Source: Nitrospirota bacterium (GTDB taxonomy: Bacteria > Nitrospirota > UBA9217). Taken from it: a stretch of DNA of 64,000 bases. The notes beneath the pieces were generated by a model that was given only the letters and a program-made list of their open reading frames with translations, was not told where the DNA came from and ran no database searches. The stretch lies in assembly GCA_963749655.1 (NCBI GenBank), contig CAVVOB010000015.1, positions 1 to 64,000 of the forward strand. The letters run 5' to 3'. This document shows positions 1-64,000 of the stretch, piece by piece. Each line of letters opens with the position of its first letter. Positions within the stretch are counted from its first letter, which is position 1. Made by a program: the position numbers and the translations under genes.

Positions 1-826
1 GGGCATAGCGCGTTCTTTTGCGGAAGGCGTCGTAGAAGCGTGCGTTCACGCTGGGGATGGACGCGACCCAGGGTTTTTCCCGCATGACGAAGTGGACAAT
101 GGCGGGCTTGCGCCCGGGCGGCATGCCGGCAATCGACGTATGAAAGTGGTCCTGAAAGTTCCATCTTCCGTCGAGCTTCTTCCAGCGGCCGTCGCACACC
201 GCATTGAGCGCGTCCTGATCAGCGTAGGTTGTCCGGGGATTATCGGAAAGGTACTGCATCGCCCGTTCGGAAACGCGCATCTTCCGCCATTGATCAAGAT
301 CGATGAGAAGGACCCCCGCGTTGAAATATTCCTGCACGTGCGGCACGCCTTCAAAATCCCGGTCCCCCCGCTTCAGCAGCTGGTCTCCCTTGTCCAGGAC
401 GGCCCCGAGCACCGCACCTTCCAGGTCCGTATTCCAAAGCTGCTCCAAATCGTCGAGAACGATGATGTCCGCGTCCAGATACAATACCCGGGAAACGGTC
501 CCGGGAAAGATGCGGGGGATCAAAAAACGGGCGAAGGTCATCGCTGAAATATGGCTGAGCGTGGGGAACTCCCGAAAGTGTCCCAGGTCCGCGCCGATCC
601 AGCTGATATGCGCGGACCCCGGCGGCAGGGAATCAAGGACGCTCCTCTGCGAACCTAACGAAAAGCCGTCATTGATGACACGGATGTCGAGCGGCCAGCC
701 GCTCCTGTTGGCCTCCGTGAGAGACCGGAGGGCCGTTGCCAGCGGCATCGCGTATGCTTCATCGCATGCCAGCACAACGGGCCGCAGTGCCGGAGCGGTT
801 GTGGACCCGCCTCCGACCGTGTTCAC
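1..826 (-). CDS. glycosyltransferase family 8 (runs off left edge)
   Basis: Not in ORF track; manual translation from GTG at 826 (GTGA overlap with upstream stop) gives VLACDEAYAMPL...VLYLDADIIV...YFNAGVLLIDL...DQDALN...IVHF...KPW, the GT8 motif set. Confidence 0.85.
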   Translation of the reverse strand, partial: MNTVGGGSTTAPALRPVVLACDEAYAMPLATALRSLTEANRSGWPLDIRVINDGFSLGSQRSVLDSLPPGSAHISWIGADLGHFREFPTLSHISAMTFARFLIPRIFPGTVSRVLYLDADIIVLDDLEQLWNTDLEGAVLGAVLDKGDQLLKRGDRDFEGVPHVQEYFNAGVLLIDLDQWRKMRVSERAMQYLSDNPRTTYADQDALNAVCDGRWKKLDGRWNFQDHFHTSIAGMPPGRKPAIVHFVMREKPWVASIPSVNARFYDAFRKRTRYA

Positions 827-1932
827 AGAAGTGCCTTTATCCGTTTCCAAAGAAAGTCTCCCGGCCCTCCCAGCGACAGCAGGATCCTCCTCGCCTGGGC
901 CTTCATCATCCAGGGATCGATGTTAAGAGCGTCGTTGTAGAACTGCCTGGCCTGCAGCAGGTCTCCCTGCCAGTAGAATTGGTCCGCCATCTCCCTGAAC
1001 AGGTGCGCGCGTACCAGCCGCCGCTCCCGCTCCCGTGAACAGTTGTTTCGAATGGACTGCTCGACCTCTCCCAGGGTCAGCAGAGCTTCCGACGCCCGGA
1101 ACTCCCGGGACGCCAGTCTCCTGCCGTAGATTTCCGCGATTGCTTCAAGACAGTCACGGGAAATGTCCGTTAATCCCAATTCGAGAGCTTTGTTCCTGAT
1201 TGCCCAGGGGATGTCCGTTTCCTCACGGTTGCAGGCGCCGTCGCCCTCGTTCTTCATTTTTTTGGTCATACTGAGCTCGTGTTCGCGGTAGCAGACCATG
1301 GGTTCGGAAAAATATCCGACGTCGTACCGGAGCGCGAAGGCGCACCAGAGATACCAGTCTCCGGCCCAGGGCATCGTCAGCGGGAAGAGACTTACTTGTT
1401 CGTAACATTCGCGCCGGACGAGCGCCGATGGGGAGGCGATGGTGTTTCCCTTGATAAGCTCTTTCAGAAACGTGCGTCCCCTGATGATGCAGTCGCGGTC
1501 GCCGTGAACGGTCCTTCCGTAAGAAACCCAGTCTTGCACTGCCGAGTCGACGCCCCCGCCCACGGCCACGCCCGGGCAGAAGGTGTATCCCACGTTCGGG
1601 TGCCGCTCCAGCATGTCGACGTACTTCTGTAAAACATGGCTCTTCAGCAAGTAATCGTCCGCTGAGATAAGCCACACATATTTGCCGCGAGACAGGGTGA
1701 TGCCCCTGTTGTAATTGCGGAGATGTCCCAGGTTCGGGTCGTTGCGAATGTAGCGTATCCGCGGGTCACGGAACGAGCGAGCTACCTCCTGCGTATTGTC
1801 CGGCGAGCAGTCGTCCATGATCAGTATTTCAAAGTCCGTGAACGACTGGCAAAGCACCGAGTTGACACAGTCGGGAAGAAGGTGCGCGAGCTTGTAGCAG
1901 GGTATGACGAAGCTGACGGTCGGATTGTGCAT
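823..1932 (-). CDS. glycosyltransferase family 2 with C-terminal TPR-like helices
   Basis: VSFVIPCY, IMDDCSPDNT, LISADD, GDW motifs; likely start MHNPTV at 1932. Confidence 0.88.
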   Translation of the reverse strand: MHNPTVSFVIPCYKLAHLLPDCVNSVLCQSFTDFEILIMDDCSPDNTQEVARSFRDPRIRYIRNDPNLGHLRNYNRGITLSRGKYVWLISADDYLLKSHVLQKYVDMLERHPNVGYTFCPGVAVGGGVDSAVQDWVSYGRTVHGDRDCIIRGRTFLKELIKGNTIASPSALVRRECYEQVSLFPLTMPWAGDWYLWCAFALRYDVGYFSEPMVCYREHELSMTKKMKNEGDGACNREETDIPWAIRNKALELGLTDISRDCLEAIAEIYGRRLASREFRASEALLTLGEVEQSIRNNCSRERERRLVRAHLFREMADQFYWQGDLLQARQFYNDALNIDPWMMKAQARRILLSLGGPGDFLWKRIKALL

Positions 1933-1983
1933 GCTGTGCGTTCCTTTCGATTCGGGACTGAACCCCGTGGATAAGAGCACGCT

Positions 1984-3542
1984 TCAACGAAGGTCCGGCG
2001 GTGCAAGCCGCAGCCAGACAAGCACCCGCTGCAGCTGCCGGGGGATCCTGTCCCAGGAACCGAGTCTGAGCAGGGCGCGAAGCGAGTAAACACTGCACAG
2101 GACCATCACTGCAGTCCCGATGCCCATCGCCGTGTAAGGCGAAACAACATAAAACAAGCCGAAGACGGACGCCACCAGGGAGAGAAAGAGAAGTCCCGTC
2201 TTTCTGTTCTCCCGCGACCAGCGAAAACCGCTGCTGCGGCGTACGATCGGGTAGATCATCAATCCGTGGAAGGCGTAGGACCCGAAGAATGCGATGCCGG
2301 CGCCGTTGACGCCGAAGGACCGAATGCATATCCACGACAATCCGACATTGACCACGGTCCAGGCCATCTCGGTGATAAAAAAGAGGCTTTGCTCGCCTTT
2401 TGCCACGATAATGTAGCCCATGGGCCAGGTAACGACGCGAAGCGTCATCCCCAGGCAGATCCAGCGCAGGATCCCCACTGCCGCTTCGAAGCGGGCGCTG
2501 TAGAACAGGGCGATGACGAGGGGCGCAAACGAGAGCGTGGCGATTACGCCCGGTCCCGCGAGCAGCAGGCTTATCTGCGCCTGCTCGTTCACCATGCGGT
2601 TGCACGCCGGGTTGTCCTTTGCGACGCCGGTCAGGCGGGGATAGAAGTCGGCCCCCATGGACTGCAGGATAAAGCCGACATAGAGTCCGCCGAGGGTCCA
2701 TGCGGATTGATAGTAGCCCGCGGCATCGAATCCCGCCATGCGAAGCACCATGGTGCGGACGGCCCAGGCGGCCCCCATCATGAGGAATCCGCTCGCCATG
2801 AAAGCGAAGCCGAGCTTCAAGAGGGATGCGGCTTCCTGCCGCACCTGGGGGGCCGTCATCACGGGAACCTGGAATCCGCACTTTCCGGCTGTACCACCAC
2901 GAGGTAAGGGTCGTCATCGCCGCTATGGCTACAAGCGAAGGCACCACTCCCTTTTCCCGGAAGATGAATATCAGAGGGATGCTGATGAGCGTGCTGAACA
3001 GGGCGCCCAGTACGCCCATGCTGGCGAGATCGACGATGCGCCGCACTCCCTGGATGAGGGCGCTCTGACCGCCGGACACAAGGCTGAAGAACACGGCGAG
3101 CGACAGGACCGCGACGGCGGCTGCGTGCTCTTCGCTGCCAAACGTCAGGGCGGACACCTGCCGGGAGAACAGGACCAGCAGAAGCGGCCCCCGCTATTCC
3201 CAGAAGGATCGAGGTCCGCCGCAGCACGGTGACGGTCCGCGCAATCCGCCCTGTTTCGCCCGAGCCGACCGCCTCGGCGATCTGGCGGACCCCGCTGCTG
3301 TTGATGCCCATCCCGGCGATGCTCTGCGCAAGGTCTGCTATCGATCCGTACAGTCCTATCAGGCCGAAACCGGCGGGGCCCAGCATCAGGGCCATGGCCT
3401 TGGTGCGAACGATGCCGATGCCGATCTTCATCATTGATGATCCTCCGATCAATGCAGAAGATTTCAGGATCTGGCGATAGCTATGGTGTTCAGCGGATAC
3501 GGCCTCCCGGGGTGCGTCTATGCTCTTTGCGGAAATGCTCAA
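1984..3542 (-). CDS. wzx: Wzx-type polysaccharide flippase (split by frameshifts near 3180 and 2865)
   Basis: SYRQILKSSALIGGS...RTKAMALMLGPAGFG, GYYQSAW, DFYPRL; many TM segments over three frames; TTG start with AAGGA RBS. Confidence 0.82.
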
Positions 3543-3769
3543 TTTCGTTCCTTCTTTGCGTCGTTCATCCTGCTGCGCGAATGCGGCAGCAAAGGATCCA
3601 GGTTTCCATCTGTATAAATCTGAGTATTCGGTGGAAAATAAATCTTGAATATCTCTTTGCCGCAGAAGTTGCAGAATGCGCAGAAAAGGCCAACCTTTCA
3701 TTTAGATCCAAGCTTTCACCTGTGTAATCTGCGGACAAACGCCTGGAATCCATTTTTGTTATCGAATGT

Positions 3770-6700
3770 TTACCATGAAACCAGGCCGACCGACATTCTC
3801 AGGATCACAACCACGTCGTCGAGGTCTATCTTTCCGTCGGGCTGTGGCTGGTGGTCTATCAGCGGCGCTACGTCGCCCTGAGCGAGGTCGGAGGCGGAGG
3901 GTGTGTCGGTGCCGGACGCTATGCATAACGCTTTCAGAGCGTCCGCTGAATCCACGCCGTTGCCGTCAAAATCGCCGGAACTTTTGCTCACGCTGAAGGT
4001 CTGACTCGGTCCGAAACCTGCGGCCATGTTCCCTGCTGCGTCACTGGCGGTATTCGCCGCGATCGTTATGCCGAGCGTTCCATCGAACCCGGTAATGTTC
4101 GAAATAGTTATGATTCCGACGCTCGTTGCCGATCTTCCGACCGATACCGCGCCGCCCGCGCTGCCCGTAGCGTTTACTGTTATGTCTGCCGCGCTAAGGG
4201 TCAGATTGTCGGCGCCGTTGTACATAACCAAATAGGTCACCGACTGACTGCCGTCAGCCACGGACAGCGACGGCTGGCTGATCGTTATCGTCGGCGCCGT
4301 AGTGTCGAAGGTATGGACGAACCGTGCTGCCGCGCTGTTCCCGTTCCCCGCAGCGTCGGAGGCGACGGCTGCGGCGATGTCGACGGTGATGTCTCCGTCC
4401 GCTGCAGGCGTTACGGAGAAGGAATAGACATCTCCGCTGCCTGCGAAAGACCCGCTCGTGACGACGCCGTTGACGATCGACACGCCTGACGCGGTGAAAC
4501 CAGTGACCGGCTTGCTGAACAGAACGTTCATGGGGATCGGCGAGAAGCGTGTAGGCCTGGACACCGTTGAACTGATCGTCACGCCGGGGGCCGCGGTGTC
4601 GACGGACCAGGAGACCGATACGGGCGAAGGATCCCCGTTCCCTGCCCGGTCTATCGAGCGCACTTCAAAGGTATGAGTACCCGTTGTGACGATATACGTT
4701 TGAGGGCTGGTACAGCCGGCATATTCCCCGTTGTCGATCCGGCACTCGAACGATGACCCCGGTTCGCTGGCCGTGAACGAGAAGGTCGCGCTCGTCTGGT
4801 TCGTCTGCGCCGGAGGCTGGCTGGTTACCGTCGTGTCCGGTGCGCTGATATCGATCGTCCATGAATAGGCTGCCGGAGAAGCATCGGTGTTTCCCGCCGG
4901 GATCGATCGAGCGCACCTCGAAGAGGTGATCACCATCGGTTCCAGAATACGTTTTGGGACTGGTGCATGCCGCGTATGCGCCGTTATCGATCCGGCATTC
5001 GAAGGACGCTCCCGCCTTGGTGCTCGTGAAGGAAAACACAGCGCTTGTCTGGTTCGTGGGATTCGCAGGCTGGCTCGTGATGGTCGTGTCCGGCGCCGTC
5101 GTGTCGATCACCCAGGAATAGGCTGCCGGGGAGGCGTCAACGTTTCCCGCCGGATCGATCGAGCGCACCTCAAAGGTATGGTTCCCTGCTGCCAGGGTGT
5201 ACGTTTTGGGGCTCGTGCACGCCGTATACCCGCCGCCTTCCATCCGGCATTCAAAAGACGCTCCTGTTTCCGTTGACGAGAAGGCAAAGGTTGCGCCTGT
5301 CTGGTTCGTGAGATTCTCAGGCTGGCCCGTGATGGTCGTATCCGGCACCGTCGTGTCGATCACCCAGGAATACGTTGGCGGAGATGCATCAGCGTTTCCC
5401 GCCGAGTCGATCGAACGTACTTCGAACGTATGGCTCCCTGCTGTCAGGGTGTAGGTTCTGGGGCTGGAGCATGCCGTATACCCTCCGCTGTCCATCTGAC
5501 ACTCGAATTGAGCGGACTCGGTGGTGGCAAAGGTAAACGTCGCATCTGTCTGGTTCGTGGGATTCGAAGGCTTGCCCGTAATGGCAGTGTCCGGCGCAGT
5601 CGTGTCGATTACCCAGGAGTATGCAGCCGGTGATGCATCACTATTTCCCGCCGGATCGATTGAACGGACCTCGAAGATATGGCTCCCTGAAGTCAAGGTA
5701 TAGGTTTTCGGGCTCGCGCATGTCGAAAATCCTCCGCTGTCAGTCTGACACTCGAATTGAGCGGACTCGGTGGCTGTAAAGGTAAACGTCGCGCCTGTCT
5801 GGTTCGTGGGATTCGCAGGCCGGTCCGTGATGGTTGTGTCCGGTGCCGTCGTGTCGATCACCCAGGAATACGATGCCGGAGTTGGATCACTGTTGCCTGC
5901 CAGGTCGATCGACCGCACCTCAAAGGTATGGTTCCCTGCGGTTACAGCGCAGGTCCTGGGACTCGTGCACAGAGCATAGTCTTCGTGGTCCAGCCGGCAT
6001 TCGAATTGGACCGACTCGGTTGCCGTAAAGGCAAAGCTCGCGTCCGTCTGGTTCGTGAGGCCTGCAGGTCCGGACGTGATCGATGTGTCGGGAGCAGTGG
6101 AGTCGTAGAGCAGCGAGAGGGAAATAACGCCGTTCCCGTTACCCGCGCTGTCATGAGCGGCGCCGGCAGCTATTCCGGCCGTAACAACGCCGTCCTGGCC
6201 GGGTGTCAGGTAAAACACATAGACCGATCCGCTTCCGCTGAAGGATCCGGCTGTGATCGAACCGTTTTGAACGGTTACGTCGGATTCGTAGAAATCAGAA
6301 ACCTCCTTGCTGAACTCCACGGTTACGGAAAGCGGCGTGAGCCTCGTGGGACTCGAAACCGACGTTTTCATGATTACGTCCAGGACCGCAGTGTCGATAG
6401 TCCAGGAATAGGTTGCCGGAGAGGCATCGGTGTTCCCTGCCGTGTCAGTGGCGCGAACGGTGAAGGTATGGGTGCATTACTGGCAGATAATGCTGTAGTC
6501 TCGCGGACTCGTGCAGGCCGCATATCCCCGCTGTCGATCCGGCATTCGAACGGAGCAGCCTCCGTCGAGCGTGCAAAGGTAAATACCGCACTCGTCTGAT
6601 TGGTCGGATTTGCCGGCTGGCTGGTGATGGTCGTGTCCGGTGCAATGGTGTCGATCAGCCAGGAGTAGGACGCAGGCGTGGCATCGACGTTCCCTGCCGG

Positions 6701-9700
6701 TCGATCGACCGCACCTTGAAGGTATGGCTCCCGTCCGGCGAGTCCGGTGAAGGTCTTGGGACTCGTGCAGGCGAGTAGGCGCCGCTGTCGATCTGGCATT
6801 CGAACGCTGCAGTCTCGGTCGCCGTGAAGGCGAAGCTCGCACTCGTCTGGTTCGTGGGGTTTGACGGCTGGCTGGTGATGGTCGTATCCGGCTGCAGTTG
6901 TGTCGATCATCCAGGAGTAGGTTGCCGGAGTGGCATCGGTGTTGCCTGCCATGTCATGGAACGGACATTGAAGGTATGGTGTCTGACCGGCAAAGTACTT
7001 AGGTCCTGGGACTCGTGCAGGCCGCATATCCCCCGCCGTCGATCTGGCACTCGAAGGCCGAGCCAGCCTCGGTCGAAGTGAAGGAGAAGCTTGCGCTCGT
7101 CTGGTTCGTCGGGATTCAGGGGCTGGCTCGTGATGGTCGTGTCCGGCGCAGTCGTGTCGATCACCCAGGAGTAGGTTGCCGGTGTTGCATCGATGTTGCC
7201 TGCCGTGTCAATCGAGCGCACGTGAAGGTGTGGGTCCCTTGCGGCCAGGCTGAAGCTTGTGGGGCTGGTGCAGGCGAGTACCCGCCCGTTGTCGATCCGG
7301 CACTCGAAGGTCGGCAGCCTCGGTCGAAGTGAATGAAAAACTTGCACTCGTCTGGTTCGTGGGATTCGGGGCTGACCCGTGATGGTCGTGTCCGGGGCTG
7401 TTGTGTCGATCACCCAGGAGTACGTTGCCGGGGATGTGCATCGACATGTTCCCTGCCGTGTCATGGAGCGCACGTGAAGGTATGGGTCATTACTGGCAAG
7501 ATTGTCTATAGGTCTTTGGGCTCGTGCAGGACTGCATAGTTCCCCATTGTCGATCCGGCATTCGAAGTGGCTTACTCGGTGGCGGTAAACGTAAATGTTG
7601 CACTCGTCTGGTTCGTCGGGTTGACAGGCTGGCGGTGATGGTCGTGTCCGGTGCGTGGTGTCGATCACCCAGGAGTAGGTTGCCGGTGCGGCATCCGTGT
7701 TGCCTGCGGTATCAATGGAACGCACATCGAACTGGTGGTTCCCCGCTGTCATGGTGTACGTTCCGGGGCTCGTGCATGCCGAATAGCCGCCGCCGTCCAT
7801 CTGGCATTCGAATCGGGCGGACTCCGTGGCAATAAACGTAAACGTCGCACTCGTCTGGTTCGTGGGGTTCGCGGGCCGGCCCGTGATGGTCGTGTCCGGC
7901 GCCGTTGTATCGATCACCCAGGAACACGTTGCCGGCGATGCGTCAACGTTGCCTGCTGCGTCCGTCGAGCGAACGTCGAACGTGTGACTCCCCGCTGACA
8001 ATGAGTACGTTTTCGGGCTGGGACACGGTGCATACCCTCCGCCATCCATTTGACATTCAAAGGATGCCCCTGCTTCCGTTGACGAGAACGTAAAGCTTGC
8101 ACTCGTCTGGTTCGTTGGGTTCGCGGGCTGGCTCGTTATCGTCGTGTCCGGAACGTTTGTGTCGATCGCCCAGGAGTAAGTTGCCGGTGAACCATCAGTG
8201 CTGCCTGCAGGATCGATGGATCGTGCGTCGAACGTGTGATTCCCCGCTGTCAATGCGTACGTTTTTGGGCTGGTGCACGCAGCATACCCTCCTCCATCCA
8301 TCCGGCATTCAAAGGAAGCTCCTGCTTCCGTTGATGAGAAGGCAAAACGCGCGCTCGTCTGATTCGTGGGATTCGCGGGCTGGCTCGTAATGGTCGTGTC
8401 GGGAGCCGTCGTGTCGATCGCCCAGGACCAGGTTGCCGCAGTGGCGTCGGTGTTGCCCGCCTTGTCTGTCGCCTGCACGGAAAACGTATGGTTTCCGGCG
8501 GAAAGAGTGTAAGCCTTGGGGCTCGTGCAGGCTGAATAGCTCCCGTTGTCCATCTTGCAGGTAAATGAAGACCCCTCTTCTGTGGCCGAGAAGGCAAAAC
8601 TGGCGCTCGTCTGGTTCGTGAGGCTCGCGGGCCGGCTCGTGATGGTCGTGTCGGGCGCCGTCGTGTCGATCACCCAGGAATAGCTGGCCGGTGATGCGTC
8701 AACATTGCCTGCTGAGTCTATCGAACGCACGTCGAACGTATGGTTTCCGGCAGACAAGGTATAGGTATTCGGGCTCGTGCATGTTGTATAGCCGCCGCCG
8801 TCGATCTGACACTCGAACCGGGCGGACTCGGTTGCCGAAAAGATGAACGTTGCGGTCATTTGATTCGTCGGATTGACCGGCTTGCCTGTGATGGTCGTAT
8901 CCGGAACCGTCGTGTCGATCGTCCAGGAGTAGGTCGCCGGAGTGGGGTCGCTGTTGCCGGCAACGTCGATCGCCCGCACATCGAATACATGGCTTCCGTC
9001 GTTCAGGGAGTATGTTTTCGGGCTCGAACACGCTCCATACACTCCGTTGTCGATCCGGCACTCAAAGGACGACCCCGATTCGTTCGACGTAAAAGCAAAT
9101 GTGCAGTTCGTCTGATTCGCCGGGTTTGCCGGTTTGCTCGTGATGGAGGTGTCCGGTGAGAAATTGTTCACGGAAACGGTTACGGATGAACTTGCGCTGT
9201 TGCCTGCTTCATCATATGCCGCGGCCTTGACCACGTGCGATCCCTCTGAAGCAAGAGAGGTATCCCAGGTCCAGCCGTACGGCGACGTCGTATCGGTCAG
9301 CTGCAGGACGTCATCAAGGTAAAACTCGATCCTGGCCACGCCTTTGTCGTCGGAAGCGGTGGCAGAAACCGATACCGAAGCCGAGACCGTCGATCCGTTC
9401 TGAGGAGCAGTGATCGAAACAGACGGGGGGGTCGTATCCTCGGACGAGACGAATCCGGTCAGCGTAAAGATGCTGTTTGCCGGCGCATTGAAGGCGAACG
9501 TTCCGTTCGTGACAGAAACGTCGTTCAGCCGGGCAAAATTCTTGGACGAGTCGGTGTCGCTCGTCCAGTAGAACTGGAAATCGCTCACCCCCGTCAGATT
9601 CGCGAGCGTCCCCGCGTAAGCGATGGACCCGTAACCGGTGTTTCTTCCCACGAGCGTCACCTGTCCGGTCGGCTGATGATGGAATCCGTACAGTACGACA

Positions 9701-10815
9701 TTTCCGTCGGACTGCGAAGCCGCTATCCTCACCGATCCCGGAGGAACGAATTTGAACAGCTGTTCATACTGATAAAAGCATTTCCTCGGCGAGTAGGTGC
9801 CCGCCGATGCGTTATAGGACAGGGCCGCGGGGCCTTCTCCGGCGTCGTTCGGCGGGGTTGAGCCGTTTCCCATCAGAATGGCGTGATGATAGACACTGTC
9901 ATACCCTTCCCAGACATAGATGGCCGCAGGGCCCTGGCTTATCGTGGCAAAGATATCGGCAGGCTCTATGATCTCCGTCATGTGGAAGTTCCTGTCGGGA
10001 TAGGCGGACCGCTTTATGGTCTGATCGGCGCTGCCTGTGCTGCCGGTGAAGTCATGCAATCCGAAATGCCGCACTTTGGACATGACGGTGCTGTCTTTCA
10101 TCATCTCAGCCATATAGCCCGATACGCCCGTAGTGATCGTTGCGGTCGTCGGGCCGACGATCCCGACGTCGGACAGGCCGATTGAGTCGAGTTTCTGAGC
10201 AAGTTTATTGAGAAGCCGCACGTATTGATATTTGTCGACCTTGGGGCCTTCGTAGCCGTTCCAGTCCGGTTCATTCAGCGGATCGATCTGGGAAAACGAC
10301 AAATGCATCGTTTCCCGCGCGTAGTAAATGAGAGAGACGATCATCTCCACCCATTCGTCTTCGGCTGACGTATTGATATACTCGCCGCCCATCCAGTCCG
10401 GGACTCTGCCCATGAAGCTCAGCACAATCCCGGTAGAGGCCCCTTTTTGGTTCAGATAGCCGATCGTTCCCCACAGGTTCTGGAATTTATCATTGCCATA
10501 GAGGGCGTCGTAGTAAGTCCAGTCCATGACGGCCGGATCCGAGTTGTCGTTTTCGGCCTCCCAATCTTCCATGTCGAAGACGACCCGCCACAGCGTGGCC
10601 CCCATTTCGTCTGACAGCCTGTCCAGCGCGGGCATCAGCTCCCCGTTCTTCCAGCTGAGAGAATTGATGTTGACGCCGAATCCGTCGATGGTTTGATACT
10701 GCTGAGCGCCGTCGACCGACAGGGTTACGGCGGCAGAGGCTGCAAAGGGCGAAAGAAATAGTGAAGCGATCAGCACCCAAAGGGCGATGGCGGTGTTCGG
10801 GTTTTTCCTGTTCAT
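3770..10815 (-). CDS. giant secreted protein (~2350 aa): GH30-like glycoside hydrolase, Ig domain, ~17 Cys-paired Ig-like repeats, other Ig-like domains, C-terminal dockerin-like domain; frameshifted, mostly 6380-7680 and ~4900
   Basis: Signal peptide (..SPFAASA|A), YQTIDGFG, LNEPD acid/base, HMTE nucleophile, GH30-type C-terminal beta sandwich; ORFs 6907-10854, 6374-7027, 4665-6371 and 3770-4936 continue the same repeat; ends [21 protein letters not shown]. Confidence 0.8.
4605..9165 (-). repeat. array of ~17 coding repeats of ~250-260 bp (APDTTIT..P.NPTNQT.A.F.F...FEC..D.G.Y..CTSP.TY....HTF.VR..D.AGN.D.SPA.YSW.ID), interrupted by one different Ig-like domain at ~6110-6380
   Basis: Directly visible in protein and DNA. 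Confidence 0.85.
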
Positions 10816-10988
10816 TCGTGACACCGGAAGGGATCCCTGTTGTCTTTGGCCCAAAGGCGTACTGTCCTCGGATGAAGGCAGCTTCGGAGCGATAGTCCTG
10901 TTCAGGAAAACGTCCCGGCAGGATTGAAGCCATTCCCAGGAATGTTTCTCAAAACTCCAATCCTGCCGGTCCGTTGGGGGGTGTGCCG

Positions 10989-13900
10989 CTACCAGTTCAG
11001 CAGTCCGATTGATTTTCTCAGGATCACCACGACGTCGTCGAGATTGATTTTCCCGTCAGGAGACGGAATCCCGTTCTTCAGCGGCGCCACGTCCCCATGG
11101 GCGAGGTCGGAGGCTGACGGCGACTGGAGACCCGACACTATGCTCAGCGCCTTCAGCGCATCGCTCACATCAACGCCGTTTCCGTCAAAGTCTCCCGTAC
11201 TGTTATCCACGACGAAGGTCTGACTCGGCCCTGCCGCAGGGGCGACATTGCCCGCGCTGTCGCTGGCTGTATTTGCCGCGATCGTTATGCCGAGCGTCCC
11301 CTTATAGCCGGTGATCTGCGCCACCGATACCGTTCTGGTGACGTTGCCGGAGCCTGAAACGGTGACGATGCCGCTTGCGCTGTCCGTCGCATTGACGGCC
11401 ACATCTTCCGTTCTCAGCGTGACGGTATCGGCACCGATATAGGTGATGGTATATATGACCGCTGTACTGTTATCGGCGGTCGACACGGACGGTGCGCTGA
11501 TGACGACGGCCGGCGCCGTGATGTCGATCGTGATCGCAAAGCTGCCCGCAGACGACCAGTTGCCGGCGTTGTCCCATTCCTGGACGTACAGAACGTGAGA
11601 TCCCTCCGGAAGCGCTGTAGCGGGTGCATAGCTTGTCCCGGTCGTTGTGGTTGCGCCGCTGCTGAGATCGGCGCTGTTGAGCTTGAAGCGATAGGTCCCG
11701 TTGCCGCCTCCTCCCGAGGCCCATGTCCAGAGCGGCACGGTATTGTTCGTCGGCGTCGCACCGGATACGGCAGGTGCATTCGGCGCCGTCGTATCGATCA
11801 TCCAGGAATAGGCGGCAGACGTGGGATCGGTGTTTCCTGCCGTGTCCGTGGCCCGGACATCGAACGTGTGGGTCTGGTTTCCGGCAAGACTGCTGTACGT
11901 TGCAGGGCTTGTACAGGCCGTGTATGCGCCTCCATCGATCCGGCACTCGAAGGTCGAACCGGCTTCGTTTGCGCTAAAGGAGAAGCTTGCGCTCGTCTGG
12001 TCCGTCGGATTGACCGGTTCATCGGTTATGGACGTATCCGGCGCCGTGGTATCGATCATCCAGGAATAAGTGGCAGGCGTGGGATCGGTGTTTCCTGCCG
12101 TGTCCGTGGCCCGGACGTCGAAGGTGTGGGTCTGTCCCGCGGCCAGGCTGCTGTACGTTGCCGGGCTTGAACAGGCTGAGTACCCGCCGCCGTCGATCCG
12201 GCATTCGAAGGTCGAACCCGCCTTGGTGACGCTGAAGGTGAAGCTGGCTCCGGTCTGGTTCGTCGGATTCAGCGGCTTGCCGGTAATGGACGTGTCCGGC
12301 GCTGCGGTGTCGATCAGCCACGAATAGCTCGCCGGCGTGTCATCAATGTTCCCTGCCGTGTCCGTTGACCGGACGGAGAAGGTATGGGTCTGGCCCGCGG
12401 AAAGACTGCTGTAGGTCTTGGGGCTGGTGCAGGACGAATACCCTGCGGCATCCATCTGGCACTCGAAGGTCGAGCCGGCTTCCGACGAGCTGAAGGTGAA
12501 GCTCGCGCTCTGCTGGTTCGACGGATTTACCGGTTGACCTGTGATCGATGTATTGGGAGCCGTGGTGTCGATCACCCATGAATAGGAAGCAGGCGATGCG
12601 TCAGTGTTCCCGGCCGCGTCAATGGCCCGGACTGAGAAGGTGTGGGTCTGACCGGTGGTAAGGCTGGAGTACGTCTTGGGGCTGGTGCAGGACGAATACC
12701 CTGCGGCATCCATCTGGCACTCGAAGGTCGAACCGGCTTCCGTCGAGGTGAAGGTGAAGCTGGCGCCCTGTTGATTCGTCGGGTTCACCGGCTGGCTGGA
12801 GATCGACGTATCAGGAGCAGTCGAGTCGTAGGTAATGGAAAGCGACCCGGCCCCGTTCCCGTTGCCTGCGGAGTCATGGGCGGCGTCTGCGGCTATGGAG
12901 ACGGACACCAGACTGTTGAGGGACGGTATGACGGTAAAGGAATAGGATTTGTTGTTGCCGGTAAAGGAACCAACAGACATTGAGCCGTTCGTAATGCTCA
13001 CATCCGCCGCCGTGAAGTCTGCGACCGATTTACTGAAGGCAACGTCGATCGGGATCGGCGATATTCTCGTCGGATCGGGAGCGGTCGTTGATATCGTCAT
13101 CCCGAGGGCCGAGGTATCGATCAGCCATGAGTACGTTGCAGACGTACCATCGGTGTTCCCCGCCGCGTCCGTTGCCCGGACGTCGAAGGTATGGGTCATC
13201 CCCGAGCCGAGACCGCTGTAGGTCTTGGGGCCGGTGCAGGACGAATACCCTGCGCCATCCATCTGGCACTCGAAAGTCGAGCCCGCCTCGGAGGAGCTGA
13301 AGGTGAAGCTCGCGCCCGTCTGGTTCGTCGGGTTCGCAGGCTGGCTGGTGATGGACGTGTTGGGAGCAGTCGTATCGATCACCCAGATAGAGGTAGCCGG
13401 TGTTGCATCGGTGTTCCCTGCCGTGTCAGTGGCCCGGACATCGAAGGTATGGGTCTGGCCTGCAGACAGGCTGCTGTAGGTCTTGGGGCTCGTGCAGGAC
13501 CCGTAGGTGCCGTTGTCGATCCGGCACTCGAAGGTCGAGCCGGCCTCGGTGGAGCTGAAGGTGAAGCTCGCGCCCTGCTGGTTCGTCGGGTTCGCAGGCT
13601 GGCTCGTGATGGACGTGTTGGGAGCAGTCGAGTCGATCAGCCACGAGTAAGCTGCGGGCGAGGGATCGGTGTTTCCTGCAGGGTCGATAGCCCGGACGTT
13701 GAACGTATGCGTTGCGTTGCTTGCCAAGTTATACACTGCCGGGCTGGTGCAGGACGAATACCCTGCGCCGTCCATCTGGCACTCGAAGGTCGATCCTGCT
13801 TCGGTCGAGCTGAAGGTGAAGCTCGCGCTCTGCTGGTTCGTCGGGTTAACCGGCTGGCCGGTAATCGACGTATCAGGAGCCGTTGTGTCGATCAGCCAGG

Positions 13901-16900
13901 AGTACGCTGCAGACGATGCATCGGTGTTTCCTGCCGCGTCCGTGGCCCGGACATCGAAGGTATGGGTCTGGCCTACGGCCAGGCTGCTGTAGGTCTTGGG
14001 GCTCGTGCACGATGAGTACCCGCCGTTGTCCATCTGGCACTCGAAAGTCGAGCCCGCCTCGGTCGCAGTAAAGGTGAAGCTCGCGCTCTGCTGGTTCGTC
14101 GGGTCAGCCGGTTTTACCGTAATTGAAGTATCCGGCGCAGTGGTATCGATCACCCACGAATAGGAAGCCGGCGACAGATCGGTGTTCCCGGCCGTGTCCG
14201 TTGACCGGACATCGAAGGTATGGGTGCCGTTGCTTGCCAGGCTATAGACTGCAGGGCTTGTGCAGATACCATACCCGCCGTTGTCCATCTGGCATTCAAA
14301 GGTCGATCCTGCTTCGGTCGCGGTGAAGGAGAAGCTGAAGTTCGTCTGGTTCGTCGGATTCGTCGGTTTTACCGTGATTGACGTGTCCGGCGCTGTCGTG
14401 TCGATCACCCATGAATAGGTCGCCGGTGCGGCATCGGTGTTCCCGGCAGCGTCCGTTGCCCGCACATCGAACGTATGGGTCTGGCCTGCGACGAGACTGA
14501 GGTACGTCGCGGGACTGGTGCAGGTCGAGTACCCGCCATTGTCCATCTGACATGCAAAGGTCGAACCTGCCTCGGTCGAAGTAAAGGAGAAGCCCGCGCT
14601 CGTCTGGTTCGACGGATTCGTCGGTTTTACGGTAATTGACGTGTCCGGCGCCGCGGTATCGATCACCCAGGAGTAGGTCGCAGGTGTGGGATCGGCGTTC
14701 CCGGCCGTGTCCGTTGACCGGACATCGAAGGTATGGGTCTGGCCCGCGGCAAGACTGGTGTAGGTCGCGGGGCTGGTGCAGGTCGCATACCCGGTGTTGT
14801 CGATCTGGCACTCGAAGGTCGATCCTGTCTTCGTTGCAGTAAAGGAGAAGCTTGCGTTTGTCTCGTTCGTCGGATTCGCCGGCTTCACGGTGATGGACGT
14901 ATCAGGAGCCGCTGTGTCGATCAGCCAGGAGTAGGTCGCCGGCGTGGCATCGGTGTTCCCGGCAGCGTCCGTTGCCCGCACATCGAACGTATGGGTCTGG
15001 CCTGCGACGAGACTGAGGTACGTCGCGGGACTGGTGCAGGTCGAGTACCCGCCATTGTCCATCTGGCATGCAAAGGTCGAACCTGCCTCGGTCGAAGTAA
15101 AGGAGAAGCCCGCGCTCGTCTGGTTCGACGGATTCGTCGGTTTTACGGTAATTGACGTGTCCGGCGCAGCAGTGTCGATCACCCACGAATAGGTCGCAGG
15201 CGTGGCATCGGTGTTCCCGGCCGTGTCCGTTGACCGGACATCGAAGGTATGGGTCTGGCCCGCGGCAAGGCTGCTGTAGGTCGCGGGGCTGGTGCAGGTC
15301 GCATACCCGGCGTTGTCGATCTGGCACTCGAAGGTCGATCCTGCTTCGGTTGTGGTAAAGGTGAAGTTTGCGTTTGTCTGGTTCGACGGATTCGCCGGCT
15401 TCACGGTTATTGAAGTATCCGGTGCGGTATTGTCGATCAGCCACGAGTACGTTGCAGGCGAGTCATCGGTAGTGCCCGACAGGTCGATCGCCCTTACCTG
15501 GAAGGTATGGGTCGCATTGCTGGCAAGACTGTTATAGGTCGCGGGGCTGGTGCAGGACGCGTACCCGCCATTGTCCATCTGACACTCGAACGTCCCCGGC
15601 TTATTGGACGAGAAGGAGAAGGCCGCTGTTGTCTGTCTCGTCGGGTTTGAAGGCTGACCGGTAATAGCTGTATCAGGCATCGTGGTGTCGACGAACCAGG
15701 AATAGGTTGCCGGCGTGAGATCGGTGTTCCCTGCGAGATCGGTGGACCGGACGTCAAAGGTGTGGGTTGCCGTGCTGGCAAGGTCCGTATAGAGCGCAGG
15801 ATTGGTGCAGGACGCGTATCCGCCTCCGTCAATCTGGCATTCAAAGGTCGATCCTGCTTCCGTGCTCGTGAAGGAGAAGCTGGCATTCGTGCTGTTTGCA
15901 GGGTTCGTCGGCTTGTTGGTGATGGACGTATCAGGCGGCGTGGCGTCGATCACCCACGAATAGGACGCAGGCGTGGCATCGGCGTTTCCTGCAAGGTCGA
16001 TCGCCCGCACCATGAACGTGTGGGTCGCATCGCTGGCAAGACCGGGGTAAGCCGCCGGACTGGCGCAGGCCCCGTAACCTCCGTTGTCCATCCGGCATTC
16101 GAAGATCGATCCCGCTTCGCTCGATGTAAAGGAGAAGCTGGCGTTCGCCTGGTTCGTCGGATTCGCCGGCTGACCGGTTATGGTCGTGCTGGGCGCTGTA
16201 GTGTCGTTGCGCAGCGTTGTCACGTATGCGCCGTTTGCAGCCGTGAACAGGGCGTACTGCACGCCTTTGATGACGGACATCGTAAAGGAGACCGGACTCC
16301 CGGTACGGGTCATGGTTTCGATCTCTTTGCCGGTTTGTACGGGGATCATGGCGGTCAATCCGTTCGAACCCGCCCCACTGGTCAGGGTGAATCCGAGTGT
16401 GCTGCCGTTCCAGCTGAGACCGCTCACGACTGATGAGTTGCGGCCATCAAGCCAGGTCAGCATCTGACGGGCGGAGACCACGGGGATGCCGCGTGCCCTG
16501 GCCGAACTGACGACCGTGTCGGAAACGACCGTCTCGACCGCATCGGTATGGGCATTGACGGTAAATATGCCGTAGTACCCTTCCGGACCGAGCGCCCGGT
16601 CGAGCAGGAGATCGATGGTATCGGGATACGTCTGGCCCGACTCGTCGGTCAGCTGCGTGGTCGCCTGGTATACGTCGATGAGATTGCCGTTCAGGTCGGT
16701 AAAGCGCATGGGCATGCCCGATCCGGTGAAGAACCCGGGACGGTCATCGACCCATGCAGGCGGCCAGTAATAGTAATTAGTGTCAAATCGTATTCCGTGG
16801 CCCAACTCCACGACCGGCATGGTCGCGTAATCGCTCCAGGTGACGCAATGCATCCGGCTCGAAACCGGCGTCGGGATGCCGGAGTACTTGGCAGCCCAGG

Positions 16901-19900
16901 CGCTTAGCTGGTCCGAGAAGAAGGACTCCAGGGTCGAAGGCGTCCAGTTGGCGCAGTTGCTGCCTATATTGGTGCTGATATGGGTGCCGATTTCGAAGCC
17001 CTCGGTTACATACGCCGACGCCTCGGAGTTGTCCATTTCGTTTTCGGGATAGATGTAGGAGGTGCTCCTGATGCATTCCCAGTTGTCTACCGAGCAGCCG
17101 GCGGGTCCCAGGGCCTGCTGCGCATCAAAGCGCCCCGCGGTACCTCCGGTACCATTATGGTCGTCGCCGCTCATGACCACCGCAGCGGCCAGGCCGCGCG
17201 GCAGATACCAGAACCGGGGCAGCGGTTTCTTGTCGCTGTTCATCCCGGTGATGAGGTTCACCAGCAGGCGCTGCTGCTCGTCGGCCTGCGGGATCGCCAC
17301 CTTGTTCAGATCGATCCAGTCAGGCTGGGGATCGGAGGCCGCGTTGCCGTAGAACATGTCGTCTGAACGGATGATGTTGAAGGAGTCGCCGTCGCGCTCC
17401 TGCCCGGCCCAGACGGGGTTGCCCTGACGGGTGTACACCACGGACCGGGCGAGGTCGTAGGCAAAAGCCGCGGCCTTGCCGCCGTTCGACCCCACGCTCC
17501 TGAGCGTCACGGCGGGGCTCGCGGTCGCCGCGGCGGCGGTGGAATAGAGCGTTGCAAGGCTCTCAGCGCCGTTGAGGCTATAGAGGTCCGCCGTTCCGTG
17601 GTACTGGATCGTCTGGTCCACCAGGCCGGCGCCGGGCCCCGAGGACGTATTGAACAGAAGGTAGGCGTTGGTGAGGGTCGAGGGCAGCTCGGTCAACCCC
17701 AAAAGGTCGGCGAGCTTCTTGTCCGGACGCATGGCGATCAGGCGGCCTCCGGCCGTGACCCAGTCGCCGAACATCGTGGCCTGGCCGCTTGTAAGGGTCA
17801 TGTCGGCGAGGATTACCATATCAAAAGACGCCAGCACTGACGGCGTTATTGCCGCGATGTCGCTTGCCGTGAATTCGCTCAGTCCCTCGGCGCGCAGGAT
17901 CTCGGCGTAGTATGCGCTGAATGGGCTCGACGGGGAGGTAATGACCAGGACCGATCCGGTCGTGTCCACGAAAAGGCTCATGCTCCTGCTCGTTGTCTGG
18001 GGGGAATAGCTTGAGTCCGTGACCTGCACGGTAAAACTGAAAGTTCCGCCCGCAGTCGCCGTTCCGGAGAGGACTCCCGTCCCGTTGTTCAGGGACAGGC
18101 CTGCCGGCAGCGAGCCGCCGGAGATCGTCCAGGCATAGGGCGTTGTGCCGCCGCTCGCCGTCATTGACGCCGAATAAGGCTGATTCAGCACGGCGGTGTA
18201 GAGCGGCGGTACGGTTATCGTCAGGGGCATGGACGGTACGATGAGGGTCGCGGTGCCCGTGACGCTGCTGAGCGTCGCAGAAATCGTCGCCGATCCCGCA
18301 TTCACCGCCGTGGCAAGGCCGGCGGCGTTGATTGTTGCAACGTTCGTATCCGACGATTCCCAGGCCGCCGCAGCCGTTACGTCCTGGGTGCCGCCGTTGG
18401 AGTACATCCCGGTTGCAGAGAATTGCTGGGTGCTCCCTGCCGAGATCGTCTGGCTGGCCGGCGTTACCGCGATTGAAATGATCGACGGCGCCGGCGGTTC
18501 GGTCTCGCTGAACAGGACATCGGTCCAGTAGTTTCCCGAGTTCAAAGACTGCGTCGGGAAATTATCGCCGTAGATAAAAACGCCGTTGCCGCCGTCGACG
18601 CCCTCGGCAAGCGCGTGCAGCGGCAGCCGGTCGACGCCGATGGTGAAATAGTTTGCATTGACGGCGAAATACCCCAGCGAAGAATAGTAAGAGGCCACGT
18701 AGGTCGTATTCGGCGAAATAAGAACAGGAGTAACGAACGAAGCCTGCTGCCAGCCTGAAGAGCTCTCATTCGTAAAGGTAGTCCTTGCCAGCAGCGTGCC
18801 CGTGCTCGTCCACAGACTGCCGATATGGGTGCCGGTGTTCGAAGAACCCTTATAGAACCGCAGACCGGAGATGTAGCCGGTGTTGTCGGAACGGAACTTT
18901 ACTCCCACCGTGATCGCCTGATTGTCGGTTACCGCCGGGTTTTCCGGTGCTGCGGTGTCAGGCCAGATGGTGCAGTTCGACGTACATGCGGAGCCGAGCG
19001 CCACGCTCAGCGTGAAGGACCTTGAGGCTGTCTGCATCGGGATTCCTGAATCGGTCGCTCCGATGGTAACGCTGAAATCGCCGGTTACCGTCGGGGTCCC
19101 GGAGATGACGCCGGTGCCCGGGTTCAGGGACAGGCCCGTGGGCAGCGAGCCGGCGGTGACGGACCAGGTGAACGGCGCAGTTCCGCCGCTCGCCGCCATG
19201 GTGGAGGTATAGTAGACATTCTTCGTTGCAGCCGGCAGCGAGCTCGTGTCGATGCCGAGCGTGGCCGGGATCAGGGCGGCGTCCGCGGGATCTCTGCTGA
19301 TACAGTGCTTTTGCGGACTGATACCGGGTCTGGGCCTGACTCAGGCTGGTTGAAAAGAACGAGTTCCAGTCCCCGCCCGCCGACGTCTTCGTCAGCAGGT
19401 TGTCCGTCCACTGTACGAAGAAGTCCGCATCCGCAACGCTTGCGCGCACCGGTGCATTGTTCACGATCACGAAAACCGCCCCGGTATGGACCACATGACC
19501 GTTGGTGTCCATTCTGCGCGCTGCCAGCCAGCCGCTCTGCGCAAAATCGACGGTCGTGCTCAGACTGGAGGAAAGGGCTGCGGAAACCGAGGCCTGCCGG
19601 CCCGCAATGACGACGCCGTTCTTCACCAGCTCAACCGTGCCGGTCAGGTCCTGGTTCGCAGTCCAGGTGATCGTCACCGGCACGCTCCCGGCGGCCGCCA
19701 ATTTGATCTCATCACCGGGGGTCGCGCCGCCGTTTACCGTGAAATTGAGGAATTCATTGTGTCCGTTCCGCGAAACCACCGTCCGTCCCGAGGCAATGCC
19801 GTTGATCCAGTTGCGGTACGTGGCTTCTCCTCCCGCAACCTGAACGTAGGTCAGAAGCGATCCCGGATTCGCGCCGCCGTTGCAGGGATAATCGGTGCCT

Positions 19901-20595
19901 GCGGCAAAGCCGGGCCGGAAGCCCGTGTTGAGCAGGCGGTAGTATGCCTCTATGGCGGAATCGCCGCCGTTCATATCTTCCGCGATGAAGTCTGCCGAAC
20001 CCAGGGCGACTTCGACGGGGTATTCGAGCGGGGTGCAGCAGTCAAGGGCCTGCGGAATAGAGCCGTCCAGGAACTGCATATGCACGAAACCGGCGACGGC
20101 GCTGCGCTGGTGCGCCCATTCAAAGATCGGATAGGTGTATTCCTCCCAGACCTGGGTGACCGGGTACGTTTCGCTGGGAGAAATCCCCAGAGATACCACG
20201 TGCCCTCCCAGCGCCTGATGCGGATACGTGTCATACGTGGCGTCCCAGTGCCACTCCGCGTCCCAGTGCAGCGTAGCCGTCGGCGTTGAAACAAGCGCGT
20301 CGCTGCCGGTCACAAGAGGCAGGTCGGTCGCGGGGTCCCGGACCTCGCCGTTGCCCATATCGGCAAGCAGGGTCATGAATGACAGCGTATTGGGCGTCAT
20401 CCTGGTATACATGTCCGGGACCGATTCCGGAGCGGCGCCGCAGCTCCGATGGACATGCATGTCCCCTGCGTACCAGCCGGAAGCCTCCGGTCCTGCGGCA
20501 TACACCGCCCGAAGCGGACATATGCTGAAGACCAGCATCGTCACCATGCATACGATGATCGACGTACTATGTCCTTTACGCGAGGACCTATTCAT
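10989..20595 (-). CDS. giant secreted protein (~3200 aa): PHP/CehA-McbA-like metallohydrolase, Ig, DUF4082-like, Ig2, Ig, deacetylase-like domain, 16 Ig-like repeats, C-terminal dockerin-like domain; one frameshift near 19290
   Basis: GGAGG RBS before ATG 20595; signal peptide; GDMHVH, EWH, GHV, FVHM, GTDY motifs; GVKFRSD..GLRFYK..NYWTDV; GDDH..FEIGTH..RMH; joins ORFs 18958-20649 and 10989-19199. Confidence 0.82.
11790..16205 (-). repeat. array of 16 coding repeats of ~258 bp (86 aa), including a near-identical 516-bp two-unit duplication (~14345-14860 vs ~14861-15376)
   Basis: Sequence at 14461 recurs at 14977, and at 14581 recurs at 15097 (offset 516). Confidence 0.88.
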
Positions 20596-20697
20596 GATTA
20601 CACCTCCGGGCTGATTTGCGTGTTGTTCGCGCTGTGCAATGCAAGTCATCCTGAAACAGGATGAGCCGTGACTTAACCGCTGAAAGAATTTACCGCA

Positions 20698-23600
20698 TCA
20701 TGGCTGGAAAACCACATCCACCCAATAGTTATTCGTGCTCCAGGTCTGAGTCGGAAAGCCGTTGCCGTAGTAGTAAACGCCGTTGCCTCCGTCGGTGCCG
20801 TCGGCCAGGGCATGAAGCGGCGCGTTGTCGACAGCGGCGGAAAAATATCGCGATGTGAGGGCGAAGTATCCCGAAGGCGAATAGTAGGAGGCCACGTAGG
20901 TCGTATTCGCCGTGACTGCTACAGGACTGGAGAACAGGACCTGCTGCCAGCCCGAGGAAGTCTCGCCGGCAAAGGTTGCGGTCGCCAGCAGGGTGCCCGT
21001 CCTTGTCCAGAGAGAGCCGACATGAGTGCCCGTGTTCGCGGAACCTTTATAGAACCGCAAACCCGTGATATATCCGTTTACGTCGGACCGGAACTTGACG
21101 CCCACCGTAAGCGGCACACCGTCGCTGACGGCTGCGCTTGCAGGCGCGGCCATGGAGGACCAGATCGTGTATGGTCCTGCCGGTGCCGCTGTCGTCGTAA
21201 AGGTCCAAGTGTAATCGCTCGAGAGCGGATTGCCTGCCCGGTCTTTTGCGCCGTCTGTTCCCCCTTTGACCACGGCAGTGTAGAGCGCCCCTGCGTCAAG
21301 AGACGCGGACGGCGAAAGGGTCGCGGTTTTTGCGGCGGCGTCATATTGAACAATCGACGCCACCGCCGTGTTTTGCGGGCTGCGCAGCTGTACCGTGGTT
21401 GCCGTGATCGTGGCGGGATCCATGTCCTCGCTGAAAGACGCCGTCACCGAGGTCGAAGCACTGACGCCTGCCGCCCCCTGCAGAGGATGTACTCCCAGCA
21501 CAGTCGGCGGGGCAACGTCGCTGGCAAAGGACACCTGATAAGAGCCGGTTTCAGCTCCGAAAAACACGTAGGGTATGCCTTTCACCGTCTTCACGGAATA
21601 AGCCACAGCGCTGTTGTTGCGCGTTACGCCGGCAACGGTCTGATTCACCGGCACCGGGGCCATGGCGGTCAATCCGTTCGCGCCCGATCCCGCTGTCACG
21701 CTGAAATCCAGCGTGCTGCCGTTCCAGCTGAGCGACGTGAACGTCGACGCGCCGCGGCCGTCCAGCCAGGCAAGCATCTGGCGTGCAGAGACCACGGGGA
21801 TGCCGCGGGCCTTTGCGGAGTTGACGATAGCGTCCGATTCAACGGTCTCGGCCACGTCGGTGTGTGCATTGGCCGTAAATACGCCGTAGTACCCTTCCGG
21901 TCCCAGCGCCTTGTCGAGGAGCGTATCGATCGAATAGGGATAGGTCTGGCCGGATTCGTCGGTCAGCTGCGTGGTCGCCTGGTAAACATCGATGAGATTG
22001 CCGTTTATGTCGGTAAAGCGCATAGGGATGCCCGAGCCGGTGAAGAACCCGGGGCGGTCATCGACCCACGTCGGCGGCCAGTAATAATAATTGGTGTCAA
22101 GGCGTATGCCGTGGCCCAGTTCCACAGCCGGCATGGTTGCATAGTCGCTCCAGGCAATGCAGTGCACACGGCACGACACCGGCAACGGAACGGCGGAATA
22201 TTTCACAGCCCAGTCGTCAAGCTGGGTCGAGTAGAACATATCCAGCGAGAACGGAGTCCAGTTGGCGCAGTTGGTGCTGATGTGGGTGCCGATCTCGAAG
22301 CCCGCGGAGACATAAACCGAGGCCTGGGAATTGGTCAGGGCATTGTCAGGGAAGATATACGAAGTGCTCCTGATGCATTCCCAGTTGTCCACGGAACACC
22401 CGGAGGGACTCAGGGCAAGCTGCGTATCGAAGCGCCCTGCTGTCCCGTTGCCGTCATGGTCGTCGCCGCTCATGACTACTGCGGCGGCCAGGCCGCGAGG
22501 CAGATACCAGAAGCGCGGAAGCGGCTTTTTGTCGCTGTTCATCGTGATGATCAGGTTCGCCAGCAGCCGCTGCTGCTCGTCCGCCTGCGGGATCGCCACT
22601 TTGTTCAAATCGATCCAGTCGGGCTGATGGTCGAAGCTCGCATTGCCGTAGAACAGATCATCGGACCGGATGACGCCGAGGTATCTCCGTCCCGCTCCTG
22701 TCCTGACCAGGCAGGATTCCCCTGCCGGGTATACACCACGGAACGGGCAAGGTCGTAGGCAAAGGCCGCGGCACGGCCACCGTTCGTTCCCACACTCTTC
22801 AGCGTGACCGCGGGATTCGTGGTCGTGGTCGATGAAGTGGAATAGAGCGTTGCAAGGCTCTCCGCGCCGTTCAGGCTGTAGCGGTCTGCGGTGCCGTGGA
22901 ACTGGATCGTCTGGTCCACGAGTCCCGAGCCCGGTCCCGAGGAGGTCTTGAACAGGAGGTAGGCGTTGGCGAGCGTCGATCGAGGCATCGGTCAGTCCGA
23001 GCAGGCCGGCAAGCTTCTTGTCAGGCCGCATGGCGATCAGGTGACCGCCTGCGTTGACCCAGTCGCTCAGCATCGTGACCTGACCGTCGGTAAGCGCCAT
23101 CTCGCCCAGGATCGCAACGTCATAGGCCGTGAGTGCGGCCGGCGTCACGACCGAGATGTCGTTCGCCGTGAATTCGTTCATGCCCTCTGCACGCAGGATT
23201 CGGCATAATATCCGCTGAAAGGGTTCGAAGGCGACGTGATGATCAGGATCGGGCCGTTCTGTTCGATAAATACGCTGAAGCTCTTCGAGGTGGTCTGGGC
23301 CGGGGTGCCGGAATCGACGACCTGGGCGATGATATTCACGGTGCCGGCGCTTGTCGGCGTTCCGGAGATGGTCCCGGTGTACGCATTCAGGGACAGTCCA
23401 GCCGGGAGCGAGCCGCTTGCAACGGACCAGGTATAGGGAACCGTTCCGCCCTGGGCGGCCAGGGTCGAAGAATATGACATGTTCAGCGCGCCGTTGGCCA
23501 GCGACTGGGTCGTTATCGAGAGCGGAACCGACTGCACGGTCAGGCCGGTTCCGCCGGTGACTCCATTGAGCGCTGCCGAAATGGTGGCGCCGCCCGGAGA

Positions 23601-26600
23601 AACAGCGGCGGCAAGTCCGGAGCTGTTGATCGTGGACACGCCCGTATTCGATGAAGCCCAGGTCACCTGGCCCGTCAGGACCTGCGTGCTGCCGTCGGAG
23701 TAGGCGCCTGTGGCGGTAAACTGCTGCGTTGTTCCCGTTGCAATGGTCTTACTCGCAGGTGATACGGTGATCGACGACAAAGTCGGCGCAGGCGGGACGG
23801 TTGCGGAGAACAGGACATCAACCCAGTAGTTGTTCGAGCTCCAGGTCTGCGTCGGGAACCCGTTGCCGTAGTAATAAACGCCGTTGCCTCCGTCCGTGCC
23901 GTTTGCGAGCGCGTGGAGCGGAGCGTTGTCGACAGCGGAGGTGAAGATAGTTCTCGTTCAGCGCGAAGTAGCCGGAGGTGGAATAATAAGAGGCCACATA
24001 GGTCGTATTCGCCGTGATTGCTGCCGGGACTGGAGAACAGGACCTGCTGCCATCCCGAGGAGGATTCGCCGGAAAAGGTTGCCGTCGCCAGCAGTGTGCC
24101 CGTCCTGGTCCAGAGCGAGCCCACATGGGTGCCGGTGTCCGCGGAACCTTTATAGAACCGCAAACCCGTGATATATCCGTTCACGTCGGCCCTGAACTTT
24201 ACGCCCACGGTGAGCGGTACGCCGTCGCTGACCGCTGCATTTGCCGGGATCGCCGTGTTTGGCCATATGGTGTGGTCCGAGGCGGAGCTGACCGTGATGC
24301 TCAGCGCTTTCGACGCCGTTGCCGCCGCTGCATCGGTCACCTGCACGGTGACCGGGAAGGTACCTGAGCTCGTCGGCGTGCCTGAGATGACGCCGGTTGC
24401 CGGGTTCAATGACAGACCGGCAGGCAGAGCGCCGCCTGCAAGCGACCAGGAATAGGGAGTCGTTCCTCCCGTCGCCGTCATCGTCGCCGAATAGGAGACA
24501 TTCAGCGCTCCGTCGGGAAGCGAGACCGTTGTTATCGCCGGAGCCGACGACTGGCCGCCCGCTTCCAGCGCAATCTGCTGAAACACCGCTTTAGCCGCCT
24601 GATAGCGCGCCTGGGCCTGGCTCAGGCTCGTTGGGAAATAGGAATTCCATTCCCCTCCCGCCGACGTTCTTGCCAGCAGATTGTCCATCCATTGGACGTA
24701 AAAATCCGCGTCCGAAGCGCTGACGCGTATGGGTGCATTGTTGACTGTCACAAACACCGCACCGGTCTGCACCATGTGGCCCTGACTGCCGTCCATCCTG
24801 CGGGCCGCCAGCCAGCCGCTCTTCGTGAAATCAACAGTTGCCGTCAAGGTCGCGGGCGCGCTCTGCGAGACCGATGTTGATTTGCTTGCAACGACAACGC
24901 CGTTTTGTACCAGTTCGATCGTACCGCTCAGGCTCTCGTTCGCTGTCCAGGTAACGGTCACCGGAACGCTTCCGGCGGCAGTCAATTTGATTTCATCCCC
25001 GGGCGCGGCTGCGCTGTTCACCAGGAGGTTCAAAAACTCGTTGTGACCGTTCCGGGATACTACGGTCCGGCCTTTGGCTATGCCGTCGATCCAGTTGCGG
25101 TAGGTGAACGATCCCCCTGCCACCTGCACATAAGTAAGGAGGGAACCCGGGGCAGCGCCGCCGTTGCAGGGATAATCCGTGCCTGCCGTGAACCCGGGCC
25201 GAAAGCCGGTATTGAGCAGACGGTAGTAGGCCTGGACTGCGTAATCGCTTCCGCTGATATCTTCGGAGATGAAGTCCGCCGATCCCAGGGCGACTTCCAC
25301 GGGATATTCCACGGGCGTGCAGCACGTAAGGGCCTGGGGGAAATTGCCGTCCAGATACTGCATGTGCACGAAGCCGGCAATGGCGTTCTGCTGATGAGCC
25401 CACTGGAAGATGGGATAGGTGTACTCCTCCCAGATCTGGTGTGCTTCGGACAAACCAAGTGAGACCACATGACCACCCAGCGCCTGGTGGGCATACTGAT
25501 TGTAGGTAGCGTCCCAATGCCACTCTGCTTCCCAGTGCACCAGCCGTCCGGCCGTGGAAACAGGATCATCGGTACCGTTCACGCGAGGCAGGTCCGTGGC
25601 GGGGTCCAGCACTTCGCCGTTGCCCATGTCCGCGAGCAAAGGCAGGACCGCGAGATTCTGGCTGGTCATTTTCGCATACATGCTCGAGATCGCTTCGGGG
25701 GTCCCTCCGCAGCTCCGATGCACGTGCGGGTCTCCGGCGTACCATCCCGTCGGCTCCGGTCCGCTTGCCGGAACGTTCAAGGTCGTTGTAACGGAATTGG
25801 ACGTCGCGGTGGAATGGCCTGAAGCAGCAGCTCCGACCGACGTCGTGTTTGTACCGCTGCTGGAGCCCGTCATTGCCCTGATGGTCAGCGTACTATTTCC
25901 GTTAGCGCCCGGAGCCAGCGTCAGGGAAGCAGTACTCAGCACTGAAGGAACGATGAAGTTTCCACCCGCATCAGAATCAACAGCCGTGAGCGAGAAGGAC
26001 ACGCTGGTGCATCCTGAGCCGGAATCGTTGTTCTTTACATTGACCATGTAGGTCGTGCTGCCGCTGGTCTGCGTGATCACCTGGGAAACGGGCGTGATGC
26101 TCACCGTCGGCGCGTTGGCCGTGCAGTTCGAGGTTGACGACGCCTGGTTCAGGGACCCGACGACGATGGAATCGCGGCTGCTTGAACTGAAAGTGACTGT
26201 CTGATTTTCACTCCACGCAGCGGTCGAATTCCGCTGCCCCACAGATATGCTGAAACCGTTGCCGGTGTGCTCAAGAAGTTCACTGTATCCTGACGGAGGC
26301 GTGTGAGCGGCCGTACTGCTTCCGTTGTGGGCCACGTAAAAGAGCCGGCCGCCGTCGGCGTTCGTGACGTTCTTTCCAAAGGTGATCGAGGTAGAGTTGG
26401 TGTTGCTTCCGTTTGCGCTGGAGTCGGTGATGGGCGTTGTCTGGTCGACGTTCTGGTAGCTCGCGACAGAGACTTTCGTGTTGCTCGGGCTGCCGCTGTA
26501 GGTGACGGTAACCGTATTGCCGGTCCGCGACGCGATGTCCGCTTCCTTGAGGTAGCCCACCCAGGTATTTTCGCGGCCTGTGTTATATTGCGCCATCAGG

Positions 26601-26878
26601 GTGAGCGGCTTGCCGCCGTAGGTCGCCGAATAGGATCTCGTTCCCGTACTGCCGTACTTGGTGGTGATTGCGACCACCATCAGGCGGTTGGTGCCGGTGC
26701 CCGCCGAATAGGTAAAGGACTGCGGTGACCGGCCGGTCGTGCTGAGGCTGTTCGTCCAGCTGTCCAGAACGCTCACTGCGGCGGATGCCGTACCGGAGGC
26801 AAAAATAAGGACAAGGGCCAAAACAGCCGCAGAAACCGTCGCCATCGTGTTCAGCTTGTTTACCGTACAATTCTTCAT
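20698..26878 (-). CDS. giant secreted protein (~2060 aa): unknown beta-rich N-domain, Ig, PHP/CehA-like metallohydrolase, Ig, DUF4082-like, Ig2, Ig, deacetylase-like domain, SbsA/Big_5-like Ig, DUF4082-like; several frameshifts 22680-24030
   Basis: Signal peptide (..GTASA|A); GDPHVH and GTDYPC; core paralogous to 10989-20595; joins ORFs 23675-26878, 23178-23780, 22605-22988 and 20698-23181; ATGA overlap with upstream gene. Confidence 0.8.
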
Positions 26879-27570
26879 GCCGGACGCCTCTCTAATTCTT
26901 CAGAGTTTATTCCTTGAACAGATCTTAAAAATCTTGCAGGGTTTCCCACGACGACGCTATTTTCCGCGACTGCGTCCAGGACCACGCTGCCCATTCCCAC
27001 GAGACTGAAATCGCCGACTTTCAAATTTTCGATGATCGAGCTGTTGCTGCCCAGATACGCAGCCTTGCCTACCGTCGTTCCGCCGGAAATGCAGACGCCG
27101 CTCGCGATGCAGGAGTAGTCGCCGATGGAAACATCATGGTTGATCACGCTGTTCGAAAGGATAATCACATGGTTTCCCACGGAAGCATTCGACGCAATGG
27201 TTACCGATGGAAAGACAACAGCCCCGCGGCCGAGCGTAGCTGTTTTCGAGACGGTTGCAGAGGGATGGACAATCGTGACAAACCGGTCGGCAGGAATGCC
27301 GGTCTTCACCAGAATGGCCTCCTTCCGGTAATGATTATTCGGGCTGCCGATGCCGTTCACGAACCAGCAATCCGTCAGTCCCCGTGCGGCGGACAGCGGC
27401 CCCAGAACAGCGATACCCCGGATCGTCGTGCCCTGCATCGCCGGATTATCGTCGAGAAATCCAACGCATTCATAGCGCACCGATTGAGACCGGCTGTTGA
27501 CGTCCTCGACGAGATCGAGGATATCGACGCTGCTGCCGGCGGTGCCGAGAATCACGAGTTTCTTCCGCAC
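26875..27570 (-). CDS. NeuD/PglD-family sugar acetyltransferase
   Basis: LVILGTAG, GFLDDN, hexapeptide repeats, VVVGNPARF. Confidence 0.88.
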   Translation of the reverse strand: MRKKLVILGTAGSSVDILDLVEDVNSRSQSVRYECVGFLDDNPAMQGTTIRGIAVLGPLSAARGLTDCWFVNGIGSPNNHYRKEAILVKTGIPADRFVTIVHPSATVSKTATLGRGAVVFPSVTIASNASVGNHVIILSNSVINHDVSIGDYSCIASGVCISGGTTVGKAAYLGSNSSIIENLKVGDFSLVGMGSVVLDAVAENSVVVGNPARFLRSVQGINSEELERRPA

Positions 27571-27573
27571 GGC

Positions 27574-28764
27574 TCAGCTTTCCTTCCCGATAAGAGCGCT
27601 CTGTTCATCACGCTGCGATGATCTTGCCCTTCCCGCCCGGGTGTCCTTATCCAGGGCTTTTCTGAGGGCCTGCACGACCTGGTCCTGTTCGCCGTCGGTC
27701 AGCCCCACGAACAGCGGCAGCAGGATGGTCTCCCGGGTCGCCCGTTCGGTTTCAGGAAGCGAAAGCCGGGGATACGCTTTGCGGTACACCGGTTCGAGAT
27801 GAATGGCAATGATCCGCCTTGAGGCGACTTCCTGCGAGGCAAGTTCGTGCATGACTTCGCCCTGCGTCATTCTGGTGTGCAGCCGTATGCAATAGGACTG
27901 GTATACATGGTGGTGTCCCTGCGGTTCATGGGGCAGACCCAGACGCTCGTCGCCTCCCAGAACCGTGTTATAGGTCTCGGCGAGCCTGCGCCGCTCGGCC
28001 AGGATCTCGCCGATCCTCATCATCTGGATAGTGCCGACCGCTCCCTGGATATCGGTCATCTTGTAGTTGTATCCGATCTCGGGATAACTCTCGAAGACCA
28101 CGTTGGTCGCGCTGTGCCGGTCGATGGTCGAGACCGACGCTGAATGGGCCCGCATCGCCAGCAGCCGGGCCGCTGCTTCCTCGTTATCGGTCGTTATCAT
28201 GCCGCCTTCGCCGGTCGTCAGGATCTTCCGGGCGTCGAAGCTGAAGCAGGTGAAGTCGCTCAGGCTTCCGATCCGGTCTTCGCCGATCGCCGCACCGAGG
28301 GAAGGAGCCGCATCTTCAATTACCTTCAATCCGTGCTTGCGTGCGATCGTCATGATGGCGGGAATATCGGCCGCAAGTCCGATCTGGCTGACCGGAAGGA
28401 TGGCCGTCGTGCGGGGCGTTATGGCCGCTTCGATCAGGTCCGGGTTGATGTTATACGTTTCTCGGTCGATGTCCACGAACACCGGTTTGGCACCGGCGTA
28501 GAGAATCGCGTTGGCCGTAGCGATAAAGGTAAAGGACGGGCAGATGACCTCGTCGCCCGGCTTGACACCCGCCGCAATCAGCGCCAGATGAAGCGCAGTC
28601 GTACAGCTGTTGACCGCAATGGCGTGTTTTGCGCCGACATAATTCGCTACCATGGACTCGAACCGCTGGACGCGCTTTCCGCACGTAAGCCAGCCGGAAC
28701 GTACTGCCTCGGCCGCTGCTGCGGCCTCCTCTTCTCCTACGCTTAATCGGGTAATGGGAATCAC
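27574..28764 (-). CDS. DegT/DnrJ/EryC1/StrS aminotransferase
   Basis: NSCTTALH, IEDAA, FSFDARKILTTGEGG. Confidence 0.92.
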   Translation of the reverse strand: MIPITRLSVGEEEAAAAAEAVRSGWLTCGKRVQRFESMVANYVGAKHAIAVNSCTTALHLALIAAGVKPGDEVICPSFTFIATANAILYAGAKPVFVDIDRETYNINPDLIEAAITPRTTAILPVSQIGLAADIPAIMTIARKHGLKVIEDAAPSLGAAIGEDRIGSLSDFTCFSFDARKILTTGEGGMITTDNEEAAARLLAMRAHSASVSTIDRHSATNVVFESYPEIGYNYKMTDIQGAVGTIQMMRIGEILAERRRLAETYNTVLGGDERLGLPHEPQGHHHVYQSYCIRLHTRMTQGEVMHELASQEVASRRIIAIHLEPVYRKAYPRLSLPETERATRETILLPLFVGLTDGEQDQVVQALRKALDKDTRAGRARSSQRDEQSALIGKES

Positions 28765-28781
28765 GGTAAAATCCTCCTCGT

Positions 28782-29420
28782 CTAGATTGTTTTGTCCAGT
28801 TTAGCCGCGGCCGTGCCGAGTACTGCCGACAGGCAGGATCCTTGTACGCTTTGACGTCCGGTCACAAATGAAGGATTCTGAAGATACGCCTGCAGGGTCT
28901 TTCCGGAGGTCCGGTCGCGGTCCGAGAGAATGGGATCCCTGACCGGCCAGGCGATCTGTACCTGGGGATCGTTCCACGCAAGGCATGCCTCTGCCGACGG
29001 GTTGTGGTAGTTGGTGCATTTGTACTGCACCTCGGCAAACTCGGAGAGAACGACGAATCCGTGGGCGAACTCCGGAGCCACCAGCACCTGTTTTTTGTTC
29101 TCGGCCGACAGCGCCGCTCCGTACCAGCGGCCGAAGGTCGGAGAACCCACGCGCAGGTCCACGACCACGTCCCAGACCTCGCCGACCGTGCACCGGATCA
29201 GGCGGTGCTGGGGTGCGTCCATGGTCTGATAGTGAAGACCGCGCAGGACCCCCCTACCCGACCTCGAGTGGTTGTCCTGCACGAACGTGTGCTCCAGGCC
29301 GTGCTCTGCAAAGCGTTTTTTGTTATAGCTTTCAAAAAAGAATCCCCGGTGGTCCTGGAAGAAATCCGGCTCTATGACGACGACACCGTCTATACCGGTG
29401 TCGACAACGCGAATATCCAT
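28782..29420 (-). CDS. rfbC: dTDP-4-dehydrorhamnose 3,5-epimerase
   Basis: DHRGFFFESY, VQDNHSRS, LRGLHYQ, FAHGF. Confidence 0.92.
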   Translation of the reverse strand: MDIRVVDTGIDGVVVIEPDFFQDHRGFFFESYNKKRFAEHGLEHTFVQDNHSRSGRGVLRGLHYQTMDAPQHRLIRCTVGEVWDVVVDLRVGSPTFGRWYGAALSAENKKQVLVAPEFAHGFVVLSEFAEVQYKCTNYHNPSAEACLAWNDPQVQIAWPVRDPILSDRDRTSGKTLQAYLQNPSFVTGRQSVQGSCLSAVLGTAAAKLDKTI

Positions 29421-29471
29421 GAACGGCTCCTTGAAAACAGATTTTGAACGGGAAAACGGGTGTTCCGGCCT

Positions 29472-30473
29472 TTACTTCCAGTTGATGCCGATCTCCTGGT
29501 CCAGCAGCAGCGAAACTTCCTCGGGCCGGGTCTTGAACCATCGGATCGTCTTCATCAGCCCTTCTTCGAACGAGACCGACGGCCTCCAACCTGTTATCTT
29601 GCAGAATTCCGTGGAATCGGAGCACAAACGAAGAACGTCGCCGGGGCGCTTCTCGATGTACTCTATGCGCGACGATCCGTTCCCTGCGTACCGGATGATC
29701 ATTTCCGCGATCTCGCTGATCGAGATCTCGAAATTGCTTCCGATATTGAACGTCGAACCAATGGTGTCGTCGCACTTGACCGCCTCTACGATGCCCCTGA
29801 CCGTGTCGCCGACGTATGTGTAGTCGCGCGTCTGGGAACCGTCGCCGAAGACGAGAATGTTTTTGTCGTTGAGCGCCCTGATGATCGACTTGGGGATCAT
29901 TTCCCCGGCGTCGCCTTCATGATGGGACCGGGGCCCGTAGGTATTGAAGGGCCTGATGATGACCGTGTTGAAGCCGTAGGTCTTATAGTAGGCCCTGACG
30001 TAAGCCTCACCCGCCAGCTTGCTTGCCCCGTACACGGTATGGGGAAACGTCGGGTGGTCGGCGGGCATGGGAACATGCTGGGCGGTCCCGTACACCTCCG
30101 ACGAAGAGCAGTGGATGAACTTGTGGACGCCCGCCCGCATCGCCTCCTGCAGCACGACAAGTGCGCCCTCGGCATTGACGCGATGGTTTTCGAAAGGATG
30201 CTTGATCGAATGTCGCACCCCCAGACAGGCGAGATTCAGGACGATGTCCGCGTTCTTCATGGCGTTCTTGACATGAAGAGGATTGGTTATATCGCCGACG
30301 ATCAGTTTGAAGCGGCTGTTGTCTTCGTGCTCATCCAGATTTTCCAGCTTGCCCGTGGACAGATTGTCCAGGACCGTGACCGAGCAATCCTCGTTCATCA
30401 AGGCATCTACCAGATGAGAGCCGATGAATCCCGCACCGCCCGTAATAAGGCAATTCTTGTTTGTCAGCTCCAT
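29472..30473 (-). CDS. NAD-dependent nucleotide-sugar epimerase/dehydratase
   Basis: ITGGAGFIGSH, SSSEVYG, YGASK, RPFNTYGP. Confidence 0.92.
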   Translation of the reverse strand: MELTNKNCLITGGAGFIGSHLVDALMNEDCSVTVLDNLSTGKLENLDEHEDNSRFKLIVGDITNPLHVKNAMKNADIVLNLACLGVRHSIKHPFENHRVNAEGALVVLQEAMRAGVHKFIHCSSSEVYGTAQHVPMPADHPTFPHTVYGASKLAGEAYVRAYYKTYGFNTVIIRPFNTYGPRSHHEGDAGEMIPKSIIRALNDKNILVFGDGSQTRDYTYVGDTVRGIVEAVKCDDTIGSTFNIGSNFEISISEIAEMIIRYAGNGSSRIEYIEKRPGDVLRLCSDSTEFCKITGWRPSVSFEEGLMKTIRWFKTRPEEVSLLLDQEIGINWK

Positions 30474-30555
30474 TTCGTCTCCTGAGCGCTTTTTGGACTT
30501 TGTTCATGTTTCGAATTGACCGGGCCCGTACTCCTGATGCGCACTCCCTAACGGT

Positions 30556-31806
30556 TCAACACCGTCCGACCGCTTTCTGGCACGAGTCCATCTCTTCCGA
30601 CGCTTCCATACTCTGCGTTCGGGAGAGAAACTCCTTGATGGCCTCGGCCACCTGCACCTGCTGCTGTTCCGTCAATCCGGGATACATGGGCAGGGACAGG
30701 ATCTCCCGCGCCATCCGTTCCGAAGCGAGAAGGCTGCCGTGATGGGCGGGAAGGTCAGCGTAAGCCTTCTGCTGATGCAGCGGCACGGGATAGTGGAGCC
30801 CGGTGGAGATCCCCCGCTCCGAGAGGAACGACTGCAGCGCGTCGCGGTCCTGCACCCGGATGACATAGAGGTGATACACCGCCTGGGACCATGACGGCTC
30901 ATAGGGAACGACGACGCCGTCCACGGCCGCGAGCAGTCCGTTGTACCGGCGCGCGTGCTGGACCCGCTGATCGTTGGCATGCTTCAGCCGGCGGAGCTTG
31001 ACGGTCAGGATCCCCGCCTGGATGGCATCCAGTCTGCCGTTGTATCCTTCGCGGTCGTGAAAGTACTTCTTCGCCTGACCGTGGTCCCGGATCATTCTGA
31101 TCGTTTTGGCGATGTTTTCATCGTTCGTGGTGACTGCGCCGGCCTCGCCGCAGGCGCCCAGGTTCTTGCCCGGATAGAAGCTGAATGCGGCCGCAGTGCC
31201 CATGGAGCCCGCCTTCATCCAGCGGCTGTGCCTGCGGGACAGATATTCGGCCCCGTGGGCCTGGCATGCGTCCTCGATCACGATAAGGTGGTACCGCTCG
31301 GCTATTTCCGCTATCCGGTCCATGTCGGCCGTCTGGCCGTATAAATGGACGGGGACGACGGCGCGGACGGTCTTTCCCGTGGCCGAATGGAGCGTGTTGC
31401 CGGTCTCCCGGTCGGTGCAGCACTGCGTCTCCAGGTATTTCTGGAGCTTTGCAGGGCTCATATTGTAGGTCTTCTCGTCGATGTCCACGAAGGCGATTGC
31501 TGCTCCCGCCTGCGTTATGGCCTCGGTCGTGGCGATGAATGTATTCGGGACCGTGATGACCATGTCGCCCTGTTTGACGCCGGAGGCCGTCAGCGCAAAC
31601 CTCAGGGCATCGGTGCCGCTTCCGACGCCGATGCAGTATTTCGCGCCGCAGAAGGCCGCGAACTCCCGCTCCAGCTCTTCCACCATGGGCCCTCCGATGA
31701 ATGCGGCGCTGCGCAGCGACTGCCTGAAGACCTCTACGAGTTGGTCTTCGATCTCGCGGTGCGGCGAGATCAGATCGATAAACGGGATGTGGTTGTTAGG
31801 GTTCAT
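30556..31806 (-). CDS. DegT-family aminotransferase (WbpE-like)
   Basis: IPFIDL, PVHLYGQ, EDACQAHGA, FSFYPGKNLGACGEAG. Confidence 0.92.
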   Translation of the reverse strand: MNPNNHIPFIDLISPHREIEDQLVEVFRQSLRSAAFIGGPMVEELEREFAAFCGAKYCIGVGSGTDALRFALTASGVKQGDMVITVPNTFIATTEAITQAGAAIAFVDIDEKTYNMSPAKLQKYLETQCCTDRETGNTLHSATGKTVRAVVPVHLYGQTADMDRIAEIAERYHLIVIEDACQAHGAEYLSRRHSRWMKAGSMGTAAAFSFYPGKNLGACGEAGAVTTNDENIAKTIRMIRDHGQAKKYFHDREGYNGRLDAIQAGILTVKLRRLKHANDQRVQHARRYNGLLAAVDGVVVPYEPSWSQAVYHLYVIRVQDRDALQSFLSERGISTGLHYPVPLHQQKAYADLPAHHGSLLASERMAREILSLPMYPGLTEQQQVQVAEAIKEFLSRTQSMEASEEMDSCQKAVGRC

Positions 31807-32279
31807 TTTCCAGGCTCCTTATGAATTTTGCAGGATTTCCCGCCACAATGGCGTTCGCCGGAACGTCCTTCGTAACGACGCTTCCCGAACCGACGATGGC
31901 GTTTTCGCCCACGGTAATACTGCATAAGATGGTTGCTCCCGAACCGATTGACGCCCCTTTTTTGATGACCGTGGGGATGACGTTCCAGTCGGCTTCGGTC
32001 TGGAGCGCCCCGTTCCCGTTGGTCGCGCGCGGATACTTGTCGTTGATGAATGTTACGCCGTGGCCGACGAAGACGTCGTCTTCGATGATGACGCCTTCGC
32101 AGATGAACGTATGGCTCTGGATCTTGCAGTTCTTGCCGATCACTGCCTTCTTCTGGATCTCGACGAAGGTGCCGATCTTCGTGTTGTCGTCGATCGAGCA
32201 CCCGTAGAGGTTCACGAAGTTGGCGAGCTTGACGTTCTGTCCGAGCCGGACGTCGTCTGCAAACGGAAAGATATTTCAT
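31796..32279 (-). CDS. hexapeptide N-acetyltransferase (WbpD-like), frameshift near the N-terminus
   Basis: NLYGCSI..KIQSHTFICEGV..FINDKYPRA..AGNPAK; ATG 32279 overlaps upstream TGA. Confidence 0.85.
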
Positions 32280-33280
32280 AGCCTGATCTCTCTCCCCTGA
32301 TGGAGGATCGATTCGTTGCAGGCATCGAGCATTTTGACGACCCTCAATCCCGGCATGGCCGTCGTTGATGGGCGTTGTGTTCTCGGCGATGCACCTGATG
32401 AAATATTCGGTTTCCAGTTTTAAGCGCCTCGCTCGTTCGACCCGGGGGGCGTGCATGTCGCCGGAACGGTAGTTGACCAGCAGGTCGTAGGACGCCTCCT
32501 TGCTCTTACATCCACGCCCTTGTCGTAGATCTTGATCTTTTCGTCCACCTCCAGGTCGTTCCAGACCAGCATCTTCTTCTCGCCGCCGATCAGGGTCGTC
32601 CGCACCTTGACCGGCGAGAGCCAGTTGACGTTGAAGTGGGCGATCATGCTGTCGCTGAAATGGACGGTGACATAAGCCGTGTCCTCCAGGCCGTTGCACG
32701 TGCGCCTTGCCGCAGGCCGCCACGGCAACCGGCTTTTCGTTGATGAGGATAGTCCATGACCGAAAAATCGTGGGGCGCGAGATCCCAAATGACGTTCACG
32801 TCGCGCTGGAACAGACCCAGGTTCACCCTGATGGAATCATAGTAGTAGAGGTCGCCCAGGACCTTTTCGTCGACGAGCTGTTTGATCTTTCTCACCGCGC
32901 CGGTAAAGATGAACGTGTGGTCCACCATGATCATCAGATTCTTTTTCTCCGCCAGTTCGATCAACTCTTCGGCCTGAGCGACCGTCGCGGTAAAGGGCTT
33001 TTCCACGAACACATGCTTTCCGTTGTCGAGCGCCTTCTTGGCCAGATCGAAGTGTGTCGATACGGGAGTGATCACCGCAACGGCGTCGATGTCCGGCGAG
33101 GTCAGGATTTCGCTGCAGTCGCTCGTCGTTGTGATCTGGGGATAGGACCGTTTCGCCCGACTGAGGGACGTCGGGCTTTGATCGCAGACCGACATGGACC
33201 CTGGCCCCTTCAATGGTGCTGAAATTCCTGACGATGTTCGGACCCCAGTATCCGTACCCTATGATGCCGATGTTGATCAT
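32276..33280 (-). CDS. Gfo/Idh/MocA oxidoreductase (WbpB-like), several frameshifts
   Basis: IGIIGYGYWGPNIVRN, HVFVEKP, WDLAPHD, WLSPVKVR. Confidence 0.85.
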
Positions 33281-33313
33281 GTTTCCTCCTCGCTGCATTG
33301 GTCGCGTCCGCGG

Positions 33314-34354
33314 TCAATACGCTCCTTTGCCTGATACCATGGCCCAGGGTGTCTTTAAAAGGATCTTGATGTCCATCCACAGTGTCCAGTTCCTTGCATA
33401 CTGCAGATCGAGACGGACCATCTCGTCGAAGGTCGTCGAACTCCTTCCGCTCACCTGCCAGAGTCCGGTGATGCCCGGCTTCACCTCCCGGACGCGCCGC
33501 CGGTGCCAGCTTTCGTATTTTTCGAGCTCATAGGGAATAGGGGGACGCGGTCCCACCAGCGACATCTCGCCTTTCAGCACGTTCACGAACTGGGGCAGCT
33601 CGTCAAGGCTCGTCTTCCGCAGGAACATTCCCACGGACGTGATCCGGTCATCTTTCGTGATCTTGTACACTTTTGTTTCTTTGTTGTTGCCTTCCGTGTC
33701 GCACCCGGTCTTGTTCTCGATGAGGTTGTAGACGAACTCTTTGTGCCGGTCCGCGCTCTGATTGGCGTACATGCTTCTGAACTTCAGAAACTGGAATTTC
33801 TTCTCATATTGCCCCACCCGCTCCTGACGGAAGATCACCGGCCCGCGCGAAGTGAGCTTGATGCACAGGGGAATCAGGAGAAAACAGGGGGAGAAGAGGA
33901 TCAGCCCTGTGAGGCTGCCGATGATGTCCATGGTGCGCTTCAGCCGGAGTGCGCCATTGCGGTCACGGCTTTTTTTCGGCAGGTCAGGATAAAAGGTAAA
34001 CCGCGGCGAATCGACCGTCTTCATCGACCGGCCTTCATCAGGATACCGGTGAAACGATACGATGATCATGCCTGCCTGTTCGGAATGCAGTTTATCGACC
34101 AGTTCACTGTGGATCTTTTTCTGCAGGGTGTTGGTCTCGAAACTGTTCATCTCCGTAAATATGACACCCAGCACGGAGCCGTAACGGAACCAGCCCTTTA
34201 CATCGGTAACGCGCGTAAGGATCGAGAGCGCCTCCAGGGTGCCTTTCACGGTTGCGAGCCTTTTTTGCGGGTTCTGCATGGGCGAAAAATCCAGGGTCAT
34301 TACAAGGAACGGCCGTCCCGAACGCTCGCTTCGTTTTCTCTCGAACGCGAGCAT
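33314..34354 (-). CDS. priming sugar (polyprenyl glycosylphospho)transferase with N-terminal degenerate GGDEF-like domain
   Basis: [57 protein letters not shown]; true start may be slightly upstream across a frameshift. Confidence 0.9.
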
Positions 34355-34549
34355 ATCGAGAAAGGACTCCTCGCTGTAGCAGTCGTGCTGTTCCGGCGGA
34401 TAGTGACGACGTTCCTGATCCGGATGATTCCTGGTCCCTGTTTATCATTTCCAGTCTCATTGTTGTTCCTCTTCCCGATCACTTCTCGGTCTGCAGTTGT
34501 CGCCGGCGACCTCGGCCCGGCGGCCGATTTCCGCCCGGAGGCCCTATTC

Positions 34550-35854
34550 CTAAAACTCCTTCGTGATCCTGATCGCTGCCCGGTTGTTCATATAATTGTT
34601 ATCGACCGCGACAGGAGATGCGGATCGAATGTATGAATAGTCGAGCGACAGAATCAGGTCTCTCGTGAGATAGTGCTTGAATGCACCTCCGTAGATCTGC
34701 GTCCTCGTGCGGACTGACGGGCTCAAGGTCCGGTCTTCGAGGTCCTGGTACTGGGCGGACAGGGCAAGAGACGTGCGGCCCGAGAACCGATGATTGAGCG
34801 ACGCCCGGTAATCCGTGCTCGAAGCCGTCGGAACGTTGCTTCTCGCGTCACGGTAATCGTTCCGCGTTGCGCTCACTGCAAAGTCCGAACGCGACAGGAT
34901 ATGGGAAAACGACACCGTATAGGTGTCCACCTGTGTGGAAATGGTGAGCGGGTCCTCGGGAAACGACCGCTTCCAGTCGAGGGACAGGGTCGTTGCAGAG
35001 ATCTTTTCGGATATCCCCGCGCTGCCGCTGACGTATTCCCGGCTCGGCGATTGGTCATAATCGAGATGACCCGTGCCTATGGTGGCGTAAAGGAAGGAGT
35101 CTTTATCGAATTCGTACCGGGGGCCGGCATAAACGTCTGTCTGCTCGTAATTTTCAACCTCGTTGCGGTCCCTGGTTTCCTGCACACCGACTGATATCGT
35201 GAGCCGTGACGACGGGGTCCACGTCGCTTCGGCGAACAGGGTCGCGTCCTTGCGGTCCACGGCCGACGCGCTCGCTGATGACGAAATATGCGTATAGGTT
35301 GTTTCACGGTACTGAAAGCCCGTGGTCACGGCCACCAGGTCAGACGGGCGCAGTACCGCGAACGGACGGACGGAAGCGATGTTTTGTTCGGCCTGATTGA
35401 CGACAAGGCTTTGCTGCGTGTAGTCCCGCTCGATATTGAGCGATACCCTGCTCAGATCATCGGCGGCCTCGAGAAACAGCAGGTTGTCGAAAAGGACCGT
35501 CCTGTTCTTCAATTTCAGCGTCTGTGCGGAGTCGTCCCCGACGGTGCCCCGCTCGAAGTGCCGGTAGTCCAGTGAATAATCGGCGTCCCAGGTCCAGAAT
35601 GGGGATTGGTAGTGGAATACGATTGCCGGGACAGCGTGCGTTATCGTGTCTTCCTTCCCGTTGACATGTTCCAGAAGGATATTGTCGTTATATTCTTCGC
35701 CGAGAGTAATGGACGGTTTCATGGTGAACTCCGCTGCGACCGCCGGTCCGGACCAGAACAGGACGGCCGCTGCAAACACTGCTGCGAGCGACGCGTACGG
35801 CCTGCCGGCGGAAGCAAAGCGCTTCAGACTACTGTCCTTCGCTTGACGTGACAT
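34550..35854 (-). CDS. EPS-associated outer-membrane beta-barrel (TIGR03016/EpsL-like)
   Basis: Signal peptide, PSITLGEEYNDNI, amphipathic strands, terminal Phe; position in locus. Confidence 0.78.
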   Translation of the reverse strand: MSRQAKDSSLKRFASAGRPYASLAAVFAAAVLFWSGPAVAAEFTMKPSITLGEEYNDNILLEHVNGKEDTITHAVPAIVFHYQSPFWTWDADYSLDYRHFERGTVGDDSAQTLKLKNRTVLFDNLLFLEAADDLSRVSLNIERDYTQQSLVVNQAEQNIASVRPFAVLRPSDLVAVTTGFQYRETTYTHISSSASASAVDRKDATLFAEATWTPSSRLTISVGVQETRDRNEVENYEQTDVYAGPRYEFDKDSFLYATIGTGHLDYDQSPSREYVSGSAGISEKISATTLSLDWKRSFPEDPLTISTQVDTYTVSFSHILSRSDFAVSATRNDYRDARSNVPTASSTDYRASLNHRFSGRTSLALSAQYQDLEDRTLSPSVRTRTQIYGGAFKHYLTRDLILSLDYSYIRSASPVAVDNNYMNNRAAIRITKEF

Positions 35855-36731
35855 TGAGAGCGTCGTCGCTGCTTCCGGATTTTGCGCCCGGCACCGTTCC
35901 GGACCGATAGTAATAGGGATAGCGGCTCTGTGACGGATACTTTTTCACATTGTTCAAAACCGATCCGAGAATATTGTAGTCCTGGATCAGCGACAGCGCC
36001 TGCGCGCCCGATTTGCGGTCCGATCGCCCCGCCTGCGCGACGAAAATAACGCCGTCGACGAAAGCGCAAAGGGAAAGACTGTCGGCCGCGGCCAGGAGCG
36101 GGGACGTGTCGAAAATAACATAGCGGTCGCGGTACCGTTCCTTGATCTCGAGAACCATCGATTTCATCCGTGACGAATTGATGAGCTCTGCGGGGTTCTC
36201 CGGCGGTTCACCGGCGGCAATAACGACGAGCTTGCCGATGCCGGACTTGATCATGAGCTTGGGCAATTCGACGCGCCCCGCCAGATAATCGCTCAATCCG
36301 AATTGCGGCTTCAGCCCCAGATAGGTATGCACCGACGGTTTTCTTAAATCGGCGTCCACGAGCAGCACGGTATGGTCCAGTTCATGGGAGATGGATACGG
36401 CGAGATTGATGGCCGTAACGCTCTTGCCTTCGCTCGGATGAGCGCTGGTGACCATGATCGTGTTGTGCCCGTCCTTCTTCGTGCCGGCGAGCACGCGGAC
36501 GCGGAGCTTCCGGTATTCCTCTGAGGCATAACTATAGGGATCGGTTATGGTGACGATATGGCTGTTCACGTTTGCGACGTCGACGCCGCCTTCGCCTGCG
36601 TCAAAGACCGAGGAAGGAAACGCATGGACAATGCCCCGCGCTGATGACGGGACGCCTGCGCTGACCGGCGCCGGAGCCTTGACCGATCTCATTTTTACGG
36701 CTTTTTCAAGTGCCCGTTCAATCCTGCTCAT
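35829..36731 (-). CDS. polysaccharide biosynthesis tyrosine autokinase (CpsD/CapB, XrtA-associated type)
   Basis: MSRIERALEKA, EEYRKLR, Walker A SAHPSEGKS, LLVDADLRKP, IFDTSP, Tyr-rich tail YPYYY. Confidence 0.9.
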   Translation of the reverse strand: MSRIERALEKAVKMRSVKAPAPVSAGVPSSARGIVHAFPSSVFDAGEGGVDVANVNSHIVTITDPYSYASEEYRKLRVRVLAGTKKDGHNTIMVTSAHPSEGKSVTAINLAVSISHELDHTVLLVDADLRKPSVHTYLGLKPQFGLSDYLAGRVELPKLMIKSGIGKLVVIAAGEPPENPAELINSSRMKSMVLEIKERYRDRYVIFDTSPLLAAADSLSLCAFVDGVIFVAQAGRSDRKSGAQALSLIQDYNILGSVLNNVKKYPSQSRYPYYYRSGTVPGAKSGSSDDALNVTSSEGQ

Positions 36732-36742
36732 AGAGTGCCCCG

Positions 36743-38320
36743 TCAACCTCGAAAAATGCCGATTCCCAGATACCGGGATGCCGCCTCTCCGATCAGAACG
36801 AGTATGATCAGCAGGAGGTAGGCGCCGGAAGCGACAAAAACCTTCTTGTCGCGGGCCGCTTCGATCTGTATATCCTCTTCGGTGATAATAGCCGGGATCG
36901 ATGCCAGAACGGGGATCCGCAGCCCCTTCTCTACATCGTCCACATTCTTGAAAGACCTGTCAAAATAGTCGAGAGCTGCCGCCGCGGCTATTCCCGATGC
37001 GACGCCCAGGAACAATCCCATGAGAATCATTCGAATACGGTTGGGGCTGACGGGAACACGCGGCATGACCGGCGGATCGACGATGCGGAGACGCGTCGTC
37101 TTGTCGGCGAGCTCGAGATCTTTCGTAACCCGTGCGCTTTCCCGCTTCTGGATCAACTCGTCGTAGACCCGCTGATAGGCGTTCCGGTCCCGCTGGATCT
37201 TGGACCACTCTTCCTGCTCTTTCGGCATCCGCCCCAGGTCCGCCCGCCCCGTGTTCTGCAGTCTTGTCAGCTCGTCGAGCCGGGCTTTGAGCGACTCCAT
37301 CTCCGATTCGGTCTTGGAAAGCTCTTCCTTCATCTGGCGGTACACGGGATTCATGGCCTGCATTTCCCCGCCCCCTTCGCCCTTCTTTTTATCACTTTTG
37401 ATGCCGAGCTCCATCTGTCTCTGAAGCTGATCGATCTCGCTCTTGATCCGTATGACATCGGGATAATCTTCGGTATACTTGCTCAGAAGAAGCATGAGCT
37501 GGTTGTTCAGGTAATTCAGCCTGCCTGCCGGCGAATCGTCGTGAGAAACAAAGGCGACGGTCATTTCCTTTTCGCCCGACAGCTGCTTTCGAAGGCTCTC
37601 CCGTTTTCGCTGAAGCTCCTTCAGCCTGATCTCCGTATCGATCCGACCTGTCTGGTAATTCTCGATCCTTGCGAGAAGCGTGGCTTCACTCTGGGGAACC
37701 ATGGTGGGGTTCTTTTCGCGAAACTCGCGAATGGCCTTGTCGGAATCCTCCAGCTTTTTCTTATACTCATTGAGCTGTTCGTCGATGAAAGCATAGGCGC
37801 CGAGGGCATCGTTGATCTGGAGGCCCGTGCTTTCGGCGATGAACTCATTCACCAGCGCTTCCAGCATGGTGTACACCTCTTTGGGCTCCCTCCCCTGATA
37901 GGATATCTGGAACAGGTTCTGGGTCCGTCTGTCTCCCACGCTGCTGATGGCGGTCACCTTGAGATCCTTCTGGATCGAGGCAATCCTGCCGTCATATTCG
38001 ATGGTGTCCTTGGAGCTTTCGATCCGGTCAAGCTTTTTGAGGACACGCCCGATGATCGTCCTGCTCGTTATCGTGTTCCTCAGATCAATGAGGCTCTGAT
38101 CTCCCGGAGGAACGCCGACGCCCTGGATGAGGGGATTCAACAGCGCGCTTTTCTCTATGGTTACGGAAACCGATGCCTCGTAGGTCTTCGGGCACAGGTA
38201 GCTCCCCCAGGTGAACAGCGAGACCACGAGCAGAGCAGTGGCCAGGGCTATATACCGCCTCTTCCAGATCAGGTCCCGGTACCGGTTGATATCGAATCCG
38301 GTTGGTTCTTCTTCGTGCAT
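36743..38320 (-). CDS. polysaccharide chain-length determinant (Wzc N-domain, XrtA-associated type)
   Basis: Two TMs flanking a coiled coil, YTEDYPDV, IVDPPVMP..PVSPNR. Confidence 0.88.
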   Translation of the reverse strand: MHEEEPTGFDINRYRDLIWKRRYIALATALLVVSLFTWGSYLCPKTYEASVSVTIEKSALLNPLIQGVGVPPGDQSLIDLRNTITSRTIIGRVLKKLDRIESSKDTIEYDGRIASIQKDLKVTAISSVGDRRTQNLFQISYQGREPKEVYTMLEALVNEFIAESTGLQINDALGAYAFIDEQLNEYKKKLEDSDKAIREFREKNPTMVPQSEATLLARIENYQTGRIDTEIRLKELQRKRESLRKQLSGEKEMTVAFVSHDDSPAGRLNYLNNQLMLLLSKYTEDYPDVIRIKSEIDQLQRQMELGIKSDKKKGEGGGEMQAMNPVYRQMKEELSKTESEMESLKARLDELTRLQNTGRADLGRMPKEQEEWSKIQRDRNAYQRVYDELIQKRESARVTKDLELADKTTRLRIVDPPVMPRVPVSPNRIRMILMGLFLGVASGIAAAAALDYFDRSFKNVDDVEKGLRIPVLASIPAIITEEDIQIEAARDKKVFVASGAYLLLIILVLIGEAASRYLGIGIFRG

Positions 38321-38329
38321 GGACTGCTC

Positions 38330-39182
38330 CTAAAAAAAGCTGCTGTTGACCCGTACGATATCGCCCGGTTTTAAAACGACATTCTTCGCGATCTTTCCGT
38401 TCATTACATCCTTAAGCGGCACCTTGATGTTCTTTACGACTTCATCTTCTTTACGGACGATGACGACCCCGTTCCGGCTGGCATATTCAGTAAAGCCGCC
38501 TGCGCTCAGTACGGCATCGAGCGCCGTCATGCCCTCGGCGAACGGGACGAGACCGGGCGTCTTTACTTCACCGACGACGCGAATCCGGGTGGTGATTCCG
38601 CCGGGAAGATAGATGATATCGTTGGGCTCCAACTTGACATCCTGGCTCAGATCGCCTTTCGTCATAAGTCTCAAAAAATCCACGGCAAGCCTTTTTCCGT
38701 CCCGTGATACGAAAGCGTCCTGCATCTGTACGCTGTCGAGGGACCCCAGCTGTGCAAGCATCTGGAGGAGCGTGGTGTCCCGCTTCAGCGTGTACTGACC
38801 GGTGGGAAACGATCCGTTTCCGGACGGGGCCGTCCGGGAAAGCCCTTCGCCGAAAATGTAGATTCTTGAAGCTGTTGACCGCCGTGACGAGAACGCTTAC
38901 GACGGGCGCTTTCATAAACTTCGCAAGATCCTTCTCCAACGCCACCTTGAGCTCTTGCGGCGTTTTGCCGGCCGCCCGTACATCGCCGACGAGCGGCATG
39001 GAAACCATGCCGTCAGGCCGAACAGGGACATGAACGCTCAGTTCTGCATTTCCCCAGACCGAAATCTGAAGCATGTCCTCTTCGCCGATGATATAGGCCC
39101 GGGCCGTGCCCGGTGCTGCAACGGCCGAGATGAGCACGAAGAGCAGTACGGAGAATCGGATGCTTGGGATTATTCTTTGCAT
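38330..39182 (-). CDS. wza: polysaccharide export protein (Wza/SLBB), frameshifted
   Basis: YIIGEEDMLQISVW, VRPDGMVSMPLVGDV, VVGEVKTPG, AGGFTEYA, LKPGDIV. Confidence 0.85.
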
Positions 39183-39405
39183 AATGTCTCCCGTCCGGTT
39201 CTCAGTGGGAACCGGACTTTTATCTTTCACCAACCACCGTTTGCTCCGGAAGCGAGCGCCATGGACGGATGTTGTTCCTTTATGGCCGGATATAGCTTCG
39301 CCCCTTCAGTTACAGAGGCTTTCTGCAACATGATGCAAACACGCATTTCTTGTGGGAGGCGCGGCCCTGACATCGGACCCTTTCTACGAAGCCGACGATT
39401 GCTTT

Positions 39406-40071
39406 CTATACCGTTTCTATATCCTGGGGCGAAATAGCGACCGAAACCGACCGGCCGAGCAATTCGATATTCACCTGGAACAGATACCCGTCGTCCTTCC
39501 TGAAAAGGGTTCCCTCGGCTGTTTTCAAGGGACCGTTCTTTACCCGCACACGGCATCCCTGCAGAAATTCAGGATACAGGTTGATCGCGATACCGCTGTC
39601 GACGAGGAGCCGCAGAGACTCGACTTCTTCATTTGCGATCGCCGTCGGATGGCCGGGCTCCAGTGAGACGAAACAGGCGACCCCGCGCGTCTGAAGGACT
39701 TTGATGAACAATTCAGCGTGACGCGGTATTCGCACAAACAGATATCCCGGGAAAAGGGGCTGCTCGAGGTGTTTTTTTCTGTCCTGCCATTGCCTGACGC
39801 TGGTTACGGTCGGCAAGAATGACGTGATGCCTTTTTTCATCAATTCACAGGCCGCGACAAATTCATGCCTCGACTTTACCGCGACCGCATACCAGTTCTC
39901 CAGACAAGCATGGTCGTCCGTCCCGTCAAGGGACTCCCCGGCAGGCGCGGCAACGGCGGCCTCATCCGACTGTTCGAAAACATCCGGATCGCTCCCGCTC
40001 AGTTCCGCTGCCGGTGCAGCGCATTCTGCGCTGTTCGCAGCAGCCGGCTTGTCATCAACATCTGTCTGCAT
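39406..40071 (-). CDS. UpxY-family transcription antiterminator (NusG paralog)
   Basis: WYAVAVKSRHE, RQWQDRKK..PLFPGYLFV, KOW-like RVRVKNGPL; AGGAAAGG before ATG 40071. Confidence 0.88.
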   Translation of the reverse strand: MQTDVDDKPAAANSAECAAPAAELSGSDPDVFEQSDEAAVAAPAGESLDGTDDHACLENWYAVAVKSRHEFVAACELMKKGITSFLPTVTSVRQWQDRKKHLEQPLFPGYLFVRIPRHAELFIKVLQTRGVACFVSLEPGHPTAIANEEVESLRLLVDSGIAINLYPEFLQGCRVRVKNGPLKTAEGTLFRKDDGYLFQVNIELLGRSVSVAISPQDIETV

Positions 40072-40099
40072 GAGCCCCGCCTTTCCTGTCATCAGCTGC

Positions 40100-40985
40100 C
40101 TAACTGGATTTGAGCGCGTTGATAAGCGCCGTGCAGTTCAATGATCGATCGGAACCGTTGTCTTTGCCCCAGAAATGTCCTTCAAAGTCCAGGTCGCCGG
40201 CGATTTCCTGCACCATGTCGATATCGACATCCCTCCGCTCTTCATTGAAGGCCGTGAGCAGAAGAAAATCACACAAGATGTTCAGGAGCCTCGGAATTCC
40301 GCGACTGTAGCGAAAAAGATGATCGATGCATCCTTCCCCGAAGGTTACCGCACCCCTGTTTCCGGCGATCTCCAGCCGGTGGAAGATATACTGTTCAGTC
40401 TCCTCCCGCGTAAGAGGATGGATACGGCAGCTGACGCTGATCCTCTGTCTCAGCTGTCTCAGCTCGGGAAGCGCCAGACTGTTCCGCAGTTCCGGCTGGC
40501 CGACCAGAATGATTCGAAGCAGCTTGGTCGTGGCGGTTTCGAGATTCGACAGCATTCTGATCTCCTCGAGGAGGTCGGGCTTGAAGTTCTGCGCCTCGTC
40601 GACGATCAGCAGGGACTGGTTGCCCTTTGCGTACTGCTCGATCAGGAAATCATAGAGTTCTTTCAGCAGCTTGACCTTGTCTTTTCCCTTGCTGTCGAGG
40701 CCGAAATCGTCGTTGATCATGGCAAAAAGCTGCTCCGAATTGACGTTCGTGTTGAAGATCTTCGCAAACACCACGTTCTCGTCAAGACGTTTTAACGAGA
40801 TCGCTGAGGAGCGTTGTCTTGCCCGAGCCGACGTCGCCGGTAAGAAGTATGAATCCCGCCTTTTCCCGTATGCCGTAGTTCAGGTATTGCATCGCCTTCT
40901 TATGCGTCTTGCTCATAAAAATAAAATCCGGATTCGGCACAAGCTCGAAGGGCTTTGTTCTTAAATTGAAGAAGGACTCGTACAT
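40100..40985 (-). CDS. ExeA/GspA-like AAA ATPase (XrtA-associated type), frameshift near 40790
   Basis: MYESFFNLRTKPFELVPNP, GDVGSGKTT, IVDEAQN, LVGQPEL, LRQRI, GIPRLLN. Confidence 0.88.
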
Positions 40986-41088
40986 GACGCCGGCGGTCTC
41001 CTTTTCGGCATCGTCATACCGGCGCTGCGCTGCCGCCGATGCTCCGATCTATCCGAATCGCCCTGACTTCCGTCCCCGGCGGGGACGG

Positions 41089-41467
41089 CTACTGAATCTC
41101 CTGAACAATGCCCCTCGACATCGCCTGGCCTACGAGTATTCTGAACTTGTGGTAGTCCAGCGGTTTGATGAGACAGTGCGACAAGGTCTTGTCAAAATCG
41201 TCGAGAGCTCTGGTAAGATCATGACAGACCTGGTCGGAAAGAATGATCGTGGGGATCCTCGATCGCTGAAGCTTGCCGAGGAGAGACGCGCAGTAAGGAT
41301 AGCTGGTAATGACCAGCCCCAATTCATCACTGGTTCCGGTCGAGGTCTACCTGGAACACGTCGGGAACTACGTTTATGCTGTATCCTTCTTTTTCGAGAA
41401 GCGCCGCGCAGATGCGACAGAAGATCGCATCGTCGACAATGAGTATCTTTTTCTTATGCATGTCCAT
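41089..41467 (-). CDS. stand-alone atypical receiver-domain protein, frameshift near 41330
   Basis: KKILIVDD...LVITSYP...IPTIILS...CLIKPLD across two frames. Confidence 0.7.
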
Positions 41468-41481
41468 CTCGCACAAAGAGT

Positions 41482-41497
41482 AGCAATTATGATGCCG
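41482..41497 (-). promoter_or_regulatory. sigma54 -24/-12 promoter of the EPS operon
   Basis: CGGCATCATAATTGCT matches YGGCAY-N5-TTGCW with exact spacing, just upstream of the first operon gene. Confidence 0.75.
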
Positions 41498-41557
41498 CTG
41501 CTGATACGCTGTTTTTTCGTGACCTTGCGGCCCTCTGCATGAACGCAGGTTCCAGCC

Positions 41558-41619
41558 TGTGTCCCTGGGATACATATTTTCGAAATTGCGGGTTCCTTTC
41601 GATGTAGCCGCGGGATACA
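41558..41619. promoter_or_regulatory. two putative enhancer-binding-protein sites, TGT-N11-ACA
   Basis: TGTGTCCCTGGGATACA (41558-41574) and TGTAGCCGCGGGATACA (41603-41619), centred about 95 and 140 bp upstream of the predicted start site. Confidence 0.6.
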
Positions 41620-42105
41620 CCATTCTTCATCCTCTGTAAAATCAACAATCTAAGTATTCCGATTGTACCCTGCCGGGGCACTATTCATCCCATGGTCAGC
41701 GGCTCGAAGCGGCATCATGCTCGCAGAAGTCGATGTGATCGCGCTCAACAGCGAAACGAGGGTGGCTTCTGACGACGCCGGGAATTCCGTCGTCATTGCC
41801 AGTAACTTCAAATGGTTTATCCGTGATGAATCGCCGGATAAAAACACAAAATTGCATTCGACCATGACAGGATTTTCGCACCAGCCCCGGATTTTGCGGC
41901 GGTATGCTTCTTGCACTTTTCCGGGTGGATCATTTTCGGGTGCCCGTCACTTCGCGGTTACATCGAGCCGCAGCCTTAGATAGTAAGCATCAGTAAGGAC
42001 GCGGATGCCGCTCTGGCTGTCTTCGCGAACAGAAGACACGGTGCAGCTGAATTTTTTGCTGAACAAACAGGTATTGCTGTGTATTCCACCCATCCGGAGG
42101 AAAAC

Positions 42106-42648
42106 ATGAAAAGAGCGCTTCTGCAGTTCATACTCCCCTTTGCCGTTTTCACGGCGCTCGCATCCTGCAGCTCGAGCAGCCGGAGCACAAACGGAGGCAC
42201 TAACACAGCCCCCCCCACATCAGCCGTTATCGTTTTTGCAACGTCGGTGAGCGGAACGCTGCCGGCGAACACGGTTATCACGGGCTACGACCTGACGTTC
42301 ACCCTTCCGTCAGGGGTGACTGTAAAAAGCTCGGTCCCGCCGACAACGGATGACGGTGTTGTTCAGGCAACGGGAGCGGCATCGGGGTCCATGATCACCG
42401 CCGTCTATTCTCCCGCAACGGGCGCCGGCAACGGCACGGTCAGAATCATGCTGGCGGATGCAGAGGGATTCAATGCCGGTGAATTCAGCACCGTGGTCTG
42501 CGATATCGCCGACGGTCACCAGCCTGATCCATCGGATTTCTATCATGGCCAGATGTCGCTGGCAGTGAGCGGATACGATACGGCTACGGATACGACCGTA
42601 AACCTGACCGCTGAGCTGTCGCTTTCTGCATCGGTGACGATACAGTAA
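42106..42648 (+). CDS. lipoprotein with cohesin-like beta-sandwich domain
   Basis: GGAGG RBS; lipobox LASC; Ser/Thr linker; ITGYDLTFTLPSGVTV...GTVRIMLA..GFNAGEFSTVVCDI pattern; the cohesin call is inference. Confidence 0.6.
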   Translation: MKRALLQFILPFAVFTALASCSSSSRSTNGGTNTAPPTSAVIVFATSVSGTLPANTVITGYDLTFTLPSGVTVKSSVPPTTDDGVVQATGAASGSMITAVYSPATGAGNGTVRIMLADAEGFNAGEFSTVVCDIADGHQPDPSDFYHGQMSLAVSGYDTATDTTVNLTAELSLSASVTIQ

Positions 42649-42741
42649 GGAAGAGCAGACGGATTCTGAAAGTCGAGAGCTTCCAGCCGACCGCTGAAAG
42701 CTCAAAGATTAGAAAACAGGAAGCAAAGGGGGACCCGAACC

Positions 42742-44571
42742 ATGTGCGGCATCGTCGGCTACGTGGGTAAGACCGGATCGCTCCAGGTGATTCTGGAAAG
42801 CCTCAAGAGACTGGAATACCGGGGATACGACTCGGCCGGTATTGCATTTCAGAATGGACACGGTCTCGAGATCTACAAGACGAGAGGAAAGCTGAAGGAC
42901 CTCCAGAAAATCCTTCCCGATCTTACTCGGGAGGTCCGGATCGGCATCGGCCATACGCGATGGGCCACGCACGGTGCGCCTTCCCTCAAGAACGCCCATC
43001 CGCACGTCGTCGATGGAATCGCCGTTGTGCACAACGGCATTATCGAAAATTACCGTGAGCTGAAGTCCGAACTTGAGCAGGAAGGCCGCCGGTTTCTTTC
43101 TGAAACCGACACCGAAGTCGTGCCTCAATTGATCGCGAAATACGTAACAGACGGGTATTCGATCAGGGATGCCATCCGGGAAGCTGCGGCGAAACTGCGC
43201 GGGACCTTTGCCCTGGGCATCATGAGCGCAAAGCATCCCCGCCTGCTCTTTGCGCTCAGAAGAGGCAGCCCCCTCGTCGTCGGCGTCGGCACGGACACGT
43301 ATTACTTTGCTTCGGATATTCCGGCCCTCCTTCCGTATACCCGGAAGTTCATCTTCCTGGAGGACGGCCAGATCTGCACCCTCAGCGATGATTCAATGGC
43401 ATTTCATCTCCTCGACTCCGATGCGGCAGTTCCCTGCCGGAGCGCAGCCGTGGACATCGACTGGTCGCCCGCCATGGCAGAAAAAGCGGGACATCCTCAT
43501 TTCATGCATAAGGAAATCTACGAACAGCCCGCTGCCGTCAGGGCCACGCTCGGTGAGCGGTTGGCTGATCCCCGGGGATTTCTCCTGAACTTGGGGATCC
43601 GGCATCAGCGAAAAACGGACCTTGCCCGACTGCACATTGTTTCCTGCGGAACGTCCTATCATGCCGGTCTCATCGGGAAGTATCTGATCGAACGGCTTTC
43701 CCGGATCCCCGTCAGCGTCGAGTTCGCATCGGAATACCGCTACCGGGACCCCGTCATCGGTGAGGGTACCCAATTCATCGCCATCACGCAGTCCGGCGAA
43801 ACAGCCGACACCCTTGCCGCCCAGCGCGAGGCAAAACAAAAGGGCGCGCGCATTTTGACGATCTGCAATGTCGTCGGCAGCACATCGACCCGGGAGGCCG
43901 ACGCGGTCCTCTATACGCGAGGCGGCCCCGAGATCGGCGTGGCCTCGACCAAGACCTTCACCACGCAGCTGGCTGCATTGTCGCTGATCGCTCTCGGCCT
44001 CGGCTACGGACGCAACTGCCTGGACCAGGAAGCACTGCACGCCTTGCAAAACAGCCTTGCGGCCATTCCCGACCTTATTGAAAAGACGCTGAAGCTCGAC
44101 GACAAGATCGCAGCGCTGGCCCGGATTCTGGCGCCGGCCCGTGATTTTCTCTATCTGGGCCGCGGCATCAATTATCCCATCGCGCTCGAGGGCGCGCTGA
44201 AACTCAAGGAGATATCATACATTCATGCCGAAGGGCATCCCGCCGGCGAGATGAAACATGGCCCCATCGCGCTCATAGAACAGGGACTTCCCGTGGTGGT
44301 CGTTGCCCACTCGAACGATCTCTTTGACAAGCTCTATTCTAATGTCGAAGAGGTCAAAGCACGGAACGGACGGATCATTGCAATAACGGACGCGCCGGAA
44401 GCTTTTGCGGGAAAAGCTGACGATATCATCGAAGTGCCGTCCGCGCATCCGCTTTTTGCTCCTTTCCTGTTTGCCGTTCCGCTTCAGCTCCTCGCCTATC
44501 ACATCGGGGTCCAGCGCGGGTGCGATGTCGACCAGCCGAGAAATCTTGCAAAAAGCGTGACCGTGGAATAG
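42742..44571 (+). CDS. glmS: glutamine--fructose-6-phosphate aminotransferase
   Basis: MCGIVG, LEYRGYDSAG, GHTRWATHG, SGETADT, PRNLAKSVTVE. Confidence 0.97.
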   Translation: MCGIVGYVGKTGSLQVILESLKRLEYRGYDSAGIAFQNGHGLEIYKTRGKLKDLQKILPDLTREVRIGIGHTRWATHGAPSLKNAHPHVVDGIAVVHNGIIENYRELKSELEQEGRRFLSETDTEVVPQLIAKYVTDGYSIRDAIREAAAKLRGTFALGIMSAKHPRLLFALRRGSPLVVGVGTDTYYFASDIPALLPYTRKFIFLEDGQICTLSDDSMAFHLLDSDAAVPCRSAAVDIDWSPAMAEKAGHPHFMHKEIYEQPAAVRATLGERLADPRGFLLNLGIRHQRKTDLARLHIVSCGTSYHAGLIGKYLIERLSRIPVSVEFASEYRYRDPVIGEGTQFIAITQSGETADTLAAQREAKQKGARILTICNVVGSTSTREADAVLYTRGGPEIGVASTKTFTTQLAALSLIALGLGYGRNCLDQEALHALQNSLAAIPDLIEKTLKLDDKIAALARILAPARDFLYLGRGINYPIALEGALKLKEISYIHAEGHPAGEMKHGPIALIEQGLPVVVVAHSNDLFDKLYSNVEEVKARNGRIIAITDAPEAFAGKADDIIEVPSAHPLFAPFLFAVPLQLLAYHIGVQRGCDVDQPRNLAKSVTVE

Positions 44572-44592
44572 AGCGGCCTGAGAGGGGGACCT

Positions 44593-44811
44593 ATGGACGG
44601 GATGTGGTTCAAACGGTGTCCTCAATGTAACAACTACATGCGGAAAACGGATCCGACGGAATCCTGCATGTGCTGCGCCTGTGGATGGGAGGAATATACT
44701 TCCGCGTTCTACTGCGAAGTAATCCACAACTACTGCACCAGTACGCACGCTGCCGCCGGAGGAAGAGCCATTCCTTCTTTTCCTGAAGGAATGTCAGCGG
44801 TCCGTTCCTGA
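44593..44811 (+). CDS. small zinc-ribbon protein
   Basis: GAGGGGG RBS; CPQC-x14-CCAC. Confidence 0.55.
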   Translation: MDGMWFKRCPQCNNYMRKTDPTESCMCCACGWEEYTSAFYCEVIHNYCTSTHAAAGGRAIPSFPEGMSAVRS

Positions 44812-44943
44812 GAAGGTACTATCGGCGTCAAAGAATCCAAGGGCGGGCGCAGGACGCTGCGACGCCGCGATTCTGAAAGCAGGGTCATCCCCTTTTCTGA
44901 GGTTGCGGAACGTTTCGTCCTCACCGGGCCTCAAAGCCGTTGG

Positions 44944-47013
44944 ATGCATCATGATCGGAGCAGGACAAGGAAAGACGACGGAGGGTTTGTGTTGAACGAA
45001 ATGAAAGGCGACCGCCTGCCGGACCTCTTCAGGACCGCCACGCTGCAGGACTATTTCGCCACCTTGTCCGAAAGTCTCGGCTTCCATCTGAGCGTCTACT
45101 CTTCGAAGGGAGAGCGGATATTCGTCCCCCGGGGCAAGTATCACCTGTGCCAGCGGCTCCGCGACACAGCCCCGGGATTCCCGGACCACTGCGACAGCTA
45201 CTGCCGCCCGTTCCTGATGAAGACGCTCGCCACGGGCAAACCTGACGTGTTCACCTGTTACACAAAGATCGTGAGCTTCGCCCTTCCCATAGAATATCTC
45301 GACGAAAAGGCCGTGATCCTGGGACAGGGTTCCTTTGCCACGCAGCAGGACTATCATGACGGCATGAAAATAGCGATGGACGCAGGTCTCGACGCAGTGC
45401 AGACCGAGCCATACGTTTATACCACGCTCGCCAAAGCCTGGGACGTCTGCGGTTTTGTCGATGAATCCATCCGGACGGTCCTGAAAAGCTGCCGGGAGGC
45501 TTCCGCTCTGAGAAAAGAATTCGACACCATGAAGCGGGCCATCGGTTCATGGAGCACCGCGGCCGGAGAACGTCCGGAAACGCTTTATCGGCAGCTGGTT
45601 CAGGACCTTTCCACCCTGATCCACAGCGACGGCATCGCCGTATTCATGCTGGACAGGAAACAGGGCAGGTTCACGGCACTGTCCGATCATGCAAAAGGCA
45701 ACGGGACGTCGGGTGATATCAGCATCAGTGAAGACGGTGAGATCGCCCAGAGTTTGAGCTCCGGGAAGCCTTTCGTGTTCTCGCTGGGCCCCCTGCCGCT
45801 GCCGGACGCAAACCGCCAGGAACGCCAGGGAGGTCTCTATTTCTTCCCGGTCATCGCAAACAACAGGCTGGAAGGCATCCTGTGCATCGCCGCCCGGGAC
45901 CTGGCAGAAACGGAAACTCAGATCATCACGGTCTTCTGCCGCAAGACCGCTCTTTCCATGGAGAACCAGCGTCTGCACCAGGAGCTCTATCGCAAATTCG
46001 AACGGTTCGCCGCCATAGCGGACGTCACGAAGTCCATAACGCAGATCACGGATTTCAGCACGCTGCTCCGGACCATCCTCGATGAGTCGGCCAGTCTGCT
46101 CAAGGCCGAGCAGGGCTCCTTGATGCTCATTGACCGCGAGACCGACGATCTTCTCCTTTCGGCAAAGAAAGGCATCGTCGACGGGGTAACGGACAAACTC
46201 CGGATCATTCGGGGCGAAGGCATTGCGGGCAGGGTGGCGGAATACGGCGAGGCCATCCTGGTCGAGGACGTGGAGAACGACCCCCGGACCAGGCAGAAGA
46301 ACAGGAGCCACTACAAGACCCGTTCGTTCGTAAGCGTGCCGATCAAGATCGAGGACCAGATCATCGGCGTGCTCAATCTTTCCGACAAGACATCGGGAGA
46401 AGCGTTCGATGAGGAGGACCTGAAACTCATCCAGTCCTTCACGACCCATGCAGCTGTTGTCATGGACCGGAACATCTTTCAGAACAAGACCGAGGTGCTC
46501 GAGAAGCTGTCCATTACCGATCCTCTGACCGGCCTCATGAACCGGCGTTATCTCAACGAACGTTTGAAGCGCGAGCTGGCCAGGGCTGAACGCCATGGGC
46601 ACCATCTGAGCCTGCTGATGGTAGACATAGACGGATTCAAACAGTGCAACGACACCTTCGGCCATCCCTTCGGGGACACCGTGCTCAGGAACGTGGCCGA
46701 CATCCTCACCAACACCGTCCGCACCATGGATATCGTCGCGCGCTGCGGCGGCGACGAGTTCATTGTGATCCTGCCCGAGACCGCCGAGCCCGTAGCCGTC
46801 GATATTGCTACCCGATTACTGCACAGCCTGGAGAAGAGCATCGAGGTCGCGGCGGGAGTGGCCGAAGGCAGTCACTATACGCTCACGGCCAGCATCGGCG
46901 TGGCCTGCTATCCCCAGGATGGGGAGTCCATGGAGATCCTTCATGAGCATGTCGACCAGGCGCTCTACCGGGCGAAGAACAAGGGAAAAAACCGGGTGGA
47001 AGTGTTTCGGTAA
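44944..47013 (+). CDS. diguanylate cyclase, PocR-like + GAF + GAF + GGDEF
   Basis: TDPLTGLMNRR, DIDGFKQCNDTFGH..GD, RTMD I-site, GGDEF; Cys-bearing PocR-like N-terminus; start may be TTG 44992. Confidence 0.92.
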   Translation: MHHDRSRTRKDDGGFVLNEMKGDRLPDLFRTATLQDYFATLSESLGFHLSVYSSKGERIFVPRGKYHLCQRLRDTAPGFPDHCDSYCRPFLMKTLATGKPDVFTCYTKIVSFALPIEYLDEKAVILGQGSFATQQDYHDGMKIAMDAGLDAVQTEPYVYTTLAKAWDVCGFVDESIRTVLKSCREASALRKEFDTMKRAIGSWSTAAGERPETLYRQLVQDLSTLIHSDGIAVFMLDRKQGRFTALSDHAKGNGTSGDISISEDGEIAQSLSSGKPFVFSLGPLPLPDANRQERQGGLYFFPVIANNRLEGILCIAARDLAETETQIITVFCRKTALSMENQRLHQELYRKFERFAAIADVTKSITQITDFSTLLRTILDESASLLKAEQGSLMLIDRETDDLLLSAKKGIVDGVTDKLRIIRGEGIAGRVAEYGEAILVEDVENDPRTRQKNRSHYKTRSFVSVPIKIEDQIIGVLNLSDKTSGEAFDEEDLKLIQSFTTHAAVVMDRNIFQNKTEVLEKLSITDPLTGLMNRRYLNERLKRELARAERHGHHLSLLMVDIDGFKQCNDTFGHPFGDTVLRNVADILTNTVRTMDIVARCGGDEFIVILPETAEPVAVDIATRLLHSLEKSIEVAAGVAEGSHYTLTASIGVACYPQDGESMEILHEHVDQALYRAKNKGKNRVEVFR

Positions 47014-47077
47014 GGAATGAACCGCGGCGGAAAAAAAGGAGTGATTACGTTACGCAATCAAACGGCAACTTGCTCAT

Positions 47078-48460
47078 CTAGGCCTTTCTCATATAGTGGC
47101 AGTAAGGGCACCGCCAGGTTCTCGCCTCCTGGGCCCAATTCATCTTTTTATGGCAGACCGGGCACGGCTTCTTCTTGGTCGGAGGCTGGTGATGGGACGG
47201 TTTGGACGGATCGAAGACAGGATCTGAAACGGATGTGAATTCAGGCGCTCTCGTATGTTTGTTGTTCTCCTCGCTTTTGTCCTGAACTTCTTTGTCCTGG
47301 ACTTCGCCATTTGCCGACTCCTCGAATGCACAGACAAAGCATATCCACTTATTCTCACCACTGTAGAAGTCCATTCGTCCCCCGCACATGGAGCATTTCT
47401 TTTGAAATTCCGTGGACTGGGGCTCAATAGGCTCGGGGATTTCTATTTTCTGCTCGAAGACTCTCCGTTCTTCCTTTAATTCTTCGAATGCGCAGGAGAA
47501 GCACCTCCACTTGTTTTCACCACCGTAGAAGTCCATCCGCCCCCCGCACATGGGGCATTTCTTCTGAGAGTCCGCATACTGCGGCGCAGCAGGTTCCGGG
47601 ATTTCGATTTTCTGTTCGACGCTCCCTTGTTCGACGCTTTGCGGCTCGACGCTTCCCTTTTCCTCCTGTAATTCCTCGTGTGCACAGGAAAAACATCTCC
47701 ACATCCTCTCATTACTGTAGAAGACCATTCGGCCCCCGCACAGGGGGCATTTTTTCTGCAAGTCCGCATACTGCGGCGCAGAGGGCACGGGGCTTTCGCT
47801 CTTCGGCTCGACGCTGACCTTTTCCTGGACAGGAACATCACTTTTAACAGGCGCCCTGGGCGGAACCGGTTGAGAAGGTGCACTTTCAGCGTCGACTTCC
47901 GCAACTTTTTTATTGATATAGGTTATCTCTGCCGTAATCTCCGCGAAAAGCTGGCCCACTGCCCTCGAGACGAGGTCCACATCCTTTCCCCGTGTCGCCA
48001 TGCTGTTCAGGATCGCTTTTTCTTCGATCTCAAGCTGCCCTATCCTCTCCCGCAGTCTTGATATTTCGTCTTTTATCTCCCGCGATTTGGCTTCCATGAC
48101 CCTAAGATCATCCCGCCAGCCGGAAGAGGTGCCCATTAAGCCCTTTTCGAGTACTTTGAGCTCCGCCAGTTGATTGCTGACTGCCCTGACGATATCCTGC
48201 CGACTGAGCTTCACCGTCGTTGACAAGGCCTTGATTGCGGCATTATATCGCTGTTTTTCGTCAGGAATGATCTCCCGAAAAGATTCCACGAGTCCACGGA
48301 ATTTTCCGAATATCGTATCCTCACTATCAATCACCTTGTTTATTTCACCGCGGAGAAGGAGGATTTTGGCCTGTAGATCGTCGCCGTTCCTCGATGATGC
48401 AAAAAGGTCGGCGATTATCTGGGAAAGGATTACGTTCTGGTTTCTTTCTTCAGCGCACAT
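47078..48460 (-). CDS. coiled-coil protein with four C-terminal zinc-ribbon repeats
   Basis: KKCP.CGGRM.FY..E..W.CF.CA.EE three times plus KPCPVC..WRCPYC. Confidence 0.75.
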   Translation of the reverse strand: MCAEERNQNVILSQIIADLFASSRNGDDLQAKILLLRGEINKVIDSEDTIFGKFRGLVESFREIIPDEKQRYNAAIKALSTTVKLSRQDIVRAVSNQLAELKVLEKGLMGTSSGWRDDLRVMEAKSREIKDEISRLRERIGQLEIEEKAILNSMATRGKDVDLVSRAVGQLFAEITAEITYINKKVAEVDAESAPSQPVPPRAPVKSDVPVQEKVSVEPKSESPVPSAPQYADLQKKCPLCGGRMVFYSNERMWRCFSCAHEELQEEKGSVEPQSVEQGSVEQKIEIPEPAAPQYADSQKKCPMCGGRMDFYGGENKWRCFSCAFEELKEERRVFEQKIEIPEPIEPQSTEFQKKCSMCGGRMDFYSGENKWICFVCAFEESANGEVQDKEVQDKSEENNKHTRAPEFTSVSDPVFDPSKPSHHQPPTKKKPCPVCHKKMNWAQEARTWRCPYCHYMRKA

Positions 48461-48514
48461 TCATCTTCTCGCTTTAAAGCCTGATTTGATAATCCTCATT
48501 GGATCTTGAGGAAT

Positions 48515-48543
48515 ATGATAACATGGGATCCGGGTACGGTCAA
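48515..48543 (-). promoter_or_regulatory. sigma70-type promoter
   Basis: TTGACC-17-TATCAT with extended TG. Confidence 0.55.
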
Positions 48544-49086
48544 TGGTATAAGAAAAGGTCCTCTCTCTGCAAATCAGCTGCAAGTCCTGACAATTTGAAG
48601 CAGCCTAACCTTGCTCGCTCTGCCTTGTTCCAATCGGACTCACGGGATTATAAAATCGTACTTCTTCGTCAACTCTCTCTATCCATCGGCCCGCTTTCCG
48701 GGGACATGGCTAGGAAAAGGATTACCGATTTTTTCGGTTCTTCATTCTGCTTCTCATAGCATGAAAATACCACGTGATCAGCCCGATGTCCTTAAGTAAA
48801 AATTCGGCATGAAGTTTACAGCAATGCCAAATGCGATCGTTTGGCTTGAACGCTTCTGCCTCGTGTCGATTGGAAGGAAACCCTCCGGGAAAAACCAGAC
48901 TGCGGAATACGGAATGAACGCTGATCTGCTTCATGCAGGTCGATTATATTAGTTTGCAGCTTATTGTCAAGCAGCGTGTTTATACCCATCACGCAGGAAA
49001 CCAAATCGGAATGCAACCCGGGGATATCCCAGGCAAATGCAATTACAACAGCTTCAAGAAGTTGCAGCAATCGGCACTGCATTCAT

Positions 49087-49132
49087 TTATACACGGTCTC
49101 TGTTAAAAACCTGTGGTTAACTCTGTGGGTAA
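49087..49132. promoter_or_regulatory. cluster of four DnaA-box-like 9-mers
   Basis: TTATACACG forward; TGTTAAAAA, TGTGGTTAA and TGTGGGTAA reverse; each one mismatch from TTWTNCACA; reverse boxes at 11-12 bp pitch. Confidence 0.55.
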
Positions 49133-49427
49133 TAACCTATTGAATGCGGTTACAGTACCAATCATGAAAATTGCACAACATTTAGACAGCATTTCAATTT
49201 AATTTTCTGATTAATAAACTCAATAAGTTAGCCGCTGATGCAGAAACACGCGATTGTGCCTCTTAAGGTCTCCGAATGAAAAATTCAGCATGAACCATGA
49301 AGAAGTCTTACTGAAAAAAAACTTCAACCGATACAAGAAGTATTGCTGGTAAACGCATGATAATGGAAGTGGGATGCATTTCTCAATGACCATAAACCGC
49401 AGGATCCTGCTGCAAGCTAGAGCAACA

Positions 49428-49469
49428 TAAAAAAAAACAAAAAAGGCTGATAGATTCTCGTATCAGCCT
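49428..49469 (-). terminator. intrinsic terminator after tRNA-Arg
   Basis: Stem AGGCTGATA/TATCAGCCT followed by a long U tract on the minus strand. Confidence 0.8.
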
Positions 49470-49486
49470 CGAACTCTTTGATTTTA

Positions 49487-49563
49487 TGGTGCCCCTGGGG
49501 TGATTCGAACACCCGGCACGCGGTTTAGGAAACCGCTGCTCTATCCACCTGAGCTACAGGGGC
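49487..49563 (-). tRNA. tRNA-Arg(CCT)
   Basis: GCCCCTG..TAGCTCAGGTGGATAGAGC..GCGGT-TTCCTAA-ACCGC..GTTCGAATC..CAGGGGCACCA. Confidence 0.95.
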
Positions 49564-49568
49564 GTTGT

Positions 49569-49720
49569 AAATGCGGAATGTGGAATTCGGAATGCGGAAT
49601 TAGTGTCTGTAGGAAGTCGGTCCGGGAAAAATATGCTCCATAAAATTTTGAATTTCGGATTTGACTGCAGGAAAAACAAACAACAATAATTTCAGCACCT
49701 CAATTCGCAATCCGCAACTT
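49569..49720. repeat. degenerate heptamer repeats (AATGCGG-type) in inverted arrangement
   Basis: aatgcgg aatgtgg aattcgg aatgcgg at ~49570-49600, complementary attcgca atccgca at ~49700-49717. Confidence 0.55.
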
Positions 49721-49726
49721 AAAATT

Positions 49727-50696
49727 TTACAACATTCCTTCCAGATCGATCTTTTTCCGCTTCGTAATGGCCCGGAGCTTGTTGAGCGCCTGGGTCTCGA
49801 TCTGGCGGACGCGTTCGCGGGTGATGCCGAATTCCTTGCCGATGCTGTCCAGCGTCTTGGGCTCGCCGTCGGTCAAGCCCGAACCGCAGCTCGATGACCT
49901 TCCGCTCGCTGACCGAGAGCTGCTGGAGCCACTCGTCGATATGTTCGCGCCTGCGGATCTCGTCGGAGAAGCTGGCCGGCGACAGGGCATTGCTGTCCTG
50001 GAGGATGTCCTTGAGCGTGTCCTCTTCCTGGTCGCCGATGAGCATGTCGAGGGAGTAGGTCTCCCGCACGACCTGCGAGATGCTCCTCACCTTCTCCACG
50101 GTGACCTTCATCTTCTTGGCGATTTCCTCGATCTGCGGGTCGCGGCCGAGCGCCTGGGTGAGCTGGCGTGTCGCGCGCATGTAGGAATTGACGATCTCGG
50201 CGATGTGCACGGGCAGGCGGATGATGCGCGTCTGGTTGACGATCGCCCGTTCGATGGCCTGCTTGATCCACCACGACGCATAGGTGCTGAACTTGAACCC
50301 GCGCTGGTACTGGAACTTCTCCACTGCGCGGATCAGGCCGAGGTTGCCCTCTTCGATGACGTCGGAGAACTGAAGACCGCGGTTGATGTACTTTTTTCCG
50401 ATGGCGACGACGAGGCGCAGGTTCGCTTCGATCATCTTGGCGCGGGCTTCCTGGTCGCCCTGCTCGATCCGTTTGGCGAGTTCCTGTTCCTGCTCGAAGG
50501 TAAGAAGGGGGGTCTTCCGGATTTCCTTGAGGTAATACTTGATGGCATCGAGGCCCCTCTGGCCCGCGCCGCTGTCCGCTACGGATTCAGAGGATTCCCC
50601 GGTGGTTTCGGCCCTGCGCTCTTCCTTTTCTTCGCTTTCGTCTCCATAGGGCTCAGCGCCCATCAGATCATCAACGGACCGTTCGCGCTCACTCAT
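49727..50696 (-). CDS. rpoS: group 1/2 sigma-70 factor, RpoS-like; frameshift near 49877
   Basis: [56 protein letters not shown]; lacks region 1.1. Confidence 0.75.
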
Positions 50697-50893
50697 GGCC
50701 ACCTCGTGAAACGTCAACGTGAGGTCGCATAAAAGCCCCGATCCTGTGATCCTTCAGGATTGCGATTCTTGTTTTATCCGTATGTCCAAACCGGTTGACT
50801 ACCGTAATAACCTGCCCTCCCCTGCCCCGGCTCTCGATGATTGCTAATGAGCTGTTTACCATACCGGCGTGTTTCAGATGCGAGGGAAAATAA

Positions 50894-50971
<78 letters not shown>

Positions 50972-50982
50972 CGAGTCCTCAT

Positions 50983-51011
50983 ACTATACTAAAACTTTCA
51001 CTTCCTGTCAA
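50983..51011 (-). promoter_or_regulatory. sigma70 promoter of tRNA-Pro
   Basis: TTGACA-17-TATAGT. Confidence 0.7.
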
Positions 51012-52099
51012 CGGACATTCTTCCGTTTCGCAGCCGCGATAAAGTTGTCGAAGGCCTCCTGATAGTAGTCCTTTTTCTTTTTAATGACGGCAGGTACGCG
51101 CTTTTCGTACAGCTCCCGGCCTTCATCGATATCGGCCTTGAGCAGCTCGAAAAAGGTCCCGTTTTTGATACCTTCGATCACCGTTTCCTGGTTGTAGAGC
51201 GCCACGTCGGAAACGATGATGCGGGCGAAGCGGCGCGCCTTTTCCACGGCATCGGGGTCCGCTTCGTCGACGCGCGGTATGTCGCATTCCTCTTTCTGGA
51301 AGATCGAGCCGTCCAGACTGATGGATTCCGGCATGACCGCCGTGCTTTCTGCCGGCTCGGGTGCAGCCGCGCGCTGGGCCGCGCCGCGTTGGGGGCGCGG
51401 TCCCGCTGCTTCACGCTCCGGGGCGGGGGCCGGCGCATCGTGGCTGAGCAGCGATGACTCGAATTCGCGGGCCGGCGGCCGGGACATCTCGGGCAAGTCG
51501 GGCTGGAACAGATCCTTGGCTTTCGGAGCCGGCTCGACGTGCGATTCGGGAGAAATGAGCCTGCGCAGCTTGACCGTCAGATAGTCCGGGATATGATGTT
51601 TTTCGATGTAATCGTCGGCGCCGTATAGACTTGCGGGCGTCCTCTTGTAGCGCCGTGAATCGTAGACGGATGAAAGAAGGATGATCTTGACTCCTTTGGT
51701 CTGAGGATCGTTCTTCAATCGTTCGCAGAGCTCGAATCCGTATATTCCCGGCAGGCCGACGTCGACCACAATCGCCTGGGGTTTGCGTTCTGTCGCGATT
51801 TTCAAGGCTGTGACGCCGTCGGCGGCTTCCGCCACGTCAAAGCCCGCTTCGAACAGGACACTGGTAACCATGTTCCTGACAACCTCGCTGTCATGGGCGA
51901 TCAGGACAAGGTGGGCGGGCTTGCCCTTGACCGAAGGCGCGGGTTTTGGTGCAGCGGGCGCAGGCGCCGGGGTCGGGATCGGCGCGCTGGGCAGGGGCAG
52001 CACATTGCCGCAACGGGGACAGCGCACCTTTACCCGTTTGCCCGCGAGCTTGGCTTCATCGATCTTGAGTTTTGCGCCGCATTCACACGAAAGAATCAT
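51008..52099 (-). CDS. MJ0042-type zinc ribbon + response regulator receiver + Pro-rich linker + conserved helical C-domain
   Basis: CECG..VRCPRC; VVDVGLPGIYGFELC; EKARRFARIIVSDVALYN. Confidence 0.82.
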   Translation of the reverse strand: MILSCECGAKLKIDEAKLAGKRVKVRCPRCGNVLPLPSAPIPTPAPAPAAPKPAPSVKGKPAHLVLIAHDSEVVRNMVTSVLFEAGFDVAEAADGVTALKIATERKPQAIVVDVGLPGIYGFELCERLKNDPQTKGVKIILLSSVYDSRRYKRTPASLYGADDYIEKHHIPDYLTVKLRRLISPESHVEPAPKAKDLFQPDLPEMSRPPAREFESSLLSHDAPAPAPEREAAGPRPQRGAAQRAAAPEPAESTAVMPESISLDGSIFQKEECDIPRVDEADPDAVEKARRFARIIVSDVALYNQETVIEGIKNGTFFELLKADIDEGRELYEKRVPAVIKKKKDYYQEAFDNFIAAAKRKNVR

Positions 52100-52797
52100 A
52101 GATTGGTCGAACTCCTCCCTCCCCCGAAGGGAACGGTCCTGCGTTTAAATATCCCCACCAGTATGAGGCCGGCTACAAACCCGCCCACATGAGCGGCCCA
52201 CGCCACGCCGCCCTGGGACCCGCTTTCCACAAGTGCGTTCAGGAACTGAAGCACGAACCAGAACCCCAGCACGAACATGGCGGGGATCGGAACGGTCCGG
52301 ATGTAAAATCCGAACCAGATCAGCGTAACGACCCTCGCCCGGGGATACAGAAGCAAGATAGGCGCCGAGCACGCCGGAAATCGCGCCGCTCGCCCCGATC
52401 ATGGGAATGAGCGACGTCCGGTTCAGGAAAGCATGAGACATATGCCGCGGCCAGACCGCAGAGCACGTAGAATACGATGAACCGCAGCCTGCCCATGGCG
52501 TCTTCAATGTTGTTTCCGAATATCCACAGGTAAAGCATGTTGCCGGCGATATGAAGGATCCCGCCGTGCAGGAACATGGACGTGATCATCGTTATTGCCG
52601 GGGGAAGCGGTCCCGCAGACATGGCGACCGGCAGCGAAAAGCTTCGCGGGAACCAGCGCAAATGCCGCGACAAACCGGTCCCCGCCTGCCTGTCCCAGGC
52701 TCATCTCATATCCGAAAACCGCGACGTTCAGAGCGATAAGCGCCAGCGTGACTATCGGGAAGCGTTCTGTCGGATTGATGTCTCTTAAAGGGATCAC
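52096..52797 (-). CDS. rhomboid intramembrane serine protease, frameshifted
   Basis: IPLRDINP, SMFLHGG..HIAGNML..FGNNIED, IGASGAISG, AWAAHVGGF. Confidence 0.87.
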
Positions 52798-52915
52798 GCC
52801 TTGTCTCCCGGTACTTCCGCATTCCTGCTCCCTCACCGGCGCCTATCGGGTGCTCAGCACCGAATTATCCGGGGAGAAACCAAAGCGCTGCATCTGTCTT
52901 TCGGGCAGCGCTCTC

Positions 52916-52944
52916 AAGATACAAGAAAAAGCAGGATTTGTCAA
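52916..52944 (-). promoter_or_regulatory. sigma70 promoter upstream of the rhomboid gene
   Basis: TTGACA-17-TATCTT. Confidence 0.6.
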
Positions 52945-53028
52945 TAAAATGAAGGACTCGGAGGGCCTTTTCAGCGCCGCCGAGAAACAGCGGAGGGAGC
53001 TGCAGCGCAGTACTATTTCCCGTTTTTT

Positions 53029-53694
53029 TTACCGGCTGCGGAGCGATTCCGCGGCCTTGCCTGCCTCTCCGGCACGGACATCGTCTCCACTCTTCCGGTA
53101 CGCCTCGGCAAGGTGGGCATAGGCTTCGGCAAGGAACCCGGCCTGATCAGCGGGGATGAGGTTGATGGCTTCGCGCAGCGCTGCTATCGACTCATCCAGC
53201 CGGTTCAGTTTCAGCAGGACCATGCCTTTTGTATCGAGGTAATATCCCCGGTGTTCCGGCGTCGCGGCCAGGGCCTTCTGTATCAGGCCCTCGGCCCGGT
53301 CGATGCGGCGGTCTTGTTTCAGATAGACCCAGCACAGGTTGTTGTAAATGTCGCCGTTCTCAGGCTGCAGTAAAGCGGCCTTTTTGTAGGCGCCTTCGGC
53401 AGTTTCATAATTTCCCATTTGAAAAGAAAGATCAGCTAGAAGAATAAGGGATGAAACGGACTTTGGGTCACTTTTGACCGCGGCTTCGTACTGCTGCGCC
53501 GCGAGGTCGGCCTTTCCCTGGGCTTCGTAGATCTTGCCGAGCTTGACATGCTCCTCGGCGCTCAGCGGATCATTCAGAATGACGATCCTTGGAAGCGAAC
53601 AGGCGCCTGTAAAAGCCGCCAGAAAGGCGATGAAGCATGCGTAAAACGCACCTCTTATGAATAGTCTGTCAGTATTCACGGCTGGTTCCGTCAC
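53029..53694 (-). CDS. TPR-repeat lipoprotein
   Basis: Lipobox TGAC, LNDPLSAEEH, TPR motifs (YNNLCW, YLDTKG). Confidence 0.85.
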   Translation of the reverse strand: MTEPAVNTDRLFIRGAFYACFIAFLAAFTGACSLPRIVILNDPLSAEEHVKLGKIYEAQGKADLAAQQYEAAVKSDPKSVSSLILLADLSFQMGNYETAEGAYKKAALLQPENGDIYNNLCWVYLKQDRRIDRAEGLIQKALAATPEHRGYYLDTKGMVLLKLNRLDESIAALREAINLIPADQAGFLAEAYAHLAEAYRKSGDDVRAGEAGKAAESLRSR

Positions 53695-54241
53695 CTTTCG
53701 GACGAATTATGAGCATCCATTGCCCCGCTCGCTTCCATGCCTTGGCAAAAGCGTCGTAGGCCATGACGCTGTTCGCCTGCAGGCCGTCATGCTCGATGAG
53801 AACGGCGTTCCTGTCATCAAATCCCACAGCGATAACGTAATGGGGCCTGCGGTAGAGTCCGAAGCCGAGATCAAGGAGGCAGATGACCGGCAGGTTCCTG
53901 CGGAGGGCGGTCTTCAGATCATCAAGAGTGCCTGCCGAGGATGCAGTCTCGAATCCCGCATTTCGCGCATAATTCTCCATGTCCATGGGCAAGGTGCCGC
54001 GGAGCTTCGGAACGTAGACCGCGGCGGTAATATCGTCCAGGGCAGCCGGTCTGCCCCAGAAAGCAAGGACGCCGGCAAGAGCAGCCGGTCCGCAGGTGTC
54101 CTCGCTCTGTCTGTAGAACGGGACCCCCTCTACGTAATGGCCCCGGGCCTCGATGCCTTTCCGAAGTTCGGAAAAGTCCCTCTGTGCGCAGGCTGCGAGG
54201 AACGCTGTGAACAGCAGAATGGCTAAATAAGGGAGTTTCAT
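53669..54241 (-). CDS. C39-like cysteine peptidase lipoprotein (PA2778-like)
   Basis: Lipobox LAAC, VPFYRQ..CGPAAL, HYVIAVGFD, HDG. Confidence 0.85.
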   Translation of the reverse strand: MKLPYLAILLFTAFLAACAQRDFSELRKGIEARGHYVEGVPFYRQSEDTCGPAALAGVLAFWGRPAALDDITAAVYVPKLRGTLPMDMENYARNAGFETASSAGTLDDLKTALRRNLPVICLLDLGFGLYRRPHYVIAVGFDDRNAVLIEHDGLQANSVMAYDAFAKAWKRAGQWMLIIRPKGDGTSREY

Positions 54242-54285
54242 GGCTTGGTGCAAAAAGCTTAGAGAGCGGCCTGTTCAGGATAAAC

Positions 54286-54321
54286 AAAAAGGCCGAAAAC
54301 ATGTTGTGCATGTTAACGGCC
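54286..54321 (-). terminator. terminator-like hairpin between the PA2779-like genes and the C39 peptidase
   Basis: GGCCG-TT-AACATG-cacaa-CATGTT-TT-CGGCC followed by TTTTT. Confidence 0.55.
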
Positions 54322-54341
54322 CTGTAAAGAGAGTTGTCGCA

Positions 54342-54765
54342 TCACCTGATCACAATCCGGCCCTCTACCAGATAGATGATCAGCACCACGAGCAGCGCAA
54401 TAACGACAATGCTTGCGAGAAATCCGACCGCGTCGCCTCCGGCCTGGAGCGAATCAGTGTGTGTCGCAAGCTGGTGGACCTGGTCGTCGGAAAGCTCTGC
54501 TTACACGGGTCATGGCCTCTTCGGGAGAGAGCCCGTAATCCATGAGCCTCTGGCCCACGACTTTGGACTCGAGCGCCGTACGGATCTTGATCAGATCAGC
54601 CGCCCTCGCGGAGACATCGGGTAAAATCCCTGCATTATTTCCCGGTGGGGCAACGGGAAGGAACATCGCCTCAGCCGGACCCGTAAAGGTTGAAATGGAA
54701 AGCAGCGCAATAACCAGGTAAATGGTCAGCGGTTTTGCATAGACGGAATCAAGTATTTTTCTCAT
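54342..54765 (-). CDS. PA2779-family secreted protein, frameshift near 54495
   Basis: Signal peptide; LESKVVGQRLMDYGLSPEEA..R; other frame gives VHQLATHTDSLQAGGD + TM + GRIVIR*. Confidence 0.78.
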
Positions 54766-54794
54766 GGATGTCACTCCGCTTCAGGAACCTTCCG

Positions 54795-55184
54795 TCACTT
54801 ATCGGACAATAACGCGATGTCCCGTGGCTTGCGAGTATCACGTATGACCAGAAGGACGACAAGGAGAAGGAAGATCAGCCCGTCCACGCCGTCGGCCCCG
54901 GCCTGCAGGGAGTCCAGGTTCGAGGCGAATTGATGAACCTGCTGATCGGAAAGCGTGTTCATCCGCGCCATTACCTCTTCCGAAGATAGTCCGTAATCCG
55001 CGAGCCGCTGTTTGATCATCGTTGATTCCAGCGTTCTCTGGATGTTCGACATTTCGGCTTCCCTTACCGGAGCGGTCCCTGTCGAAGGCAGGAACATGGC
55101 CCAGCCCTGGGCCGGAAGAGTCATGAAGAACGTTGCAGTTACCAGATAGACTGCAATACTCTTGAAAATCTTCGAGTTGTGCAT
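54795..55184 (-). CDS. PA2779-family secreted protein
   Basis: Signal peptide; LESTMIKQRLADYGLSSEE..RMNTLSDQQVHQFA..LDSLQAGAD + TM. Confidence 0.8.
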   Translation of the reverse strand: MHNSKIFKSIAVYLVTATFFMTLPAQGWAMFLPSTGTAPVREAEMSNIQRTLESTMIKQRLADYGLSSEEVMARMNTLSDQQVHQFASNLDSLQAGADGVDGLIFLLLVVLLVIRDTRKPRDIALLSDK

Positions 55185-55281
55185 GACCGTGGCCTCCTCA
55201 AAGAGGTTGGAGCTCCAAGGAATTCCAAGCTGTCCCGACCTGATGATCCGGAACGGTCCGGATAGCGTTCCGATAATCCAA

Positions 55282-55929
55282 TTATATCGCTTTCACCTGA
55301 TGATTTTTCCCGCTGCGTAAATATCCGACCACGCTGTCGGCGAACGACGGAATGTCCTTGTAGGCTTCCGACAGCGATTTGATTTTAGCCACCGTCGTTG
55401 CGCGCTGCTCGGGATTTATTTCGAGAAGTTTCAGAAGAGAAGCGAGATACTCGCCGTCTCCAGCAGCCAGTTCCTTAAACAGGTTGCTGTAGCTCAGGAT
55501 GACAAATTCCTTGATCTTCGTTTTTCCCTCCGTAATGCTGTCCACCGGCGCACTTTCGGGAGGAAGCGTGATGAAATATCTGTTCGGCGCATATTCGTGC
55601 ACTGCACCGGAAAGTCCGTCCGTGGTCGATCCGAAAAGACCGCCGATGAGTATGTTCCCGAAGAACCAGGGGTTGACCGACGTGGCCATTGGCATGGTCA
55701 GCGTTTTATACCCGTCCTTCGAAAACGACAGTGACTGGCTGCTCTTTCTCTCGATAGTGGTGGTCAACGGCGTTTTACCGAGTATCTTTTCGTTCAGCAT
55801 TACCGTTGCACCTTCGGGCACGGTCTGGAACGACACCTCCTGAGAGCCGCCTTTTATGATGGTGGCACACCCGCTCGACATGACGATACAACACAAAACT
55901 GCAAAAACCGATACAATCCTGTTCTTCAT
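55282..55929 (-). CDS. PEGA-domain lipoprotein with C-terminal DUF3015-like helical domain
   Basis: Lipobox SSGC, TVPEGATV..GKTPL..KDGY; C-terminus aligns with the 59046-59516 protein. Confidence 0.75.
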   Translation of the reverse strand: MKNRIVSVFAVLCCIVMSSGCATIIKGGSQEVSFQTVPEGATVMLNEKILGKTPLTTTIERKSSQSLSFSKDGYKTLTMPMATSVNPWFFGNILIGGLFGSTTDGLSGAVHEYAPNRYFITLPPESAPVDSITEGKTKIKEFVILSYSNLFKELAAGDGEYLASLLKLLEINPEQRATTVAKIKSLSEAYKDIPSFADSVVGYLRSGKNHQVKAI

Positions 55930-55994
55930 AAAGCCCCCCTTTATGTCAGTGATCGGCAAACCGCTGCAGACAGGTATGAACGAATCTTCGGACA

Positions 55995-56105
55995 AGTATA
56001 TAAAATTCAGCAAATGTGTCAAGCATAATCACCTGAAGGAGAACGTTTTTCAAAAGACAAATATCGTGCAGACACTTGACAACCATCAACCTCACAGATT
56101 ATCAT
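55995..56105. promoter_or_regulatory. divergent sigma70-type promoters
   Basis: Minus: TTGACA-16-TATACT (56022-55995); plus: TTGACA-18-TATCAT (56076-56105). Confidence 0.45.
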
Positions 56106-56128
56106 GATGAAAATCCGATTTTCGAGGT

Positions 56129-57004
56129 ATGCAGATGATTTCGATCCGTCGAATGTCCGCCGCAGCCGCCTTTTTTCTGTTTGTCTTTTTTATCGCAGTC
56201 TCCCCTGCCCGTGCCGACTTCAAAAAGGCCAAGATCGCTGTGCTCGATTTCCAGATGCAGGGCGACCAAAAGACGGCCCAGGACATGGGAAAGATCGTTG
56301 CCGAGTGGCTCATCACCGGACTGGTCGAGACGGGGCGGTTCGATGTGATCGAGCGACGGCTTCTCGAAAAGGTCTTCGCCGAACAGAAGCTCGGGGCCAC
56401 AGGGGCCATTGACCCGGGCAGCGCAGCCCAGCTCGGCAAGATCCTCGGTGTAAAGATCATCGTCGCAGGCACCGTCACCAGCCTCGAGGGTATGAACGAG
56501 ATCAACGCGCGGTTGATCAATGTGGACACTGCTTCCATCGTTGCCGCCGAAAAGGTCAGATCCGGCAGCGCCGAACGGCTCAGCGACCTCGTCGTAAAGA
56601 TCACCGCGAAGATCGTCGCGGCCTTCCCCCTGGAAGGATATATCGTTCAGCGTGAGGGCGATAAGGTGATAATCGATCTGGGAAAGAACCTTGGGGTAAA
56701 GCCGGGAATGAAGTTCGCTTCCTTCAAGGAAGGCAAGGTCATCAAGCACCCCAAGACAGGAGAAGTGCTCGACGTGGAGACGATAGAGACGGGATTGATC
56801 GAGATCAGGGAAGTGCGCGAAAAAACCGCAACAGGCCGGATCATCCGCGAAGCCGCTCCGGACAGCATCCTTTACGGCAGCATGGTGCGGAGCTCGACAA
56901 AGGACGGCAGCGAGACCGAGGAGCAGGAATCCGTTCAACAGGAATCGGGCGAACGTCGCGGCGTCATACCGATCCCGGGCTTCTTCAGGAAAAAGTCGGA
57001 GTAG
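56129..57004 (+). CDS. CsgG/FlgO-like domain + FlgT-C-like domain secreted protein
   Basis: KIAVLDF, GRFDVIER, EQKL, AAQLGKILG, ARLINVDT; IKHPKTGEVL. Confidence 0.78.
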   Translation: MQMISIRRMSAAAAFFLFVFFIAVSPARADFKKAKIAVLDFQMQGDQKTAQDMGKIVAEWLITGLVETGRFDVIERRLLEKVFAEQKLGATGAIDPGSAAQLGKILGVKIIVAGTVTSLEGMNEINARLINVDTASIVAAEKVRSGSAERLSDLVVKITAKIVAAFPLEGYIVQREGDKVIIDLGKNLGVKPGMKFASFKEGKVIKHPKTGEVLDVETIETGLIEIREVREKTATGRIIREAAPDSILYGSMVRSSTKDGSETEEQESVQQESGERRGVIPIPGFFRKKSE

Positions 57005-57026
57005 GCGTTTTTGCGGCCGGCATGAT

Positions 57027-57054
57027 GTAGGGGCAATTCATGAATTGCCCCTAC
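57027..57054. repeat. GTAG-type REP-like perfect palindrome between convergent genes
   Basis: GTAGGGGCAATTCATGAATTGCCCCTAC, 28-bp perfect inverted repeat. Confidence 0.8.
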
Positions 57055-57087
57055 TGAAAAAACATGCATTTCGGTTGTTAAAACGTT

Positions 57088-59046
57088 TTAATAGTACCAG
57101 TTTCCACGAAGCACAATGTCCGTTTTATAGATATCGAAGGACTGTTCCCTCGTCGCATCGAGGGAAAGGGTGGTGTTCGTCGTTATACGCAGGTTCTGCT
57201 GCAGGGCAGCGGTGAGCTTCTGGTGCCGGTCCCCGATGTCGTAGAAGAGTCCCTGCGCCCAGAGGTTCACTTTCCAGTCCCTGGTCATATTCATCATGAG
57301 TCCGGCCGTTCCGCCGAGGCCGAGAGCATACCCCTTCTTCAGGCGGTCGCTCGCGTTCGAGTCTGCCTCTGCAAGCAGGTAGGCCATGCCGTTTCCCAGC
57401 TTCCCTGACAGTCCGCCCCCAGCATTCAATTTCAGCGCCGGATGGTCCTTGCCGTCCCGCATCATCATGTCCTCTGCGCCCGCATTGACTTTCCACGATA
57501 TAGGCCTGAATATGCCGTTCCACGGAGAAAGCGAAAGTATGTCGATGACGTGCAGCCGGTGCAGATGCCAGGTCTCGTCATCGAAATAATAACGCAGGGA
57601 CACATCCATGAAATTGATCTGGGCGCCCCGCACGTATCCCTCGTCAAAATCCGTGATTTCGTGATAAGCCGCCCGCCATTCGGCCTCGCCGAACCACGTT
57701 CCCGTACGGTACCCCCCGCCGGTCCTGATACGGCCGGAAAGATGTCCCTGGTCCGGAGGCGTGGGCGTCACGATTACAGGGGAATTCGCGACAGGCATCC
57801 CGAGCGTGCTGCGCGAAGCGAGAATATCGAGGAACTGTTTCTTATAACGGTCCTCGTCCAGTTTCCTGCTGGAAAAACGGTACTGGATGAGCTCTGCGGA
57901 CAGGTCCAGGACTTCCTGTTTCTGCTTGACCGTGAGGTCCGTATTCAGCACGCTCTGTGGCGTTTGCCTGCCGTCAATTACGGAATAAGTCATGTCCCGA
58001 AGCCCGCTGTCCATGTCCGAGGCTATGTTGATGATCTTCGTTGCAGACGACGGCCGGAAGGTCACGCGCTCCACGATGCCGAACTTTTGCGCTGCGCGGA
58101 CGGTGTCCACGGGGATGACCCAGAACCTCGACTTGCCGTAGAATTCGTCAGTCAGCCGCAGGGACGGTCTGCCTGCTTCGATCAGGAAGAGGAGATTGAA
58201 CGAGCAGTTCTGGTCGAAAAAATAATAGTTCGCGTAAAAATCCTTCATCTCCCAGATGTGCAGAAACACCCGGTATGCCTCGTCGGCTGTCAAATTGAGA
58301 TGGTATTCCCAGATGTCGCGGTGCTCGATGTCGCTGTACTCCTGCACCTTCTGGTAATAAGGCAGGTTGGAGTAGCGGCCGTGGTAGAACCCGAAGATCC
58401 CCTTGAAAACATAAAAGAGGCCGATGTTGTCGCCGGTAATCGCCGCGTAGTTGACGGCATGGGACAGCAGGTCGCTCTCGTAGGCGGTATTGATCCTGAG
58501 AAGCGTATGGCCGAACATGGACGACGGCAGATTCAAGAGTGTGTTGGGGAAAACGAGAACAACTGATCGCGGATTTACCTCGGAGAGGGCCTTCTTGAAC
58601 TTAGAACAGTCCGCGGGCGGCATGCGTTGCTCGTCGATGCCGAGCTGCTCCTTAAGCCAGGTGTAGCGGCCGATGAATTTGCACTGCGGGTGCTCCTCGT
58701 CGCTCTTCACCTCGGTCTGGAAAAAGCTCGCGAGCGTCGCATCAAGCTCCGCCTCGGGATTGCGTTTGCCGTCCGGGGCGTTGAAGAAGCGCGGATCGTC
58801 CACAAGGCTCTTGGTCCCCGAGCCTGCGGGCTTGTAATGGAGCAGCACCTCCCACACCCGGGTCCTCGCCAGTCCTTTATCCCGGGCCTGCTGCTGCAGA
58901 TCGGCAAGATAGCTTTCCGCGGCCGATCCGGTCTTTGCCGCAAGCAGCGCCAGAATACAGAGGCAAAACAAAAGGCATGCGGAGCGAAATGCTCCGCATG
59001 CCCTGGTGTAACGCTGATTGCGGCACGTCAGAATACGACGCACCAT
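57088..59046 (-). CDS. DUF4105 (Lnb N-terminal-like, papain-fold) protein with C-terminal beta-barrel
   Basis: SMFGHTLLRI, RDIWEYHL, YYFFDQNCS; beta-rich C-terminus ending WYY. Confidence 0.82.
   Translation of the reverse strand: MVRRILTCRNQRYTRACGAFRSACLLFCLCILALLAAKTGSAAESYLADLQQQARDKGLARTRVWEVLLHYKPAGSGTKSLVDDPRFFNAPDGKRNPEAELDATLASFFQTEVKSDEEHPQCKFIGRYTWLKEQLGIDEQRMPPADCSKFKKALSEVNPRSVVLVFPNTLLNLPSSMFGHTLLRINTAYESDLLSHAVNYAAITGDNIGLFYVFKGIFGFYHGRYSNLPYYQKVQEYSDIEHRDIWEYHLNLTADEAYRVFLHIWEMKDFYANYYFFDQNCSFNLLFLIEAGRPSLRLTDEFYGKSRFWVIPVDTVRAAQKFGIVERVTFRPSSATKIINIASDMDSGLRDMTYSVIDGRQTPQSVLNTDLTVKQKQEVLDLSAELIQYRFSSRKLDEDRYKKQFLDILASRSTLGMPVANSPVIVTPTPPDQGHLSGRIRTGGGYRTGTWFGEAEWRAAYHEITDFDEGYVRGAQINFMDVSLRYYFDDETWHLHRLHVIDILSLSPWNGIFRPISWKVNAGAEDMMMRDGKDHPALKLNAGGGLSGKLGNGMAYLLAEADSNASDRLKKGYALGLGGTAGLMMNMTRDWKVNLWAQGLFYDIGDRHQKLTAALQQNLRITTNTTLSLDATREQSFDIYKTDIVLRGNWYY
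58965..59002 (-). terminator. intrinsic terminator after DUF3015, inside the 5' end of the DUF4105 ORF
   Basis: 12-bp stem GGCATGCGGAGC/GCTCCGCATGCC, 5-nt loop, then TTTTGTTTT. Confidence 0.7.
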
Positions 59047-59516
59047 TATTTCGCGGAAACGGCCGCGACGTTGTCCATCACGCTCGCCATCTGTACGTTG
59101 GGGGTCGAGAAGATCTTGGCAAAGCCGGACTGCATGCGCTGATAGAATGCCGTACGCTGGTCGGTGGGAACGCCGAGGAGTTCTGCGAAGGCCTCAAGCG
59201 TCTCACCGCGGCCCTGGGCGATGTCACGGGCCAGGTTGTCCATGTTGGCAAGCACGAATTCGTTCATGCGCTCGTTGCTCACGAAATTAGCAGGCTGTTT
59301 GCAATCCGACGTTCCCGTCGTAATACCGAAGGTCTGGTTGCCGTAAATGCCGTTGGTTGTTGCCTGGAAGGTCTGGAGGATGACTGAGTTGTCTGCATTG
59401 TTCTTGAACAGCATGGTACCGAGACCGCAACCGGTGTTCTGCGCTGCCGTGCCGGCAAATGCCGTAGCCGCCAGCATCAACGATAGTGCCACTGCGATAA
59501 CGACTGCTTTCTTCAT
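59046..59516 (-). CDS. DUF3015-family secreted protein
   Basis: AAGGAGG RBS; GCGLG..ATTNG..NQTFGITTGTSDC..NMDNLARDIAQGRGETL. Confidence 0.88.
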   Translation of the reverse strand: MKKAVVIAVALSLMLAATAFAGTAAQNTGCGLGTMLFKNNADNSVILQTFQATTNGIYGNQTFGITTGTSDCKQPANFVSNERMNEFVLANMDNLARDIAQGRGETLEAFAELLGVPTDQRTAFYQRMQSGFAKIFSTPNVQMASVMDNVAAVSAK

Positions 59517-59755
59517 GGTGCCCTCCTTGGGATGATGGAATGTTGAAACCAATGTTGCGTAAGGTATAATTAATCATACTTTTAACAGAAAGTCAACCCG
59601 AATATGGCCGGTTCAGAATTTTTTGTCTCTTCAGAATAAAATTCGTGACTATACATGTCGAGAATTCTTTACCGCCAGGTCGCGAAGGACGCGAGGAAAA
59701 CGGAAACTCTGCGAAAAAAGCTGTGCCTTCCCGACGATCTTTGCGCCCTCGCGGT

Positions 59756-60649
59756 TCAATTCTTTCCTGTCCCTGTCTGTCCTGGCCAGAGATTTATGAT
59801 TCTGCTGTTCAGGTAATCGACAAACCTTTTCCGGACATCTTCCTCAGCAAAGGACATGACATGCCCCGGCGTCGAGGTCTCCCGGAACTCCTTGGGTTCA
59901 GCCGCTGCATCGTAGAGCATTTTGCCGTGATGATTCGGGACAATCGGGTCCTTTTCCCCGTAGAGGATAAGGACCGGAACGGGCGAAACCTTGTTTATCC
60001 ACCGGACAGGACTGTACGAATCACCAACGAGAAAGGACAAAGGATACTGGAACAACCAGGTAAGCCAGAAGCCGGATAACTTCTCCCGGGCAATGAGCCG
60101 GTAGCTTGCGAAGGGACTGTCGAGGACGAGCGCCGCGATACGGCGCTTGTCAGGCGCGTTCGCCACGGTGTAAACGGAGATAGCGCCACCTATGCTCTGG
60201 CCGAGGACAACAACGGGCAAAGACTGTGTCCCGGGCAGGTTCAACGCCGTTGCGAGCGCGGCAGCGCCGTCACGGTGGACGCCCGCAATACCGGGGCTGC
60301 CTTCGGACAGCCCGTATCCCCGGTAATCGAAGATGAAAACATTGAATCCTTCCCGAACCAGCCACAACACGCTGTTCACGTGGGTGCTGAGGTTCTGCGC
60401 ATTGCCGTGGAACACAAGAATGGTGGCCCTGGGTTCGCCGAGGGCCTGAAAGAACCAGCCGTGCAGGGTGACGTTGTCGGAGGTCTTGAACGAAACGTCC
60501 TGGGGACGGAACAACTGCGCAACGGGATTACTATAAAGCTCCTTCTGCGGATAGAAAAAGAGCGAGCCGCACCCTGCCGGGAAAAGCAAAAGCAGCGACA
60601 GGAAAAAAGCGGCAAACAAACGCCTCTTATTATGCATGCTGACGGTCAT
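59756..60649 (-). CDS. alpha/beta hydrolase lipoprotein
   Basis: Lipobox PAGC, LHGWF, FHGNAQN, DYRGYGLS, GQSIGG, GEKD, GH. Confidence 0.88.
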   Translation of the reverse strand: MTVSMHNKRRLFAAFFLSLLLLFPAGCGSLFFYPQKELYSNPVAQLFRPQDVSFKTSDNVTLHGWFFQALGEPRATILVFHGNAQNLSTHVNSVLWLVREGFNVFIFDYRGYGLSEGSPGIAGVHRDGAAALATALNLPGTQSLPVVVLGQSIGGAISVYTVANAPDKRRIAALVLDSPFASYRLIAREKLSGFWLTWLFQYPLSFLVGDSYSPVRWINKVSPVPVLILYGEKDPIVPNHHGKMLYDAAAEPKEFRETSTPGHVMSFAEEDVRKRFVDYLNSRIINLWPGQTGTGKN

Positions 60650-60730
60650 ATCGTCCTTTTGAGTTCACGATGACAAGCGAGGATTTTCGATGAGACATCG
60701 ACTCATTCCGCGGGATAGTATAGCACGGTG

Positions 60731-61821
60731 TTAAACTTTTCTCAAAAGAAACGCATGGGCGGACAAACCTGCGCCATAGGCGAGCATGATGCACCAGTCG
60801 CCGGAGGCAATGCCCTGTTCCTGCAGTTCTCCCAGGGCGAACCAGACCGTAGGCGAGGACATGTTCCCGTATTCGGCAAGGACCTTGCGCGAGGCCCGGA
60901 CTTTCTCCTCGGGAATACCGATCTCGTCGCGGACCGCGTTGATGATCTTCTCACCTCCCGTATGAACCGCCCAGTGGCGCACATCCGTCGCAGTCAGCCC
61001 CTGGCTCGAAAGGACGTCATCCGTCACCTCGGCTGCGGCCTTCCCTACAAGGCCGGGCAGTTTGAGCGACAGCTGGTTGTGCAGCTGGCCGTTCTTGTGA
61101 ACGAACCGGATCGTTTCCCGCTCTTCCGGTACATACCGTGCTGCTGATGCGACCAGCCTGAAGCCTGACGGTTTGTCCAGGAGAACGCGGCCGCTGCGCC
61201 GTCTCCGAACAAGGCGTTCGAAAGAATGAGGCTGAGATCGTTATCCATCTGGAAAGTGGTCGTGCAGATCTCAACCGACACGCTGACAACGGCGCCGCCT
61301 TTTGTCCTGACAAGCGATTCAGCAACCTGAAGGTTGGGGATGGCGCCGCCGCAGCCGCTCCCGACCATGTCGTAGACCGGAGTATTTCGTTTCAGTCCGA
61401 GACGCTCGATGAGGTAGGTTGAGATGCCGGGGCAGATGTATCCTGTGCAGGTGTTCACTACCAGCCCGGATACGTCCTGAGCGCCCAGGGACGCCCGGCT
61501 CAGCGCTTCCGTGATCGCCCGGGCAGCCAGATCGATCGATTTATCCGTGAACCGGGCGATGCGCTGGTCAGGCGATTCATCGACGATGCATGCCGGGTCA
61601 TCAAAGGCAAAATGCCGTTTTCTGATGCTGGGATGGGAAAAAACCGCATGGACCAGCCCCATACTCCGGGAGTTCAGCTTCTTTCCGAAATTCTGCTTCA
61701 TAAAATTCTCGGCAAAGGCCTGATCAGCGCTGTAGGGCGGCACGACGGTCGAAAAGGACGCAATGTACGCCGAGCCGGTACCGTTATTACGGATTGGATT
61801 TCCCTGTTCTACAGCACCCAT
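60731..61821 (-). CDS. type III polyketide synthase (chalcone/stilbene synthase family), frameshifted
   Basis: Triad GSGCGG (Cys), VHTGG (His), YGNMSS (Asn); SVEIC; LFGDGAAA. Confidence 0.88.
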
Positions 61822-61982
61822 GGTTCTGGCTCCTCGAATAAGAGTTATGAAACTTGCAACGGCAACTCCATCTTTCTCTCTTTATGAAAATCTACCGGGC
61901 ATATCTTTTTCTGCGCCCTCTGCGTCCTCTGCGGTTAAATACTTTTCTTGAGTCTGTTTCCGTCTTTTCACGAACGTTCTTC

Positions 61983-63409
61983 TCAAACATCCAGTCCCGC
62001 AAGCCGCAATCCCCTTCGCAAATAGCGTGTATATTTCCAGAGGGGCGGCCGCACTCCCAGCGCCCCGCCTATCCGATTGAGCCTCGGGAGAAAGGACAGT
62101 CCGAACGCGTCGTTGGTTATAAAATTCATATTAGTGTTCAGAAATTTTTCGAGCTCCCGCTCCATCCAGCTGAGATCCACGTCCGGGGACACATAAAAGA
62201 CCGGGGAAAGCATCTCCCTGCGATCAGAGGAAAGCACTCCCTGCTCCCGCGCGATGGTTTCCAACTCCGTCCCGGGATAGATCCGGACCCCGATGTTGAA
62301 AAATGCCACGTCCCGGGGCCGAACGGCGGCCTGCGCGAACAGCAGCGTTTCCCTGACTGTTTCCGCTGTTTCTCCCGGCCCGCCGAGCAGAAAGATCCAG
62401 GCGCAGGGCAGATCATGGCGTCGGACGACCTCGACAGCCCGGTGCACCTCGCGGCTCGAAAAGCCTTTCCTGAGACGCCGAAGGACCGGGTCTGAAGCGC
62501 TCTCCACGGTAATGCCCATGCTGACGAAACCCGCCTTCTCCATTGCAACAACGAGGTTGTCATCGAAGGACCGGGGATTCAGCTCCACGCTTTGAAGCCG
62601 CGCCTTGCTGCCTGCACGGGCCAGGGCCTCGCATACGGCCATGGCATGATCAAGGGGTTCATTGAATACGCTGTCCACGAATTCGATGTCGCGCATTCCT
62701 TCAGTTGCGAGCCGCGAAACGATTTCTACGACGAGATCGGGTTCCGCGAACCGATAGACGTCGCCATCGATCTTGCGATAAGTGCAGTAGACGCAGCGAA
62801 AAGGGCATCCGATCTTGGTCTGGACCGGAGCCGTGGCCATTTGCGACCGGTAGGCGGCAATATCGAGCCACCTTTTGTAATCGGGCGCCACCCAGCCGTC
62901 GCCAAACCGGGACGCGGCGCGGGCCGCATGCGAAATGCGCCGTCTTCCAGAACCGCGGTGCCGGCAAGATCGTTCATGGTCCTTTGCCGGCCAAGGCGTT
63001 CGAGCAGCTCCGGAAATATCGATTCCCCGTCCCCGATGACGCCGTGCGACACTCCGGCAAACTTCAGGATATCTTCCGGCATGACGCCGAGCGCTGCGCC
63101 GCCCAGGATGATCGGCGCAGCCGTGCAGTTCCGGACAGCCGTTACCACTTCCCTCAGTTCGTCCAGAAAAAACACCGGCTGATGCATGTCGTTGTTGTCG
63201 ATATTCCTGATAGAGAGTCCGACCACATCGGGCTGCGCGGCGGCAACGGCGGATTCTATCGCTGCCCGGAGATCGCCGCTGAACATCAGGTCCAATAGTC
63301 TTACCCGGTGACCTGCACGCAATGCGGCATCGGCTACCATGCAGGCGCCGACGGGCATGACAGGCGTCGGTGCGGTATTGCGGTTTGTGCTTATGAGAAG
63401 AACGTTCAA
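61983..63409 (-). CDS. B12-binding radical SAM protein, frameshift near 62915
   Basis: PDVVGLSIRNIDN..IILGG..GDGE; QTKIGCPFRCVYC; FVDSVFN; LLGGPGET. Confidence 0.88.
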
Positions 63410-63459
63410 GTGCTGGTGCTGATTCCTTTCCTGTTCTAGACCGGTTCGCTCCTCTTTTC

Positions 63460-63488
63460 AGCATAGCTGCCGAAAAAGGAGATGTCAA
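63460..63488 (-). promoter_or_regulatory. sigma70 promoter of the radical SAM/PKS genes
   Basis: TTGACA-17-TATGCT. Confidence 0.6.
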
Positions 63489-63673
63489 GGCAGCGGCGCT
63501 CCCGAAAATCACCACCGAAAGCACCGAGGACGCCTGGAAGACCGGAGAAAAGTGCGGATTAATTTTCGATTTCTCTTTCCCGAGCTCTCGGTGGCAAAGA
63601 ATCTTGTCAGAGTTGGTATTCGTATCCCATCAGGACGCTCTCAGGAAGCGTCTGAATCAAGACATTTCGGAGA

Positions 63674-63702
63674 GTGACATTCACGAAGAAGCTTGCTATA
63701 AT
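63674..63702 (+). promoter_or_regulatory. sigma70 promoter
   Basis: GTGACA-17-TATAAT with extended TG. Confidence 0.55.
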
Positions 63703-63772
63703 CAGTCCCTGTGCGCACCGGCAGCCGATGCTGTCGCATACGGACTTTTTCAACCTACAGAGGAGGTTTTTC

Positions 63773-64000
63773 ATGACGCAAATTCTAAGGTTAGGTTTGG
63801 CTGTTGCTGTACTGCTGTCCCTGTTCGGTTGTGTCACCACCAAGGAGTACAATGCACGGCTTGGCGATATCGGCGGATTGAAAAAAGACGTTGCCTCGCT
63901 TGAGGAAAAGCTGAAACAGACGGAAGCCGAAAAAGCGGCTGTCAGCGCCGATCTGGCCAAGCTGCAGAAAGAATACGATGATCTGAAGGAAGCAGAACAA
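63773..64000 (+). CDS. coiled-coil lipoprotein (possibly OmpA/MotB-type), truncated at right edge
   Basis: AGGAGG RBS; MTQILRLGLAVAVLLSLFGCVTTKEY..., lipobox LFGC, coiled coil; not in ORF track. Confidence 0.65.
   Translation, partial: MTQILRLGLAVAVLLSLFGCVTTKEYNARLGDIGGLKKDVASLEEKLKQTEAEKAAVSADLAKLQKEYDDLKEAEQ

Follow-up and report, generated by a model that had tools for sequence, protein, structure and literature searches.

A candidate lipid-anchored cohesin-like partner for divergent dockerin tails of giant exported proteins at a Nitrospirota EPS locus

Two giant genes on one contig of a Nitrospirota bacterium end in the same short tail, and a small lipoprotein gene lies at the edge of a nearby EPS locus, raising the question of whether tail and lipoprotein form a pair of the cohesin-dockerin type. 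The window analysed here is the whole 64,000-nucleotide stretch that holds these genes (GCA_963749655.1 CAVVOB010000015.1:1-64000; Table 1). A sequence-only reading had taken the tails for dockerins and the lipoprotein for the cognate cohesin of a cellulosome-like assembly that remodels the cell's own EPS. We favour, with somewhat better than even confidence, a minimal, non-cellulosomal tether of the cohesin-dockerin type in a Nitrospirota-like diderm. Very large Sec-exported proteins would carry hydrolase-type heads, long runs of Ig-like repeats and, at their end, a 68-aa divergent type-I-like dockerin, and a small lipoprotein from the edge of the same XrtA-type EPS locus would present, at the end of a flexible linker, a single cohesin-like beta-sandwich. 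Helices 1 and 3 of the dockerin, together with an insertion in its second loop, would pack against one of the sheets of this sandwich, so that the lipid anchor would hold the giant proteins at a cell-envelope membrane, within or under the EPS layer.

Table 1. Positions of the features discussed, counted from the first nucleotide of the window
Feature	Position	Strand	Description
Dockerin-like tail 1	3773..3976	-	68 aa, ends ...GLVSW; stop codon 3770-3772; G of GDFDG at 3976
Giant gene 1	3770..10815	-	Frame-broken; signal peptide, GH30-like head (~9400-10740), Big_7, ~90-aa Ig-like repeats (Big_13 / OmpL47-type), Big_12, dockerin tail
Dockerin-like tail 2	10992..11195	-	68 aa, ends ...GLLNW; stop codon 10989-10991; G of GDFDG at 11195
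Giant gene 2	10989..20595	-	One frame break ~19200-19340; ends in Big_12, dockerin tail
Third giant gene	20698..26878	-	Three frame pieces; paralogous CehA/McbA head, He_PIG, DUF4082, Big_2, Big_5, final DUF4082
XrtA/PEP-CTERM-type EPS locus core	33314..41048	-	Identified by Pfam and NCBIfam
Divergent intergenic region	41468..42105	.	Between EPS-side minus-strand ORFs and lipoprotein gene; sequence read
Lipoprotein	42106..42648	+	180 aa; lipobox LASC (Cys21), Ser-rich linker, one cohesin-like beta-sandwich ~39-180; candidate anchor

The claim that two proteins end in the same tail of about 70 aa holds exactly, positions included. Both tails open with GDFDGNGVD in translation and are identical at 79 of 108 residues (73%, E 5e-55; pairwise BLASTP), and the block common to the two proteins extends to 195 aa at 61% identity, taking in the preceding Ig-like domain. 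Searches of the window by tblastn with both tails recover these two sites only (E 1e-30 or better; next match E 0.077): there is no third tail, nor does any remnant of one precede the lipoprotein gene. A plasmid collection gave no tblastn match to the tail. In a library of 1.84 billion proteins, tail 1 has 1055 relatives at E<=1e-3, counted as cluster representatives at 50%, and 180 at E<=1e-10; with 1055 representatives matching, the likeness cannot, at the sequence level, be chance. Of the 150 representatives listed, 146 carry the module at their extreme C-terminus, and the last residue of these 146 is Trp in 131 and Phe in eight.

A model of tail 1 (3773-3985; AF2 pLDDT 96.3, alignment of 37 sequences) folds into three helices (residues 13-23, 31-37 and 55-65) and has the size (~60-70 aa) and duplicated loop-helix segment of solved dockerins, on which it can be superposed. 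Of the 35 Foldseek matches listed against the PDB, 30 are dockerins, either as modules or as chains in complexes with a cohesin; type I dockerins are the best folds (TM 0.6-0.84), and the top 25 matches span TM 0.57-0.84 at an rmsd of 1.3-3.6 A. PF00404 (Dockerin_1) is matched by 20 of 37 tail-family members at E<=1 (best 1.2e-5), and a tail profile searched against PDB sequences gave 16 matches at E<=10, 15 of them dockerin-bearing chains (best E 0.066), including three that we take to be such. The window's own two tails match no Pfam family at E<=10, nor did they yield anything usable when searched directly against NCBIfam and PDB sequences; they can be placed in PF00404 by transitivity only, since their relatives match and they do not. 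Judged by its model, the tail is a real, divergent type-I-like dockerin, with the layout read from the sequence beforehand: two loops, each followed by a helix, and an insertion in loop 2.

EF-hand-like Ca2+ loops carry Asp or Asn at positions 1, 3, 5, 9 and 12, and the window tails do not have two canonical 12-residue loops of this kind. Loop 1 has 11 residues, one under the family norm DLNGDGxVDxxD (among 146 tail relatives, loop 1 is short in 14 and follows the canonical pattern in 61). Loop 2 reads D-V-A-P, then an insert of about eight residues, then D-G-K-I-D-L-D-D, with Ala at position 3. Because of the shortened first loop and of the Ala and insert in the second, Ca2+ binding by the window tails is uncertain from their sequence. 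Binding of the tail to the lipoprotein may require Ca2+.

The tail-bearing proteins had been described as giant and secreted; signal peptides at their heads fit the second term, but in this assembly they are not single ORFs. The ORF of tail 1 has 388 aa and reaches the signal peptide at ~10815 only across several frame breaks, several frame changes being needed between ~7500 and 4700. The ORF of tail 2 has 2736 aa, lacks a signal peptide of its own and joins the metallohydrolase head ORF (18958-20649, with a signal peptide) across one break. Two of the three heads proposed for these proteins are well founded. In giant gene 1, where Pfam finds many Ig-like repeats, the GH30-like head resembles GH30 xylanases in PDB phmmer searches (E 5e-9 to 3e-5). 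Giant gene 2 begins with a signal peptide and a metallohydrolase (~19468-20478) of CehA/McbA type (NCBIfam NF038032, E 2e-40), followed by He_PIG, DUF4082 (~18525-18953), Big_2, a further He_PIG, an unassigned region of ~570 aa (16245-17957) and ~17 Ig-like repeats before Big_12 and the dockerin tail. The proposed deacetylase-like head corresponds to the ~570-aa region and is a lead only, from an Atlas link to PF01522 clusters (0.93-0.94); phmmer of 16100-17951 against the PDB found nothing. On heads lacking a family, Pfam gave sub-threshold matches to Glyco_hydro_59M (E 0.048) and DUF4350 (E 0.055 and 0.009). The third giant gene needs two frame changes and has no dockerin tail in tblastn searches with the tails (nothing better than E 0.42). 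Of the wider tail family, 64 members were scanned, and most of their cargo consists of Ig-like or adhesin-type repeats, not of carbohydrate-active enzymes; this lends no support to EPS remodelling as the function. The cargo of this locus may act on the cell's own EPS, and across the family the tail has the look of a tag by which large adhesin-like proteins in general are displayed, not of an organiser of enzyme complexes.

The lipoprotein gene begins with an ATG preceded at 6 nt by GGAGG and lies ~640 nt from the first EPS-side ORF, from which it diverges as originally described; its lipobox, linker and single all-beta domain likewise agree with that description. The membrane face on which the anchor would hold its cargo can be put forward only tentatively; lipoproteins of diderms need not be exposed at the surface. 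The identification of the lipoprotein as a cohesin survives in part. The model (AF2 pLDDT 82.6, pTM 0.74) shows 9-10 strands where the jelly-roll sandwich of cohesins has nine. It has as its best Foldseek match the cohesin 2xdh (E 4.7e-3, prob 1.00, TM 0.42/0.52, 12% identity), and 24 of the 41 matches listed are explicit cohesins, but no cohesin fold match reaches E<=1e-3. The window lipoprotein has no Pfam, NCBIfam or PDB-sequence match of its own, and a profile of 15 relatives found no cohesin among PDB sequences. From those 15, the family extends to 88 clusters at 90%, all unnamed. PF00963 is matched by one of 92 relatives (P0218; 17.9 bits, E 0.0037, under the 24.1-bit cutoff), and a score of 0.92 goes to an Atlas cluster with PF00963 in 58% of its members. 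By its modelled fold, then, the lipoprotein is closest to cohesins, weakly so. The most conserved motif of the family is LPxGVTVKS (residues 67-75). Most of the 88 relatives lie on short metagenomic contigs, and the lipoprotein had no tblastn match in the plasmid collection.

A scaffoldin gathers several dockerin-bearing enzymes through several cohesins, and no such arrangement was found. While 88 lipoprotein relatives are of similar size, only three are longer, and none of these three was shown to be tandem or fused in a scaffoldin-like manner or to have a Cohesin match. One of the longer relatives is of Big_1/invasin type and carries a name from Oryzomonas rubra. The single cohesin-like domain of the anchor and the mostly adhesin-like cargo lead us to reject a cellulosome-like multi-enzyme complex.

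What joins the tails to this lipoprotein is gene order elsewhere and a modelled interface. In all three related Nitrospirota loci (L001-L003), which are all that were found in 185,579 species genomes, a tail-bearing gene ends 129, 135 or 139 nt upstream of the lipoprotein gene on the same strand; in one, a second tail-bearing gene follows 104 nt downstream. Across these loci the cargo heads differ, and identity between the lipoproteins is no more than 41-53%. Tail and lipoprotein genes adjoin in three of three loci, of which two have XrtA markers above their cutoffs; in the window the lipoprotein gene adjoins no tail gene, the nearest tail being 31 kb away. A complex model of tail and lipoprotein has a confident interface, scoring 0.66 (median of 0.66, 0.71 and 0.60) against 0.02 for the best of three controls, which were unrelated proteins and not non-cognate cohesins. 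The pair passes a mark that also lets through 116 of 157 solved complexes and two of 215 mismatched pairs, counts that are approximate given the use of own alignments. Contacts agree to at least 98% across the three runs, with partner pLDDT of at least 81, and place tail helices 1 and 3 and the loop-2 insertion on one sheet of the lipoprotein; these helices are the two that dockerins use. Residues 115, 117, 155 and 164 of the lipoprotein and 20, 55, 58-59 and 62 of the tail are among the predicted contacts. The model may owe its pass to likeness to, or memory of, the many solved cohesin-dockerin complexes. We infer from adjacency and model together that the tail probably binds the lipoprotein.

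The EPS core comprises a priming sugar transferase, a TIGR03016 outer-membrane protein, a TIGR03018-like tyrosine kinase, a TIGR03007 chain-length determinant, a Wza-like exporter (split), a NusG/UpxY-like factor and a TIGR03015-like ATPase (split). Two markers exceed their NCBIfam cutoffs in the window (TIGR03007, 401 bits, cutoff 279; TIGR03016, 120 bits, cutoff 91), which marks it as an XrtA/PEP-CTERM EPS locus; TIGR03018 and TIGR03015 fall under theirs, the latter as a fragment. Above-cutoff markers elsewhere are TIGR03006 and TIGR03019 in L001 and TIGR03015 in L002, and L003 has a sub-cutoff TIGR03098 only. No exosortase XrtA gene or PEP-CTERM substrate appeared among the ORFs scanned, part of which went through NCBIfam. 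We identified no outer-membrane export route for the cargo.

The tails could be true dockerins that bind another cohesin elsewhere in the genome. The lipoprotein would in that case be an unrelated beta-sandwich that serves EPS production, perhaps as an accessory in polysaccharide binding or export, and that happens to have surface-protein genes as neighbours. The weak cohesin fold matches (best E 4.7e-3, TM ~0.4-0.5), the lack of a sequence-family match and the 31 kb between tail and lipoprotein in the window are consistent with this, as is the pattern of conservation: the predicted interface is the most variable surface of the lipoprotein (column entropy averages 2.34 bits at its 24 positions and 1.62 at the other 118), and the LPxGVTVKS motif lies outside it. 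The tail family (1055 representatives, 50%) is also far larger than the lipoprotein family (88 clusters, 90%; 3 genomes), as found in searches that rested on shared words or one peptide pattern, so that either most tails have a different partner or relatives escaped the searches. An unrelated lipoprotein would hardly be expected, however, to stand immediately beside a tail gene on the same strand in three of three loci despite different cargo heads and such divergence between lipoproteins, nor to score 0.66 with the tail against 0.02 for the best control, and no Pfam Cohesin was found in the other ORFs scanned in the window and the three loci; we regard a different partner as unlikely, if worth keeping in view. 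The strict C-terminal position of the tail points another way. Being confined to the C-terminus and ending mostly in Trp, occasionally in Phe, is typical of sorting signals, a constraint that, to our knowledge, does not define dockerins. The tail might serve mainly as a C-terminal sorting, secretion or matrix-attachment tag that has the fold of a dockerin but works without a cohesin. An export or sorting machine might recognise it, or it might bind Ca2+ or EPS directly, with the lipoprotein possibly a chaperone or adaptor; the generic large surface proteins that carry it and the setting in loci of the XrtA/PEP-CTERM sorting system fit such a role. Against it, the tail is modelled as a compact, confidently folded three-helix dockerin and not as a hydrophobic anchor or beta-sandwich secretion domain, the modelled contact runs through the helix pair used by dockerins, and no secretion-system genes adjoin the tails in the ORFs scanned in the window and related loci. 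We consider this very unlikely.

It is also conceivable that the system has decayed in this genome, leaving the giant genes as pseudogenes and the lipoprotein as a leftover apart from any tail gene. Frame changes in all three giant genes (several in the first, one in the second, two in the third) and the absence in the window of the usual order of tail gene, then lipoprotein gene, would agree with decay. However, frame breaks also interrupt ordinary EPS genes (flippase, GFO/IDH oxidoreductase, Wza and ATPase) and the repeat units of the giant genes keep their conserved residues on both sides of the breaks, so that indel errors in the assembly fit better; in addition, the lipoprotein ORF is intact and has a good ribosome-binding site. 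Decay therefore seems to us a doubtful explanation.

Returning to the tether, a one-domain lipoprotein with cargo genes directly beside it in three other genomes makes a very simple pair to test. If the binding is true, diderms would tether giant adhesin- or hydrolase-type proteins to the envelope through a lipid-anchored cohesin, and at least 88 clusters of 'hypothetical' lipoproteins would gain a function. Binding would also offer a handle for annotating more than 1000 dockerin-tailed proteins, and one on how the protein and polysaccharide parts of a biofilm matrix are coordinated. A bolder reading joins these elements: a Pfam-invisible, hitherto unrecognised family of lipid-anchored, single-domain cohesin-like receptors would supply the anchor so far lacking to a very large family of giant surface proteins, found in Nitrospirota and anaerobic diderms related to them, whose dockerins strictly end in Trp. 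Receptor and dockerin would make up a dedicated system of envelope display, wired genetically into XrtA/PEP-CTERM EPS loci, with the invariant C-terminal position and terminal aromatic also serving outer-membrane sorting. As a whole we hold that reading to be improbable.

The tail most resembles the dockerins of type I cellulosomal pairs (Clostridium thermocellum 1ohz/2ccl; Acetivibrio cellulolyticus 5nrk/5nrm), on which it superposes at TM 0.7-0.84 and rmsd ~2 A; it shares their duplicated loop-helix layout and their C-terminal place on secreted multidomain proteins, and in the model helices 1 and 3 likewise meet a beta-sheet face of the partner. Unlike type I dockerins, it has a loop-2 insert of ~8 residues, a shortened loop 1 and an almost invariant terminal Trp. 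The setting differs from cellulosomes in that there is no scaffoldin here and the partner is single-domain, the host is a diderm and the context is EPS biosynthesis rather than plant cell-wall degradation; the anchor is a lipobox, not the SLH domains or sortase of which excerpts of PMC9012536 speak. Outside cellulosomes, cohesin and dockerin modules are widespread with roles unknown, according to excerpts of PMC5244752 and PMC9012536. The non-cellulosomal cohesin of Archaeoglobus fulgidus (2xdh) is, as the lipoprotein is modelled to be, a single cohesin-type domain outside any cellulosome, but is only 12% identical, and the family described here consists of bacterial lipoproteins missed by PF00963. 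Peer et al. reportedly dealt with non-cellulosomal cohesin and dockerin modules in 2009. The toxin pairs of Clostridium perfringens (NagH/NagJ; 2ozn, 2o4e, 2jnk), which are among the weaker fold and sequence matches of tail and lipoprotein (E 0.14-7), are also non-cellulosomal and join large secreted glycoside hydrolases, but their host is Gram-positive and they link enzyme to enzyme, whereas here an enzyme would be linked to a lipid anchor. A further comparison is with the adjacent cohesin and dockerin genes of syntrophic sulfate-reducing bacteria and ANME archaea, proposed as adhesins in the available excerpts of PMC10553843, PMC9012536 and PMC5244752. As far as those excerpts go, they resemble the loci described here in their environmental diderm hosts, in neighbouring cohesin- and dockerin-domain genes treated together with polysaccharide loci and biofilm matrix, and in large Ig-like or adhesin cargo, but were found by standard domain annotation, which the lipoprotein family escapes. 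The main-text excerpts of the three papers make no mention of a lipid-anchored single cohesin or a link to XrtA. Nor did we find a lipoprotein cohesin in XrtA loci described in titles and excerpts of the literature on dockerins or cohesins with PEP-CTERM, exosortase, Nitrospirota, Geobacter or Gram-negative lipoproteins. The literature found to combine dockerin and exosortase concerns ANME archaea.

We consider it fairly probable that the window encodes a minimal tether of the cohesin-dockerin type, in which a lipid anchor would carry the single cohesin-like domain of a small lipoprotein and this domain would hold dockerin-tailed giant proteins at the envelope, beside the exopolysaccharide (EPS) machinery. 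The two 68-aa C-terminal tails picked out in the sequence-only reading were recovered on translation, with the G of GDFDG at 3976 and 11195 and Trp as the last residue before the stop in both proteins. Over 108 aa they share 73% identity (E 5e-55), within a block of 195 aa common to both giant proteins (61% identity) that takes in the preceding Ig-like domain; no further copies were found in the window (next tblastn match, E 0.077). Neither tail alone matched Pfam, NCBIfam or PDB sequences. Exhaustive phmmer comparison with 1.84 billion cluster representatives gave 1055 relatives with E ≤1e-3, of which 180 had E ≤1e-10; the family consensus is [69 protein letters not shown]. Pfam Dockerin_1 was matched by 20 of 37 family members at E ≤1 (best 1.2e-5), and 15 of the 16 PDB matches of the 37-member profile at E ≤10 were dockerin-bearing chains, none of them significant (best 0.066). 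The AF2 model from the same 37 sequences (pLDDT 96.3) has three helices and fits the solved structures of type I dockerins with TM 0.6-0.84 and an rmsd of ~2 A, dockerins making up 30 of the 35 Foldseek rows listed; the Foldseek E-values are poor (0.08 and above) because the domain is very short. Loop 1 is one residue short in the window tails, a form present in 14/146 relatives (canonical pattern in 61/146), position 3 of loop 2 is Ala, and this loop also has the insertion noted from the sequence, ~8 residues modelled as a small hairpin. The tail is thus a divergent dockerin, as had been proposed.

The lipoprotein also has the layout read from the sequence: the lipobox LASC is followed by a Ser-rich linker and then by a single all-beta domain. 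Under the E. coli rule, Ser or Gly at position +2 suggests outer-membrane targeting. Relatives numbered 15 by word-indexed search and 88 with a profile, all unnamed and without a Pfam domain; three of greater length were found. The lipoprotein profile also matches P0249 (E 1.6e-6), a Big_1/invasin-type protein of 686 aa (source-named Oryzomonas rubra); in relatives of Geobacter the cohesin-like module may therefore also exist as a fusion with adhesin repeats. In the AF2 model (15 sequences; pLDDT 82.6, pTM 0.74) a disordered signal peptide and linker precede 9-10 strands. The top Foldseek PDB match is 2xdh, a non-cellulosomal Archaeoglobus fulgidus cohesin (E 4.7e-3, prob 1.00, TM 0.42 by query and 0.52 by target), and explicit cohesins fill 24 of the 41 rows listed, none reaching E ≤1e-3. 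Only 1 of 92 relatives (P0218) touches Pfam Cohesin, under the cutoff at E 0.0037, and an ESM Atlas cluster with PF00963 in 58% of members scores 0.92, below unnamed Thermodesulfobacteriota clusters at 0.97. These results are consistent with a cohesin fold, the likeness being weak, and do not establish that the protein belongs to Pfam Cohesin. Window lipoprotein and window tails each fail their Pfam family test; they would nonetheless work like cohesin and dockerin.

Features of the window, in order of position
Feature	Position	Strand	Remarks
Flippase	1829-3701	-	frame-split
Giant gene 1	3770 to ~10815	-	at least four frame pieces
Giant gene 2	10989 to ~20595	-	two frame pieces
Third giant gene	20698-26878	-	three frame pieces
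GFO/IDH oxidoreductase	31803-33213	-	frame-split
PEP-CTERM-associated outer-membrane protein TIGR03016	34550-35854	-	NCBIfam 120 bits vs cutoff 91
XrtA-system chain-length determinant TIGR03007	36743-38320	-	NCBIfam 401 bits vs cutoff 279
Wza-like gene	38330-39233	-	frame-split
XrtA-type ATPase	40100-41048	-	frame-split
Short receiver-like ORF	41330-41467	-	
Lipoprotein gene	42106-42648	+	ATG 42106, GGAGG ahead; divergent from EPS genes
glmS	42742-44571	+	
PocR-GAF-GGDEF diguanylate cyclase	44944-47013	+	
TnpB-like ORF	47078-48460	-	460 aa; Cas12f1-like TNB domain, E 2.5e-7
Lowest-GC stretch	48001-50000		GC 0.47
tRNA-Arg(CCT)	49487-49563		
tRNA-Pro(CGG)	50894-50970		
PEGA-domain protein	55282-56022		
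CsgG/FlgO-like lipoprotein	56129-57004		
Lnb_N/DUF7840 protein	57088-59046		

Gene linkage was assessed by scanning genomes with one peptide pattern, which gave 18 pattern matches and three confirmed loci (L001 to L003), all in Nitrospirota MAGs that hold the closest relatives of the lipoprotein gene, which makes this phylum the probable source of the window. At all three, a same-strand gene with the same dockerin tail ends before the lipoprotein ATG, the gap being 129, 135 or 139 nt, and in L003 another gene of this kind follows 104 nt downstream. The cargo differs, comprising ten Big_3_5 repeats and DUF5122 (L001), a PIG-L deacetylase with DUF7402 and PKD domains (L002), and DUF2341 with a GH43-like domain in both tail-bearing genes (L003); since, in addition, the four lipoproteins are only 41-53% identical, the adjacency does not merely reflect recent common ancestry. 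The window is the exception, its nearest tail lying 31 kb from the lipoprotein. The expected co-occurrence with loci of the PEP-CTERM-associated XrtA system was borne out in part: markers exceed the cutoff at L001 (TIGR03006, TIGR03019) and L002 (TIGR03015), but L003 has a sub-cutoff marker only. L002 and the window have an ATPase/antiterminator/glmS neighbourhood in common. In the window, glmS directly follows the lipoprotein gene and precedes a diguanylate cyclase; as this cyclase lies near the lipoprotein gene and glmS is retained beside the tail gene and lipoprotein gene in L002, control of the locus by c-di-GMP is conceivable.

Complex prediction with lipoprotein residues 34-180 and tail 1 returned the confident interface that had been anticipated, scoring 0.66 (median of 0.66, 0.71 and 0.60) against 0.02 for the best of three controls; 116 of 157 solved complexes and 2 of 215 mismatched pairs reach the mark, counts that apply here only approximately because we supplied our own alignments. 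At least 98% of contacts agree between the three runs, with partner pLDDT of at least 81. Helices 1 and 3 and the loop-2 insert of the tail face lipoprotein residues 59-62, 96-100, 113-120, 153-157 and 161-164. As cohesin-dockerin complexes have been solved in numbers, the pass may reflect likeness to them and not binding of this pair. What speaks against the model is that the predicted interface varies more than any other part of the lipoprotein family (2.34 bits vs 1.62), and the best-conserved motif, LPxGVTVKS (residues 67-75, window 42304-42330), falls outside it. The variable surface could set specificity, or the true functional surface could lie elsewhere; the motif may mark a second function. 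That the lipoprotein is not the partner of the tails is unlikely, and we regard it as probably their cognate cohesin-like partner.

The tail could instead serve chiefly for sorting or as a matrix tag, a reading hinted at by its strict C-terminal position and its terminal Trp: of the 150 relatives listed, 146 have the module as their very last part, and 131 of these 146 end in Trp and 8 in Phe. The dockerin reading leaves such strong conservation of a terminal aromatic residue unexplained; we hold the tag to be the least likely of the alternatives. Slightly less unlikely, and overlapping with the other readings, is decay of the system in this genome. All three giant genes, like four genes of the EPS locus, are broken by frame changes (window 1800-41500, minus strand), and the frame is lost and regained several times in 7500-6400. 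Conserved residues of the repeat units are intact on either side of the breaks, which therefore look to us more like assembly indel errors than decay. The two giant proteins proposed earlier keep their tails and signal peptides, the latter on upstream frame pieces, but not their single ORFs.

The giant genes lie in an XrtA/PEP-CTERM-type EPS locus that spans the minus strand from ~800 to 41000 and also holds a TIGR03018-like tyrosine kinase and a fragment of the TIGR03015 ATPase (both below NCBIfam cutoff), sugar-nucleotide enzymes, a priming transferase, a Wza-like exporter and a NusG/UpxY-like factor. Two of the three enzyme heads assigned from sequence stood: head 1, in giant gene 1, is GH30-like (PDB phmmer E 5e-9 to 3e-5), and head 2, in giant gene 2, is a CehA/McbA-type metallohydrolase (NF038032, E 2e-40). 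The deacetylase-like head is an Atlas lead only, Polysacc_deac_1 clusters (score 0.93-0.94) matching the ~570-aa region that follows head 2 and DUF4082. The third giant gene has a CehA/McbA metallohydrolase head paralogous to head 2, a ~370-aa Ser/Thr/Asn-rich N-terminal region and a C-terminal DUF4082; tblastn of the tails against the window found no dockerin tail in it, and it is a natural untagged counterpart of its tailed paralogue. Across 64 of the 149 other listed tail proteins, those of 300-1700 aa, the commonest cargo domains are Ig-like/adhesin-type (Big_3_5 in 12, Flg_new_2 in 11, and MBG_2, Glucodextran_B and Big_13 in 6 each), and Cohesin is absent from the 25 commonest families; the tail is therefore a general tag of large surface proteins. 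With such cargo and a single cohesin-like domain, the cellulosome-like EPS-remodelling assembly first envisaged is not upheld, and remodelling of EPS is plausible as a local reading only.

Non-cellulosomal cohesin and dockerin modules are said, in passages citing Peer et al. 2009, to occur in all domains of life with function unknown. For diderm sulfate reducers and ANME archaea, cohesin and dockerin genes that lie side by side have been put forward as adhesins (PMC10553843; PMC9012536). Literature searches brought up no lipobox-anchored single cohesin, Nitrospirota system or XrtA link; the supplements of both papers could list comparable genes. Cellulosomes differ from the present pair in anchor type and genomic setting. 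The cohesin-dockerin principle itself is already known; the candidate pair is clean and testable, and the lipoprotein family is newly recognised.

By eye, the short ORF at 41330-41467 opens like a response-regulator receiver (M-D-M-H-K-K-K-I-L-I-V-D-D...) and then stops short; the frame piece downstream of it had no family match. The TnpB-like ORF adjoins the lowest-GC stretch of the window, near two tRNA genes, and at 47078-50970 a mobile element may have inserted at a tRNA. A further envelope-related cluster occupies 55282-59046.

Follow-up and report, generated by a model that had tools for sequence, protein, structure and literature searches.

The locus analysed here raises the question of whether the enzyme that starts a lipid-linked exopolysaccharide can carry its own c-di-GMP sensor. 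The window, a stretch of 64,000 nucleotides from a Nitrospirota contig (CAVVOB010000015.1), encodes a priming transferase whose N-terminus had been read, in an earlier note made from the letters alone, as a degenerate GGDEF domain that keeps the RxxD motif of the I-site and could place the first committed step of a Wzx-dependent pathway under c-di-GMP control. Our analysis confirms the observation of a priming transferase with a degenerate GGDEF domain and supports the interpretation overall; c-di-GMP gating of the priming step is what we infer from it. The features on which the argument draws are collected in the table.

Table. Features of the transferase gene and its surroundings, in window coordinates
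Feature	Position	Strand	Basis and remarks
Downstream sugar-modification genes	26875..33310	-	Domain matches, synteny
Listed transferase ORF, 346 aa including stop	33314..34354	-	Encodes three parts: degenerate GGDEF domain, linker, small monotopic phosphoglycosyl transferase
Phosphoglycosyl transferase catalytic domain with re-entrant helix	33335..33940	-	Pfam, Foldseek
Asp-Glu pair of SLDELPQ	33599-33604	-	D280 and E281 invariant in alignment A1
Linker, low confidence, reaching the membrane re-entrant helix	33962..34033	-	pLDDT; conserved F-Y-P motif in alignment A1
Predicted folded core of the degenerate GGDEF domain, a1-b1-a2-b2-b3-a3-b4	34043-34381	-	Secondary structure, pLDDT, Foldseek, profiles
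RYGSVL in place of the GG(D/E)EF turn, no acidic pair	34169..34186	-	HMM alignments to 5euh and 3ign; hhalign to the window cyclase
Invariant Gly-Trp, two residues past RxxD	34190..34195	-	G54 W55 in ORF numbering; 343/343; alignments A1, A2, A3
RVTD, the RxxD at the I-site position	34202..34213	-	Codons CGC GTT ACC GAT; R48-D51 in ORF numbering, R77-D80 in extended numbering
ERKRSERS, helix a1	34319..34342	-	E5-S12 in ORF numbering; R8 and R11 near-invariant, in the predicted dimer interface
Upstream part of the transferase gene, broken in this copy	34355..34460	-	In-frame homology to relatives' N-termini up to 34441
Shine-Dalgarno-like GGAAGAGGA	34467..34475	-	6 nt before ATG 34460, read from sequence
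Upstream genes of the operon-like block	34550..40774	-	NCBIfam matches; synteny in related loci
PocR-GAF-GGDEF protein, intact GGDEF and RTMD	44944..47013	+	Pfam GGDEF, E 5.7e-50

Catalytic half and N-terminal domain of the transferase

The C-terminal half of the protein is a small monotopic phosphoglycosyl transferase of the PglC type (PF02397). The ORF matches Pfam Bac_transf over residues 139-340 (E 2.9e-68), and a Foldseek search of the PDB with the full-length AlphaFold model returns PglC and WbaP at ranks 1-4. PglC 8e37 is the best fold match of the catalytic half (E 6.4e-12, 36% identity), and WbaP 8t53 matches at E 2.4e-9. The full-length model contains a single hydrophobic helix pair, at residues 159-197. 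The protein resembles Campylobacter PglC (8e37, 8g1n) in its catalytic half, in the kept Asp-Glu pair and in having no N-terminal four-helix bundle, but PglC has no N-terminal domain, whereas here about 165 residues of putative sensor domain and linker precede the re-entrant helix. The linker has pLDDT values below 50 at residues 137-149 and 152-160, and its F150, Y151 and P152 are each at least 90% conserved in alignment A1.

The ORF scores marginally above the cut-off of NCBIfam TIGR03025 EPS_sugtrans (297.6 bits against 295.55), and a 381-residue relative (P0014) falls below it at 284.4. Against TIGR03013 (EpsB_2) the ORF reaches 153 bits with a cut-off of 393.35, and it is therefore not a member; the XrtA/PEP-CTERM sugar transferases of TIGR03013 share the kind of locus and a related catalytic domain with the window gene, but in the family of the window protein their N-terminal part is replaced by a dead GGDEF domain. 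The alignment of TIGR03025 (residues 43-346 on profile positions 171-445) prompted us to consider the N-terminus as a remnant of a WbaP-type Rossmann-like cytoplasmic domain. This was ruled out, as TIGR03025 aligns P0014 only from residue 162, and in both Foldseek searches the matches listed for the N-terminal part are GGDEF domains only.

Models and profiles predict that the N-terminal domain adopts the palm-like core fold of GGDEF domains. The GGDEF-fold region takes up the first ~135 residues of the transferase according to AlphaFold and profiles, and its core comprises residues 21-133 of the 164-residue query (ORF numbering -8 to 104). When the domain is modelled by itself, AlphaFold reaches a pLDDT of 83.1, with 90-96 in the core blocks. 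The PDB matches listed for it among Foldseek ranks 1-50 are GGDEF domains throughout, with 6khu the best (E 2.5e-5, TM 0.69 normalised to target), and the matches listed for the full-length model beyond ranks 1-4 are likewise all GGDEF. When the family profile is run against PDB sequences, 15 of the 16 matches with E<=10 are GGDEF chains, led by 5euh_A (E 2.7e-4). Of 49 relatives, Pfam GGDEF (PF00990) matches 14 at E<=0.1, and 2 pass the gathering score; the register is constant, protein positions ~22-150 falling on profile positions ~3-131 of 161. No Pfam or NCBIfam model was found that covers the degenerate domain.

A likeness to the GGDEF domain of the window's own cyclase had been proposed from two segments aligned by eye. 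Our recount agrees with the 7 ungapped identities in 22 residues given for the first segment. The two sides of the second are 26 and 25 residues long, so that one gap is needed, but the RxxD motifs match at R and D. In BLASTP of the N-terminal 164 residues against the cyclase, the lowest E is 0.62, on another segment than the by-eye alignment; as this pairwise comparison is not significant, the by-eye alignment carries no weight on its own. The likeness holds by profiles and folds instead: hhalign aligns the family profile with cyclase residues 525-676 over 137 columns (E 1.8e-4). Beside the pairwise result, two more sequence comparisons would speak against a receptor, namely the hhalign probability of just 48.6% for this alignment and the window protein's lack of a Pfam GGDEF match even at E<=10. 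The span proposed for the domain, 34040-34380, is close to that of the folded core. The listed ATG is too late a start for the domain, which begins upstream of it: in-frame residues ...HDCYSEESFLD before M1 align with the N-termini of homologues.

The active site of a diguanylate cyclase has been lost, as had been claimed for the GGDEF signature and the N/D substrate residues; the profile alignments bear out the loss of the signature and of the GHxxGD substrate loop. HMM alignments put the old GGDEF position at R57-Y58-G59-(S60)-V61-L62 in ORF numbering, two residues off the register chosen by eye. A six-residue gap replaces the GHxxGD loop, the former metal-binding Asp position is D in just 254 of 343 relatives, and the last ~30 positions of the GGDEF profile are missing, the domain ending after strand b4. 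Judged by its GG(D/E)EF turn, metal Asp and the N/D guanine contacts of the KxxND...GHxxGD loop, the domain is not an active diguanylate cyclase.

RxxD has fared differently, and the alignments indicate that it is conserved at the I-site position of the degenerate domain. Its R and D are invariant in all 343 distinct relatives and also in the 46-row and 74-row alignments, which settles the matter of conservation in homologues that the earlier note had raised, and HMMER places the motif on RPAD in 5euh and RQSD in 3ign, two PDB entries whose descriptions name a GGDEF domain with bound c-di-GMP, in agreement with the position assigned to it before. In the HMM alignments the invariant Trp occupies the Arg position of canonical GGDEF domains, so that the site is not a plain I-site. 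The a1 arginines R37 and R40 (extended numbering; R8 and R11 of the ORF) are R in 339 of 343 relatives each, counts that are biased upward because the retrieval of 83 of the 343 rows relied on a pattern that includes ERKRSERS. A basic residue at position 109 in a3 is K or R in 326 of 343 (K 208, R 118). By residue counting, R37 and K/R109 may be the counterparts of PleD R313 in a1 and R390 in a3. PleD R313 forms a secondary I-site. PelD, PopA and other degenerate GGDEF proteins with a kept RxxD act as receptors for c-di-GMP.

Locus and family

Marker genes identify the locus as one of XrtA/PEP-CTERM type for exopolysaccharide. From the transferase outward, the upstream block holds a TIGR03016 outer-membrane protein, a TIGR03018-like tyrosine autokinase, a TIGR03007 XrtA chain-length determinant, a TIGR03027 export protein (2 ORFs), an UpxY antiterminator and a TIGR03015 ATPase with its N-terminus in another frame. 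TIGR03007 (401 against a cut-off of 278.85) and TIGR03016 (119.9 against 90.85) score above their cut-offs; TIGR03018, TIGR03015 and TIGR03027 match below theirs, and the TIGR03015 and TIGR03027 genes are split or truncated. The downstream genes encode a Gfo/Idh/MocA oxidoreductase (frameshifted), a hexapeptide acetyltransferase, a DegT aminotransferase, an SDR dehydratase, an RmlC-like epimerase, a second DegT and a NeuD-family acetyltransferase; from the oxidoreductase, aminotransferase and acetyltransferase genes, a di-N-acetylated UDP-hexose may be guessed as the sugar donor of the transferase. Among 11 ORFs, the giant Ig-like ORFs included, we found no PEP-CTERM sorting signals, XrtA or other NCBIfam names.

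The fusion and its place are conserved. In 80 related loci, 78 of 83 domain-bearing ORFs are fused to a transferase, and free-standing copies of the domain adjoin the fusion gene in three of them (L002, L014, L038). The fusion gene sits between a tyrosine autokinase (71/80 loci) and an oxidoreductase, which comes after the transferase in 70/80. Nitrospirota, Acidobacteriota and syntrophic deltaproteobacteria carry such fusions in polysaccharide loci of XrtA/PEP-CTERM type. A single peptide pattern, from the 9-row alignment A3, yields 258 confirmed loci among species-representative genomes, and the family numbers 1241 clusters at 50% identity (E<=0.001). In Acidobacteriota, a dominant soil phylum, it holds a fixed place in the main exopolysaccharide locus.

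The window also encodes a cyclase, which contains LKRELARAERHGHHLSLLMVDI and LTNTVRTMDIVARCGGDEFIVILPE and has intact GGDEF and RTMD motifs; c-di-GMP synthesis is thus encoded in this organism. The cyclase gene is 10.5 kb from the transferase on the opposite strand. When the 80 related loci were searched by phmmer with its GGDEF domain, 0 of them had a canonical GGDEF ORF within 8 kb; a cyclase is thus not a conserved neighbour of the fusion gene within 8 kb, and that of the window lies outside this range. A six-frame search of the window with the family HMM recovered the transferase (E 6.3e-53) and, weakly, the cyclase GGDEF domain (E 3.8e-4), with no second copy of the domain.

A candidate c-di-GMP switch and competing readings

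How might such a domain act? In the mechanism that we propose, a PglC-type enzyme would load the first sugar-phosphate onto the lipid carrier in an exopolysaccharide pathway of XrtA/PEP-CTERM and Wzx type, and its cytoplasmic N-terminus would be a catalytically dead GGDEF domain, truncated after b4, that has kept the I-site elements (RxxD, the a1 arginines and the basic a3 residue) and gained the invariant Gly-Trp beside them. Intercalated c-di-GMP would bind at RxxD of one domain and reach across to the a1 arginines of another; this bridging would pair two transferases, or re-orient the domain on its linker, and the priming reaction would be switched on at high c-di-GMP. We consider the chances even that the domain is a c-di-GMP receptor acting as a switch on the priming transferase. 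Within that reading, c-di-GMP would be the ligand, activation the sign of the effect and dimerisation the mechanism.

A predicted complex of two domain copies with two c-di-GMP passes its controls, with an ipSAE of 0.57 (runs 0.57, 0.51 and 0.59) against 0.00 for the best of 3 controls. At least 33% of the contacts are common to the runs, and the partner pLDDT is at least 70. In calibration, 20 of 30 proteins whose solved structure is a pair came up to the ipSAE mark, as did 1 of 23 whose solved structure is a single chain, although the dimer job differed from that calibration in including a small molecule, which was itself not scored, and a custom alignment. The pass may also reflect the model's memory of solved c-di-GMP-crosslinked GGDEF dimers. 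In both copies the predicted interface is formed by residues 33, 36-37, 40-41, 77-79 and 96-97, which are the conserved residues.

The same interface can be read in another way. A dead GGDEF domain could be a pure protein-protein module that needs no nucleotide and serves homodimerisation or docking on the tyrosine autokinase or the ATPase, a reading that we consider rather doubtful; we are just as hesitant about its corollary, that RxxD, the a1 arginines and a T-E pair are conserved as a direct salt-bridged interface. The predicted interface is built of exactly the conserved residues and its closest pairs are protein-protein (40-77, 96-37 and 40-97). Among the predicted contacts, R40-E97 and R37-T96/E97 might be salt bridges made directly, with no need of a ligand. 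Three relatives (P0115, P0118, P0122) carry two domains in tandem before the transferase, each with RxxDxxGW; the autokinase gene lies directly upstream in most of the 71 loci that have one; and the free-standing copies beside the fusion gene fit heterodimer partners. However, strict invariance of R and D at the I-site, while the rest of the nucleotide site has decayed, is the pattern of known receptors, and the dimer job, which contained c-di-GMP, does not speak for an interface formed without it.

A second reading concerns this copy of the gene. Two in-frame stops lie at 34442-34447 with no ATG, GTG or TTG between them and ATG 34354, while a start codon in a good position behind a ribosome-binding site, ATG 34460, precedes ATG 34354 by 106 nt but is in the other frame. 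An intergenic gap of 89 nt separates it from the upstream outer-membrane-protein gene (ends 34550). Homologues are mostly 381 residues long, and 105 nt instead of 106 would yield 381 residues, with the 1-base frame problem located near 34390-34441. Three neighbours are broken as well, the oxidoreductase, the export protein and the ATPase each aligning to orthologues in two frames, and the flippase is split over two ORFs. A real frame break in a decaying locus, leaving the window copy non-functional or N-terminally shortened, would account for this; we hold it to be unlikely, since the number of single-frame breaks in genes that are otherwise well conserved (54-70% identity to orthologues) suggests assembly indels rather than decay, and the 346-residue ORF from ATG 34354 keeps all conserved motifs, with GAGGAG 12 nt upstream.

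That the site binds another nucleotide signal, such as 3'3'-cGAMP, pGpG or a linear guanine nucleotide, is very improbable. In its favour, the Gly-Trp after RxxD is foreign to canonical I-sites, the Foldseek matches include the Geobacter GGDEF domain 6d9m, and cGAMP-producing Hypr GGDEF enzymes are found in deltaproteobacteria and Acidobacteria, phyla that hold this transferase family, but no positive evidence points to any other ligand and, to our knowledge, the RxxD sites characterised so far bind c-di-GMP.

Points against the c-di-GMP switch include the lack of a conserved cyclase neighbour within 8 kb and the lost start of the window gene. Small PglC-type transferases are also described as functional monomers (PMC12802240), which does not favour a dimer switch. 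The full version we regard as rather doubtful: a large unannotated transferase family of soil and sediment phyla (Acidobacteriota, Nitrospirota and syntrophic deltaproteobacteria) might be gated directly by c-di-GMP, an intercalated dimer of which would bridge the RxxD/Trp site to the a1 arginines of another domain. PglC-type enzymes that are monomers on their own would thereby be paired, and the first lipid-linked step in Wzx/Wzy-type exopolysaccharide pathways would be turned on.

Comparison with known systems

Two groups of GGDEF proteins come close to the domain. Active cyclases with I-sites (GcbC 5euh, Marinobacter 3ign, DgcB 6tts, WspR 3i5a/3i5c) are its best matches in sequence and fold and have RxxD and the a1 R-x-x-R-S in the same register; the predicted dimer pairs RxxD with a1 of the partner, as in c-di-GMP-crosslinked cyclase dimers. 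In contrast to them, the window domain is without GG(D/E)EF, the GHxxGD loop, the conserved metal-binding Asp and the last ~30 profile positions. The other group is that of PelD-type receptors, which also include PopA and CdgA. Like the window domain, PelD-type proteins have a GGDEF fold without active site, a kept RxxD, a place at the cytoplasmic membrane face and an exopolysaccharide output. PelD of Pseudomonas aeruginosa is a membrane protein in its own right (TM-GAF-GGDEF) and has its effect on a synthase-dependent pathway, whereas the window domain is part of the same chain as the priming transferase of a Wzx-type pathway, is truncated after b4 and has the invariant Gly-Trp. PelD is absent from the Foldseek matches listed for the domain and full-length models. 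Our literature search found no paper on a fusion of GGDEF with a phosphoglycosyl transferase, though the fusion survey of O'Toole et al. 2021 may list the architecture, and we rate the transferase-fused domain as a variant of the degenerate-GGDEF receptor for which no paper or family model was found.

For synthase-dependent polysaccharides, there are good descriptions of how c-di-GMP exerts direct control after translation. For Wzx/Wzy-dependent pathways, a 2025 paper considers post-translational control incompletely understood (PMC12802240). That paper also describes a precedent, the response regulator EpsW of Myxococcus xanthus, which acts on the transferase EpsZ and so exerts post-translational Wzx/Wzy control at the priming transferase, it is proposed by promoting a dimer; as presented there, it differs from the window protein in having a separate phosphorylated receiver regulator, a large WbaP-type transferase and no nucleotide messenger (PMC12802240). 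In Caulobacter crescentus, c-di-GMP binds and activates HfsJ, an early glycosyltransferase of a lipid-linked polysaccharide pathway; HfsJ differs in being a glycolipid glycosyltransferase that does not prime, and the accessible part of that paper describes no GGDEF-like domain for it (PMC9980756). The earlier note called the control point unusual; control at or near priming already has precedents in EpsW-EpsZ and HfsJ. A sensor on the priming enzyme itself would set the switch where the shared lipid carrier and a nucleotide sugar are committed. If the proposal is true, this would be the first case of a phosphoglycosyl transferase with a second-messenger switch of its own.

The transferase and its N-terminal domain

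In its catalytic half the transferase is a small monotopic phosphoglycosyl transferase of the ordinary kind. In the window ORF, Pfam places Bac_transf on residues 139–340 (E 2.9e-68) and finds no match to residues 1–138, even at E ≤ 10. The NCBIfam model TIGR03025 (exopolysaccharide polyprenyl glycosylphosphotransferase subfamily) scores 297.6 bits against a cut-off of 295.55, and the top Foldseek matches of the full-length AlphaFold model are PglC (8e37, E 6.4e-12) and then WbaP (8t53). The NCBIfam models rejected WbaP and WcaJ subfamily identity for this ORF, as well as identity with the XrtA transferase TIGR03013 (153 versus a cut-off of 393.35). By the enzyme's likeness to PglC, the sensor domain, which lies N-terminal to the re-entrant helix of a PglC-type enzyme, would face the cytoplasm.

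An earlier note had aligned this N-terminus by eye with the GGDEF domain of the window's cyclase, a PocR-GAF-GGDEF protein. The strings it quoted occur in both proteins, and the 7/22 identities of its first pair are correct on recount; the second pair is also present, but its alignment requires one gap. Taken pairwise the likeness is no better than chance, as the best BLASTP match of the domain to the cyclase has E 0.62 and covers another segment than the one noted. It becomes significant once relatives are added. A search scored on residues 1–135 yielded 113 proteins, nearly all of about 381 aa, with Bac_transf as their sole precomputed Pfam domain, and phmmer with the N-terminal stretch extended upstream to 164 aa found 1241 cluster representatives at E ≤ 0.001 (324 at E ≤ 1e-10) among 1.84 billion. 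The profile of a diverse alignment of 74 members drew 16 matches at E ≤ 10 from PDB sequences, 15 of them GGDEF chains (best 5euh_A, E 2.7e-4), and aligned over 137 columns with the GGDEF domain of the window's cyclase (hhalign, E 1.8e-4, probability 48.6%). Among 49 family members, 14 match Pfam GGDEF at E ≤ 0.1, in identical register throughout, and two exceed its gathering score of 23.8 (P0129, 28.0 bits; P0172, 24.6 bits). Neither Pfam nor NCBIfam holds a model of the domain's own.

The full-length AlphaFold model (46-row alignment, pLDDT 76.2) and the domain-only model (74 rows, pLDDT 83.1, pTM 0.74, core blocks 90–96) both fold this part as GGDEF. They agree on its secondary structure (a1 24–41, b1 45–51, a2 58–75, b2 81–86, b3 90–95, a3 about 100–117, b4 127–133) and on a low-confidence linker after b4. 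Beyond PglC and WbaP, all Foldseek matches listed for the full-length model are GGDEF domains, as is every listed chain among ranks 1–50 for the domain model; the best of the latter is 6khu (E 2.5e-5, TM 0.69 normalised to target), and they include c-di-GMP-bound entries, by their descriptions, such as 5euh, 3ign and 6tts. Pfam GGDEF matches stop near profile position 131/161, and the domain therefore lacks the helix and strand that close a complete GGDEF domain. Opposite the ALY of this lost helix (hhalign), the linker carries an F-Y-P motif, at least 90% conserved in the 46-row alignment (A1), which may be a latch.

Residues kept and lost

The GG(D/E)EF turn, whose loss the earlier note had seen, is replaced in the HMMER alignments (RYGSVL in the window), and in place of the GHxxGD loop the family has a gap of six residues. 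The family RxxD falls on RPAD of 5euh and RQSD of 3ign. We aligned 343 distinct sequences to the family HMM (113 relatives, the best 150 of the 1241 cluster representatives, 83 locus ORFs and the window, with duplicates removed). In 164-aa numbering (minus 29 for ORF numbering), the sole strictly invariant positions are R77, D80, G83 and W84 (343/343 each), which include the arginine and aspartate of the I-site motif. Next come R37 and R40 (339/343 each), E34 (337/343), G92 (334/343), E97 (327/343), S41 and K/R109 (326/343 each) and D51, the former metal-binding Asp position (254/343); the a1 counts run too high in the 83 locus rows, since the pattern used to retrieve these loci includes the a1 motif, and the RxxDxxGW counts are unaffected.

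The active site of the sensor domain has decayed and its I-site is invariant, as in degenerate GGDEF receptors. We conclude that the domain is a new branch of the GGDEF superfamily, shortened and catalytically dead. Profiles, fold and the 343/343 RxxD confirm the original observation of a degenerate GGDEF domain with RxxD fused to the transferase.

Gene neighbourhood and relatives

By NCBIfam, the upstream genes are an XrtA/PEP-CTERM set; downstream lie the oxidoreductase, acetyltransferases, aminotransferases and a dehydratase. The locus scan, which covered one genome per species with a single peptide pattern taken from the domain, returned 500 matches and, after confirmation, 258 relatives, the nearest 59% identical to the window's domain. 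We retained 80 loci, from Nitrospirota, Acidobacteriota (Terriglobia, Sulfotelmatobacter), Syntrophorhabdus, Syntrophaceae and Syntrophobacteraceae records. They hold 83 domain-bearing ORFs, 78 of them fused to the transferase, and their genes recur in one order: UpxY, export protein, chain-length determinant, ATPase, autokinase, transferase, oxidoreductase, acetyltransferase, aminotransferase. The recurrence of UpxY suggests operon-specific antitermination. None of the 80 has a canonical GGDEF ORF within 8 kb.

Features of the transferase locus and frequency of neighbours in the 80 related loci
Feature	Position	Strand	Evidence or remark	Related loci
Transferase ORF, 346 aa	33314..34354	(-)	ORF listing	
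F-Y-P linker motif, F150-Y151-P152 (164-aa numbering)	33986-33994		alignment A1 and hhalign	
Gfo/Idh/MocA oxidoreductase	32279-33310		two frames versus orthologues	70/80
TIGR03018-like tyrosine autokinase	upstream of transferase		NCBIfam	71/80
TIGR03007 chain-length determinant	upstream of transferase		NCBIfam, 401 bits	62/80
TIGR03027 export protein	upstream of transferase		NCBIfam	55-57/80
The same export protein (Wza-like)	38333-39149 or 38333-39233		two frames versus orthologues	
TIGR03015 ATPase	40181-40985, upstream of transferase		NCBIfam; two frames versus orthologues	54/80
TIGR03016 outer-membrane protein	upstream of transferase		NCBIfam	6/80
UpxY antiterminator (NusG/RfaH-like)	39406-40092	(-)	heads polysaccharide block	43/80
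Acetyltransferase				60/80
Aminotransferase				53-54/80
MOP-family flippase	1984-3701		split over two ORFs	

Among the best 150 of the 1241 cluster representatives, the transferase domain is complete in 13, cut off in 33 and absent in 104, and the sensor domain is followed by a median of 19 residues; many are probably fragments. ESM Atlas neighbours are clusters of 161–179-aa hypothetical proteins, and in one set 11% of the members carry Pfam GGDEF.

Elsewhere in the window, very large ORFs of up to 2736 aa (3770-26878, (-)) lie between the sugar genes and the flippase, with Ig-like, DUF4082, OmpL47-type barrel and CehA/McbA metallohydrolase domains; among those scanned, none matched a PEP-CTERM model. 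The PocR-GAF-GGDEF protein (44944-47013, (+)), on the opposite strand and 10.5 kb from the transferase, has intact GGDEF and RxxD (RTMD) motifs, from which we infer that it is probably an active, product-inhibited cyclase. An ORF at 47078-48460 (-) that weakly matches a Cas12f1-like/TnpB zinc finger (E 2.5e-7) adjoins the lowest-GC stretch of the window (48000-50000, 0.468 versus about 0.58), and the two may be what is left of a mobile element. At 51008-52099 (-) lies a response regulator whose N-terminus is a zinc ribbon and whose receiver matches many models; the receiver's weak match to the EpsW model (48 bits versus a cut-off of 200) is generic and gives no tie to the transferase.

A putative c-di-GMP receptor and its alternatives

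The earlier proposal that c-di-GMP gates priming is supported as far as computation reaches. In our best reading, which we hold to be evenly balanced, the sensor domain is a putative c-di-GMP receptor activating priming: c-di-GMP bound by the dead GGDEF domain would switch the priming transferase on. Two domain copies predicted with two c-di-GMP along, the ligand itself unscored, gave a dimer with ipSAE 0.57 (runs 0.57, 0.51, 0.59), the best of three controls reaching 0.00; of 30 proteins solved as pairs, 20 reach the ipSAE mark, and of 23 solved as single chains, 1 does. The runs have at least 33% of contacts in common and a partner pLDDT of at least 70. The predicted symmetric interface (residues 33, 36–37, 40–41, 77–79, 96–97) sets the a1 arginines of one copy against the RxxD and T-E pair of the other. 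This model favours pairing without demonstrating it, and the predictor may be drawing on solved c-di-GMP-crosslinked GGDEF dimers that it has memorised. Three relatives (P0115, P0118, P0122) carry two tandem domain copies ahead of the transferase, with RxxDxxGW kept in both, which points to a domain that may work as a pair. A receptor bridged as a dimer by c-di-GMP is less certain than the receptor reading itself and must be held as tentative.

Free-standing copies of 167–216 aa occur in genomes (L002:7328-7831, L014:4242-4799, L038:7028-7678, L009:323-832), in three loci close to the fusion gene or immediately upstream of it, and could be partners of the fused domain. That the domain is an interaction module without ligand seems doubtful to us.

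The start of the window's copy raises a further alternative. Relatives are about 35 residues longer than the window ORF, their N-termini align with its in-frame residues ...HDCYSEESFLD upstream of ATG 34354, and tblastn matched the window from homologue residue 25–27 onward. Two stops (34442-34447) close this upstream frame, and in-frame reading found no ATG, GTG or TTG between them and ATG 34354. ATG 34460 is well placed (GGAAGAGGA 6 nt before it, the upstream gene end 89 nt before) and lies 106 nt upstream of ATG 34354, therefore in a different frame; by our arithmetic, 105 nt would yield 381 aa, the commonest homologue length. Together with the other broken or split genes (table), such frame breaks seem to us likelier to be assembly indels than locus decay. 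A real break in the transferase, which would apply to this copy alone and is compatible with the other alternatives, is unlikely. That the domain binds a different nucleotide ligand is improbable.

Literature text searches found no description of a GGDEF–transferase fusion, the survey of O'Toole et al. 2021 lying outside their reach. EpsW acting on EpsZ (PMC12802240) and c-di-GMP acting on the glycosyltransferase HfsJ (PMC9980756) are precedents for regulation near the priming step. According to PMC12802240, it is incompletely understood how Wzx/Wzy pathways are controlled after translation, and small transferases can bear regulatory domains such as receivers (citing O'Toole et al. 2021). The nearest functional likeness of the sensor domain is to the PelD-type receptors; in contrast to these, the window's domain is joined in cis to the enzyme that primes a Wzx-type pathway.
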